Source: Isurus oxyrinchus
Taxonomy: Eukaryota
Assembly (NCBI GenBank): GCA_026770705.1
Contig: JANJGN010000041.1
Location: 1,116,001-1,180,000 of the forward strand
DNA: 64,000 nucleotides
Direction: 5' to 3'
This document shows, one piece after another, positions 1 through 64,000 of the stretch; positions within the stretch are counted from its first letter, which is position 1; every line of letters begins with the position of its first letter. The translations under genes were made by a program, and so were the position numbers. The notes below the pieces were generated by a model, which saw only the letters and a list, made by a program, of their open reading frames with translations, was not told where the DNA came from and did not search any database.

Positions 1-249
1 AGGGCAAAATCAACAATCAATTCTAATTAAAAAGTGTTAAAATTTCATCAGTAGGTCTTACCTAACTGCCAAAAATAGCACATTGCTCAGTAGGTATTCG
101 TTGCAGAAAAAAGTGCAGTAAAACCCTCAAGGAGGGCCAAACATTGTGGAAGGACTTAAGTTTTGAATTGTAGTCACCTTGACATCAAAAACATTGCTGA
201 AGGCATTTAATGCACAGCTAAATCCCAAAACTATAAACGTGCTAATAAC

Positions 250-440
250 CTACCCGTTTTTTTCTCCCTCCTCTACTCGTCATGACTCTATCCCCCACCA
301 CCCACCATTCCCCACAGCCCTCCAGCCACCTTCTCTCACCGTCACTCTGTCCTCCCATTCTCAGTATCCTTCTGTCTCCCTCTGTTTCTCTGTCACCCCC
401 TCTTTCTGTCGCTCTCACTTTCTCACACCCCTTACTTCCA
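250..440. repeat. Pyrimidine-rich (CT/CCCA) low-complexity tract
   Basis: Runs of tctc/ctgt/ccca; the overlapping ORFs are S/P/L-rich artefacts. Confidence 0.7.
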
Positions 441-1135
441 TGCTGCATTGTAATTTATTTTACACTCTAACTGGCATGTAACATTGCAATGGGCCTTCAC
501 GGCCTGTACTTAACTGGGTGGGGGCGGGAGACGGTAGGAGCGCTCACCGTCTCTCCTCCATGAATTTCCCGCCTCCAAGTGCACCACTGCAGAGTGAAGG
601 AGATCCTGCCCTTTCTCCTAGAGAATGTCGTACAGTGTGTGTGAAAGTCTGATTAACTATATGCATCTGGAACTGAATGGGTTTTTGTGATTCATTTATT
701 TTGTTTTTCAGTCTTAAATTTCTGTGTGCAATGGAGACCCCTTCTATGTATTTTAATTTCCAATATTGCGAATGATTCGGGGGAATATTTAGAGATGTCA
801 GTCCCTATTCTTGCATACCATAGAGAGCCAGATGAGATATGAATGTAGGTCAAGGCCCTTAATAGTCAGCCACTTCATTGATGAGTAAGTGGCTGTCTCT
901 GTGGCAGTTAACGCTGCAACATTAATTCTGTAACTGTGTATATCTCAGTGCATCTGTGCATGCCCGCATCATTGTCTATATGTAAGTGACTGGTATTTTA
1001 TATATTCTGTGTGCATTTGCATTTCATACGGAATGTGAATGTAACATTAGTTCTGCACCTATATGTCTCTGGTGCTGTATGTGAATGTAAACTTCTGAAA
1101 GTAAACTTACGATTTGCCACAGTCATGCTGTTGAA

Positions 1136-1178
1136 AATTAATGCAACAATATTCATAGGTATTGTGTTCAATTTATAA
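1136..1178 (+). promoter_or_regulatory. Candidate GPCR promoter module (AATTAATG ... TTTATAA)
   Basis: AATTAATG at 1136-1143, then tcat..ttgtg, then TTTATAA at 1172-1178, ~140-180 bp upstream of the ATG at 1318. Same motif order as upstream of the 15145 and 41262 first exons. Confidence 0.4.
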
Positions 1179-1317
1179 GAGAAGTGAACTATTCATTGGA
1201 TTCAATTGCATTAAACAGTGTCTGTTATGACGTTGTATTGAAGCTGTGAAAAAAATAATCAGTTTTTCAAACTGATTCATTACCTTACACTGAATGAGAT
1301 CTTACAACCAAACTGGA

Positions 1318-1475
1318 ATGGATACGCACTCTACATTCTGGGATGTAGTATTGCCATTTATTCTTTATCATTCCTTGAGAAAATTGTGTCTCTTTGATGA
1401 ACGGCCTCATACTTAATTTATAGAAAATGTTTGACGTATTTTAATCTCCTGCTGCTTGCGTTTTTGGATTACTTC
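1318..1475 (+). pseudogene. Degenerate first exon (N-terminus + TM1) of a GPR139-like GPCR
   Basis: MDTHSTFWDVV...FIENV then, after a frameshift, PAACVFGLL, resembling IExIYYPILAxxGVP. In-frame TAA at 1414-1416; the expected donor reads c|taatg. Plausible partner of the + exon 2 at 10123. Confidence 0.45.
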
Positions 1476-3329
1476 TAATGAATGTAATTACCAGCTGTAC
1501 TGAGCTGGAGGTGAATAACACTTTGTCTTTTTTGTCTTGTTAGACTGTTGGATGGAAAATTTGTCTTTGAAGCTTTGGGTCAGTGTGAAAATGATCACTT
1601 ATTTTGTTTGTGACTGCGGAACTGATAGCATGACATGATTTTGGGATTCTTTCATGATCTGCCCCCTAACTGGTAGTAAAACAGCTCGCTGCATTTCTCC
1701 TTGCATCGACAATTTCGTCATCGTTCTGCTCCCTTTTAGTAACTGTCTGCAAGAGAAAAGAAAAACCTCTTATACTGCAGGAAATAGATTAAGCTCAATA
1801 CCTCAAAATGATCAAGGACATCTGTTGCAAAATATTCCTCTTGAACAAGAGAAAAATGAACGCCAGCAAAACCCAACAATATCAAAGCATGTTTCGAATA
1901 CTCTCGCGCAGGGCACTACTGCTGTTTTCCGCGCGTTTGCAGTAGCTTCACAGCCGTTCCTGGACATTTAGAATCGAACAGAACACAGCACTGCACTTGA
2001 ATGGAAATTCCACATTGAGCAATGACATTTAAGCGAGCCACTTTTATATATCGAGCATACATTCAACCAACCATTCAACGTGACAGGGTTGGGGTTGGAT
2101 GTTGGGGGGCAGCCAAATTTTCAAATGTGTCCTCCCATCTTCTTACCTGGTGACTGAATAAGATATCCTTTGCACCATATGCACATTGTGATTGTACGGC
2201 TATTTATTCCTGATTTTGTTGTTCAGCTACAATGAGTGAGATACTGGAACTAACCAAGGAAAGTGTATTGAAAGATGAGATGTGGCCTAGTCTCGGCTCG
2301 GGTAACCCTTTCACATTCTCTTCCAGTTGTCATTTTTTTCAGTGAACCTCAGTCGTTAGAATGAGAAAATAATCCGTTCCTCATTTTGGATTTCAGGAAA
2401 CATGGGCGTGGCATCTGCTCCCCAAAATATGACCAAAGGGATCCAGTGAAGGAAATTAGGTGGTTTGCCAAATACGCTGCCCTGCTAGATTCGTGTCTTG
2501 TACATTGAAGTGGTGGGAGATCCTCTCGTGAACGTGACCATTGCCCCAGTTCGTTAATTTCACGCTGGATGGAACATTTCTTCCTGGTAATCTGGATTTG
2601 TTTGACGGTTTACCTACCCAAACACGTTATCCCGTATTACTGCTTCCTGAGTAATTGTCTGTGTGCAGAGAAAAAGCACCTTTCAGTCTCCTGTTTCTAT
2701 TTCAGATCAGTGTGTATGAAGACAAAGTGTTTGAGAGTGTACGTGGGTTGTAAGAATGTGGAATTTGGAGGTAGAGGCTTGAGGACTCCACATAATATTA
2801 TTCTGAAGGGCGTCATAATGTATTCAGAGAAGGTAGTATTTCAGGCAGCCCAAGACCTCAGCAGTCTGAAAGTGTTAGTTTCGTTATAACACCCGAAAAT
2901 GTTTGAAATGCAGATAACCAGGAGATAGCCTTTACTTTCGCTCTATTAGACTTTTTGGTGGATGTGTTTAATAACTTTCCTCCAGGTTTCAAGAAAAATA
3001 CTATCTATCAAGCTAGGTTTCACTTTGTGCTCTAACTATTCCAGTAAGAACATCAGCTGGCATCAAAACAACTATTTATCAATCAACAGAGGGACTGATT
3101 TGAGTAATAATTCAACTGGCGAACGTGAAAATGAATCCTTCGCTGTGTTTGAAACAGGCAGCATCCCCCGAAGGCTAAGAGATTTAATCACCTTGTTTTT
3201 GATGGCTTTTTGAAGATGAGCAATTGCATTATGCCTGCTCCTTCCCTTCTCCATCCCCACAGCCATGCAGTTAAAACAGAAACACAAAGAGTTCAGGCAG
3301 GACATATGTTCACTTCAGAATCAGTAGGG

Positions 3330-4520
3330 GACATTATTAAATGCTCGTTCAAAACAAAAATAAATAGATGCTGAAATGATCTTTACTTGTTTTGAGAAGA
3401 AAGATAAATGGATAAATTGGAAAAAGGGAAATTGGAGGTTCGCCGTGCAGAGCAAATTGACATGTAGAGCATAGGAATGTTTTGCTTCACAGTCAGAGGA
3501 GATTTCCAAGGAATATGATCAGGTGAAAAAAGACCATTTTTATTGCATATGAGCAAATCCATGCAGCATACAAGCAGGCATTTCGAAATTTAACAATACA
3601 GCCTGGGCAAAATTACATTCAATTTGAAACTGTTAATCAAAGCAATTTTAACAGGTGGACACGAGCATTTGGAGTTACAAATACATACAGACTTGTCGAA
3701 GAGATCATTTTCTTGGAAGCCGTTCAAAACGCCGTACCATCTTTCAAAAGAACCCATGTGGAACACCAAAGGTTTGTAACTGCCAGACAGGCAGCAGTAA
3801 TGGCGGCGATTATGAGCTGGTGCATGAAACCAAACAATTTGTTCCATCACTCACATAGATTTGATAAGGATAGAAACTGGGAGAATGCAAGTAAGGTGAG
3901 TAGCCAGGGTAAATAATTGATAGCTGCGAATCATTTGAGAGCTCCTCCAAAGATCAGAAAGGAAGATAAAGTGTGTAGAGGTAATTCTAGATGGCCGACC
4001 TGTTACCACTGTAATAAATTGGGACAGATTCGTTCAGAATACTGGAAGTTTTGAGGGAATCCAATGGGATTCAATGGAGTTCACAAGAATGAGTCCGCAA
4101 AGGGAAATCAAAAAGGAAAATACAACGGTTGAAACTGTAGCTTTATCTACAAATACCGGCCTGAAGGTAAACAGTGCTTTGAAAGCAGACGAAGTGAATA
4201 AGCTAGATGTGAGATATAAAGGATTTTTGCCTAAAGGGAAGATAGCACCTTATCATTAACTGATGCAGCTTAACCAATACGAAGGGACATAGGGGCTAAT
4301 CAAACACATTTCCTGGAAGGGACCAAGAGTTACCTCCAGAGTTTTCAATGAAAAATAAAGGACCGGTAAATGGGATAACAGGAGTGAATATCCCGCATCC
4401 ATGGTGCACAGCGTAACTGAAATTTGATTTGCTGTCTGGGTCGGTGGCTGTAGGAGTGGCTAAGAAATTATCAGTGAATGGAGTGAATCTACTCGTGGGG
4501 AATGATTTTGCAGGAGTGTA
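3330..4520 (+). mobile_element. Gypsy (Gmr1-like) LTR retrotransposon gag-protease remnant
   Basis: Manual translation: FEKKDKWINWKKGNWRFAVQSKLTCRA*ECFA..YDQVKK..AYE..AYKQAFRN; FNRWTRAFGV..EEIIFLEAVQNAVP..RTHVEHQRFVTARQAAVMA.DYELVH (capsid/SCAN-like); CYHCNKLGQIRSEYW (decayed CCHC knuckle); RDIGANQT (DTGA-type protease site); VNGVNLLVGNDFAG. Confidence 0.8.
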
Positions 4521-4554
4521 GCTTTGACCATAATCTCAGAAAATCTGTTACTGA

Positions 4555-4650
4555 TCTGGGAGGATTTGAACTCATGTCATCACAATATCTGCCTACGAAT
4601 TTGGCCTTAGGATTCAATGATAATAACACTTTACCATCTACTCTCTACAG
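4555..4650 (-). mobile_element. tRNA-derived SINE head fragment
   Basis: ggaggatttgaactcatg (reverse B-box-like GTTCAAATCC) followed by ...ttaccatctac; resembles the reversed 5' end of shark SINEs. Confidence 0.4.
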
Positions 4651-4899
4651 CCACATTGCTGCTCGGGTGGTTTATAGGCAAGGTATATGTAACTTATGTA
4701 GTTTTGGGTACATAGTAATGACCATGGCTCTGACAAATGTAAGAAACCTGCAAAGAGCCGGCTCCTGCCTGTCGCTTCCAGTACAACCAAGTATTCCAAA
4801 CAGTGAGACAGATTGGCAAAATTGCCAGAATGATTCTTAGCAAAATGTGGATTATACAGCAAATGGTGTCCATTGGCAGAATCACAACTAGGGCGGACA

Positions 4900-6560
4900 C
4901 TGCATTTTGAGCTTTGAAAATACCAGCTGTTTGGATATGGTCTGTACCTTGCCCAAGAAAAACAATGTCTAGGGCATGTTCTTTGATCCGTTTCGGCAGC
5001 CTTTGGACTGTACAGTCTACATGTGTCTTGCACTGAAATTGATATATCTCGTGGCGTGTATGTGTGATGGCAGATCGGGACTCTCTGCTGATCTAGACTC
5101 ACCAACATTGCGTGAAGCATCATACATTGCTCTTATGAACTCTGCAACTTGCAGCGTACAGTTCAGTTTGAATGACGCTATGCATCCCCTAATAGACGAT
5201 CTTTCCATGGGATGCCCTCTAGGCCCTGCAGTCGAAATCATCTTTGCTGGGTTCCATGAGAAACCTTTCTTCAATTGACAGACACTGTACATCCTACCCA
5301 TCGAATCTTTCTGATACACAGTTGATAGGTTGCTCTATTTAAAAGGACAGATGAATGTAATAGTTGCTTAAAATATTCCAATTGGCTCTCTCCTACCCTC
5401 AAATTCACAAATATAGGAGTCAAATGCCCTGCTCGTAGTGAAATCTGCGCGAGGTTCTCTAGCATGTTCTTTCGCAATCTTCCGTACAATGGTCCATTGG
5501 GATTTTTACAGTTCCACAAGTAAGAAGGTCAGTCTCATCCACCGTCTTGTAAAATGGCCCCATTTGTTCTGCATGCAAATTTGATGGTAAAATAGGGCCC
5601 ACCAAACGCAACCAGCAGGAGAATGGCCGCCTTGCTCAGATCATTTAGCGTTATATATCAGACAACCTCATGAACAGGCCTAATGCCATCACTTTAGGCC
5701 CTGAAAGGTGCCGTATCTGCCTCAGATTACCACTGAGGGAGAAGGTATATCAAAAACATGAGCAACAAGGGAAGCCAATGGTTTCAAGCTGCCTCTATAC
5801 ATTAGCAACAAGAGGAGTATTCAGCAGTAATCGAATGCAGTTGCCAAGCCAGAACAATGTACTGTCTAATACACAAACGAGTAGCAAGGTATATGAATTT
5901 ATGAACCAGAGTGATGATAGGTATGAAGGTCATCCATCACAAGCGCTGACGGATCTTATCAAGCAACATATGCCAGCCATTGTTTGCAGTGGTCAAGATG
6001 CAGACGTTACTAAAATCAAGGGGTGCTTGAAAACTACAAAAAAAAATGTACAGCATTACCGTGTCCGGTGATGGGAAAGCATTTGCTAAATAATCCTCAT
6101 GGTGCTAAGAATTACAGTGACAACCAATTTGAGAATGTCAGTCGGATCACACTGTTGCACTTGCGTCAACTGGAAACTACGTTTTAATGCACAGTTCCAC
6201 GCAGACAGAAGGAATATGTACACACATATACATCTGTTTGAGTGAAACCAAATAAGTGATAGTTATTCGTTGGCTCATCCCACAAGGTAATGCCTTAAGA
6301 AATTAAGAAAATCGAGCAGCCTGGTTAACATTGCAAACAAAGTTTGTCAGTTAGCTGTCAGCCTCCATGGCTGATGCATTCTCCATTACAACCCCTCTAC
6401 CAACTGAGTCTATTTCCCAATAAATCAAAGCGCTCCATTCACAAACAGCATAAAGTGTTCTTTCCCTTATATTGATATTATTTGAGAAAAGCACTGAGGA
6501 GTGCTAGACGAAACGTTCCGAAATGTTTCTGCTTTATCTATACTCGGGAATTAATATTTA
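4900..6560 (+). mobile_element. Penelope-like element (RT + GIY-YIG), degenerate
   Basis: LIDDLSMGCPLGPAVEIIFAGFHEK (PLE RT GxxMGSPLxP motif); GPERCRICLRLP; SKVYEFMNQSDDRYEGHPSQALTDLIKQH (GIY-YIG-like VYE..YxGxT..L..RI.QH); many stops and frameshifts; 3' terminal region carries a hammerhead-like core. Confidence 0.85.
6488..6535 (+). ncRNA. Type I hammerhead ribozyme-like motif at the PLE 3' terminus
   Basis: aaagca-CTGAGGA-GT(gctag)AC-GAAA-CGTT(ccga)AATG-TTTC-tgcttt: intact CUGANGA and GAAA boxes, short stem II, stem III and a 6-bp stem I. The cleavage junction has 2 extra nt. Confidence 0.55.
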
Positions 6561-6699
6561 TATGAAAGTGAACAGATGATAGCTTGCAAGGATAATTTGC
6601 AACAGGCTCCACTGTGGAATTTACAAATAACACCCTGAAAGCAATTGTGAACCAAGAATGTGAAAACCAAGCGTAAAAGTTAAAACAATTACAATCACT

Positions 6700-8270
6700 A
6701 GGAAAATGATACAGATAATATTATTAGTCAGAAAGCTAATGATCCCAATGCCTTGATGGAATTTGGCATAGGGTACGAATATAAGTTATGTCCAAGGAAG
6801 TATCTGTATTTTTTTCACATTCATGAGATTCTGTAAAAACACCCAATCAGTTTTGAAATTATTGCGTATAACCCCGCTATTCGAAAAAAAAGATGGAGAC
6901 AGAAATCAAATAACTGCGGACAATTAATTAACCAGTCGTTGCCAAACTGTGGGAATCTATTTAAAATGACTGATTCCTGGGCTGTCATATAACGTGAGCA
7001 TCAGGCAAAGTCAAACATGTATTTTTTTAAAGCGAAATCGTCTTGTGGTTATTAAGGAGAATTGTTCGACGATATTACAAACAATCAGGATAAATCACTA
7101 TCTGCGGATGGGTTCCACGTAGATTTCCCAGAAGCATTTGAAAAGCTGCAAAATCAACCATTACAATTCAAAGTAATGGCAAATGGTGCAGCAGATAACA
7201 TATTCAGATAGAGTGCAAATAGGTTAGAAAACAGGAAACAGAGTCGGCATAAATTGCATAAGTTTCGTTTTCGAAAGCTGTAACGATTGCCAACGGGATC
7301 AATGGCAGGGCCTCAAATATTTGCAATCTCTGTTACTGGTTCGGATGAATGGGCCGAAGGTTACAGAATGCTGTTTTTCAATTTGCTGATGACACGACGA
7401 TACGTGGCAAGGTGGTTTGTGAAGAGGGTATTAGTGGTCTGCAAATGGAGACATGTATGATAAATGACTGTGTTATGAATATCAAAGTGAGTACAATGTG
7501 GGGAAAATAGTATAACTTTGCCATTATGAATGGAAAACCGGCAGATTTCCTAATAGAAGAAAGAGTGCATAACGTTGGCTTAGATGTGATTTGGATTTCA
7601 TTGCATATGTATAGCAGAGATTTAGTATGCAAATGTGTATATAGGTAAATGAAACGCCATAGGTTATTGCAAATGGAATGGAATATAAAGATATCGAATT
7701 TTTGCTACAATTAGCAGGGAGCAGTTGAGACCTCATTCATGATGAGCCATGCAGTTTTGGTCAACTTCTTTAAGAAAACCGCTTTTGAAACAGCTCAGAG
7801 GATCTTCACCTCAGAGATCCCTGTGCTGAGACATTGTCTTCTGAGGATACGTTGTAAAGATTGAATATGTAACCCTTCGTGTGCAGAAGAATCAAAATGG
7901 TTCATTGAAACACTAATAATCCTGATGGGCCTTGATAGGGTGGCTCGCTGAAGGAATGTTCTCTTTGTGGAAGAGGCCAGAGATAGGGGACACCATTTAA
8001 AAACTTAGTCTCTCGCTTGTGACAGGGATGAGGACTGTGTGCTTCTCGGCGGTCATTAGGCTGTGGAAAGCTCTTCCACGGACAATGGTAAAACAGATTC
8101 ATTGACTATTTTACGACAATGGATCACAGATTCTTGAGTGACAAGGGAAGCCACGAAATATCGGTATTCGCAGGATAGTGATGTTTGAGGCCACAGTCAG
8201 ATCACTTATGATCGCAATGAATTGAGGTGTAGTTTTGTGAATCCGATTTTCTGATTCCTGTTTCTAAGTC
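6700..8270 (+). mobile_element. Old CR1 LINE ORF2 (RT) and 3' tail, highly degenerate
   Basis: PLFEKK..RQKSNNCGQ, VDFPEAFEK (DFQKAFDK-like), QFADDTTIRG, and a CR1-like 3' UTR around 8200-8270. Confidence 0.75.
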
Positions 8271-8599
8271 ATATATCCGTATCTTCAGCTCTGTTCTGTT
8301 GAATAGAGGGGCGCTGGATGCTTGAGCCAATAGGATATTGCTGTTTGTCTCTAGCTCTATAAGGCTGAATTCCAGATTGTACTGTGGGAAGCGTAGCACT
8401 GCTACCTCCCGGGCTATCTGGTTACTTTCTTGTCCAAGCATGCTGGACAGGTGCTTCAGAGGCACCTGAAGCAAGCTGTGCAACAATAACCCTCTGACTG
8501 GAAAAATTCCAACGATACACCATTATGTTATGGCATCTTATATTCAAACCATCACGAAGGCCTTGTATGTCGATGCCTTTAACCTAGTTTGACCTCACA

Positions 8600-8760
8600 A
8601 CTTCCACAACTCAGCCAAAGCTGTAATAATCGTCGCTCCTTCTGCTACCTCTATGTTCGACTCTTCAAACGGATTCCTGGCTGGTCTCCTACTTTCTATC
8701 AGGTATAAACCTCAGGTTAGGCAAAAGGCTGCGGTCTGTGTCCTAACTCCCAGCAGTCCT
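8600..8760 (+). mobile_element. L2 LINE C-terminal fragment
   Basis: TSMFDSSNGFLAGL..YKPQVRQKAAVCVLT resembles the L2 TSRLDYxNxLLAGL..KLQxxQNxAARxLT motif. Confidence 0.6.
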
Positions 8761-9039
8761 GATGTATTTAAAGGCTGCGTTCCAGTAAAGCAAGTTCAAA
8801 TCTCCGGGTGTGTGTGAGTCTAGATTACAAATTGTTTTCTGTGTCTTCTCTCCTGTCTCAGCGACAGTCTGCAACACACTGTTGATCACTGTGCTTTAAT
8901 GTTTTCGTGAGTGCATTTTTTGTCAGTGTTTGTGTCTATGTGCGTGTGTGTGCATGTGAGTGTCTCCAATGAGTTTATAAGTCTCTCATTGAAGGAGATG
9001 TCCTGTTACTAGGGACAATCTGCACACTCCGAATATCTA

Positions 9040-9540
9040 TTGATTTATTCATTCACGTGACTGGACTGTTGCTCGCTGGGCCATCGTTTTTGCTCTCCGT
9101 TCCTTTCTGCTTTTTAGGATCTTGAATAAGCTGCCTCCTCGAAGTGCTGCAGTGGAGGTAGACAGAAAATTATGTTTCAGAGGGAGCTGCACAATGTTGA
9201 ATCAGTGAAAATGAAACAACAGCGATAAAGATCCAAGCTGGGCTGATGTGTGGCTAGGAGAGCAGCTTTCAGTTGATGGTGTTTGCATGTATCTAGTGAT
9301 GTTGTAATTCTAGGCAGAAGAGTTACTGGTAATGGATGTAGCTGTCGAAGGAGCCAAACACTCAGGACAGTGTGTTCCTGTGGTAAAGAGAGTGCTTGTA
9401 GAAGATAGTCATGACCTGGCAGTACAGCAGGCTGCCTTGTCCTCGGTGGTGTCGAGCTGCTTGCTGCTTGCGTGTTATTGGAGGTGACCAATTTGGAATT
9501 GTCCTGCTTTCTGTGGACAGGAGATACTTGGGCAGTTATC
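9040..9540 (-). mobile_element. 3' end of a CR1/L2-group LINE (same family as 55700-56570)
   Basis: Begins tttattcattcacgtga..., the reverse complement of the tail type seen at 56460-56570. Confidence 0.55.
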
Positions 9541-10122
9541 CACATTGTGTACGTGTGTGACTGAGTTTGTATGTCTTTGCAAGCCATCATGTGAGGCCTT
9601 GTATCATTCCAGACGCCTGTTACATTTGGTTCCACAAATCAGCCGCCTCTGCCTCCTTTACCGACTTGCTCCACAGTCACGCGGAAACCATCGCAATCAA
9701 GTCACCAAAAATGACCTCCAGCTCCCCGTCAAAGCGGCTGTCCAATGCTATAGTTTTGCTACATCACTCCAGGGTCTGAGCAACACCCCTGGCTTTCAGC
9801 ATCACCGCACACTCGACACAACATGGCTGCCATTGTCACCCCCATTTTCACCATCGCGCCTGACTCCTTCTGTCACCCTCTATTCCCCATCAAATGTTGC
9901 TCTTCTTCGCTCCAAACCCCTCATTAGCTCATGATTCACTGATGCAATGTTTCTTGCCTTCTAGTAAAACACTATCGTTCGCCATTGTTCTTTGATGCAC
10001 AATTACTTCAATAAATAAATGAGGAAACTGAAACATCTGAATTCCTCCATGTATCCTCTAAAAACTGCTAACTTTCCCTTTAGCTTAATGTGCAAAAATT
10101 TTTTTCTTTAACTTCCATATAG

Positions 10123-11089
10123 TTAACTTTGTGACAATTGAGATACTATCTTGGAAGAATGCTGGTCTTTCCGAATGTGTCACTTGTTACCTGTTGGCTG
10201 TGGCCGTGGCGGATCTACTTGTACTTAACTTCGACCTGATACTGAGGTACATTCCAATACTTTACGATGAGCAGTTTCATTCGATGAAGGCCATGCGCTT
10301 TTGTAATGTCCATGCTGTCTTGCTTTATGCAGCCACTGACTGCTCTGCCTGGTTCACCGTCACTTTCACCTTTTATCCATTTGAGGTCATTTCTTGTCAG
10401 AAGTTGAGAAGTAAATATTGAAGCGAGAAAACTGTTGCTGTGGTACTGAGTACAGTGACTGTGTTTAGCTGTTTAAAGAATATTTCTTGGTATTTCATGT
10501 TAACAGCTCGGTGTTGGCTCGTGAACTACCCCTGGTTTTGCGCCATCGTGTTTGAATTTCAGAAGCCTTACATTTGGGGATCAATCGAGTTTCTTCACAG
10601 CATTTTAACCCCGTTTGTCCCATTTGTCCTCATTCTACTGCTCATTCTTTTCTCCATCAAGCACATTTTAGTGACCAGCAGAGCCTGCAAAAGACTGTGA
10701 CACCAAAGCAATGGGGACAGTCCTAAGACCACGGGATGTAGAGTCGAAGGAAATCCATGATATTATTATTTGTTATCTCGGCAAATCACATCCTCTTATG
10801 GGCAATATTATTTGTGTATTCAATATGGAGGCGAATGTGGGGTTTGGAGTATACATCTGTACTAATGGATGCATTTATGCAGGAAGCGGTTTTCAAATTG
10901 CAGCTCCTGAGTTGCTGCACACACATTTTTATTTATGCCGTGACTCAGACTATGTTTAGAGATAAGTTGAAACTTGTGTTGAAATATCCCTTTCCTCCAA
11001 TCTTTCATTTCATTCAATTAATAATGAGAAGAACTGAATCACTAAAAAAATCCACCATTTTCTCAAATTATTTCATTGTTCCAGAATAG
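10123..11089 (+). pseudogene. GPR139/GPR142-like class A GPCR, exon 2 (TM1 end to TM7), disabled
   Basis: Polypyrimidine tract plus AG acceptor at 10121-10122, phase 1: (V)NFVTIEILSWKNAGLSECVTCYLLAVAVADLLV..ATDCSAWFTVTFTF..LTPFVPFVLILLL..SRRKSMILLFVIS..LQLLSCCTHIFIYAVTQTMFRDKLK. TGA at 10419-10421 and 10698-10700, a frameshift in ICL3, and DRF changed to YPF. Confidence 0.92.
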
Positions 11090-11624
11090 ATGTGCGCTAT
11101 TGTTTTGGAACAGAGTTATAAAGTGACCTGTTCATTTGGTAATAGGGCGGAGGGAGGAGACCCACGCTCGTGTGTTTCAAAGGAGCTGGTTTTGTGTCAG
11201 GTTGGCTGAGTGGAAGGGTCCTGTTATGATTACAGTGAGGTAACGTGATCTGCCTCAGTAGGCACAAAGAGAAGGCCGGGCTGTTCAATAGGGAATTGGA
11301 GCGCCTGGGGCATGTCTCCATCATTAAAGCATACGAGCATGGCTTATATCTATGGAAAAACAAGAAAATGAAGTCAATTACTGTGCTATCAGAACATGCT
11401 TGGAGCCTGCTGTCTTGAAATCATTGCTGGGGCATTGTCTTTACTGTGTCAGGGGGGTTCTTTCAGCATTGCACCAGAACATCAACATTTGTTGCTACCT
11501 TAACTGAGCGACTGTCACCATGCGAACAGTGGTGTCAGTCTGTTGACATGGTAACAGAGCTAGAACCGGGCCAGACGTTATGGCAAGAGAGCGTTGACTG
11601 GAGCTGTCAAAAATGAAACAGAAA

Positions 11625-14600
11625 AGGGTTGGGACTCAGAATTGATGAGCTGCAGTCCGAGTTCCGGGTGCTGTGGCACATCCCGGATGAGGAGAATTAC
11701 CTGGACGCTTTGTATCAGGAAGCGGTCACACCCAGTAGATTAAGTACCTCGAGTCCGGTCAGTGGTAAGGGTCGGCAGGGTGTGACTGCAAGTGAGGCAG
11801 GTAGAGGGATCCATTGTTCATGAAAAGAGGAACATCAGCTCATGACCTTTTCCAACAGGTACAAGATACTGGCTCCATGTGTGGATGAGGAAGATGGTTG
11901 TAGGGAGGAAAAGCCAGCTGACCCCTGCACCGCGGCACTGGAGGCGATTCAAGAGAGGGGAGCAAAAAGACAAGTGATAGTTGCAGGGGATTCTATAAGT
12001 AGGGGAATTGAAAACTCTCATTGTTAGCTGAATCGAGAGTTCCGCATAGTACCTTGCTTTACCGGTGACAGGGTGAGGGAAATCTCTGACGGCCTTGAAA
12101 GGATATTGGAGAGGGAGGGGGAGGATGAAGTTGTTGTGGCCCACGTTGGGACAAATAACATAGGTAAGACTAGGAAGGAGGACCTGTTTGGGGATTATCA
12201 GGAAGTAGGAACTAAATTTAAGAACAGGTCCTCAAGGCTAATAAGTTCCGGATTACTACCCAAGCCACGTGCAAATTCTCACAGAGATAAAGACAAAACA
12301 AAACTGCGGATGCTGGAAATCCAAAACAAAAACAGAATTACCTAGAAAAACTCAGCAGGTCTGGCAGCATCGGCGAAGGTCTCTGTCGAAGGGTCATGAG
12401 GACTCGAAACGTCAACTCTTTTCTTCTCCGCCGATGCTGCCAGACCTGCTGAGTTTTTCCAGGTAATTCTGTTTTTGTTTTGCAAATTCTCATATGGACG
12501 TGAGAATAAGGGAAGCAAGCACGTGGCTAAAGGAGTGCTGTGGGAAAGAGGGGTTCCATTTTTGAGGCACTGGCATCAGTATTGGAACATGAGGGATCTG
12601 TACCGTTCGGACTGTGTCCACCTGAACCGATGTGGGTACCATGTTCTAGAGAAAATGGTAAAAAGTGTGGTCAACAAGACTTTGAACTAGAAAGTGGGGT
12701 GTGGCGGGGGGGGGGAGGGCAGAGGGAATGGTAAAACTCCAAACAGTGTGACTAACGGGTAACAAAGCAACAGGTGAGCATGTGACCGGCGGGGGAGGGG
12801 TAGGTGGGGGTGGGGTGGGGGTTGGTGTGGGCTAGTGGATTCAACCTGATGGAGAATTATGAAAAAACTGAAAAGAAAGGAGAGCCCAGGAGTGGCTATT
12901 AACAGAGGACAAATGAAAAATAAATAAGGAGGGAGAAGATTAATTATGAGGGTAAACTAGCCAGTAATATAAAAGAAGATTGTAAGAGTATTTTTAGATA
13001 TATATGATGGGTAAGAGAGAGGAAAAAGTGGACATTGGGCCGCTGGAAAAAGACGCTGGAGAAGTAGTAGTTGGGAACCAAGAAATATTGAAGGGACTGA
13101 ATATGTACTTTGTGTTAGTTTTCACAGTGGAAGACATGGGTGACACCCCCAAAGTTCAAGATAGTCGGGGGCGGAGGTGTTTATGGTGGCCATTACTTAG
13201 GAGAGGGTGCTAGGAAAACTGAAAGGACTGAAGGTGGATAAATCACCTCGACCACATGGATTACACCCAAGAGTTCTGAAAGAGGTAGCTGAAGAGATGG
13301 TTGAGGTGTTAATGGCGATCAGGAATCACTGGAGTCAGGGACGGTCCCAGAGGACTGGAAAATCGCCAGTGTATCCCTCTGTTTAAGAAGGGGGTGAGGC
13401 AAAAGAAGAGAAATTATAGGCCGATTAGCCTAACCTCGGTTGCTGGTAAAATTTTAGAGTCCATTATTAAGGAGGAGATTTCAGAATACTTGGAAGGACA
13501 TGGAATAATTGCGCAAAGTCAGTATCTTTTCATCAAGGGGAGGTCATGCTTGTCAAATCTGTTAGAATTCTTTGAGGAGGTAACGAGTAACTTAGGCAAA
13601 GGAGAGCCAATGGATGTTATCTAACTGGAATTCCAGAAGCCATTTGACAAAGTGCCGCACAGGAAGCTGCTCAGTAATTTAAGAGCCCATGGTGTTAGAG
13701 ACAAGGTACTCGCATGGAAAGAAGATTGGCTGTCTGGAATGAGGCAGAGAGTGGGGATAAGCGGATCCTTCTCAGGATGGCGGCCGGTGCCTAGTGGTGT
13801 TCCGCAGGGGTCAGTTTTGCGACCACAACTTTTCACTTTATACATTAATGATCTAGGTGAAGGAACTGAGGGCATCATGGTTAAGTTTGCAGATCATACA
13901 AAGACAGGTGGAGGGACAGGTAGAATTGAGGAGGTGGAGAGGCTGCAGAAGGATTTGCACATGTCAGAAATATGGTCAAAGAAGTGGCAGATGAAATACA
14001 ACGTGGGGAAGTGTGAGGTCATGCACTTTGGTAGGAAGAATAGAGGCATAAACCATTTTATAAATATAGACATAATTCTGAAATCTGGAGTGCAAATGGA
14101 CTTGGGAGACATAGTCCAGGATTCTCTTAAGGTTACTTTGCAGGTTGAGACCGTAGTTATGAAGGCAAATGCAATGTTGGCATTTATGTCGAAAGGACGA
14201 GAACATAAAAGCAGGGATGTGCTGCTGAAACTTCATAACGCTCTGGTCAGACAACGTTAATAATATTGTGAGCAATTTTGGGCCCGGTATCCGAGGAAGG
14301 ATGTGTTGGCAATTAAGAGGGTCCAGAGGAGTTTCACGACAACGATCCATGGAATGTATTGCTTAACATATGAGGAACGTTTGAGGACTCTTGGTCTATA
14401 CTCGATGGAGTTTAGAAGGATGAGGGGGGATCTGATTGAAGCGTACACAATTCTGAAAGGTTTGGCAACACTTATAGTGGACGTGGTGTTTACATTATTA
14501 GGAGGGAGAAGGACCGGAGGACAAAGCCTCAGAGTAAAGGGAAGACCTTTTAGAACAGAGGTAAGGATAAACTTCTTCAGCCAGAGCATGGTAAATCTGT

Positions 14601-14808
14601 GGATTTCATTGCCACATAAGTCTGTGGAGGACAGCTCATTGAGTTTATTTAAGACAAGATCGATATGTTCTTGATTGGTAAGGGGATCAAAGTTTACAGG
14701 GAGAAGCCGGTAGAATGGAGTTGAGAAACGCATCAGCCATGATTGAATGCTGGAGAAGAATCGATGGGCCGAATGGCCTAATTTCTGCTCCTATGTCTTA
14801 TCGTTCTA
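11625..14808 (+). mobile_element. Relatively young CR1 LINE: ORF1 (SGNH esterase) joined to ORF2 RT, endonuclease missing
   Basis: ORF1: LRIDELQSE, VIVAGDSISRG, VVAHVGTNNIG. ORF2: NYRPISLTSVAGKILESII, GRSCLSNLLEFFE, GVPQGSVL, KFADHTK, LGLYSMEFRRMRGDLIE. CR1 tail ctgctcctatgtcttat at ~14785-14800. No APE motifs between 12690 and 12900. Confidence 0.95.
12291..12481. mobile_element. Palindromic Penelope-derived short insertion inside CR1 ORF1
   Basis: 53-bp inverted arms (12323-12375 vs 12429-12481, one mismatch); flanking duplication tgcaaattctca at 12270-12281 and 12481-12492. Confidence 0.8.
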
Positions 14809-14973
14809 ACCTGATAGAGCTGCCACATAGGTTTGTAGAGCTGAATGATTGGAATTACAGTTTGAATTCGGAACTCAAGTAAGTGGCTTCTGAGTGAATG
14901 CAATTTAAATGACAAGCAGCACAAAGTAATTTGTCATGATCAATAGAATTATTGAGAGGATAGAGAGACTTAC

Positions 14974-15145
14974 CAACAACAGCCAGGATGGGATAGTAAC
15001 CTAGTTGTATTACCTGAATTACATGATGGATGCGCGGTGCTAATGGTATCCAATCGTAACATTTGAAAAGCCAGTAAAGCACAGAGGATAAACTCCTGTC
15101 CATTCTTGTAACATTCCAAACAGTTCTTCTCAGATTCTGATCCAT
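14974..15145 (-). CDS. First coding exon (long N-terminus + TM1) of a GPR139-like GPCR; partner exon not seen
   Basis: MDQNLRRTVWNVTRMDRSLSSVLYWLFKCYDWIPLAPRIHHVIQVIQLGYYPILAVV-G|GTAAGT. 172 nt open, phase-1 consensus donor, NVT glycosylation sequon, YYPILA signature. Confidence 0.8.
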
Positions 15146-15289
15146 TGTAGAAACATTACAATCTAATGTCCTCAGGTTCTAATCTCTCCTCACCTCCTTT
15201 CTGTATATCTGTATATGCCTAACCCTGTTCCTGGTGCAGGCGATGCTCCGGCCAACCAACTCTAAGTGTGAAGTTACTGAAAGCAGTCC

Positions 15290-15356
15290 ATTATAAATAG
15301 AAAAGGGAAACCCTCCAGTGACACAATTAGAATCCATGGAGACTGACATTAATTAC
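15290..15356 (-). promoter_or_regulatory. Candidate promoter of the 15145 first exon
   Basis: Minus strand: GTAATTAATGT (15346-15356), CTAATTG, then TATTTATAA (15291-15299), ~150 bp upstream of the ATG. Confidence 0.55.
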
Positions 15357-15479
15357 AGTCACTTAACCGACAGATTGAGTCAACACCTTCCAATCCAAAA
15401 AACGTGGATATAGTGAAATAGAATATTTAACCAGTCAGAGTGGGATGTGTGACGATAACTGAGGGAAAGATTGCGGGAA

Positions 15480-16840
15480 TCGGAGGTGGTACTGATAACA
15501 ATTTTTCAATCATGCTTGGATATGGGAGCCTTGCCAGAGGATGGACAGGTGATCCATCCTGTTTATGAAAGGGGATATGGATAAGCCCTGGAGCTACAGA
15601 CAGATCTCCATAATATTATTTGTAGAGTCAATTATCAAGCATAATAAATGACTGCTGCTTGAAATGGCAGGGGTCCATAAATTGCTAGTATCTCAGATGG
15701 GTTAATGGAAAATCTTGTCTGATAAAATACATGAAATAGTTTGAACAAGTAATGGAGATTTTGATGAACTTAGTGTGTTTGTCTTTACTTGCACGTACTT
15801 CCCTACGGTGTGTGACCAAACGATATTTAATGGGCGTATTACAGAAACTGGATAGATTTGATTCAACCGGAAGGGGCTGTCTGGATACGGCAATAAAGCT
15901 GTACAGAAAGCTTGGAGAAGTGTACAGCTTTGGCTGCCAGATTGCAGGTGTTTTATTCCCCTAGATCGATATTGGAAGTGTTGCTTTCTATGATGCAAAG
16001 GGCACGGACGTACTGATAAAGTGCTTAATTTCAAGGTTTGCATATGTCACATTCTTGCAAAGCATACCAAACTGCGAAGGAATGGCAACAGGCTTTGGAA
16101 GCGCACAGAGCGATTAAAGAGCTGCACAGACACGGGGCAGATGAAACATAATGCATTGCAATTGGAAGAGCACAGTTTGGACCATGTCAAAGCTTACATT
16201 TGCATATATTGAGTGTAAATATGAATGTGCATGAAATTGTCAGTTCAAAGTTAATTCTTTTGTTGATTCCTGCACATTTTCCATCTTTATAACATCACTG
16301 TATAGTCATTAGCTCAGATTAGCCATCTAAATCTGGGCATCATAATTTAGGGAAGATGTCAGGGCTTTGGAGTAAATACAAAAAGAATTACTGGAATCAT
16401 AGCAGGATAAGAAATGGATATACGTGGAGAGGTTGGAGGATCTGGGATTACTCTCCTTAGCGCAAATCAGGTAAAGTAGAGGTTTAATAGAGACACTTAA
16501 AATCTGATGTGTTTTCTTATAAAATAAGGAGCAATTTGCCCCGCGAATATGTGTCACTGGACAGTAGAAACCACCTGTACATTAGCGACAAAGTGCCAGA
16601 GAATATAAGGATATTCTTTTTATACACAGTGGACTACTATATTCTCCAATGCACTGACTGATTTAAAAACTGCATGCAACAACTTCAATTGTAAAATTCA
16701 AAATTTAACAAGATCAATAGCGGATAGCAAGAGTTGCAGAATTAATGTAAAGGAGCCCGGGAGTTGTCCTATTTCCTTGCACCTTTCGAAGAGCTGGCCA
16801 AATGCCCTCTGCCACTTATCTCTGATTCTATGATTATCTG
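15480..16840 (+). mobile_element. Very old CR1 ORF2 fragment
   Basis: DKPWSYRQIS (GNYRPIS-like), LAKHTKL (FADDTKL-like), LGLLSLAQIR*SRGLIETLKI, and a gattctatgatt tail. Confidence 0.65.
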
Positions 16841-17599
16841 TAATCAGAAACCACCGTATCCGTAACTCCAGTTCAACGTGATGTTCATTAGGTTTTTGAG
16901 CCAGAAGCTGATCTCCCTTGTACTCTCATGAACAACAATGTGGAAATGTAAACACAAGAGGCAGGTGAGCTAATCGATTCTTTTTTTTTCCCCGGAGAAT
17001 GGGGCATTTTTCTCATCACAGAACTCACCTGGTTTCAATCAGTGAATTAGAAGAACGTTGATTTTCTGCCCATTCCATTTAATTTTTTTCTACGTTATTG
17101 ATGGCACTGATGATACCACCAGGCCTTTTTTATCCCTGGTAATCATAGCAAAATGATGGATCTCATCTTGAACCAGTGCTTTCCGTGTGCTGAAAGTGCA
17201 CGGCCAAGGGGGACTGCCAAGTGATGGCATTTTGTACGAGTCTGATCTGAAGTCCATTCGTCTCCTCAGTTCCTTGCTCCCTTGATAATTTTAGGAATCA
17301 GATGACCGTCTTTGAGTGAAAAGCAAAATTTGAAACAAACACAAATTAACAGTTAAAATCTTCAGGACACAATTCCATCACCGGGCACCTCGTAATGGGT
17401 TGATTTGAATATGAGAATGAGAATTTGAAAACCGATTCGTTATCAGAGTGAATGCCAGTGTTTTTGAGCACGTGGGTGACTGGTGAATGGAACACAGTAT
17501 CTGTATTATATCGCCCTTTGTGGTCTAGTCTTCAACAGTGAAAATAATATGCAAAGGAATTTCCATAAAGTAGATTTTCTAAAATACTGTGAGACCTTG

Positions 17600-17991
17600 G
17601 ACCACAGCATTGTTACCAAACCTACTCAAACCCGTGAAATATTCAGCTAAACATGTTCCTGGTGCCAATCACAACTCTACTTGCACCGCTGGCTCTCGTG
17701 CTCATGCTTTGATGCAGAGGTTGCAGCACTCCTAATGCAACGCGAATCATTGGTGACCACGATATAGCAGACCATCTTATCGAGCCTCTCAACGCTGCTC
17801 ATAAGGCCAGATGGGAGGAAGCGACAGCTGGATTCAATTACAGTTGGAAATGCTAGAGCCTGATACGCTGTCTCGCAGAAAGCCACAAAAAACGTAATTT
17901 GAACTGTCCATTGCCCGGAAAAAAGCTGCCAGTCATTCCCTCTATGGGGCAAAAAAGAAACATTTGGGAAACAAACTAACCGTGGCAACGT
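17600..17991 (+). mobile_element. Possible RTE-type LINE fragment
   Basis: VIPLYGAK..WETNRG resembles IVTLYKxKG..NYRG; truncated by an N gap. Confidence 0.35.
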
Positions 17992-18249
17992 NNNNNNNNN
18001 NNNNNNNNNNNNNNNNNNNNNNNNNNNNNNNNNNNNNNNNNNNNNNNNNNNNNNNNNNNNNNNNNNNNNNNNNNNNNNNNNNNNNNNNNNNNNNNNNNNN
18101 NNNNNNNNNNNNNNNNNNNNNNNNNNNNNNNNNNNNNNNNNNNNNNNNNNNNNNNNNNNNNNNNNNNNNNNNNNNNNNNNNNNNNNNNNNNNNNNNNNNN
18201 NNNNNNNNNNNNNNNNNNNNNNNNNNNNNNNNNNNNNNNNNNNNNNNNN
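17992..18249. other. Assembly gap (N run)
   Basis: 258 consecutive N. Confidence 1.
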
Positions 18250-18289
18250 AGAACACAGCAGTCCTGATTCAAAATCAAAGAAATGAAGA

Positions 18290-19780
18290 AATTATTGGGG
18301 ACTTAAATCACGACATAGCAACATGGTGTCAATTAATTCTGTAAAGACTTGTTCACCATTCTCATGCCTGGCCGACCCAGTTAAAGTCAAGAATCTTCAG
18401 CCACGCCCACTGGCTGTGTGGTGGCCTTTGGCAATATTCACTTCCACTCCAACATCGGGGAAAATATCAGGTACAGAACGATATCACTGCTTTTTGTGAG
18501 TGTCAGCACCTCTGAACATGTTAGCCTTCAACACATAGTATCGAAAGCTTAGAAAATCATTGCTGTTGACAGGCTAGCTTCCGCGAGGGATGCAACATTT
18601 GTGATCAAGTTCTGGGACTCAATAGCCTAAATTGGAAATGTATTCTAAAAGGTGAAGACAGATATTGTGCTTCGGGGCCTCACAGCTGCCAGTTATACAG
18701 TGTGACACACTGGCCAGTAAACCAGAATGCTTAAGATATGGGCCGGGACAGTTTAATAAATCCTTTGTAGTAGGCCTTTCAGAACAAGGCATAACTGTAT
18801 GCAGAAGGCTAGCCAACTGATTATCAGATGGCTTGTGCCAGTCCCAGTCCTGTTCAACATATATACAAATGGCATTCCAACAGGCACATTCCACAAGAAC
18901 ATCCAGGCTGATGGCACCTGCTGTGGCAGGCAGCTCAATCATTGGGCACTCTTGGCCAAAACCTTAGCAAAGGCATCGCAAAGTTTAAGGTCTATTGCCG
19001 GAAATGGAGGCTTGTGTTAATCACTCTTAAACCATATTCAGATTATTCCAAGTCCATAATGAATTTATGAAACAAGAATTACATTTCAACATGCAAAGCC
19101 AGAGGCTAAACTGAAACTACGCATGAGTGAACCTGAATATGCCTCTGCTCTTCCAGGAACATTGAAAGAGATGAGCAGCATAGGTCCAACCAGAAACAAC
19201 CGACTGACCAAACTTGATGGATCTATGTGAAGCGCATCAAAGAAATCTATTCACCACTTGTCTTATCATAGTCTACAGCATAGAACTAAGGACTTGTCTC
19301 GAAAATGTCATTCCACAGAGTTCTGGTTGTCCCTCAATCATCAGACCTTGAATCTTGCACCCATCACCCAAGCGCTGTATGCTTGCATTCACAATAGATC
19401 TCTGCTATGCATCCACTGACTGATGATAAACAGAGATGTTGGTATAGACCATCCTAACTGCACTTCATTTCCACTTCAAGATGACCTGTTCATCAAACCG
19501 ATTGCCCACCTCGCATCTTGGTGTGCCAAGTAGTGCACCCTGCCCTAATTGGATCTACCAGAATACATAATTTGTATCACGGAATGAGAAGTATGTAAAG
19601 CCAAAAATAAGTTCCTTGTGAAAATCCTCAACATTCGAATTTCAGGTTTTCAATTATGAAGCTGAGGGAGTTCTTTGTTTCTGCTACATGGACTGGCCAA
19701 GCGCACCCCTGCCCCTTTATGCCATTACCTTGTAAAAGATTGGAATTACACAAGCAATGCTGGACATCACTGATGTATTT
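18290..19780 (+). mobile_element. Ingi/Vingi-like LINE RT and C-terminal region, degenerate
   Basis: VPVPVLFNIYTNGIPTGTFHKNIQADGTCCGRQ (LFNIYTxD..KFIYADDxC-like); AKFKVYCRKWRL; FQVHNEFMKQELHFNMQSQRL; TRNNRLTKLDGS. Confidence 0.65.
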
Positions 19781-19959
19781 CCTCCATAGCTTACATGACA
19801 CACCAACTGACTTCAAATCAGTAAATAAGAAGGTTAGATAATTGTTTCATCAGTTCCTCTTGGCTAAGTAAATAAACTGCACTCACTGAGACCCCACATG
19901 GCTTTCTTGTTATGAACTTTCTTTATTCCTATGAATCGTGGAATTGAATTTATCGCCCA

Positions 19960-20330
19960 GGTCCAATAAAACCCATTCACACACCATTCCCTCCCCCACA
20001 AGGTATTATGCTAGTGCTAGTTATTATGCATTATTTCCAGCAATTTCGCCATTTTACATCAATGGCAACCGCTCCATCGCCACCCTGCACCGTCTACCCC
20101 CTCCTGCAACCCCGATCTGTATCACTTATATTATTGACAGCAATATCTCACATTCAAATTGCTCCTGCCATGTCAAAAACGTCCATGGCAGTCAATCCCT
20201 CTCCATGTCTTCACCATAATCCCGCATGTAGAATCCTCCCTATCAATGCCAAATTTTGCATTTCCTGCAATCAGTTCTGTAGTTGCAATCTTCCCACATC
20301 GCAGTAAAACTCTGTATCTCCAAATCTCTT
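19960..20330 (+). mobile_element. Penelope-like RT C-terminal fragment
   Basis: FYINGNRSIATLHR..YIIDSNISHSNCSCHVKNVHGSQSL resembles the PLE YLdysSsHp..k.sIp.SQ motif. Confidence 0.4.
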
Positions 20331-20959
20331 CAGACTGCCCTAACAACCCTGTTATTTTACTCCCGTGAATCTAATCCTTCCTAGGTGGGCAGTATTTGCA
20401 AGTTGCACAGAAACCGTCTCCTGTGCATCCTCGTAGAACTCCAAGACACCATGTGTCTGTTATCTCCTCCTTGAAAGTCCAGCTCCCGTTATTTTTTCCA
20501 AACCACTGCATGCTCAGCGTTTAGAGATCGCTATAGTATTCTAGCTCTGAACTCTTGAGCAACCAGGCATCAACACATAATTTGGCAAAAATGTCACCAT
20601 GAAAACGTTCCAATGTAATATTCAATGCAAAGTGGACTCTATGTTTGATGGCTAATCATAACTTCGCTGCAGGAAATCACCAGGGTTGTTACCGAAACCC
20701 CATCATATTCTGCAGCCTCATAGATGACCATCCCTGCATTGTCGGGCCACAAGTGGGGATTTTGGCCGATGGTTGCACAATGTTCACTCTCATTCTCACT
20801 TACTCATATAATTGAGCATTTTAGCTGCAGTCGGATCGAGTTTAAAATAGGTCTCGAGCAGAATCGAAATAGGATTGTAATTGCAGCTTGTGCCCTGCTG
20901 TTAAAAGAAGGACACAGTTCCAGAAGACAAATATGTATCTCCTGGAGAAACTGTGGGGA

Positions 20960-21500
20960 TAATTAATTAAAAACATAACAAGGACTTTTACTATGTCGAT
21001 TAAAATAAGTCAAGGTAAGAATTTGTAACAGAACCAGAAAGGGAAAACAAGCTAGATGGATTGTGGGTAGAACAGCGAAAATTGAGAAGGGGATTGCACA
21101 TTGGGATTGCTGCTGGAAATCGGATGAGCGTGTCTGTTGTTTGAAGGGGCCTTTGGCCGAACTGTTCTGATAAATCTATTTGGTCTACACTTGGGAAATA
21201 TGGATTGATGCGAAACAATTTGTCTTACACACTGAGAGCAGAGATTGTATTTGTTGCATCGGGAAATGGAGTAGAGGGATGAAGCAAACTTGAGAGGTCT
21301 GCTTAGTGTTTTGGTGGGACTACAGCTGGGCCATTCTGCATAGTTTTTTGTCTTCACATTGAAGAGAAGATACGCTAGCCTGGAACGCCAGGGAATGGAA
21401 TCTCACCCCAAGATATTCCACGCTAGTAATAAATGGAGGAGCAGGCTCGAAGGGGCATTTGCTCAAACACCTGCTCCAATTTTTTGTATTCTTGTGACTA
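20960..21500 (+). mobile_element. CR1 3' fragments with internal deletions
   Basis: Tail aatggaggagcaggctcgaaggggc...cctgctccaattttttgtattctt. Confidence 0.55.
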
Positions 21501-21989
21501 TCCAACATTGACATTTACATCTCACCTGAAGTATCATTGACCTATTAATTTTTGAATTATGTTGACTTTGGGGCGATCGTTGCAATAGAACATTTCTAAA
21601 GATAAATGTTGATGATCAGATTCTTTCTTTTTTTATCATGAAGATCCAAATATTCTGTACAGTGATCATAACACCGGAGCTCCCTTGATGTCGCTCATGG
21701 GCAAATGTTGTCTTGATATCAAGAGACGTCATTATCATCGCAGCTCCTGAGTTCAGCCATTTTGTATGTGATACTCCCAAAGCTACAATGAAGCAATTAG
21801 CCGAATGGCTCTGGCCGATTCAGGCATCAATGAACTGCTGGTTTAATGCAACTGTTGCTAAATACCAAACTGCCAACTGCCATTTTATTGCTGATATCCG
21901 AGGCTAAATTGATGGACCGGTATTTGCCAGAGTTATATTCGTCATGCTACTTTCGTAAAACACACACTTAGGCATTTTTTTCCACATAG

Positions 21990-22132
21990 ATCAAAACAAA
22001 AAAACCGCGGATGCTGGAAATCCAAAACAAAAACACAAACCAAAATACCTGGAAATACACAGCAGGTCTGGCAGCATCGACGGAGAAGATCACAGTTGAC
22101 ATTCTGAGTACTCATGACCCTTCAACAGCACC
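21990..22132 (-). mobile_element. Penelope-derived short repeat (same family as 12291-12481)
   Basis: gcggatgctggaaatccaaaacaaaaac..cagcaggtctggcagcatcg..gttgac..ctcatgacccttcaacag, closely similar to the 12300-12416 element. Confidence 0.75.
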
Positions 22133-23279
22133 AGATGTTTCGTACCTGGTGCTTTTGGTGTGTCTCCGCTGAAGCTTTTGGCCTCCAATCTCGCTGGTTA
22201 TAGTGCACAAATAATCAGTAAATCTGCCAGGATTGTGCCAACCCTACAGCTTTTGCTTTGTCCAGTCCTTTCAGCCATTTATTGAGATCATATCAAGTCA
22301 ATCCAATTTTCTGCAACCTGGTGGAAACCAAATTCACATTTCGATTGCGGACTCTCTCTGCAGATTCTGCCAAACCTGTTGAGGATTTCCAGCCTGACCT
22401 GTGTTTATTTCAGATTTCCATTATGAGCATTATTTTGTTTATATATTCAGTCTGGCGTCTGTGTTGTCAGGGCCATTAGGAGGATGAAGCATTAATAATC
22501 CTGACACACACGAGTTGCAAATGTTTCAGCCTTATCGATTGCACTAATGTAATTTGGCTCCCAACATGGCCGATGGGAGTACGTTTGAAACCGCCTCTTC
22601 CTTAAAGTTGTCTTACTGGCACAATCATTAACCGCTGGATGCGACAGGAATTCAGGGTTTAGATTCGGTGCACTGTTTGTGGGAGATGTTGGCATTGTTG
22701 CAGTTTTCTTTCGTTGTTTAAAATGCAGGTAACGGTGTGTTGAAGCTTCACCAACTTCCACTGTGTGGTTTCTTTCGTGCTGCTCTTGGACTGAAAACTG
22801 CACTCGTCATTTTATCCGTGTTAATCCCACGGCGGACACTATGGTGGAATCAGGAATATGCAGCGGCATGAGAATAAATAGTGCAATTTTACATAATCCT
22901 GCTGCTACTTGACAACCCCACAGCCTCTCCCAGATTCCCTGCTTTAATCTACAAAGTTTGTTCAGCATCACTGTCAAGAAGCTCGTGGCAATGCTACACC
23001 ACCAGATGGAGGGCATCGTTAGCGTGAAGTTGGAAGAAAGTTTAGCTGAATTGTAACTCCTTTTTTGGTATTGATCGTCATGTGGAATTTAACTATTAAG
23101 TGTAACGGTTTTCAACTGTTTAACAAAAAACGAGAAGTTCCTAACCCCTTTGCATTAATTATCATTTCCAGTGCAACTACTAGCGTTTAATCAGACAACG
23201 TGTGCATAAGAATTCCCTTCATATTTATTTGTTAGTACCCTAATTTATCAGGAACTCTAAAGTTATTGAAGTAGTGAGG

Positions 23280-23890
23280 TTTTACTACAGTTGAGCAGAA
23301 CGTTGCTGTTATCACTTAGAAAGTCTTGTGCACAGTCTTTATCTCCAACTTTAAGAAAGAATATCAATTAATTAGAATCAATTGAGATAGCGGTCACTCT
23401 GCAGATGCCTGGGGTGCTGAGTTGGTGGAGGGTGATGGTGGTCTGGGTGTTATCTTATTCGGAAAGATGGGATAACCTTTGTCCATGGGAGTCAAGAAAA
23501 TGAGAGGTGCATTGATTGAAGTAATTTGGATACTGAGGGATGGTCCATATTGGTTGCAATGAGAATGGATCCCCTGTCGGGGTCTTGGAGGAAATGGAGA
23601 ACAGTTTTCAAGTTGTGGGTCTCCCGTTCAAAGGGGAGGTGGATGCAATTTATTTCAGTCATAGTTTTGAATGGTTTTAAGTCTCTTCCGGCAAGTTCTG
23701 CGGAGGGAGGTTGATAGGATATTCTTCGGAGAGAGACAGATATAGTCTTGAGTACCAAGGGTGTCAAATGTTATTGGCGGTGGGTGGAATGTGGATTTGC
23801 GACCACAATCAGATGAGCCATAATGTTATTGAAAGGCGTGGCTGGCTCGAGGAGCCGGATTCTCTAATTCTGCTCTGGATTTGTATTTAT
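23280..23890 (+). mobile_element. CR1 3' end fragment
   Basis: Decayed C-terminal RT region and tail cacaatcagatgagccataatgttattgaaaggcg..ggctcgaggagccg. Confidence 0.6.
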
Positions 23891-26800
23891 ATTTTTCCAT
23901 CACCCTGTGCTGCTTTATCTCCAATTGAAAGAGGAAATCTCTTCCACTTGCATTTAATTTACCGTTTCCTACTGCATGACTTAAGTATGCCCTCGTTCCT
24001 AAACCATGTCCTCCGGTCCTAACAGTGCATCCGCCTCAAGGTTTTGAAAACCGTGTTCCTTGTTTTCCCCCTAATCTGGATCGCTCACAGGCTCAACTTC
24101 CAGCTTCCGCATCTAACTCCATCCGAAACCTAAATCTCCCAGTGGTCGCTCTCAGGATTTCCCGTTTTCTCAAACCTGCTGTTGACCATTGTAACCCATA
24201 GGGAGAAACCACCTGCGCCTCCTACTGTATTGTTACATCCCAATAATTAGGGTGTAGCAAAGTCTCATTTGGACAGTATATTCATGTTGTTCAGTTCATG
24301 CTTGTGATTGTCCGAATAATTTTTGATAGTGGTATTTAGGTCCATTTTTGTGACTGTATGTGTTGTCCAGCCCAATTATCAGTTGACATGTTAAATGCCG
24401 CAAAGAACGTAGTATTTTAGGATAGTTCGAGGCAAACTGTTCCCTTGTCTCCAGGTTTGGTGAAACACTTCTGTTTTTTTTATGTTTATTCTCTTTTCCA
24501 GGTGACTTGTTGACATTTGTCTTCCTGTCGTGAGGAAACTATTGCTCCTCAAAATGTATTATTTGCTACCTGGAGCGAATGGCAGGGAACGAATTCTAGT
24601 TTGTTATTTCAGATCCTGTATTAAAGGGGATTTGTCAGGCGAAATTTTCAGTTCCATGGGAACACAATACCGGCATGTGTAAATTCATTTAGTTTCTTTT
24701 CTTTTTTTCAACCACAAACATCTCTTTCTTCCTCACAGTTGACTTTACTTACTATCGGTTAGAAGATTTGTTTTTGCATGAAGTCCATGTATAGCGTCCT
24801 ATCATGTTCATAGCTCCCTAACTATATTTTTATCGAACAATATTTATTTCTATCTATCTATCTTGCTCTTTCACTCCCTCGCACTCTTTCTCGCTCGCAC
24901 TGTCTCACTCTCTCTCTCTCACAAGTTATCTCTCTCGTCCAGTCAATCTATCCAGATGTCAATCCCTGTCAATTTTTCTGTCTGTCTATCTGGCTGTCCG
25001 TTTGTATTTCTCACGATCTTAATGATTGATCCTCCCAGCTCATCAACAGGTGAATACTCAAAAAAAAAAGCTGGTGTGATATCATGTGCGAAGTTAGACC
25101 AAGTCTAAATTTGCACAATCGATTTGCTAAATTCTGCTTACAAAGACTGTTCAGGCGGGATAAATTAACTTTTCCCGCCTTCCTTTTCTTTAAGGCACTT
25201 GAATCTGTTCTCCACAAATGCTGAAATCAATGAATGAATTTTCATTGCGGGTTTGCCAAAGGTTTGTTTTATTTTTCAACATTATGTTTTCAAATGCATC
25301 ATTTCGTGTGACAGTGATGTGGTTAGATGGGCCAGAACGTATTCCTCTTTCCAAATTTCCCTTGAGAAGTGCTGGTACCCTGCCTTCCTGAATTTGTGGA
25401 CTTCATATGATTGTTGTCAGTGGCCGTCCCTCGTAATCCGGGTCCTTCAAGCTCAGGGTGAATTCAGATGACTGAGAAGCCCAATTCTGGGTCTATTTGT
25501 TCTTCCACCTGGGACACGCTGTTGGCCCAGTTTGGGATCGTTCTCCTTGCTGTGCCTCTGCCCTTCCACGTCCCTGCTGAGTCGCTGAGCTGCGATGTGG
25601 TTTCCACCTTGATTGAACCGTTTTGTGTCACTATGATTATGATGTCATCATCAAAAGAGCAAATGACACTGATCATTTTTCATCTTTTCATGGCAGCCTC
25701 ATATTGCAGACTGATTTGGATAGTTCATTGACCAATTGGGGTAATGCGGATACAAGTGTGTGCTTTGAGGGGGGTGTGAAGGGGGCGGGTGTGCGTCTCT
25801 GGTTGGAGGAGTGGAGGCAGGAAAATGGAGCTGAGGTCACAATCAGGTGAACCATTTCCTTTCCGTGTTGCAGAAGAGGCTCAAGAGGGCGAATGACTTA
25901 CTCCTGCCCTTAATTCTTCTGTTTCTGGTGTTGTATGAAATGCAGCGCAAACCAACAGCCAGAGGCGACGGCGATTCGCGTTCATTATAATGAGTGACTC
26001 CATCAGCTAATGATTATCGGCAGAAGACATCTGAGTGCCAAGATTTAAATGTGGAATATTCTCCCAGCGTTGTAGTCTACATATCGTATTACTTAAATCA
26101 AAACATTGTTTCTCAATCGGCCCAAACATCTGTCTCGATGGAGTATGTGAGTTGGTGGTGTGGGATGATATGCTGTCGTGGAGAATGGTGTTTATGGGAT
26201 CAGAATCGTGTTGAGAGCTTTTTTTCTTAAATATTCAGGGTGAGAACACAAAATCGTTCTCCATACAGCTTGTGTTACACATCCTGTAATCACCAAAATG
26301 AACGCACCAGGTCCTCTGGTTCCATTTATAATTTCCAGGTAGAATGGTGTCATTTTCTTTGCATTGAATGTAGGCCTAGTCACCGAAGGAGGTGTCAGTG
26401 CCAGTGTAATCCTGGAAATGATCTGGGCAGCGTATGTCCTCCCTCTGGAAGCCTGAATGTCAAATACACGGATCACACAGGTGCCTTGTTGGAACATAGA
26501 AATTGTCCCGAAACACAATACAGTGCTGAACATCTGATATTTACCCACTACTTCTGGACGATCAGGACCATTGAGTAGCTAAGATTCATTTTGATGTAAA
26601 TTCGTGACGATTTATCTCGCAACAACGCCTTGTGGTTTAATAATTTCCACCCTGACCATCTCCGATAATATTTAACCGTTGCTCTCTAACATGCAGCTCC
26701 TTCCATTGGTTTCATCGCAGGCATCTGTCCAATATTTGACTTTTCACTTTGGAGTGGTTGTTTTCACAAGGAGAGCGACTGGTATAACTTGTTTGTTCAA

Positions 26801-27571
26801 TGACTGAAATGATTTATTTCTTCAGGGAGCTTGAATGTGCTAATGGGGATTTATCTATTGCATAAATAAGAGTTTGTCTGATCGCATCATTTCATATTTT
26901 CCAAAAGACTCAGTGTTGCTGCTTCAATTAGCGCTTCTCATAGCCAACAGCATTTGTTGCACTTTGTTAGATACGGGACATTTGCAAAACCATTTTGGAA
27001 GTTCTCGTTATCTACTGTACATTTATTTACAAACTCGCAGGTCAGAAATACGGAGATCTCTTATTCTATCCATTCACTGAATGTGCGCGACGCTGGAGAG
27101 GCCAGAAGTTATTGCCCATCCATAATTTCCCTCGAAAAGATGATTGTGAGATGCATTTTTGAGTTGCTGTATTCATTGTTATAAGGCAGTGAAGGAACAG
27201 CGACATATTTCCAAATCAGGACGTGAGTGGTTTGAGAGGAGCTACGAGACGTTGGCGTTCCCCTCTCTATGTTTCTCTTGCCTTTCTAGGTGCTAGCAGA
27301 CGCAGGTTTGGAAATTTATATACAGGACTTCATGTCGGTAAAATATAGCAGCTTTTCTCTTCCCTGTTACGAATGCTTTGGTGCCAGGTTTACCCTGATA
27401 CTCTGGATTTCATTACTGTGGTATCTATTCAGAGTCTCGACTGTGATTTTACTTTGTTGATGTTTTTTCTGATATTAATTCAAATGAGACGGGGCTTTGT
27501 ATGTTTCAGCTCACATCGTTCCAATCCATCCTGTTTACCCTTCTCAGGAGGAAATACATCTTCTCATAAAG

Positions 27572-27641
27572 ATGGGAGATATGACACTTCACAAGATAGA
27601 AACCATTTACTACCCTATTCTCGAACCTATTGGTGTACCAG
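27572..27641 (+). CDS. First coding exon of a GPR139-like GPCR (short N-terminus); partner exon not seen
   Basis: MGDMTLHKIETIYYPILEPIGVP-G|GTAATA; 70 nt, phase 1. The E/P substitutions in TM1 suggest decay. Confidence 0.75.
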
Positions 27642-28199
27642 GTAATAACATATACACAATCAGTGGATGTATAAATGGATATTGACTTTCTTCTCAAATG
27701 GCGCTTCTGATGACGTGAGATCGTGGCTTTTCTGTTGGAGAGTCATCAAAGTTGAGGTGTCACATTACCTGATTTCTTACTGTAGCTCGATATTTCACGC
27801 CACGTACTACAGTGTTGACACTGTATTCATTATGTGGGGAATTTTTTGAATTTGTGTGGGCTGTGCAATAATTTTCATAACCCAAACTAACCAAAAGTGT
27901 TTAAACTTAGAGGTAAGACATGTCTATGAAAATCAATGCAGGAGCAAATTTGCATTATGCAGTATTCAGCTTCAACTTATTGAAAGGGTTTGCTCATAGT
28001 TTTCACCTGTTTTCAAATATCACAAGCAATTGAATCCCTGTCAAATCACGTACTTTTTAACAGCGAGATTTTTACAAATCAATGTGAAGTGAGAATATCT
28101 GGAAGCTTGGCTGAAACACAATGCTGTGTGTGCTTAAGACATTCCAAAGTCTTACTCACTTGTATATTGAGAGGCAAGAATTTCAGCAACTTTGTCCAC

Positions 28200-28545
28200 G
28201 ACCACATGGATGGAATTAATTAAAGTAAGTTTGTTGGTCAATTTGTGCTCGGGATGTTTCCTTGGACAACATGATGACCGGATTTTTTATTTTGTGGAGT
28301 TTAGCAGAGGTATAAATATCAGTTAAGACACAGCGGCCAACGAGAATTTTGCTCTTCGAATTAGTGGAATTGAATCTTTTACGTTTTACTCGTGAATCTA
28401 TTTGACATCTGATCTTAAAGCTCCTGATTCCAATAGTGCAGTATTACTTCACTACGGCAATGGAGATTTAGCCGAGAACTTTGTTCTGAACTCCTGGCGC
28501 CAGAAGTAAGTCTATCTCAGCACGGATATTTCATCTGATTGAGCC
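28200..28545 (-). mobile_element. DeuSINE-like (SacSINE1-type) ancient SINE
   Basis: atgaccggatttttt..gaggtataaatatcagttaagacac..ctcttcgaattagtgg..atcttttac and caatagtgcagtattacttcactacggcaatggagatttagcc resemble the reversed Deu-domain and head; mirrored at ~40270-40600. Confidence 0.55.
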
Positions 28546-28769
28546 ATAAATGGTCCGATTTTAAAACACCTACGCACCCCGATTAGTTACCTGGTTCGCA
28601 TTATTCTGCTCCATTCAATTTATCGCCCTCCACCACCTGCTGGTGTAATTCAAACTTCCAAATCTAACTAATTTACATTGAATATTGAAGTGAATTGGAT
28701 TAAAGCTTTTTCGGATTCCCCTGTCTCTTTGTGAAAGTCGCATTACTAAGTGACATGCAGGCGCTGACA

Positions 28770-29230
28770 AAAGAACATAGATGCCTAGGCAATGGGAGCA
28801 GAAGTTAACAATTTGGACGCTCGAGCTTGCTCAACCGCTCAAGTATATCATGGCTGTAATCATGCTTCACGTCATTCCCTTTCACGATCTCATATCTCTG
28901 GCCGCATTTAATACTTGGAAATTGCTTCATCGCCCTACATTCAACATACCCAATGACTGAGCCTCTGCCGCTGATGTGGGAGATAACTTCAAACATTCGC
29001 TGCTCTCTGAGTGAAGAAATTCCCCATTATATCTGCCCTAAATGCATACCTGTTATTCTGATACTGTATCACATAATATTAGACACATCCGCGGGGGAAA
29101 CATCCCTCCAGCATCTATATCATCGAACACTGTAAGAACGGTGTATGTTTCAGCGAGATCAATTCTCATTTGGCAAAGCTCCAGAAAGCATAGGCTCAGT
29201 CTCGTCAATGTCACCACATGGAAAATTCCG
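28770..29230 (-). mobile_element. CR1 3' end fragment
   Basis: aagaacatag..gggagcagaagt..ctcgagcttgctc..atcatggctg is the reverse complement of a CR1 tail; mirrored at ~39700-40110. Confidence 0.6.
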
Positions 29231-29854
29231 TTTTAATTCCCAGTAATGCAAAGAATTATCTTGTTAACATTCCTTGTCGCACAGCTCCCACAGCAGCGAA
29301 AATACTATCACCAAAAGAAGAATTTGCAATGCTTGCCCTGCAGCCCAAACATCACCATAATAATTCAACCTGGAAATTGAGGAGTTGGAGGTAGTTTGGG
29401 CTTTGAATTCCAGGTTATGGCTGTACACATCCTTGCTAAGGTTGATGACCAAAGTGTCTGGTGAATGCCCACTTTTGTGTTGCTGATCAGCTTGAGCTCT
29501 ACTCCATGTCGCAGAATGTTTGTGTCACACAATATTATGCAGGAACCTTCCAATGTGGAGGTCGACTTCGTCTGTACGAGGACTATTCCGTGGTCTATCC
29601 TATCAATACTGTAATGTGCAGTTGCCTATGTTGTTTGAAGGTTGGTGAGGCGAGTTCATTTCGGGCTTTGCACTTCGGTTTTTGCCCTGATCACCTGGCA
29701 ACGACCCAGTCTAGCAGTTATCTGTCTGATTCGGCCTGATCGGCCATTATTGGTGGATACCGATCCTATCTTCGTCATAGACATTGATGCCCCCTGCGTA
29801 CAATAATTTTTCTTTCTTGCCATTCCCCAAAACTTAGTTTAATGACTCACAAGT

Positions 29855-30145
29855 GTGCATAAGTTAAAGGTAAGGGACAGTAGGTTAAGGAGTGATGGGA
29901 GGAAAAACATTTTTCCACAGAGGTTGGTGACTATCTCTAATTCACTGCCTGGGAGGGTGGTGGAAGCGGGTTGACTCGCATCCTTTACAAAGTAACTGGA
30001 TGAGCAATTGGCACGTTTTCAAGGCCATGGGACAAGTGCTGGTAAATGTGATTAGGTAGTAGTTCAGGTGTTTCTCACATGCTGTTGCAGATTCGAAGAG
30101 CCGAAGGGCCTATTCTGCATTGTGATTCTGTGATTCCATGATTCG
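29855..30145 (+). mobile_element. 5'-truncated CR1 insertion specific to the left arm
   Basis: HKLKVRDSRLRSDGRKNIFPQRLVTISNSLPGRVVEAG and a gattctgtgattccatgattc tail; absent from the homologous site (~39065) in the right arm. Confidence 0.8.
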
Positions 30146-30399
30146 TCCATGGATGCTCATTCATTCATCATCTGTGGGGGGAGGTAGGTGGTCAACATAA
30201 AGGAATATTCCCGTGTTTTAATTAATGCCCGTGAAGTGCCCGTGTTTTAATTAATGCCATGAGGTTTATCATAAGTACCACGTGCTCTTAGTGTTCTGAG
30301 AAATGGTGCACACTGAATGTAGAGGATTTGCAAAATGTATATTAGGAAAGCAACAATGCTTTTGAGTGAAACCTAAATTCCCATTTAAGAAAAAATATA

Positions 30400-32270
30400 T
30401 TTTGCTCAGGTGTTTGTTGATGATCGAGATGAACTTTAAAATCAGTAAGAATAATTATTGGGTAAAGATAAAGAACTTGAATCATTAAAGCTAAGGACTG
30501 GTTGTTAATCAAGCAGCCTGCTTTGCCGTGAATTAGTTCAATATTGTTCAATGTTATTGAAGCAGAACACAGACAGAAAACTGTTGTGTATTGCAGTATA
30601 TTCGTGAATTGTCCATTGTAAATGGAGGGACGGTTTTGCAGAGTCAGGGGGTTATGTCCTCGCCACAGAATCCCCAGCTCCTGACCTGCCCTTCTAGTCA
30701 AAGTTTATAGTCAATGGTTATTCCATGGATGTTAAAAATGAGGAATTAAAAGATGGTGATACTATAAATGCATAGGATAACTTGCTGGACCCTTTCATTT
30801 TGTAGCTGGCCATTGCCTGTCAATTGTGTGGGGCTAATATGACTTGTCAGTTTTCAGCAGAAGCCTGGATTTTTCACAGGTCTCAATGCACACGGGCAAG
30901 ATTTTTTCCGCTTCTGTTGAGTCACGAATGGTGTTGAACTTTGAACAATCATTAGCGGACACAACACACCCCCCACCCCCACAAACCTTTCTCTGCATTT
31001 ATGACGCAGAGAAGTTAATGTATGCACTAGCTCAAGGTGGTTTGGCTTAGAACACTGTTCTCAGGATCTTGCGCACTGATGTCATCGGGATGAGATGATT
31101 CACCTGCAACACGAAACAAAAAAAATCTTCTTTTGTGAGAGGTATTTCTTCCAATCAATGGAGAAGGATCCTCGTTATTTTTACTGAACCCATTCTAAAC
31201 ATATCTCCTTGATACCACAGTATATGTTGTCTTGGTGTAAATAAGAGCTGCTCTCCACTCACATCGTGAATTCAGCAGTTTTGGCTATGTTTGGTTTAAG
31301 ATCAAACCGAGAGCTGGAGCTCATACAAAGCAGAAAATGGTCGCCAGTGAGCAGGTCACTGCCGAGTACGTGGCGAGTGAAAGCGATGCCCATGACACAT
31401 TCCATCATTTTGTTCATGATGATGATTAGGCACATGGGGCGTTAATTCGATTGGTTGGATTTGTCTTCTTTCGTATTGGTGGATAGGCCCAACTGTGCAA
31501 CTGATCTCATTTTCACGTAGATGCCAGTATTTTAGCTGCACTATACCACGTTGTCTAGGAAGGTTTATTCTGGAGAACTGATCTCCCGTATTATTGGCGT
31601 ATCTGACAGGTCCCATAGCCTCTGCATCATCCAGTTCCTTCAGTGATTCCTTAACAGCAAGCGTTGTGAAGGACATTCGCTCGAAACTGGAATCTGTGAT
31701 GCTCTCATTCACAGAAGGGGCCGGGATGATTCATCTGCCCGCCACGTCAGTCTGAATATGGTGACAAGTGCTTCAGCCATGTATATGCACTGATTCTGCG
31801 CTGCACAATCATTGCCGATGTGGATATTGGTGCGGTGTCTACCACCATTGAGTCTTTGAATGGTCCAACGCCATTCAAGATGGCATGAGCAGAACTTCGG
31901 AACACAGTTAACGTTATTTTCTGGTGGGAACAATTAGCCTGTCAATCATGTGCTGCATCCGCTGCTTTGTATGCAAGTCGTGCTGTCTCGGAATTCACCG
32001 GTCAAAGACGCATTGTTAGTAATGATTGTGGTATCTTCTGATATATGACAGATGTCGACAAAGGTCATCCATTCAAGCACTTCACCTCGAAAGCCTCGAA
32101 GGGCAAGAGCAGTAGTGGCATGTGAACACTATTATTGCAAAATCCTTTCGAAATCACACCCCATCCTTACTTGGAGATACATAAGCATTCCCTGATAGCC
32201 ACTGGATCAAACACCTGTAAATCCATCACTTGTAACACTGCCTGAGGACCCGCATCACATGGACAGCAAC
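30400..32270 (-). mobile_element. Old CR1/L2-group LINE fragments shared by both arms
   Basis: TRRAGQELGILWRG..LTLQNRPSIY and VKESLKELDDAEAMGP..QPIELTP; homologous to the 55777 ORF family. Confidence 0.65.
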
Positions 32271-35047
32271 AAGAAGTACATGTGTTGTCCGAAAAAATGC
32301 TCATCTTGCCAATGTATCCCAAGAAAGAAAGTTCTGTATAATGCCAAATCTATGAATGTTTTTGCCATTTGATATTGAAATGGCGGCTCTGCATGTTTAC
32401 TTTGTACGAAGAAACTCAGGTTAAGGACAACGTGAATCTTTTCATTCAAATCCATTCGCAGTACTTTTGTTCCTAAGTGCGAATGTCTAGCCTCAATTCC
32501 TTCCTGAATTTCTAAACATGTAGCCAAAACGATTGGCTGGAAATTTCTTCCTGAAATCGAACCCGGCACCGTCACACCCCCGATCACCCCACGCACCCAC
32601 CCCGCCCACCACACCACCAGCAGCCCCCACGCCCCCCCCCACCCCCAGCCCCCCCATAGCACCCAGCCCCCTCAAAACGTCACATCCGCACGAATATCAA
32701 TTACGTGCATCGGGTATAATGACGTCACATTGTTAAGTCTATAATATTGATTGAGATTGCTGAGAGCGAATGTGGCCTGGACAATTTGAATGCAATCAAA
32801 CGGCTGGGATAGTTAAATATTAAAAGGTAAATGGGAGGTGTAAAGAGTTAAATCATGTGTGTTGGTACAATGTGAAGTGGGAAATGAATGCGCATAATAG
32901 AATCTGCGCCAAGTAGAGTTATACTCTGGAAGAGGTAGTTGTGCAATGCTTGTTGGCTGGTCTATAGATGTGATAAGTACTGTGAAGGATGACTGTGCTA
33001 CAGGACTTACAGCTTGAAAAGAAACCATGACCATACTCTGAACGCTTATGACGGTAAAGGAGGAATGGTAAAGACACAGGACCAGAAAATGGTCAATGAG
33101 CTGCATCACAGACCAGCTTAGATGAGGCTGACTGCAAGTTTACACTTGTGTCATCACAGTGGCGGTACAATGACAATCAGTGCAAGGAATCACTCTTATG
33201 CAGATTCCCAGGGAGAAATTATGTTCGGGGATGGGAGCTGATCAGTCATGTGTTTTAAGTCAGACAGAATAACGTGAGATTGATATGCTGGCTGGGCAGT
33301 GTGCAGGCTAATTTCATCTGAACACATCGCTTATTAATGGCGGAAAGAGTGAATCAACATTGCTATGCACAATGGGTGTAGTCAGTGCTGATCAAGAGGG
33401 CAGTTTAATGGCGGACGGGGAAAGTTGACATTGCTATCAGATTCACTGGACAATATTTATTGGCCAGTTGGGCACATTTATTGCAAAGCATAGTGAATGA
33501 ACAATTCGATTCTGTGAGGTCATAACTAGCTCTTTTCTCACGAGTAGACAGGGCACAGTTGCTATTAATTGATTGGCTGCAAATCAACTCACTTTGTTGC
33601 CAAAAGGGCAGAAGTAAGTCGCTTGCATCTCAAGCAGAGCATCCGTGTGAAATGATTTTAAATGTGAAGCTGAAAATGGATTTTTGCTGGGCACCAAGTG
33701 CAGAAGATCGCAATAATGATTGACCGTGAATGGCACATCGATTTGTGCCTGTAGACTAATATATGTTCAGAAAAGTGAAATTACAAATTGACGATTAGCT
33801 GACGATAAAGATCTAACTCCAAACACACCCAGGTTTAAATTAATATCCTCGAAAGCTTAGTCCATTTCAGATTGGCCAGGCTCATATAACCCATGAATCT
33901 TAACATTATTGGTTAAAATGCATATTTCTTTTATCAAAATGCAGGAACATATTTAGGTAATTAGTGAAGTTATTCAATGCTGCATTATTATGCAAAAGAT
34001 TAACTTCAGACAGTTAAACGGATTAGTGATTAAATTAAATGATCTATATAAATCAAGCCTAATTACCATGAGCCTCAGATAATCACGGTTGCATTATGAT
34101 TTCTGTTGTTTCCTTAGTAAAGGTCCATTTGAATTTTGAAGAATAGATTTTCTAAGTGAATCTCTCTGAAATAATTTGTAGCTGCCAGATATGTAATGAC
34201 TTGATGCGCCCATTTAGTATTTTCTTTCCTGCAATTTGAAACAAGTTCATTTACTCCAGCCTGAATTATTATCGAAATTATCGAAATCGGCTCACTGTCG
34301 AAAATTTTTTGAGGTTCTGGTGGCGATTCTATAGGATAGGATGACATGACTCTGACAATGGTGCAGAACAGAGTTCCGACTGACATCTCCGGTCAGATTC
34401 GGGAGCGACAAATTAGGGAATGGAAAATGCACATTCTGAAAATAATGGGATGACTAGATAGAGAGTTATTTCAAGTGCCAACTGGTTTCATGGCTATGCA
34501 ACATGGCGCAGAATGAATGTAGCGTTTTCGCAAACCTGAACGTAGGGAAACAACAATGCATTGAACCTCTATAAACAGGTTGGTGAAACACGTTGGATTA
34601 TATTATTTCGGTAGGTTGTTAGTTAATGATTCAGACGAACTTTGAATGAAGTAAGGCAAATCAGTCGGATAAAGATAAACAGCTTTTTGCATTTCTGGAT
34701 CAGGGTGCAAGTTAGCAAGCTTTGACCACACAAAAATCTATATGTCCATTCGCATGACATACACAGCGCAGTTGGCAGCCTCTGACTCACAATTGCCGAA
34801 CCCAAATGCAAGAATCAAATATTGATTGCCCTAATGGAGCTGTTGATGATAATCACAAACATCCTTGAAGACGGCAGACAAAGGATAAAAAATTAAGCTT
34901 GAGTTTCTGTTGACCATAGAGGATTCAGTGGAAAAGGTGGAAACATTATTAATCAAAGCTAGTTTGACACAATTGCAGCTTAAAATAAATGTAAAGAATG
35001 AAAATTGACATTTGTTTACCCGATGGCTATTATTATTTGATCAAACC

Positions 35048-35051
<4 letters not shown>

Positions 35052-35080
<29 letters not shown>
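35052..35080. repeat. (TA)n microsatellite
   Basis: About 14 TA units. Confidence 0.95.
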
Positions 35081-35082
<2 letters not shown>

Positions 35083-38000
35083 CTACAATGACATGCATTT
35101 AAACTGAGAGACATAATTTTCCGTGCACTTTTGTGAATTATACAAAGACTGTTAGCCAAATTATCAGCACTTGAATCTGTACTGGCCAGCACTGTAAATA
35201 AGTAAACAGTTTCCAAAATACAGTAATTTAAACAAAAATATAATGAAACAGCCAATGTTTGAACAAATTAATTATCAAAACTATTATGGCATAAATTATC
35301 AGTATATTTCCAGAATTTGCTTCCAATTAACCGTTCAAATGCCGCAGGAATGAACCACCCAATTATCTACCGATTGAAATAATGATCTATCCAAATCATT
35401 ATCCACTATTTAGCTAGCAAATTAAATATACAGTCAACAAATGTGTTATCAACATTATTCCCTACTGGATAAACTAGAAAAATGAAGATGTATTATGCTA
35501 CAGTATTGCCCATTGCTCTCTGCAACTGCAATCTGCTTCCGACCTGTTATTTATTTGCTGTTTGGGGAAAGGAGCATGGAACAGGTGCAGTGCACTTCGG
35601 TTTATGTGCCTCTTAATGTCGTTACTGCAAACACCCGAGTCTGAAGAACTACAGTGCGATGGAGTTTCCTCCACACTCCCAAATCCATATCACTTTAACA
35701 GCAATTTTCCTATGCACAATGTAAGGACAAAATAACAATTTCTTATGGCATCTTTTGCAAGCAAAACAGATCCTTAAGGGCTAATTCATGACAGTGAGTT
35801 TGTAAATGTTGTGGTGAATGCACCTTCGAGTGTGATCCACTGAATTGTGTTTGTGATTATGGTACATTGCTGCAAGGCTCCGTAGCAGCAGTAACACTAG
35901 AGAAGTGACACAAATCACCCGGCGCAGGATTAAAACGCTAATCATGATGTCAATCATAAAGATACATTTCTGTATGTAGACAGGGGCCGGGATTTTACGT
36001 TTTTCGGCAGCGTGAAATTGGACAATTGTAAAACTAAACCTTTCCCATCTCACCCTCACTTAGACCACCTCCCACTCTAAAATCCATTAATTTCCCACGG
36101 GGAGGAGGATTTGAGTGTTGCAAAAGTTAGTGGGGTCCAATCGGCAGTCAAAGCCTGAACATGATGCGTCAGATTGTAAAGCTGTGAACAGAAAGTCTAT
36201 ATGGCAGCAAGCTCAAGACCACCTGCTCTCAGAAACTGTTTTACTAACAATAGTTTGCGTGGAAAGCTCAGGCAAGAAAGATAAAAGTGAAAAGTAAACA
36301 TGAAGGCGCTGCCACCTTCCCCAGCAGAATCTGTTGCTACATTTAATCATGGTCCCAGAGGCTGATCATCTATTCTGCACGATTGTTGTCTGATGGTAGC
36401 TGCCCAGATACATATTTTTTCCTCTCGTCTGGGCCACAGTAAGTGTAAATCACGAATAAAGAAAACATATGACTGTGTCCTTCACAAACTCAATAACTTG
36501 CTAATTAATAACTTGTATAAGGTGGGCCCTCCCGTTCTCCATCTGCATCTGGGAGAGTCATGTACGTGACGTCAGTATACAAGATGCATGTCATTGTACT
36601 TCGTGCGGATTTGGCATTTTTGAGGGATTGGGTGGTGGGGAGTGGGTTTTGGAGGATGAGGGGGAGGGTGGGTGGCGGGGTGGCGGGGGGATGGTGCGAT
36701 TTGCTGACGAAAATTCCAGCCAATCCTTTTGGTTAAAGATTTAATATCCAGAAGTGAATTCAAAATATACGTTCTCTGATAAGGTCCAGTGTACTCCGAA
36801 ATAATTTACATTTCAGCATGCATTTGGTAGTTAATCTATGTTGAGTTGGAACAAAAGAAACACCCAGGGCCGTCAATTCTATACAAAAATGACATCAATA
36901 TTCACAGATTCGTCACAATGCAACAGGTTCTTTCCTTTGTATATGTTGACAAGTTTAGCACTTTTATATCCATATTCACTAATTCTTCTTGAAAATAAGG
37001 GTTTTCTAGTGTTGCAGTCCATGTGAAGCGCGTGCAGACACAATGCTTCGAGCGACAGATTTCCAGGTCTTTGACCCAGTGACAGTCAGGGAACGGTGAT
37101 GTCTCTCCACGTCAGCTTGGTGTATGACTTGGAAGGGATTTTGTAATGTTCCCTTGCATCTTCTGCAGTTGTCCTTCCAGGCTTTCGAGGACAAATGCAC
37201 AGACGAAGGAACTTTGCCAACATCTGTCATGTGTCCACACCATCAGAGACCAAACCTAGCATCACAGCTTAACCTGCTGGACTGCAGGACAAGGCTACTT
37301 GCAAGAAAAACAACGTATTCAGCATGAGGTCAGATCCGAAGTCCTATCACACTCAACTTGAATGCTGGCGGAAAGTTCTGCACCTTACTTTTGGACGGCT
37401 TCGACCAATATCCCCATCGGCATTGACTGTGGAGTACAGTGCACCAGTGCATGTACATGGCTGAAGACGTTGCAGCCAAATTCACCCTGAAGTGACGGGT
37501 GGATGAACCATTCCGGCCTGCTCCCAAGGATGACAAGCATGACAGATGCCAGTCTTCATACAATGTCATTCTAAGCACTTGAATTTAAGTAGTGACTGAA
37601 GGAACTGGATGATGCAGATCCTATGAATCGTTTTTGTTAATACCATTAGTACGGGAGATCAGTGCTCCTGAATAAGCCTTCCTATCAAGGCTGGTATTGC
37701 ACGTCTAAAATAATGGCATCTACGTGAAAATGTGAGCATTTTCACGTGCATGCCTAACCACAAAAAACACGACAAATCCACGAATCTAATAAAAACCCCA
37801 TCTGCCGACACTGCATCAGGTTAAAAGTGATAAAATTATAATGGACAATGCTTTCAGTCGCCAAGTACTCAGCAGTAAACTGCTCACTGAAGCTCACTTT
37901 GTGCATCGTGCAAGCTCCCGCTCTCGGTTCGCCTTGATCCAAGAATGGTCCAAAGTGCTGTACTCATGAGGTGAGGAGCGAGCAGCTGTGTTTTATTTCA

Positions 38001-40269
38001 AGACAACATTTGTCACATAATATATCAAGGAGGGCTATGAGACTTGTAGGCCACAAAGTCCCCGCTGCTTGGAGTCTTACTTAGCAAAATGTGTATTTTT
38101 TAGTTATCTTTTTTCTTGTTTTGTAGGTGAATCTTCTGAGCCCCATGTCATCACTGGACGAGAGCTTGAGGGCATCATCTGTGTCCAACCATCTTAAACC
38201 GCTGCAACAATGAATTTCACTCCTTTTTAAACACAGAAGGAATTTTTGGTGTTGTGTGGAGTGGGGGGTGGGGGTGGGGGTGGGTAGTGGGAGCGTTTTG
38301 AATCCATTAATCATTGTGCAAAGTTCAGCCTCATTCGCGACTCAGCAGATACCGATGACATCCGTTACATGTGCAAAAAGACCTGGGCAATAGCCAGACC
38401 TGTGCTGAAAAATGTCAAGTAATATTCGCCCCACACAATTTACAGCCAATAACCATCTGAACCAAAGGAATATCCAACAAAATACCCATGGCCTTTAATG
38501 GCATTACCATCCCTTCAAGCCCAATTTTCAACACCCTCAGATAGACCATTGACAAGAAACTGTGACTAGAAAGGCAGGTCAGAATCGGAGAATGCTGTGA
38601 TGAGCAACGCACACCCTGAATCTCCAAAACCTTTCCTCCATCTAATATACAGACATTAGGAGTGTGATGGGATACGCTACACTTGTGTAGATGATTTATG
38701 CTCCAATAGAATTCAAGGATATTGACTGAATCCAGGAAAAATCACATTGCTTGATTTGCAGTCAGTCTGGAAACTTAATGATTCAAGCTGTTTATCCTTA
38801 TCTGAATAATTATTCTTTCTGTTTTTAAAGTTCATAATAATCATAAGCAAACATCTGAGTGAAATAACCTTATGTAAAATTTGAATTATCTATCCAATTT
38901 CTCGGTATCACACAATTTCATTGCTGCTTTCCTAAATACCATTTTACAACACTTTCTGTGTGCACCATTTTTCATAGCCTTGAGAGCATGACATCACATA
39001 ACACATGGGCAATGAATGTCCCCTCCTGGAGATTATCTCCCGTTCCCCTCAGCAGATGAATCAATGATCATCACTGCCCGATCTTTTGCGGAGTGACAAG
39101 AAAAAAATGGACTTTATGTCGGGGCCATCGATGTCTATGGGCAAGAGAAGATCGGTAGTTCCAATAATGGCAGAGCTGGCAGAGTCATAAAGATAACTGC
39201 TAGACTGGGTGTTTGGCATGTGGGCAGGGAAACAACCAAGTGCAAAAGCCAATTTGAATTCGATCCACCAACCTACCCAACACATGTGCATCTGTCGAGT
39301 GTATGAGAGATAGGAGTGAACAGCACACGGTCCTCGTGCAGATGAATTCCGTCTTCACACTGGGGCTGCCGTCCATCATATTGTCTGAGACAACCAGTGT
39401 GCTAAATGGGGTAGGTTTCACATTGATCATGTACTCAAAAGTGGGCATTCACGAGGCAATGTGGACCATCAGCTGGAGCTGATTTGTGCACAACAATCAT
39501 TTGTATCCCCAAGCCCATTGTCTCTGAAATTTTCATTGTGAGAGTTTATTGTGATGTTTGTGGTGCCGGTCAAGCAGTCTACTTTTGCTCCTTTGGAGTA
39601 GATTTCATTAGGTGCTGTTGTAGTTCTGCGACAAGGAATGTTCAACAGATTACTTCTTGGATTACTGGTATTTAGCTGGGATTGTCTAACGTGGAGACAT
39701 TGACGAGACTCATCCTCTGCGTTTTGGAGCGTTGCTAAATGATAAGTGATCACACTGAAGCATTCACCGTTCTTAAAGGTAAAGGTGGTGTAGATCTTTT
39801 ATGCATGTTTCCCCTGGAAAGTGTGTCTAAAACCAGGAAAAGCAATATCGGAATTAGAGGTCTGCATTTAGTACTGAGAGAAGGAATAATTTCATCACTC
39901 AGGGAGGGATAAATATTCGAAATTATGTGCTGCAACATCGGCAGACGGGCAGTCATTGAAAATGTTGAATGTGCCGATGATCTGATTGCTCAATATTAAA
40001 TGCATCCAAAGAGATGAGATAGTTTATGGAATGCTGTGGAGGCATTTTTTCAGCCATGATATACTTGGGTAGTGGAGCACCCTCGTGCGGCCAGATGGTC
40101 AACTTCTACTCATATTTAATGTGAATCAGTTAGACTTGGAAGCAGGGTTTTCAAAAGCAGGAAGTGGAGGGATAAAATTTGAAATGAACAGAATAATGAG
40201 AAACAAGTAACTCCTCGCGGAGCATAGGTGTTCCGAAATCCGACTACTTATGTCTCAGTTAGCAATCTA

Positions 40270-40600
40270 CGTGCTGCGTTAGATCTTTGATAAATTACAT
40301 CTGGCATCAGTACTGGGGAAGAAAATTCTCAGCTAATTCTCCATTGCCGTAGTGAAGTTGTTCTGCATTATCGGATGTAATAACTTTCGGAACACATGTC
40401 AAATCTATTCACAGGATAAACATCAAAGAATCCATGCCACTATTTCGCCGAACAACATTGTCGCAGCCCCTTCCATCCTGACCAGTATTTAAACCCCGCT
40501 AAAGCCCACAAGAAAGATCATCTGGTCATTGTCAACTTTCTGCATGTGGAATCTTCCCGACCAAAAATTGCCTGTCACCGTTTGCGTTACTTCAGTGCGT
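40270..40600 (+). mobile_element. DeuSINE-like SINE (duplicate of 28200-28545)
   Basis: ctccattgccgtagtgaagttgttctgcattatcgga..atccatgccactatttcg..gaccagtatttaaacc..atctggtcattgtc. Confidence 0.55.
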
Positions 40601-41192
40601 ACATTTCATGTAAATTTATTAAGGTGTTCAATAAATGAGTCTGTAGAAATGCAGGTATTTCAATAGACAAGTTAGTGAGATACTGGAATATCTTCGGCAC
40701 ACAGAGTAAATTCTTTCACCCAGACTTCCAGATATCCTCTCTGTATGCTGATTTTCAATGCATCGCTGTGGTAATAAGCATGTAATTTGACAGGGATTCC
40801 ATTCCTTTAAATACTATAAAATGGATGAAAATCATTAGCAAATACTTGAAGTATTTCAACCAGAATTTTGCAAAATGCGAATTTGCCTCTGCACAGATGT
40901 ACACAGATTGTGTTTTCCAAAAGTTCAAACTGGGTTTGCACTTGATTATGGTTATTAATGCAGAGCCCACCCTGTTACATAACATGCAGTAAAGCAAGAA
41001 CAAGGTGTCAGCAGTGGATAACATGGAGTGTAAGGTAGAGCCACAGGAAGAAATCTGTTAACGTTATGGTTAAACATACATCCCTGCTTTGATGACTTTC
41101 CAACAGTAAAGAAACGATTCCATGTTATCAGAACCAGTGTTTGAGAAGAACGTCAACATCTAATTATACATGTATTGTATTTAGGCTCTTAC

Positions 41193-41262
41193 CAGGAACA
41201 CCAACAGACGCGAGAATAGGATAGTAAATGGCTTCAATCGGTACAAGTATCAGTTCTCCCAT
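41193..41262 (-). CDS. First coding exon of a GPR139-like GPCR (paralog of the 27572 exon); partner exon not seen
   Basis: MGELILVPIEAIYYPILASVGVP-G|GTAAGA; 70 nt, phase 1, intact hydrophobic TM1 start. Confidence 0.82.
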
Positions 41263-41339
41263 TCTATGGAGAGATGCCTTTCCTGCAGAGCTGGATGCAC
41301 AAGATGGAATGAATGTGTAAACTGAGACGATGAAGCACT

Positions 41340-41420
41340 CTTCTTTAAACTCATTTCAGGAATATTAGAGAAACACATTAACATCACAAGAGATTAGGTA
41401 TGAATTGCCACATTAATTAC
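41340..41420 (-). promoter_or_regulatory. Candidate promoter of the 41262 first exon
   Basis: GTAATTAATGT (41410-41420), an 11-mer identical to 15346-15356, followed by ..ttgtg..TTTAAA..gagtgctt. Confidence 0.5.
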
Positions 41421-42899
41421 TCTGGAGCACCAGGTAAAACTGGCACGACTGCATTCATAGCAGGCAATAGAGAAAGGCTGCAAACTTTGGCTAACATGAA
41501 GCCCTCTAGTTAAGTAATGAAACTCATGGCTGCTACGATCTAGAAGGACAAAGGCAAAATCAACATGGGAAAGCCACATGCTGAAAGTTCCTCTCCCAGC
41601 CATTCATCACCCTGGTTCAGAAAAGTTTCGCCGTTCCTTCACTGTTTATGTGTCAAATTAAAGGACACCCCCCTTCCCCTGCTAATAATAACGTGCATGT
41701 AACAGCACCAAAAAGACAGCAGCAGCTAACCACCCACTTCACAAGGGGAATTAGAGGTGGACAATAAATGCCTTCCTTACCAGCATTTCCCTCAACCATG
41801 AATGGAAAGACGGACAGAAATTTATATTGCTAGTCCAAGAGCATGTTAATAAACATACATCAGAAAACGACAGCTTCGAGAATGGGTTTGTAAATGGACC
41901 ATATCTGATGAAGTACGACAAAGTATATCCTTGTTATGAAGCAATAACTCCTGTTGAAACAGATACATCGAGCCTGTTGGAAAACATGAAATGTGACATT
42001 CAGAGAAACAGTTATGTAGGCAGCAGATAAATCCTCATGAGCGCTTTCATGTCCCCTAAAGAAATCAATTAGTTTCAGACATTGAACAAACAGGTTACGT
42101 CAGTCATTCTCCAATGTATGGAGAAAGCTTTTGTTTTCTCAACCGAAATATTTCCAAATAATGTGTTGAAGACAATCCGACCACATATACTCACAGTAAC
42201 GATTCACCACGCTATGCAATTCTCCTGCTCACCCACTCTCATACTCCATCCACAGTGATGGTTGACCTGAATGAAAAACCCTTTTTTGAATTAAAAAATG
42301 GGATATATAGACTACATCGCTTGGAAGGTGTTCCACTCTTAACATTTAATTCTTAACCCTCAAACGTCTTCTGCAGACAATCATTAGCAGATGGATGCAC
42401 TGATTACAATGAACCCAAATCGATGGTGCCTCCGGCTTTGGTGTGGGCTGCATTTCAAACACCCATCAAAAGCAGATTATTTAATGGCAGTAGGTCATTC
42501 GGCCCCTTGAGCATGTTCTGCAACTCGTAAAGCTCATGCTTGATCTGATTGTGACCTCAGCCCAGCTATCCTGCCTGCGCTGCACCAACTAGCGTTTTCC
42601 GGCAGCCCCTTCTGCCACTCCCCACACATCACGCACTTACATGCTCATGACCAGAGTATCCCTTATTGTTCAATAAACTTTTCAACTCAGCCATAATCAT
42701 ACGACAGCACTGAACAGATGAACAGTCTTATTCTCTCTTCTTGCAAAGTGGTTCGTCAGTGTGAATCCATTTCATGTCACTTGCGGCGGCAAATAAGGCT
42801 GTTTAATTCGCTTTAATGCGCAGCCCAGCTCTGTTTGTCATATATTTGTCGATCATTCTCCAAGCATGCGCTCAAAGAGCTTGGCACAGGATTACACAT

Positions 42900-44250
42900 T
42901 TATGTCAGGACCACAGGCAGCCTTTTCAAAGAGCCAAAATTAAATCCTGGCACAGAGGTTACTGGAAAGCTACAGAGGGAAGTCTTATTCAGGGAATGAT
43001 ACACACTCATAACTCAGGATCCAGAGACACTCAGCTGCCTCCTAAGCGCTTTGCTGCAAACTCAGAATTTTTCCGATTGACAATATATCTGAGGATAGAG
43101 ATGATGCATCAAATCGTTGCTGGTCACGTGCTCCAAGATACCACAGCCGCTTTGAACAACGCACTACTCTGTTCAATACAGAAGTTTTGCTAACTTGGCA
43201 GCATGCACCCCAAGGGCACTAACTGGATGGGCAATTTACCCACCGCTTGACAAAAACAAGATCGGCAATTGGCAGGATTCAGTCACTGACTTCTCCAAAG
43301 AAAACATGGATTTTCCCACAGATGGAAGGTCAAGGCCTGCCAGACAGTGTTTTTATCACTTCCATACCAGTGCGAGACTTGCATAACCTTTCGACCTCAT
43401 AGAAAGCTAATGAAAACTTTCCGACTTCACTGTCTGTGAACCATTTCTCACTCTACTTGGCAGGGCAAAATCGGCAAAACCGAATCTTGCAAAGTGCAGC
43501 AATCCTGACATCGAAAATATGTTAATTAGAGCCCCGGTTCCCTGGGTAGGTCATGCCGTTCATCTGGAAAATGCCTACGTATCAAAATACCACACTCAGT
43601 GAGCACGAGAAGCTCCACAACAGGATGTCTGAGATCTCAAGGCCAAACTCAGAGATTGGAAGCTGGAACTCACTACATGGGACCCTAACACTACCGTTCT
43701 AAAAGGAACATGGTGTGCCTGCACCATATAAAGCACACACCCAGCGCACTGGAATTCTGTTACTAAAATAGGCCGGCTTCTGGTGAAAAGCCATACGGAT
43801 TGGTGAGAGGGGCAAGGCTGTGTTGCCCCCCAGTCAAAATACTGCAAAAATGTGGCAGATATGTGGCACGCGTCGGGCACATTTGTCCGGAAAGGTTACC
43901 TATCCATACCTGCATCTGCCACTTAGCAATCCTCGTCGAAAGGGCGGCCAAAGAGAAAGGTGTAAGGCTGCTCTCCAGGTCTCCATAAAGCACAGAGGCC
44001 TTAATACCAGGTCACGGGAGGAGAATGCTGCCAGTCTCTCAGCCTGGCACCACGCAGTCCATCAAATCGAAAACCGTTTTCAGGCTCAGTGACTCCAAGG
44101 AGTGATGGAAAGGCCGAGGCACAGCCAGTCGATGTGAAACATCCTAGGCCTCTAATTTCCAAAATTAGTGCTAAAAACCTATCCCACGGCGGAAAATCAT
44201 GTTGGTCCAGAATTGGAATCTTCAGTCATCTGAAATCACGCTGTGCCTAA
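42900..44250 (+). mobile_element. RTE/BovB-like LINE 3' region (apparently two tandem C-terminal pieces)
   Basis: LHCL*TISHSTWQGKIGK..AKCSNPDIENMLIRA..WVGHAV; RRKGGQRERCKAALQVSIK..SAWHHAVH; GKSCWSRIGIFSHLKS. Only the last ~170 bp is kept in the left arm (25450-25620 -). Confidence 0.75.
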
Positions 44251-44861
44251 TGTACTTTATTCTAGTTACAGATGGAATGCCCCTGACGTCAGTAAGATGA
44301 AATACACAATTTCAGGAAGGTAGAACACCTCCACATATTCAAGGGCAATTTGGGTGGAGCAGTAAGTTGTGGCCGATCTAACCACAGCCCTGCCACATGA
44401 AAGGATACGTTTGAAAACATGATTGTGAAGAAAATAACAAACCTTCGGCACAACCAAATGTAGGAATCATCCAGTGATTTCAGCATTTGACGATAATAGA
44501 GTCAAGTGCAATAAGGACAAGGAAGCGCAGGCAAAGTTAATTGATTCCGCCTGAACAGACATTTTATGCCAGATTTGGCAATCGATTGTCCAGGTATAGA
44601 CCTGATCTAATCTCATACATGATATCACAGTGCCACTTTTTTTTTTGCCACGCACTCACATGTCGATGGGCTGGGAGAATTAATCATCAAGATAGTTAGA
44701 CAGACAGACTGACATACAGATAGACAGACATATAGATGCAAAGAGAGAGAGACATTCAAATGGTTAGACTGATTTGAAGAGAGAGTTGTACATGAGAGAG
44801 AGAATGAATTAGAACATGCAACAAATGGACCGAGCGAGTGAAGGAGCAAGAGGTTAAGAGA

Positions 44862-45371
44862 NNNNNNNNNNNNNNNNNNNNNNNNNNNNNNNNNNNNNNN
44901 NNNNNNNNNNNNNNNNNNNNNNNNNNNNNNNNNNNNNNNNNNNNNNNNNNNNNNNNNNNNNNNNNNNNNNNNNNNNNNNNNNNNNNNNNNNNNNNNNNNN
45001 NNNNNNNNNNNNNNNNNNNNNNNNGGATAGATAGATCGATAGGTGGATAGAAANNNNNNNNNNNNNNNNNNNNNNNNNNNNNNNNNNNNNNNNNNNNNNN
45101 NNNNNNNNNNNNNNNNNNNNNNNNNNNNNNNNNNNNNNNNNNNNNNNNNNNNNNNNNNNNNNNNNNNNNNNNNNNNNNNNNNNNNNNNNNNNNNNNNNNN
45201 NNNNNNNNNNNNNNNNNNNNNNNNNNNNNNNNNNNNNNNNNNNNNNNNNNNNNNNNNNNNNNNNNNNNNNNNNNNNNNNNNNNNNNNNNNNNNNNNNNNN
45301 NNNNNNNNNNNNNNNNNNNNNNNNNNNNNNNNNNNNNNNNNNNNNNNNNNNNNNNNNNNNNNNNNNNNNNN
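44862..45371. other. Assembly gaps within a GATA/GA-rich microsatellite
   Basis: N runs 44862-45024 and 45054-45371, flanked by gata/gaca repeats. Confidence 0.95.
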
Positions 45372-45374
45372 AGT

Positions 45375-45666
45375 TGGGAATCCAAAACATAAACAGAAAT
45401 ACCTGGAAGAATTCAGCAGGTCTGACAGTATCTTTGCAGAGAAACACAGTTAACGTTTTGAGCTCGTATGACTCTTCAAAAGAAATAAGGAAAAATACAA
45501 CAGAGGTGAAATATAAGCTGGTTTAAGGGAGGGGGTGTGGGACAGGTAGAGCTTGATAGAAGGCTAGTGATCAATGTCATATGGACTCGAAACGTTAACT
45601 GTCTTCCTCTCCAGGGATTCTCGCAGAACTGCTGAGTTTATCCAATTATTGATGTTTTTGTTTTAG
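45375..45666. mobile_element. Palindromic Penelope-derived element inserted in a GATA repeat
   Basis: aaacagaaatacctggaagaattcagcaggtctgacag..gttaacgttttgag..gactcttc and the inverted gtcatatggactcgaaacgttaac..ctgctgagtttatcc..tttttgttttag. Confidence 0.7.
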
Positions 45667-46229
45667 TTATAGAGATAGATGGATGGATAGATAGAAAGAT
45701 TTGAACATGAAGGGCTGAAATACATATACTTCTTGCAACAAATTTCCACTGTCGGATCATTGATAAAGTCCACCACGAAGCGGAAAGAGGTGATTATGAA
45801 TTAAAACGAAACATAAAAAGGCAATAAATTTACACATGCATGTATCGAACACGAATAAAACTTGGAATTTCGCCTGACCAATCACCCTTAATATCGGATC
45901 GGATATGATGTCCAGGAACCCAATCGAAGCCATTCGCTTTGAGTAGCAAATAATACAAAATGAAAGATAACACTTTCTTCGTGACAGGAACACAAGCATC
46001 GTTAAATTACCGGGAAGAGAAAAAAAACTAGGAAAAACAATCAAAACTGATTCACCAGACCTGGAGCAAAGGGGATATTTTCTCTTGACCTGGCCTATAA
46101 AACTCAGCTCTTTGCTGCATTCAATATGTGAACTCATAATCGACCTGGACAACATATTCAGTCACATACATGTGTCTAAATACCATTATCAAAAATGCTT
46201 CGGGGCGATCGCAAAAATAAAGTGAACAA

Positions 46230-47595
46230 TGTTTCCAATGAGGAAGAAAGATGGTAAGACAGGGAAAAACCATCTTTGACTAAACAAGGAAGTTAAGGTA
46301 ACACAAAGTCCAAAAGTAAGACCCAACAAATGGCAAAGGTCAGGGACAAGCAGGAAGATTTGGAACGTTTTAAAGATAAACAAAGGATTACTAAAAATCA
46401 TAAAAAGAAAAAAGGAAAATTCTGCAAAAAAGCTAGTGCAAAATGTAAAAATTGATATCAAAGGCTTATAGGAGTTTATAAAAGGAAATAGAGTAGCTAC
46501 ATTGAATGTTGGTCCCTTGGAGTGAAGGTCTGAGGTGTTAATAATGGGGAACACGGAATCAGCACCAAATATTTTGCCTCAATATCTTGCCTCAGTTTTC
46601 ATGGTGGATTAAACTAGTGTCATCCCAATCGTAACTGATAGATAAGAGGGTATAGAGAAGGATGAACTTAGAACAATTACCATAACTAGAGAAAAATTAC
46701 TAGGCAAATTATTGTGGTTAAAGAGTGACAAGTCCCCAGGGCCTGTTGACCTCCATCCCAGGGTCTTAAAGGATGTGGCAGCGGAGAAAATGGATGCATT
46801 CTTAATTATGTTCCAAAATCCCCTGAATTCCGGAAAGGTTACAGTGGATTGGAATAATACTAATATAACGACATTATTCAGAAAGGCTGGGGGAGGCAGA
46901 ATGTAAGAAACTATAGACCAGTTTAATATCTTTCATTAAGAAATTGTTGGAATCCATTAATAAGGACTTACTAAGGGGGCATTTTGAAATTCAAAATACA
47001 ATCCAGCAGAGTAAACATTTATTTATAGAGTAAATCGTGTTTGGGTAATTTGCTCGAGTTTCTTGAAGATGTGACAAACAAAGTGTATAATGGAGACGCT
47101 GTGGTTGTTGTATTTCTTGACTTCCAGAAAACGTTAGATAAGGAGCAGCACAAAAGATTAATACACAAGGTAAGATCAGACGGTTTCAGGTTAATTTATT
47201 AACTTGTATCGAGTATTGGCCTAGTAACAGAAGGCAAAAATCTTGGGAAAATTGGTCTCTTTTTGCATGCATAGCTGTAAATAATGGGTTCCCACACGTT
47301 TTGGTCCTTGTGGCCCGACTATTTACAATCTTTATTTTTGACTTGAATTCAAGGATAGAATGAAATATAGCTAAAATTGCACATGACACCAAAATATCTG
47401 GGAAAGTAAGTTGGAATGAAGATATCAGATATTTAAAATGGATATGGACAGTTTAGGTGAATGGCCAAAATTACCAGATGGTGTTTAAGAGGGATAAATG
47501 TGAGGTTATACATTGTGGTTGGAAGCATAAAAAGGTGACTTATTATTTAAATTGAGATAAACTTCAGAATGCTTCGGTGCAGAAGCATCTGGGTT
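46230..47595 (+). mobile_element. CR1 ORF2 (RT) fragment, degenerate
   Basis: LKSDKSPGPVDLHPRVLKDVA, LDFQKTLDK, KIAHDTKI, QNASVQKHLG; ends abruptly at the env-like junction. Confidence 0.9.
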
Positions 47596-48790
47596 AACTC
47601 TACTGACCCGTAAACTGTTGACCAGGATGTCCGGTCCTTGATATCCAAGCTTAAGGAAATTTTAAACAGGGTCAAGGAATTCACAACACCCAAGTTAATA
47701 CAGACCATGACATGATACAGTTATCACATAACCGAGCTGCCGTGCATTAAGGTCATGTGGGTTCTATCAATAAATTGATCAGGATATGAAAACATATTTC
47801 AGGTGAAGCAAGCAGAAATTACGTCTGCAACACCTATCGACCCTGGACACTGGAACAAGCCCGAGAGAATTTAAGACAGATTAATAAAGAAGTAGTTACT
47901 TTATCGGAAACTAATGAACATTTATTTAATTTTTCACGACATGATGATCATGACTTGACTGCTTGCCAGCTCAGAGGTTTAACACGTGTATATACAATGA
48001 ATGTTGAATGTATAGTGAATAATGATATGCTGATAGGCATTGTCTTTGTGATACCTGTTATAGCTATGTCAACACCCGGTAGAACATTTTATTGAGCAGA
48101 AAATATCGGGGTGATGCGGGGGAACTATTATATTATTCTGCATTATGCAGTAGATATAGCAGGGAATTTAGTTAGCACAACATTAGAAAGAGTGCAGTAT
48201 AGAGAGCACCACAATATTATGTGCTCATCCAATATATGAGATGGAAGAACAAAGGTGTGATTTTAAAGCAGCAGAACATTGTGCAATGGAAACTACATGG
48301 GCTGCAAAAGAACCAACCCATGTTGCATACATGGGGAATGGGAGATATTGTATCACCATCTGTCAGCAAATGACCAGTAAGGGAGCAACCGGATGTGCCC
48401 CCAACATAATCAATTGGTCTACCTAAACCTGCAGTTGGCGGCAAGGGGAGGAAAGTCACAATTCCTCGAAATATAAAATGGAGGAACGACTACTACCCAG
48501 GTAATGGAAAGCCTTAACAATAACCTGACGTGGTATTTGAATCGGTTTTCCTATGAAAACACAATAACTACCAGAGCACCTAACCACGATTCGGAGACAT
48601 GCTCAGCAGATGTGTAGAACGTGCAGTAAAATGCAGCAACCGTTTAGCGCCTCAAAAGTGGATATTGGGCAGGTAGATTGTTCCTCAAGGTAACCGTGGA
48701 ATTGGGGATCCAATGTACAAATACACCCGGATTATTTCCCATGCCCTGGTTCTGATTCCGCTGATACCAGTTATATATTCATCATAACTG
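47593..48790 (+). mobile_element. Degenerate viral class I fusion glycoprotein (env-like) fossil, possibly lokiretrovirus/SnRV-type
   Basis: Across frameshifts: VNSTDP*TVDQDVRSLISKLKEILNR (heptad-like); YVCNTYRPWTLEQARENLRQINKE; LTACQLRGL..CIVNNDMLIGIVFVIPVI..FY*AENIGVMRGN; ECSIESTTILCAHPIYEMEEQRCDF..HCAMET..HVAYMGNGRYCIT; WNWGSNVQIHP-IISHALVLIPLIPVIY (Trp-rich segment then TM). Confidence 0.65.
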
Positions 48791-50479
48791 ATTCATCGTG
48801 ACTGAGGGTCACAAAAGAGGAGCTGGGTCAGTGTACACAGATGGGGAAGACGTTTAGCAATTCCGTGGCTTCAGGTGAAGGGCCAGATAATACAGCCAAT
48901 CTGCTCACTGCCTTTGTACGTGCAAAGCTGTATAGCTGGCCAGTATCAATTGTTGGTGTTACATTAATGGACGGATAGTTCAACTGTATTTGGATAATCT
49001 GGGCTAGGCGACGATCCAAAATGGGGGATTATTAGGGGAAATGCAGCAAGAATGTATTGAAAGCGAATAAGTTACTTAAAATCTCCATGCAGCCAGTGCT
49101 ATCAAGCACATTAACAGTTACACCTACCAGATGAACCTTGCACAGCCTTAGAGCCTGCAAACAACAAAACGACCTTTGGAGCCTGATTGGAGACACAGGA
49201 TGACAACAACATCGATTAAATGCTCTTTTCAAGCAATTGGGTAAGGATTGATAGTCCCAGCCAGGATTAGGAGACTCAGGAGTGGGCGGTCTGTCTATTG
49301 TGCACACACACAGGCAGTGAGCAGCTGGATACTATCCTGGGGTGATTCATTAATTCCTGCTCCTCACACCATGTTCAGTACAATCAGACAGGATGGCAAC
49401 TGCCGAAACTGGTCAGATACTTGTTACAAGCAAATATTTAACAGATTGGCAAAGCGCTCCAAATATCCATGGTAACCAAAACTCAGCTGGTAAACATGCA
49501 AACCATTGTAGACATGGAGCATTCTGGACGCCTTCAACATTTCATGCTCTCCTGTGAAAATGATTTCACTTTAGTCTCCAGTTAATGCCCCCAATGTGCT
49601 ACATTGAAATAGGGATATTCGTAGTGTATCAGCACAACAGGCCATTTGGAACACATAGCCCATGAAACCTGAAGGCAGTATGAGATCATTTCGGTCGAGG
49701 GTTTGGAAGAGGGAATGAATAGAGGTGTGGGTTCCAAAATAAATGGGGAACAGTTTCGGAAGGACAAGAAGCACCTTGTGGGGGAGAAAACTGGGGTCTT
49801 TTGGTGCGGTTTGGTGGAGGATGGGAGTGTACACAGTGGCTAGAGGGGTGGGGGAGGCTTTATCTCTTCGTCAACTCATAAAATTGTGAATAACTCACTG
49901 GGCCTAGTTTACAGTGGAAATTACCCGATGAAGAAAACAGTTTCTGATGCTAAACACAGTGCCAGGAAATTCCTCCAAGGAAGTTTTACATGCCTTGACG
50001 ACAAATTCCTCAACAGCACTGTCGTTGTAGCTAAATAATGTCGATTCAGTGGTCACGAAGGCGGCTGACCAACAGGTTCTCAAGGATAACTAGGGATGGA
50101 CAATAAAATATAATGACCGATCGGCCTTCCCTCACGTCCCCTGAATGATAAAACGTCCATAGCCTCTATAAAATCATCACAGATTTGAGTTTGTACATTT
50201 ATCTGTGTATACTTATGCTGCTCATAGAACGACTATATGTAATCAGCACATCAAAATGATGGTACATGATAGTCAGCATCTGCAATTTGTGCTTTACACC
50301 CCCAGAGAGAGAGTGAAAAACTGCTTGAAATTGAGGTGCAGTTCATTCCCCGGACTTGCTTAATGGTACCAGGGAGGATAGCGACTTGTGACAGCACCGT
50401 TCCGTTTCAGAGGCAAATATATAACAAACAGAGAACGTGCTAAAATTTGAAATATTTACCTATCTGGACTAAGTGACAA

Positions 50480-50800
50480 TATAGGCACAGAGAGACACTG
50501 AGATACAGCGTGAATGGAAGATGTAGTATAAAATGGAACAAGAACAATAAAACAAATGGTGGAGCACGAACAGAGCGAGAAATAGGAAAAAATAATCATC
50601 GAATAAAAGAGAGCTAGAGAGTGAGTGAAGGAAGAGGGAGAGAGCGCATAGAGGGAGCTGCAGAGTGAGAGAGTGGGAGAGAGAGGAATACAGAGGAAGA
50701 GAGACAGAACTAGAAGGGGATAGAGGGACAAAAGGACAGCGACAGAGATAGAGAGACAAATAATCATAGAGCGAGAGAGAGAGAGAGAGAGAGATGATGC
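50480..50800. repeat. GA-rich low-complexity / (GA)n microsatellite
   Basis: gagagagaga runs; purine-rich + strand. Confidence 0.85.
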
Positions 50801-52299
50801 GAACTGCAGAAAATGAAAGTGTGAAATCTGTACATTCCTGCAGACCATTCCCGTCCTTTGGCTGCCCCAGATCTCTGAACATATAATAAGTTACTGTCGT
50901 TAATGTTTCAAGCAGCAAAACTCATCAGCCAGTTAATAACCAGGTAATCTGTTTTGCTGATGCTGCTGAAATAATCAAATTGGTCCCAAGGGACGCTTCT
51001 GCATTTCTTCCAATGGTGACAATCATTGTGACGTTTTGGATGATCGGGTGAAACGCATTGAAGGTGATAGGCAGATAATCCGATGGCAGATGGAGGAAAA
51101 GTATTTATACGGAACCTGCCCATGTGACCTGTAAGGTGATTCCTGAAAGGGTAATGGAAGAAGGTGCAATGTTAAATCACAAATGAGGTGTTCTGGGCGT
51201 AATTGAACAGAAAAAGAGTGATGGCAGAGCAATGAAGAAAGTGAAGAGATCGTTTGGGCGGTATTCGGCAGCAATTTCAAAGTTCCAGCAGATATTTAAT
51301 GGGCTAATTGGTCCTCTTCTCTTCCGATTGGTTCTTAGCTTATAAATCTTGAACAATTATTTTAAACGTTCACAATTTCAATCATTACACAGATCGGTCT
51401 CTCTGTTCCTTAACAAGTTCCCGTCTTGTGTGAATGTCTCTTTATCATGCTCAGAATGGAGATAATCTTCATTGTGTTCATGTTATTATTAATTACATAA
51501 TATCTGATCAGTTCCAATAAAGAGCATCTGTGCTGGTGGAGCACTGGGAATACAAGTCCCAAGGACAAAGTATTCCATATCTTCTCTTGAGCACCTCAGA
51601 GGCAGAATGAGATCACTGGAGCACGGATGCTGTTTATTGAAACTGAGCATAATGGAGATGACCATATTTCACAGCAGGCACTGTAGATCGAGATTGATTG
51701 AAACAGGAGGAATCAATCTCCCATTTCAAGCATGTCCCTCCGTTCAGCTAACAGCAGTCTGATGTGCTCTGAACACTACCACCCCAATTTTCTCCCATAA
51801 CCATGAAAACACTCTCCAAATTCAAACTCCTCGCTTTGGTTCCAGGCCCTTTAAAGAAACAACAAATAATAGCATTTCAGTTATAGTGGACTTACCCAGT
51901 CTCCACTGATATCATCTATTACATTTCTCCAAGGCTCCCAATATCGCCTAACAGCGCAAACACTCGCAATTTTTAGGTGATATTAGTTTCAGGATCTGGC
52001 TTAAATCCCTTTACCCAAGAAGTCGCCTGACGCTAAATGAGGACTGAACTGTTGCTTCAGTTCAAGGTTCCACATTGGCTACAACAGAGGGGCATGAAGC
52101 CCGCCTCACCAGCAAAGGGAATTGGCTTGTACGTGTTCCTATTCCCATGCCGCACCAACATTCCACAGAACGCCAATCACTACCGATGATATTGCCCCTT
52201 AGTTCAATCCATGTACCCTTAAATGTGCCTGCTGCCCGGAACTGTTCTCAGTGACACAAGAAAATGATGCTCTTCTTCGTTCATCTTTCTTCTCAAAGG

Positions 52300-52960
52300 G
52301 GAAGAGGTACAAAGCGATTTGAGTGTAAAAAAATATCAATCACTACGATTTGACGTATTTGTTAACATGGTGTTAGAAAAATCTAAACCAAGCACTTGGC
52401 TTCTTGCCTTAGGGGATGGAAATGAAAGGTCGGAAAATATGCCAAAACTGACAAAAATTTCGTTGACCAAATTTAGGCAAATGCGCGCATGGTCAAAATG
52501 CATATAAAAGCGATTGATTATGATTATGCCAGGAAAGTGCGGGTTTACATAGAAGGAGGAGTTTTCAGACTGTGGCTCTTCTCTCTGGACAAATGCAAAC
52601 AAGTCTCCAGGATGGCACAATACAGGTATTTAAAATGCAGGCTTTTTGGGAGATTGGGTACACAGAGAATGTTTCCTCTTATGTGGAGGGTCGCAACTAA
52701 ATGGTGATCAATGTACGACAATCAGCAAATTATCCAATAGGGAATTCAGGAGAGACCTCATGCCCAGAGAGTCGTGAGAATGTGGAATTCGTTGCGGGAT
52801 GGTTCGGGTGAACATTATAAAACTCTTCAAGTGGAAACCAAGAAAGCAGCTGAGAGAGATGACAATGGAGTGAAAAAAATGGTAGACATGGATGAGGAAA
52901 GATGTGTGGAGACTCGTGGGTAGATTTAACAAAGGCAAAGTCCTTTTTGGCAAAATCACT
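52300..52960 (+). mobile_element. CR1 C-terminal/3' fragment
   Basis: RLWLFSLDKC..; ggaattcaggagagacctc..cccagagagtcgtgagaatgtggaattc (FTQRVVRMWNSL-like). Confidence 0.6.
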
Positions 52961-53454
52961 CTTACATTTATTGTTCATGTTCATCAGTAAAGCGATCACT
53001 CTTTTTGCTACCAGACCAGGCCGGGATCTAGGAGCAGTATGTTAAGTAACTCATCACATCACTCCCCAAAATATGAGAAAAATCTGCATGAGACAATTGT
53101 GGACTGTTTTAAGACAGACATATGAGCTGGCCAAATGGAGTTGGGGGAGCGGTTGGGTGGAGGTGGTGGGTTGTGTGGGTAATGCTGCTGGGAGAGCTCC
53201 ATGTACAATTGGTGTGAAGAAGAAGGAAAGTGGGCCAGCGGATTGCCCATTGGGAGTTCTGTTATTCTGGAGACCATGAAATCTAATCCGGGCGAGGAAC
53301 ATTCAATTTGCAAAAGTCAATTGTTCTACGGACAATGTTTACCATTTGCGAACACCCCTCAATTCGTACGTTGCCTTGCTGGCAAGCCCCTCCACACGCT
53401 GAAAACCTGCAATAGCATTCGGCAAAGCTGCATATGAACAGTGTTTCATTTGTT

Positions 53455-54242
53455 TTAGTCATAGCTCATCAAATTCTTCAAGTGCAATCGCAACAGATTC
53501 TGAGTCACAATATAAATGCAAATGATCGTGCATGAACTCAGGAGCTGTAGAATAAAACCAAATACTTGCACACAATTACCTGGATACATTAAACTAGACA
53601 ACTCACCCCAACATCTGCCACCACAGAGAATAAACTGCAAACCATGACCGTAAATAGGTGCAATTGTTTGAGAGGACAACAATAAAATATTGGGTTCCCT
53701 TCGGTTTTCCATCTTACTGATAGCCCGGAGTCTCCTGCGGCGTCTGCTGGTCAGTAACGTGTGCCTGACAGTGAAACCATTGAGCAGCAGAAGGAGGGCA
53801 AATGGCCACTCCGGGGTTAGAATGCAGGACATTTATTGTCATTTACCAGAGCGGGTTTTTATCGTTAGCCAATACTCATTTGCTAACAATAAATATCAGA
53901 AAATGTTCCTTAGATAGCCCAAAAAGGTCACTATTACCCGAAGCCCAGCCGCTGTTTCGGCAGCGCAATAATTACATTTCAGATTTTGGCAACTAATGGC
54001 TACAGAGCTTTCAATGGTGTGAGTGATTGTAAACCAGGCAGAACAGTCAGTGGCTGATAGTATTGGCATTACACACAGGGGTGGAGTTCAAGAAACAAAA
54101 CTCTTTTTAGAAAAGAATCAGAAAGTGTTGGAATATCAGGCTGAGGAAACCAGGTTTGCCACTGCCATTGTCACTATTTGCCGATTGTACATTTGGAGAG
54201 ACCACACTTTATGCAAATGTGGCACAACCGTCAATTTGTTAG
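53455..54242 (-). pseudogene. GPR139/GPR142-like GPCR exon 2, heavily disabled
   Basis: Acceptor ctcttatgctcAG|, phase 1: (A)NKLTVV..KCGLSKCT..IVTMAVANLV; ATDCSAWFTITHTIESSVAISCQNLKCNYCAAETAA..LRNIF*YLLLANEYWL; ILTPEWPFALLLLLNGFTVRHTLLTSRRRRRLRA..MENRR..FILQLLSSCTIICIYIVTQ. Several frameshifts and stops. Confidence 0.9.
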
Positions 54243-55699
54243 CTGAGCATAAGAGAAATGTACAATACCAAACTTACAAGATTGTGTCAGGACTTATTGA
54301 ACATTTCAGAATCATTCAACCTTATTGATCAGACGGTTGATGATAAGCTGGAAGGGAGGAATAATACAAGGGATATTACTGGAGAATAAAAGACGGTTTG
54401 TGGGTGGAATTCTGAGGTTATGTGGTAAGCAGAGATGTTGGGGGAGCGAGAGGTGAGGGAGGAGTTGAATTTGATGTGGGAGGCTGAGGCTATTGAGGCA
54501 GAAATTTGTCACGAATGAAGATATGGGTTTATGGGGATATCCGGGAATGATGGCAGGCAGCCTAGGAGTAATGGTGTTGTCACAACAGTAACAGGGTTGA
54601 TGGGGGAAAATTGCATACGGTGAAGCAACGTAGGGGAATGGGGGAATTAGTGTTGAAGGTCTGAAGAGGAGTGTTATGGGGTGCAAGTTTGCCTTGGGAG
54701 TTTTGGGTGACGAGTTGTAATGGAGTGACCAATTGAGGATAAGCTAAGTTGACATGGGGAAGAAGAACTAAAGTTGTCTGAGTGCAGGAAGGGAGGGGAG
54801 TGCGGTAAGGCAGAGATGTTAGTGGAGTGATGGCTTAAAGATCTGTTCTCCTGAGCAGCCTCTCAACATGATAGGAACCGCCCAAAATAAAATAAAATAT
54901 GATTTTATATAAATCCTGAGCAAACAGCTCAACATCTTAATGAAAAGATATTGGTGGAGGGTTGACTCGAACATGTTACAATTTCTGGTCTTTTTTCTTA
55001 GGTGAGCGCAACAGAATATTTGTTTCATTTCAGGCTCCATACAGGTGACATTCACTGTTTTCACCATAACCAGCACTGCAATGTATGGGCCAGGAACCCT
55101 CTTTATCTCTCCATGGTCTCTGTCCGGCCTGGCGAGTACTTGCACAACAGCCACAAGTCATGTGGAATTAAATATAACGTTTAGAGACGTTTAGGTTAAT
55201 CATTATGAAATAAAGTATGGAAAAAATTGACAAAAACGCTATTTCCAAAGGCGAGAGGAGAGTGACTGCCGTTGAAAGAAAGGCCGAGTGTGACATCAAG
55301 GAGCCAGAACAAAATTGGTGTCAACTGGAAACTCGCCTTAGGCACAAAGGAAGAGGGCACACTACAGGATTTCCTCAGGTTAATTCCCGAGGGCCAAACA
55401 GGGAGAAGTTGCTTCATCAATGTTTGCCCACCCATCATATGGTGAGAAGTGGGGAGGTTCACCGATGATTGCACAAGTTCAGGAGCATTCGCGATTCCTC
55501 AGATAATGAAGCAGCCCAGGTTCAAATGCAGCATGACCTGGTCAGGATGTTGCGGCCTCTCGCAACCGGGGGGAGGGGGGGGGGGGTATTGCATTCCTGC
55601 TGAATTGTTTGGGAATAACGTAGCTCATCTCATCCACCGAGGAGGGAGTTTCTGGGCGTGAGCTGTGGGTGGGATGGTTGATCGGGAGAAACACCGTGT

Positions 55700-56570
55700 C
55701 AGGACAAATAAATGTTGGCCCTGGAAAATATCCACCCTGTTGTTGAATTGTTGATATTAACAATCATGCCATAAAAGTGCCAGGTAATGACCATCTTCAG
55801 CAAGAGACAATCGAACCGTTGTTGCTTGCCAATCACTGGCATCACCATTACTGTATTCACCCCCCCGCCCCCCATACTGTCACCTTCCTGAATTTTACCA
55901 TTGATCAGATACTGATCTGGACTAGTCACATAAGTAATGTAGCTACAAAAGCAGCTCAGATGCCAGGAATCGCCTGGGGAGTTACGCACTTCCTTGCTCC
56001 CCAAAGACTGTCAACTACCTATAAGGCACAAGTCAGGTGTTTGACGGAATACTCTCCACTTTCAAGAATGAAGGCAACTCCAAAAACACTCCAAAAACTC
56101 TTCACCATCCAGGACAAAGCAGCCTGCTTGATTATCATGCGACACCAACCATTCAATCCCTCCACCACCGATGTACAGCAGCATCAGTTTCTATTATGTA
56201 TAAGATGCTCTGCATGATATCACCCAGATCCCTTCGACTGCAGCTTCCAAGCTCACAGCCACTGCCCTCTCGATGGTCAAGGTCAGCAGATAAATGCGAA
56301 CAAGGCAATCTTCAATCCTCTCGCCAAGCAACAGACCATCTCAACTTCGAAAGACTTAATTTTTCCTTAAGCTTCGCTGAGTCAGTATCCTTTGGTAAGA
56401 CAATCACCACCACCCACCACCCTCTAAAAACACTGTGGGTGTAGTTATACTACAGAGACCACAACCGTTCAAAAGGCAGCTCACCACCACCTCCACAAGG
56501 GCAACTAGGGATGGGGAATAAATTTCCTCCAGCAAACTAGGTCTCCATCCCATGAAGGAAAAAAACGAAA
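55700..56570 (+). mobile_element. CR1/L2-group LINE 3' end
   Basis: TIDQILIWTSHISNVATKAAQMPGIAWGVTHFLAPQRLSTTYKAQVRCLTEYSPL..TIQDKAACLI, then tail aagggcaactagggatggggaataaa..catcccatgaaggaaaaaaa. Confidence 0.85.
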
Positions 56571-59189
56571 GCCCCCAGATGAGGAGTTATAGGTCCATAT
56601 GATAAACTGGCTGAAGATGCCCTGGGCAGGAGGCACCATCATAATCAAATTGATTGTCTCGCACAGAACTGGGAGCAATGTCCTCGTGGGGAGAGATCAG
56701 TTATTTTGCTGAAACTCAAACTGGTTGGTGAGTGGATGCTGACGATGCTCCGCTGTAGACAAGGCTGAACCAAGTCAAGGAACAACAGTTTAGCATGACG
56801 CAGGGTGTTTTGCTAACGGTGATGAAGCCACTGCCTCATAAAACATCACCCAAGAAGAGGCAGTTGTGCAATAATCGATTATGTTGCACCGGGAGCGTGG
56901 GAGCTCTTGGGTAGAGGCATTCTGCTGGGATGGGGGTGCGGGGGATGGGGTGTGTACCCTTCGAACTTTAGGGGCAATGGGAAAATGGAGTGAGGCCAAA
57001 CAGCAACAGCTTTACCTCGAAAGAGGGGCAGCGGGTTGATATGTTGTCTTCATTGCCCTCCCCCACTTCCCTCCTGAAAATCTAGACTCCCGTCCGAAAG
57101 CCCGCTTTACTAGCATGATGCCCAGTTCACAGCTCCCTTCCCACGTTGATTAAAATCAGACCATATTGTTTTACGAATCAACCCAGTGAAATTTCAGCAA
57201 CGGGCAGCAGGTCCATTTAAAACATTTGCTGATATGGTGTCCGTTCATTTCTGTCCCCAGATTATGTCTGCATAGCTTCCACTTAAATAGATGCAATGTA
57301 TTCACCACAGTACTCCCTGTGGTAGTGACTCCCACATTCTCACCTCCCTCCGGGGAAATAAGTATTCCTGAATTCCCTGTGAGTTTTCTTGGTGAATGCC
57401 GTTTATTTAAGACACCTAGTTATCAGCACAAACACTAGAGCAAACTTTCACTCTGCAGCCACTATGTTAAAATATTTCATAATTTTAAATGTATAGATAT
57501 AAGGACCTCACTGGGTTCATTCAGCCTTACCAGGCTCCCTCCATCTATCCCTATTTCTTTCACATGCTTTCCAACATGGAGCGGTGTCCCTTCACTGAAC
57601 ACACCTCTTGTGTCCCTACATGTGTACGTAATGTTGTGAACGGTAGCAAGCATATTAGTAGATTTCACAAGTGACTAATGAAAAAAACATCGGTCATTGG
57701 GTTTTGTTCATGGTGAAGCTCACCGTGTGTCCAAGTTCATCTTAACCAAAGTTGCAGGTTAACCCTGGTTTTGCCTGAGGTGACATCTTGGTTCAGGCAG
57801 TTTAGGGTAGTGCCTCCTATGGGCATGAACAAAAAATACTCCTTAAGCATACTGGACACCTCCTGGAGTTCACTGCGCGGTGGGGAGCTGTTGGCTATTG
57901 GCATCTTGTTAGTTGTGCCCTTAGAGTTCGAATGGGTTGGAGGGGGACGGGAGAAGAAGGATCTGTTTTATCGAAAGAGCGAATGGAGGGTGAAAAGGCA
58001 TCATTCACACCTGCTGGTAATGAGATCCCTCTTCCTCTGTTATATCTCCATTCCAATCTCCATTGATCTTTTCCAAAAGACTGCGCTCCATATCCCTTGG
58101 CAGGAGAGTCAAGGTGATGCTGTATGCCAGCACTCCCACTGCACACAAAGATCGTGCAAGTTGCACAAAGATAATATGAGAAGAATATTGTGCTTAATCT
58201 GGAATTGAGCACAGCTGTTTTGCTGTCAAACTCAACCGGCAAGTTTACATTAATATAATTGCCAGTCAGGAACAAAAATAGGAAACAGCCTTTCAAGGCC
58301 CGTTTCAAACCTCACACTGAAGAGCACTCTTCAGTGTTTATCAAGAGAAACGATCGGGTTTTTTGTTTGGACGCTCGGCAATGGACAGCCGGTGCCTTGT
58401 CCAAACTGTCCAGCAATGGGCTGCTGGATCCTGTCTTGTGATGATTCATCATTTTCCCATTCACACGCCTTTGTGCCAAACTATCAGGCTGGATGGCAAA
58501 TGGCCGCCAGTGAGCCCTGTACCCCGGCAAATATTTAACAGGCTAATAAGCTTCTGAACACGACCTCTATGTTTCCCAAGAGAGTTGAACGGCATTGAGC
58601 ATGTGCACACTAATTGCATAGAGCACATACGACCTGACATTTTTCTCGCATTCTCATAACTGAGTGCAGCTCAGACTCCAGCCAATGCCAATAGTTGGAA
58701 CACAATGAGGGACCAACAAAAGGTGGAGACATTAAAGTCTAGGAAACCGTTCGGCCCATCGCGTTCTCGCAGCTGCAAGAAATTGTGGGATGCATTGCAT
58801 TTGCGGACATGGGAAGTGGGGGCGGATAGTGGGGAGCATGGGAGACAGGAGGTTGGGGGTGGTGGTTGTGAGTTAGGGCGATAGAAAGGCAGGGGGAACG
58901 GGAGGGGAATGAAAATTGGGCTGTGCATTTGTGGGGGAAGGGGTAGCCAAATTCTCTGATATAAGCGCAGTTGCAGGATGTACTGTTCAGTGACCAGTAA
59001 ATCCAGGGAAAAATGAAGATGTCTGCGGACTCAGTGATTGACTCACTGATCCTAAAACAAAGGGCTCAGTTTACGACTTTCAAAGTTGTCACAGGGGGTG
59101 GCAGACTGGGAGTATTATAGGCCACCAGCGGTAAGCTCAATGCTTGGTTTCAGGAAAGGTGCGTCATTTCTGCTCCTACTATATAAAAC

Positions 59190-59360
59190 AATAACAATTA
59201 TCAGTTGCAGCTAGGAAAAAAATCTTGGAATGTAGGGAGGCCCATCTCGTACACTTAAGGAAGGATATCTGCCTTCTTAACCCATTCTAAATTACATGTG
59301 ACTGCGGACCCACAGCTTTCTTAAATCTTAAATGACGCTCAGAAATGACTTCTCATGTCA
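59190..59360 (+). mobile_element. SINE body fragment
   Basis: aaggaaggatatctgccttcttaacc..tacatgtgactgcggacccacagc resembles a shark SINE 3' region. Confidence 0.4.
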
Positions 59361-60379
59361 ATTAGATGTTGTCACGCTGAAGACAAACAGGGAAACTGAA
59401 CACAGTTGGACAGGTCTGCATGGGTTGAAGCAGCTATACTTCTCAAACAAATCTTCTCTTTGTCCTTCATACCTTCAGTGCATCGTCAATTGATGTTAAA
59501 TATGGTGGACAGGCGATCCAACCGCTGTTTGATGGCGTTGTCACTAATCAGCGGTAGATTTCCTTGGTCACTTTTCACCAAATTGCGTGCATCTTCAAGT
59601 ATTGAAATCTTGACATTCGTTTTACCAATCCTTATTCTATGTTTACTGTGTTGACGTTGAAATTGAGAACATAGCATGGTGGCAGCGTGCTTACATTTTT
59701 GAATATTTTATTGAGAACTGTGGAAGCTTCAAATGATTCAGATCCAGCTGAAGAACTGATGCAGAAACGACGCCGCTACCAATTATTCATCAGGTAATGT
59801 TCAAGTCCTACACATGGTGTCTTCATTCTGGGGCATCACATCATTAAATAGGCACCAGTACACTGTAAATACTTCCCCTTAATAGATGTTACTTTGTCAC
59901 AAGAGAATGCGGAGCTAGCTGGTGAGTCATTAGTTGTTCTATAAAAACACAGTGTTGTTCAAAGTGAACTTCAAAAGGGATGTGTGGACACGCGGCTGCG
60001 TCTGAGACACATGCGGACTGAATGAAGAGTTGAGCATTTGCATCAGATAGGAATTTGGGAAAGTGAGGTCAGGACGTTTTTCTTTTCCTATTTTTGTCAG
60101 CTTCCCATCATTTAACCGTTTTCCTCCTTATCGCCAAAATAGATGAGTGCCACATTCTGGGAACGTATCTCTGAAAAATATTAATTAATTGGCCAATTTT
60201 TTGAGTAAGTTTGTCAGCAGTGGCAGGCTGGTGGTTTGGCATTATAGCAGCATTGTCCTTTTGGATGGAATACATAGAATACATTGAGCTGGATTAGGAG
60301 CTGTGGAAATTGTCAGCCGTTTATAGGAAGGCAATGGGGAAAAAATGTTGCTTAGCGACGTTGCTCCAGAAGTCATTCA

Positions 60380-63030
60380 TTCGCCTTAAGTTTGAGAGAA
60401 CTTGAGGTTGGTCAATGGTCAGGGGCAGGAGGTTGAGTGCTTGTCTGGCGGATAAGGGGACCCAGCACCGAGACTTCAAGGAGCCTCGGTCCATAACCTT
60501 TTCAAAAAGTATGAAGTGCTTGCAACCTATATGAATGGGGGGGGGGGGGGGGGGGGGGGGGACTGCAAGGTAGATGTGGGGACTGATCATGACACAATGG
60601 TGAGGAATATCTTTCAAACGGGTGGAGCTAAAAGGAACATAGCAGTGATAGTTGCCAGTGTAGTCAGTGGGATATGTTGTGTGCACTGCAATTGATAAAT
60701 GAATCCAGGCTGCTGTGTTACCTCCAAGCTTCTAGGTTTTGAGTGACCGGCTAAGGCTGGAGAGCAGCTTCACGTTGGAGGAAGTGGATTCACTGGGTCG
60801 TTGTCCATGTAAGCAGAAAAAATATTGGAACAACTGGGAAGTAGTTTTTGCATTGCGATTCCGGAGATATAGGCACAAGGTAAAACAACAGAGACAAATG
60901 TTAATAATCCATGACTCTGAACAGTGTGGTGTAAAAATTGGTGTAAGGCCGATACAATTAGGAATATGAATACGTGTCTCACTGCCTATGTAGTCGCACT
61001 GGCACCAGTGCTCTAAAAGTGGCATCTTTACCATTAGGGTAATCTAGACTTTAACCGTGCTGGATCCAGTTTCTAAGCTATAGATATAGTACGAAGGAAG
61101 TAGAGATGGTTTTAAAATAACAAAGTGTGAAGAGATCATCTCGGGGAGTTGGAATAAATAAAATTGAAATGGCGAGAAAATATATCAAAGAAGATATAAA
61201 GGTGAATGCAATTCCTTAATGGAAGGAAGGAGAAGTATTTGCCATCTGAGGGCTGTGCTAGCAGGCAGAGATACTGTTTTTTTTAAAAAAGGTAATAAAA
61301 CAATGAATTAAGGGCTCTGATTTTGAATGCCTGCAGTATTTGTATGAAAACAGTTGAATTCTAATCACCAATATAATTTAATATGTCTGGCCTGATAGAC
61401 ATTGCAGAGACATGGCTGCAAGAAAACCAATGCTGGGAAAGTAATATCCTGGGGCATGGGACATTCTGGAAGGACAAGAAGCTGTGATGAATTATTGGGG
61501 TCATAAAACAAGCCGTTCCTAGTTTGCTGAGAAATGACTGGTGCTGTAAAGGTCAAAATGTATAATCGGTTTGGGTTCAACTCAGGGACACCAGGGATCA
61601 GGAAGCATGGCAGTGAGTTGTCTATAGTCCACCAAATTGCAGTGGTATTGTAAATCTCCGAATAAATCATTACATTAGAGTTGCTTTTATGAAGGGCTGA
61701 ACTCTTACCGTGGGGGATTTCTCTTTATATATAGAGTGGGTTAAACTTATTGCTTCTAATGTTTTGGGGAACGAATTCTTAGAACATTTGTCAGATGGTT
61801 TTCTAGAGCAGCACGTTGAAAAACCAAATAGTGAACGTGTTATTTCAGATCAAGCCTTGGGTAACTGGACATTGCTCATTCATACTCTTGATGTAAAGGA
61901 GCTCTTAGGAAAGAGTGAGCGCAATATACTAGAATGATTCATTAAGTTTCAAAGTATGTTCCAATCAGAGAAAAGGGTCTTAATATAAAGAAAGAGAGTG
62001 TTAAAGAATTCGAAGGGTGGGGGCGGGGGAGTGATTGGCTTTGGTAGATTGGGACATTTTGCTCAAATATATACATTTTGACAAGCAATGTCTCACGTTT
62101 AAGCAAACAAACACACTATGCAACAGAAATACATTCATTTAATGCACAGGAGTCTGGGAAGGAAAGTCTTCAAATCGCGTTGGAAGGACGCTGCCGTGGA
62201 CGAGGCCTTTTTTTTATATATATTAAATCTGAGATTTGGGAGCATTTTAGAATTCTGTTAAGGACGACCAAGAAAAAATAATAAGAAAGGGAAAATTTGA
62301 GTAAACCACAGAGAAAAATAAAAAAAAAACATTTAAATGCTTCTGTATGTAAAATAAGGGAAAGGATTACCAAAAAAATAACACATGTGCAATTGCAAAC
62401 AGAGTTAGGAGAGTTTATTCCATGTCATAAGGAAATAGCAGAGATTCACAAATACTGTCATGATGGAGAAAAAAAATACAACCATCCCAGAAATGATGGA
62501 GAAGCAGAGGGCTAGATTAAAAGAGGGTATGCCAGACTTTAATTCAGGTGAGAACAAAGTATTAGGGTAATTAATGGTGCTTAAAGTGCAAAACCGCCCT
62601 GGGCCTAATGGTCCATACCCAGGAGGGCTGAAAAAAGGCGTCGGTCGCAATAGTAGAGGCATTGTTGGCGACCATTCAGAATTCTCAGGAAGCTCTACCG
62701 ATTGAAACATTACCCTAACATTTTAGAAAGGATTTAGGGAGGAAAGGGAACACAACAGGCCTTTCATATTTGCACCACTGCTAGGAAAAATGCTCGAACC
62801 TAGAACAAAGAATGTGATAAAATGATACATAGATAATAATGGTAGGATTGGGAAAAGGCAACATGGATTGAGGAAAGGCAAATCATGCTTAACCAACCTG
62901 GTGGTACTTTTCGAGGATGTAACAACCCAAATAGATAAAGGGGAACCGGTATCTTTAGATATTTTTTTGTAAGCTTTACAGAAAGACACACACAAAACGG
63001 TTAGTAAGCAAAATTAGATCACATGGGTTG
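60380..63030 (+). mobile_element. Near-full-length degenerate CR1 (ORF1 esterase, APE endonuclease, RT N-half)
   Basis: YEVLATYM, VHVSRKNIG (ORF1); ALILNACSI, DIAETWLQ, VGDFSL, LGKSERNILE (APE); QHGLRKGKSCLTNL..FEDVT (RT); truncated at ~63030. Confidence 0.85.
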
Positions 63031-63379
63031 GCGGCTGTCACCAAGCTGTTCAACCTCCCTTTCCCCGGGACCCTACATTTGTCTCCTTTCAGATGATCAT
63101 CAAATTCTCCTCTGAAAACCCTGAAGGAATTTGCCCACCCTCACTATCAGAAAATTTCTCCAAAATTATAACATACTCTGTGTAAAATTCATTATAATCC
63201 CCCACATCACCATTCTTTCCATTGCCAATTTGCTTGAATTGCAGTTAGCTTATCTTCGATCCTCCCCTCCAGTTCATTCCCTATCCTTCTTCGTGCTGCC
63301 TCTGGTTGCATCTCTAAAATTCCACACAACTCTGCACAGATGGCTAAACATTTCATAGTTGAACCGATTGTGGTTTGTT

Positions 63380-64000
63380 AAGTATTCAAATCGGTTATTG
63401 TTAACCTTTCTGATAGATGTTGTGCCTCAGTTGGGTATGTAACTGAAAAGTGCCAATTAAAAATCTTGATGTGAAAGAGCCCTTAGGAAAGAGTGATCTT
63501 CATATGTAAGAATATTACATTAATTTTCAAAGGGTTGTGTTCTAATCAGAGGCAAGAGTATTAAATCTAAACAAAGGAATGCTGAGATATTCAGGGACGT
63601 GGGTGTTGTTCCTCTCTCGGAACTAAAAGTTCCGGTTTTGATTCGTGCGAAAGGAGATGTGAGTATTTGAGGACAATACGTGACGAGGTTCGTACAGTTT
63701 GATATCAAAACAGCTGAACATTCCAAGTATTGCATGGCACCTTACAATGCATAGTTGATTGGTGGGATGGGAAGCGTTTTCGAGAAGGTATGAAAAAAAC
63801 AGGCATTGCTACGTGAAACTCTTCAGCAAGGTGTGAGCAATGTGCTGCCAGGCTGAGGGGATATTATCCGCAATATTCTCAGTGTGCTTAAGATAGGTGT
63901 TTAAACCATTACGTGCTATCCCGTGGAATGAAAGCTAAATATTGGTATCTCTGATCATTTTTGGAGAGCTCAGCAGACAAGAATGACCTTGTCAATGCAC
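63380..64000 (+). mobile_element. Second CR1 endonuclease-region fragment
   Basis: NLDVKEPLGKSDLHM, paralogous to 61880-61940. Confidence 0.6.

Follow-up and report, generated by a model that had tools for sequence, protein, structure and literature searches.

Fragments of G-protein coupled receptor (GPCR) genes lie scattered over a 64-kb stretch of the Isurus oxyrinchus genome (the window). They raise the question of whether this locus is a lineage-specific tandem array of GPR139-like, amino acid-sensing receptors, as a preliminary description had proposed, or belongs to something else. Six exon pieces had been described there, and we verified five of them at exact coordinates. Their HMM scores were 321, 135, 88, 23, and 14-15 bits, compared to 3.5 bits or less in the reversed-window control. 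At position 1136, where the sixth had been placed, neither exon-1 HMMs nor tblastn with 260 family proteins found a match, and the DNA tiles covering 701-2100 fell between ranks 40 and 333 of 350. Two exon-2 stubs, a probable pair of exon-1 relics, and an inverted duplication had been overlooked (Table 1). The relic at 41.9 kb was supported at the DNA level (score 78.5 versus a background 95th percentile of 44.5) and weakly by HMM (4.2 bits versus 3.5 in the control). Candidate exon-2 relics near 58.1-58.4, 55.0, and 31.6 kb were rejected: they scored 4-6 bits or 31 blast bits, reversed-sequence controls reached up to 2.3 HMM bits and 30 blast bits, and DNA support was absent.

Table 1. Receptor-gene pieces and duplicated arms in the window.
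Feature	Position	Strand	Remarks
Pseudogene exon 2 of long-N-terminus subfamily, from end of TM1 to helix 8	10123..~11020	+	3 stops (10419, 10698, 10739); 1-base deletion near 10725
Orphan exon 1, long subtype	14974..15145	-	88 bits (exon-1 HMM); ATG 15145; phase-1 donor 14973; GVP motif lost
Putative TATA-like box, upstream of long exon 1	15291..15299	-	Spotted by eye
Left arm, old inverted duplication	24287..32728	+	~65-68% identical to right arm
5' exon-2 stub from the second subfamily, reaching from end of TM1 to TM3	24502..24760	+	Stops; 43 bits; remainder of exon 2 absent
Probable older exon-1 relic, mirrors 41.9 kb relic	26944..27015	+	DNA alignment of arms; approximate boundaries
Orphan exon 1, short subtype	27572..27641	+	Phase-1 donor; Glu-Pro substitutions within TM1
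Right arm, old inverted duplication	36566..46229	-	Pairs with left arm
Orphan exon 1, short subtype	41193..41262	-	Open frame; phase-1 donor; 23 bits
Probable older exon-1 relic	41860..41935	-	~650 bases upstream of short exon 1; approximate boundaries
5' exon-2 stub from the second subfamily	45729..46010	-	41 bits; acceptor AG changed to CG; TM3 frameshift
Heavily decayed exon 2, long subfamily	53455..54242	-	Frameshifts, stops, deletions

The single gene architecture that had been described holds in part. A phase-1 GT donor closes all three first exons, the intron of the window genes lies in TM1, an AG acceptor precedes both long second exons, and long and short N-terminal subtypes are indeed present. 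The GVP motif is missing from the 15 kb exon, and its sequence suggests a loss through a 9-base deletion. Decayed N-terminal repeats of this exon extend to ~15196.

No intact receptor gene was found in the window. Both long second exons are disabled, as had been noted. In the 10 kb exon, the DRF motif has become YPF, and 24 of 108 family-conserved columns are altered (family median 2%, maximum 9%); the 54 kb exon carries several frameshifts and stops, with 41/95 conserved columns altered. The two short first exons differ by 13 amino acids versus 4 silent codons over 23 codons. They are 76% identical versus a flank median of 68%, a level equaled by 15% of windows, indicating no extra conservation. 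Within the window, no exon 2 was found downstream of the 41 kb first exon, and 54300-64000 yielded no exon 1 matching the 54 kb exon. None of the first exons is followed on its own strand by an intact second exon, so the term "tandem array" was an overstatement.

The pieces represent two subfamilies lying side by side. Spanning about 8.5 kb, the old inverted duplication mirrors the stubs, the short first exons, and the relic pair; it copied genes that were already truncated. Two subfamilies and an inversion mirroring several pieces argue for cluster debris rather than a tidy array. Sequencing reads covered the 10 kb exon ~21-23x as deeply as nearby unique DNA (two raw-read runs from one sample). 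Some contigs of a run presumed to be RNA matched this exon too and were set aside. What the window contains is the debris of dead class A receptor genes with two exons; it supplies dead copies only, yet illustrates the turnover of a family.

To place the pieces, the family was searched for more widely, which gave 306 matches among 1711 candidates. Named shark proteins made up 118 of the 120 matches listed and came from 10 species, with horn shark contributing 54 (tallied by hand); further members occur in rays, skates, and chimaera. At 50% identity, 133 clusters scored E<=1e-30, many of them fragments. The multi-copy family that had been postulated is real, and its birth-and-death turnover is supported; the expansion, however, is common to sharks, rays, skates, and chimaera and is not specific to one lineage. 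Among 47 full-length representatives, the median pairwise identity was 46%. The 10 kb exon is up to 65% identical to chondrichthyan proteins named "probable G-protein coupled receptor 139"; other automatic best-hit names in the family are "neuropeptides capa receptor-like" and "vasopressin V2 receptor-like". Several RefSeq models carry false first exons derived from retroelements. In a quick tree, the 10 kb and 54 kb exons fell in one clade (SH-aLRT 100) and the two stubs, which cover only 20-24% of the columns, in another (SH-aLRT 96). A tree of 33 rows, hand-picked from 70, again nested the 10 kb exon within the family (100/100) and joined a salamander gene to it (97/97). Used on its own as a query, the 46 kb stub gave 11 candidates and no match.

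The family belongs to the class A (rhodopsin-like) GPCRs. Its only Pfam domain is 7tm_1, with intact members P0011 (72.6 bits) and P0149 (67 bits) above the Pfam cut-off and the 10 kb window exon (22.5 bits) below it, as expected of a pseudogene. The class A hallmarks D2.50, C3.25, D-R-(Y/F), W6.48, and N7.49-Y7.53 are conserved. A predicted structure showed seven long helices at a pLDDT of 65; a fold search with this model returned generic peptide receptors, with GPR139 outside the top 50, and was uninformative. No account of a chondrichthyan expansion was found in a literature search of mostly open papers, subscription papers being largely beyond reach. Term searches gave the same result for PMC10468316, PMC10620051, and PMC10115646, and for the accessible portions of PMC12294341, PMC8455134 (text and 24 supplements), and PMC11979771.

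By sequence, human GPR139 (PDB 7VUG, 9M42) is the closest receptor with a solved structure (E 1e-14). The family profile scored it at 57 bits, versus 173 bits for an orphan receptor of a salamander and 164 bits for one of the coelacanth, and P0011 matched human GPR139 with 38 bits. Orthologs of GPR139 across bony vertebrates are 70-96% identical to the human protein, according to PMC7318219. With only 38-57 bits, lower than several other orphans, against such ortholog identities, sequence similarity does not place the family among the GPR139 orthologs. Judged by sequence, the family is a separate clade closer to non-mammalian orphans than to GPR139; the trees were built without GPR139/GPR142 sequences, the distance to GPR139 was judged by profile and sequence scores, and the GPR139/GPR142 comparison covers the GPR139 side only. 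A search from an amphioxus relative, aimed at true GPR139/GPR142, gave 9 matches, of which 8 were named amphioxus and 1 bore no name. The sequence matches place the origin of the family in the GPR139/MIP/FMRFamide receptor branch, whose deep relatives are neuropeptide receptors (PMC8514136).

We then compared the activation switches with the predicted ligand pocket, using a list of pocket positions that we take to follow class A numbering. The switches are nearly invariant in the 47 representatives (R3.50 in 47, N7.49 and D2.50 in 46 each, W6.48 and Y7.53 in 45 each). Mean entropy was 2.62 bits in the pocket, versus 1.98 for other outer-half positions (p=0.0007) and 1.08 for the inner half (2e-9), with positions and sequences being non-independent in these tests. 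On this alignment, the ligand pocket is hypervariable and the scaffold conserved. Any old set of paralogs that bind different ligands should vary in this way, and the variation shows neither sensory use nor positive selection. An acid at 3.37 (Asp/Glu) is present in 41/47 representatives and 120/120 closest matches, versus 1/9 outgroup rows, and an acid at 5.42 in 18/47. Several pocket sites hardly vary within the long subfamily (H5.42 in 117/120, F7.39 in 111/120). A negative net pocket charge does not discriminate (family 33/47, outgroups 7/9).

Since members differ most at predicted ligand-contact sites, we tentatively favor the reading that the intact members work as a repertoire for detecting many ligands, with sensory cells as the most probable site. 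In repeat-rich DNA, copies would continually be added by segmental duplication and inversion; most of them would die, and survivors would hold one G-protein output while altering the pocket. Asp/Glu3.37, often together with acids at 5.39 or 5.42, may anchor a positive group (an amine or a basic peptide) and would replace a GPR139-type carboxylate anchor. Asp5.42 anchors amines in an expanded clade of teleost olfactory TAARs (PMC4695389). In the catshark, OR, ORA, and TAAR genes number only 5-8 each, and cartilaginous fishes are portrayed as poor in odorant receptors (PMC6368271) and in GPCRs generally (PMC8455134). Against a sensory repertoire, no GPCR is among the top 50 genes of a catshark brain-plus-olfactory library (PMC11979771), although known olfactory receptors are missing from that list as well; the uniform pocket sites of the long subfamily and the neuropeptide receptors among the deep relatives also speak against it. 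A bolder form of the repertoire reading is possible but doubtful: an unrecognized chemoreceptor family of cartilaginous fishes, likely larger than OR, TAAR, V1R, and V2R together, descended from a GPR139-related orphan surviving in salamanders and using Asp3.37 to sense amines or basic peptides, be it by smell, by taste buds, or through the skin. A large, old, pocket-diversified family under a misleading automatic name would alter the GPCR-poor picture, be it for smell, taste, skin, or immunity.

Somewhat unlikely, in our view, is a role in immune or barrier surveillance, as a counterpart of MRGPR/FPR-type receptors that sense cationic host or microbial peptides; granulocytes, mast-like cells, and epithelia are the proposed sites. 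Birth-and-death turnover, the variable pocket, and the shared acid fit this role equally, and in MRGPRX2 cationic ligands bind in acidic pockets. According to the genome paper on the whale shark (PMC8455134), cartilaginous fishes lack MAS1 and its relatives, so that an MRGPR-type role may be vacant. However, the structure and sequence searches that we ran found no kinship to MRGPR or FPR.

We consider it unlikely that the family reflects mostly neutral amplification, in duplication-prone DNA, of an orphan neuro-endocrine peptide receptor of which few copies matter. This is what one would expect from a window in which every piece is dead or orphaned and the short first exons are no better kept than their flanks, and it agrees with the retroelement-derived first exons of several RefSeq models and the peptide receptors among the deep relatives. 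Yet many deeply divergent members hold their switches across sharks, rays, and chimaera, which would require long purifying selection on many subfamilies.

The preliminary description had suggested that the locus may belong to an enlarged set of amino-acid sensors responding, like GPR139, to Trp and Phe among others, which appears improbable from the pocket residues. The top solved-structure match and the retained W6.48 are consistent with it; the long subfamily also keeps an aromatic residue at position 3.33 (118/120) and a His matching H187 (117/120), so that a hydrophobic sub-pocket may survive. In GPR139, N271 is required for activation by Trp and Phe, and N271 and R244 were modeled on the amino-acid backbone; R244 mutants never reached the surface, so its role is a modeled one (PMC5430874). 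We mapped F3.33, H5.43, W6.48, R6.51, and N7.38/39 of GPR139 onto the family via HMMER alignments. R6.51 occurs in 1/47 representatives, N7.39 in 2/47, and the pair in none; R6.51 is also absent from all 120 closest matches, while 7/9 outgroup rows keep it. Aromatic 3.33, His, W6.48, and Asn never occur jointly (0/47). The polar contacts that GPR139 makes with the amino-acid backbone thus have no counterpart in the family, and amino-acid sensing is unsupported. That assembly errors made the lesions in genes that are really intact is largely refuted: the window contains three N gaps, but a gap-free short-read contig over 10472-11726 shows the 10 kb deletion too, altered conserved columns are numerous in both long exons, and both stubs end at about the same point in the two arms.

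Compared with known systems, the window pieces belong to the same family as the RefSeq and UniRef models from sharks, rays, skates, and Callorhinchus, among which they nest, and differ in being dead. The intron position of GPR139 is presumably the same as in the window genes. GPR139 shares class A membership and a two-exon gene with the family (PMC7318219); it has the R244/N271 pair, whereas the family lacks the pair, has gained Asp3.37, and has mostly lost P6.50 (kept in 7/47). The closest outgroups are non-mammalian GPR139-like orphans (173, 164, 148, and 103 bits), namely salamander (Pleurodeles, Ambystoma, Lissotriton), coelacanth, and teleost genes. The coelacanth and teleost orphans retain R6.51, and no expansion of comparable size was seen among these orphans in our searches. 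Going by taxa, our guess is that they correspond to GPR210A/B (PMC6504862) or to the "Orphan 139-like" row of PMC5207463; Rinne et al. 2019 (PMC6504862) mention no shark. OR, TAAR clade III, V1R/V2R, T2R, MRGPR, and FPR differ from the family in sequence membership, Pfam 7tm_1 being its only assignment. Like them, it is large and clustered, rich in pseudogenes, and has a hypervariable pocket on a conserved scaffold; by analogy, it likely works as these birth-and-death receptor repertoires do.

No intact receptor gene is present in the window, and the pieces located by six-frame motif, tblastn and HMM scans of its 64 kb are collected in the table. They lie on both strands with long and short first-exon subtypes, as the preliminary description had stated, and the phase-1 intron that it placed between first and second exon was borne out by the splice sites, which set it in TM1. 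A further piece claimed at 1136 found no support in HMM scans or tblastn of the window. Tree placement assigns the pieces to two subfamilies, and each short exon 1 has a weaker, older exon-1 relic about 650 bases upstream (one pair). The N-terminus of the long subtype consists of 7-residue repeats with N-glycosylation-like motifs, whose number differs among members (15137-15196, minus strand); a contig of the public raw-read run X1 omits 138 bases at these repeats.

Receptor pieces in the window, from motif, tblastn and HMM scans
Piece	Position	Strand
Exon 2 (10 kb exon)	10123-~11020	+
Long exon 1 (15 kb exon)	15145..14974	-
Exon-2 stub	24502-24760	+
Short exon 1	27572-27641	+
Short exon 1	41262..41193	-
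Exon-2 stub	46010..45729	-
Exon 2 (54 kb exon)	54242..53455	-

The 10 kb exon carries three stops, a 1-base deletion and a change of DRF to YPF, and 24 of its 108 conserved columns (≥95% conserved among the 120 closest proteins) are altered, compared with a median of 2% in those proteins themselves. The deletion also appears in a gap-free contig of a public run that is possibly not independent of the material behind the assembly. With 41 of 95 conserved columns altered, the 54 kb exon is more decayed, so that both second exons are indeed disabled. The 15 kb exon has lost GVP and is oriented away from any exon 2 on its strand. As the 10 kb exon also belongs to the long subfamily and the two point towards each other, they are possibly one gene split by inversion. 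Between them, at 12280-12482, a head-to-head pair of a very high-copy element forms a hairpin (57-base arms, 96% complementary), which could mark an inversion break; read depth in its bin is about 11,400-fold versus about 0.5 for unique DNA. A site at 21983-22128 was grouped with this element, and a looser pair lies at 45375-45664.

The segments 24287-32728 and 46229..36566 mirror one another (65% identity, 7966 aligned columns, K2P distance 0.48), each containing, in order, a truncated exon 2, an exon-1 relic and a short exon 1. Since both stubs break off near TM3, the truncation is likely older than the inverted duplication. The short first exons differ by 13 amino-acid changes versus 4 silent codons, with no excess of conservation, so at least one of them is drifting; the one at 41 kb may have its partner exon 2 beyond the window edge. 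The window is about 41% GC and contains reverse-transcriptase relics: decayed LINE-type pieces lie at 13.2-14.8, 46.7-47.2, 55.7-56.2 and 62.8-63.0 kb, with an RVT_1 domain at 13625-14257 and the remainder assigned by sequence likeness. By eye, 3500-4520 (plus strand) resembles a decayed LTR retrotransposon, in which a zinc knuckle, now degenerate, and a protease-like word can be made out. A direct repeat of about 135 bases (61861-61994 and 63439-63576, 75% identity) is spaced 1578 bases apart. Locally, the window is ordinary pseudogene debris.

The family itself is multi-copy, as had been proposed. The 10 kb exon matched 306 proteins (protein search, 1711 candidates); by hand tally, 118 of the best 120 are named proteins from 10 shark species, led by horn shark (54), whale shark (19) and sharpnose sevengill (13), so the window itself likely comes from a shark. 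In two runs of one sample of this species, reads at 90% likeness cover this exon 21-23 times as deeply as unique DNA; close paralogs are therefore present genome-wide. A profile from 34 family proteins, searched against 1.84 billion representatives, retrieved 133 clusters at E≤1e-30, a number that is not a subfamily count, as many are fragments or mis-joined models. Organisms were assigned for 29 of 30 hand-chosen rows among the 150 profile matches listed: 23 come from chondrichthyans (sharks, rays, skates, Callorhinchus), 2 each from teleosts and amphioxus, and 1 each from a salamander and a coelacanth; all 23 assigned rows at ≥237 bits are chondrichthyan. The RefSeq/UniRef models P0002, P0003, P0058, P0088 and P0112 have a retroelement-like start resembling repeats of the window; such models probably fuse an orphan second exon with a spurious first one, and gene counts would be too high as a result. 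Family proteins are already in RefSeq under an automatic name. Topic searches of the openly readable literature and term look-ups in individual papers, mostly on shark or skate genomes, yielded no description of the expansion. The window points to a large receptor repertoire that is testable and apparently undescribed; this analysis contributes how far the family lies from GPR139, its link to a salamander gene and a pocket pattern that speaks against amino-acid sensing.

Activation motifs are near-invariant across 47 full-length representatives (those left of the 150 listed once fragments and 5 outgroups were set aside; 23 with organism assigned), and pocket positions 3.29, 3.32, 3.33, 5.39, 5.43, 6.51, 6.58 and 7.39 alternate between charged, polar and aromatic residues. 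An acid is gained at 3.37 in 41 of the 47; net pocket charge does not discriminate. From these sequences we infer that intact members would share one signalling output among many ligands, which are probably cationic. Their site of action is tentatively placed in sensory cells. Immune or barrier cells are a rather doubtful alternative site, and the multiplication of a peptide receptor by mostly neutral processes is unlikely. According to PMC5430874, Trp/Phe activation of GPR139 requires F109, W241 and N271, and surrogate agonists require H187, with R244 as a modelled polar anchor; an amino-acid-sensing repertoire, as the preliminary description suggested, is quite improbable, since the Arg/Asn pair occurs in 0 of the 47, though W6.48 is retained, and in the long subfamily also aromatic 3.33 and the His.

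Human GPR139 is the top sequence match among solved structures, yet scores just 57 bits against the family profile, less than the lowest of the profile matches listed (94 bits); orphans score 173 (salamander), 164 (coelacanth), 148 and 103 (teleost) and 107 and 96 bits (amphioxus). True GPR139 orthologs are 70-96% identical to the human receptor, as given in PMC7318219. Coelacanth and fish orphans of the GPR139-related group were named GPR210A/B by Rinne et al., with shark unmentioned in the available portion (PMC6504862), and a review table holds an unresolved 'Orphan 139-like' entry (PMC5207463). Both our own search and PMC8514136 relate the branch containing the family to the protostome receptors for MIP, FMRFamide and proctolin. 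A 33-row tree, from which GPR139 and GPR142 are absent and in which the salamander branch is long, joined the family with the salamander gene at 97/97, separate from the coelacanth, teleost and amphioxus genes. This gene (proteins P0233 and P0272-P0275), intact in three genera, is the family's nearest bony-vertebrate relative and a possible low-copy model for ligand finding.
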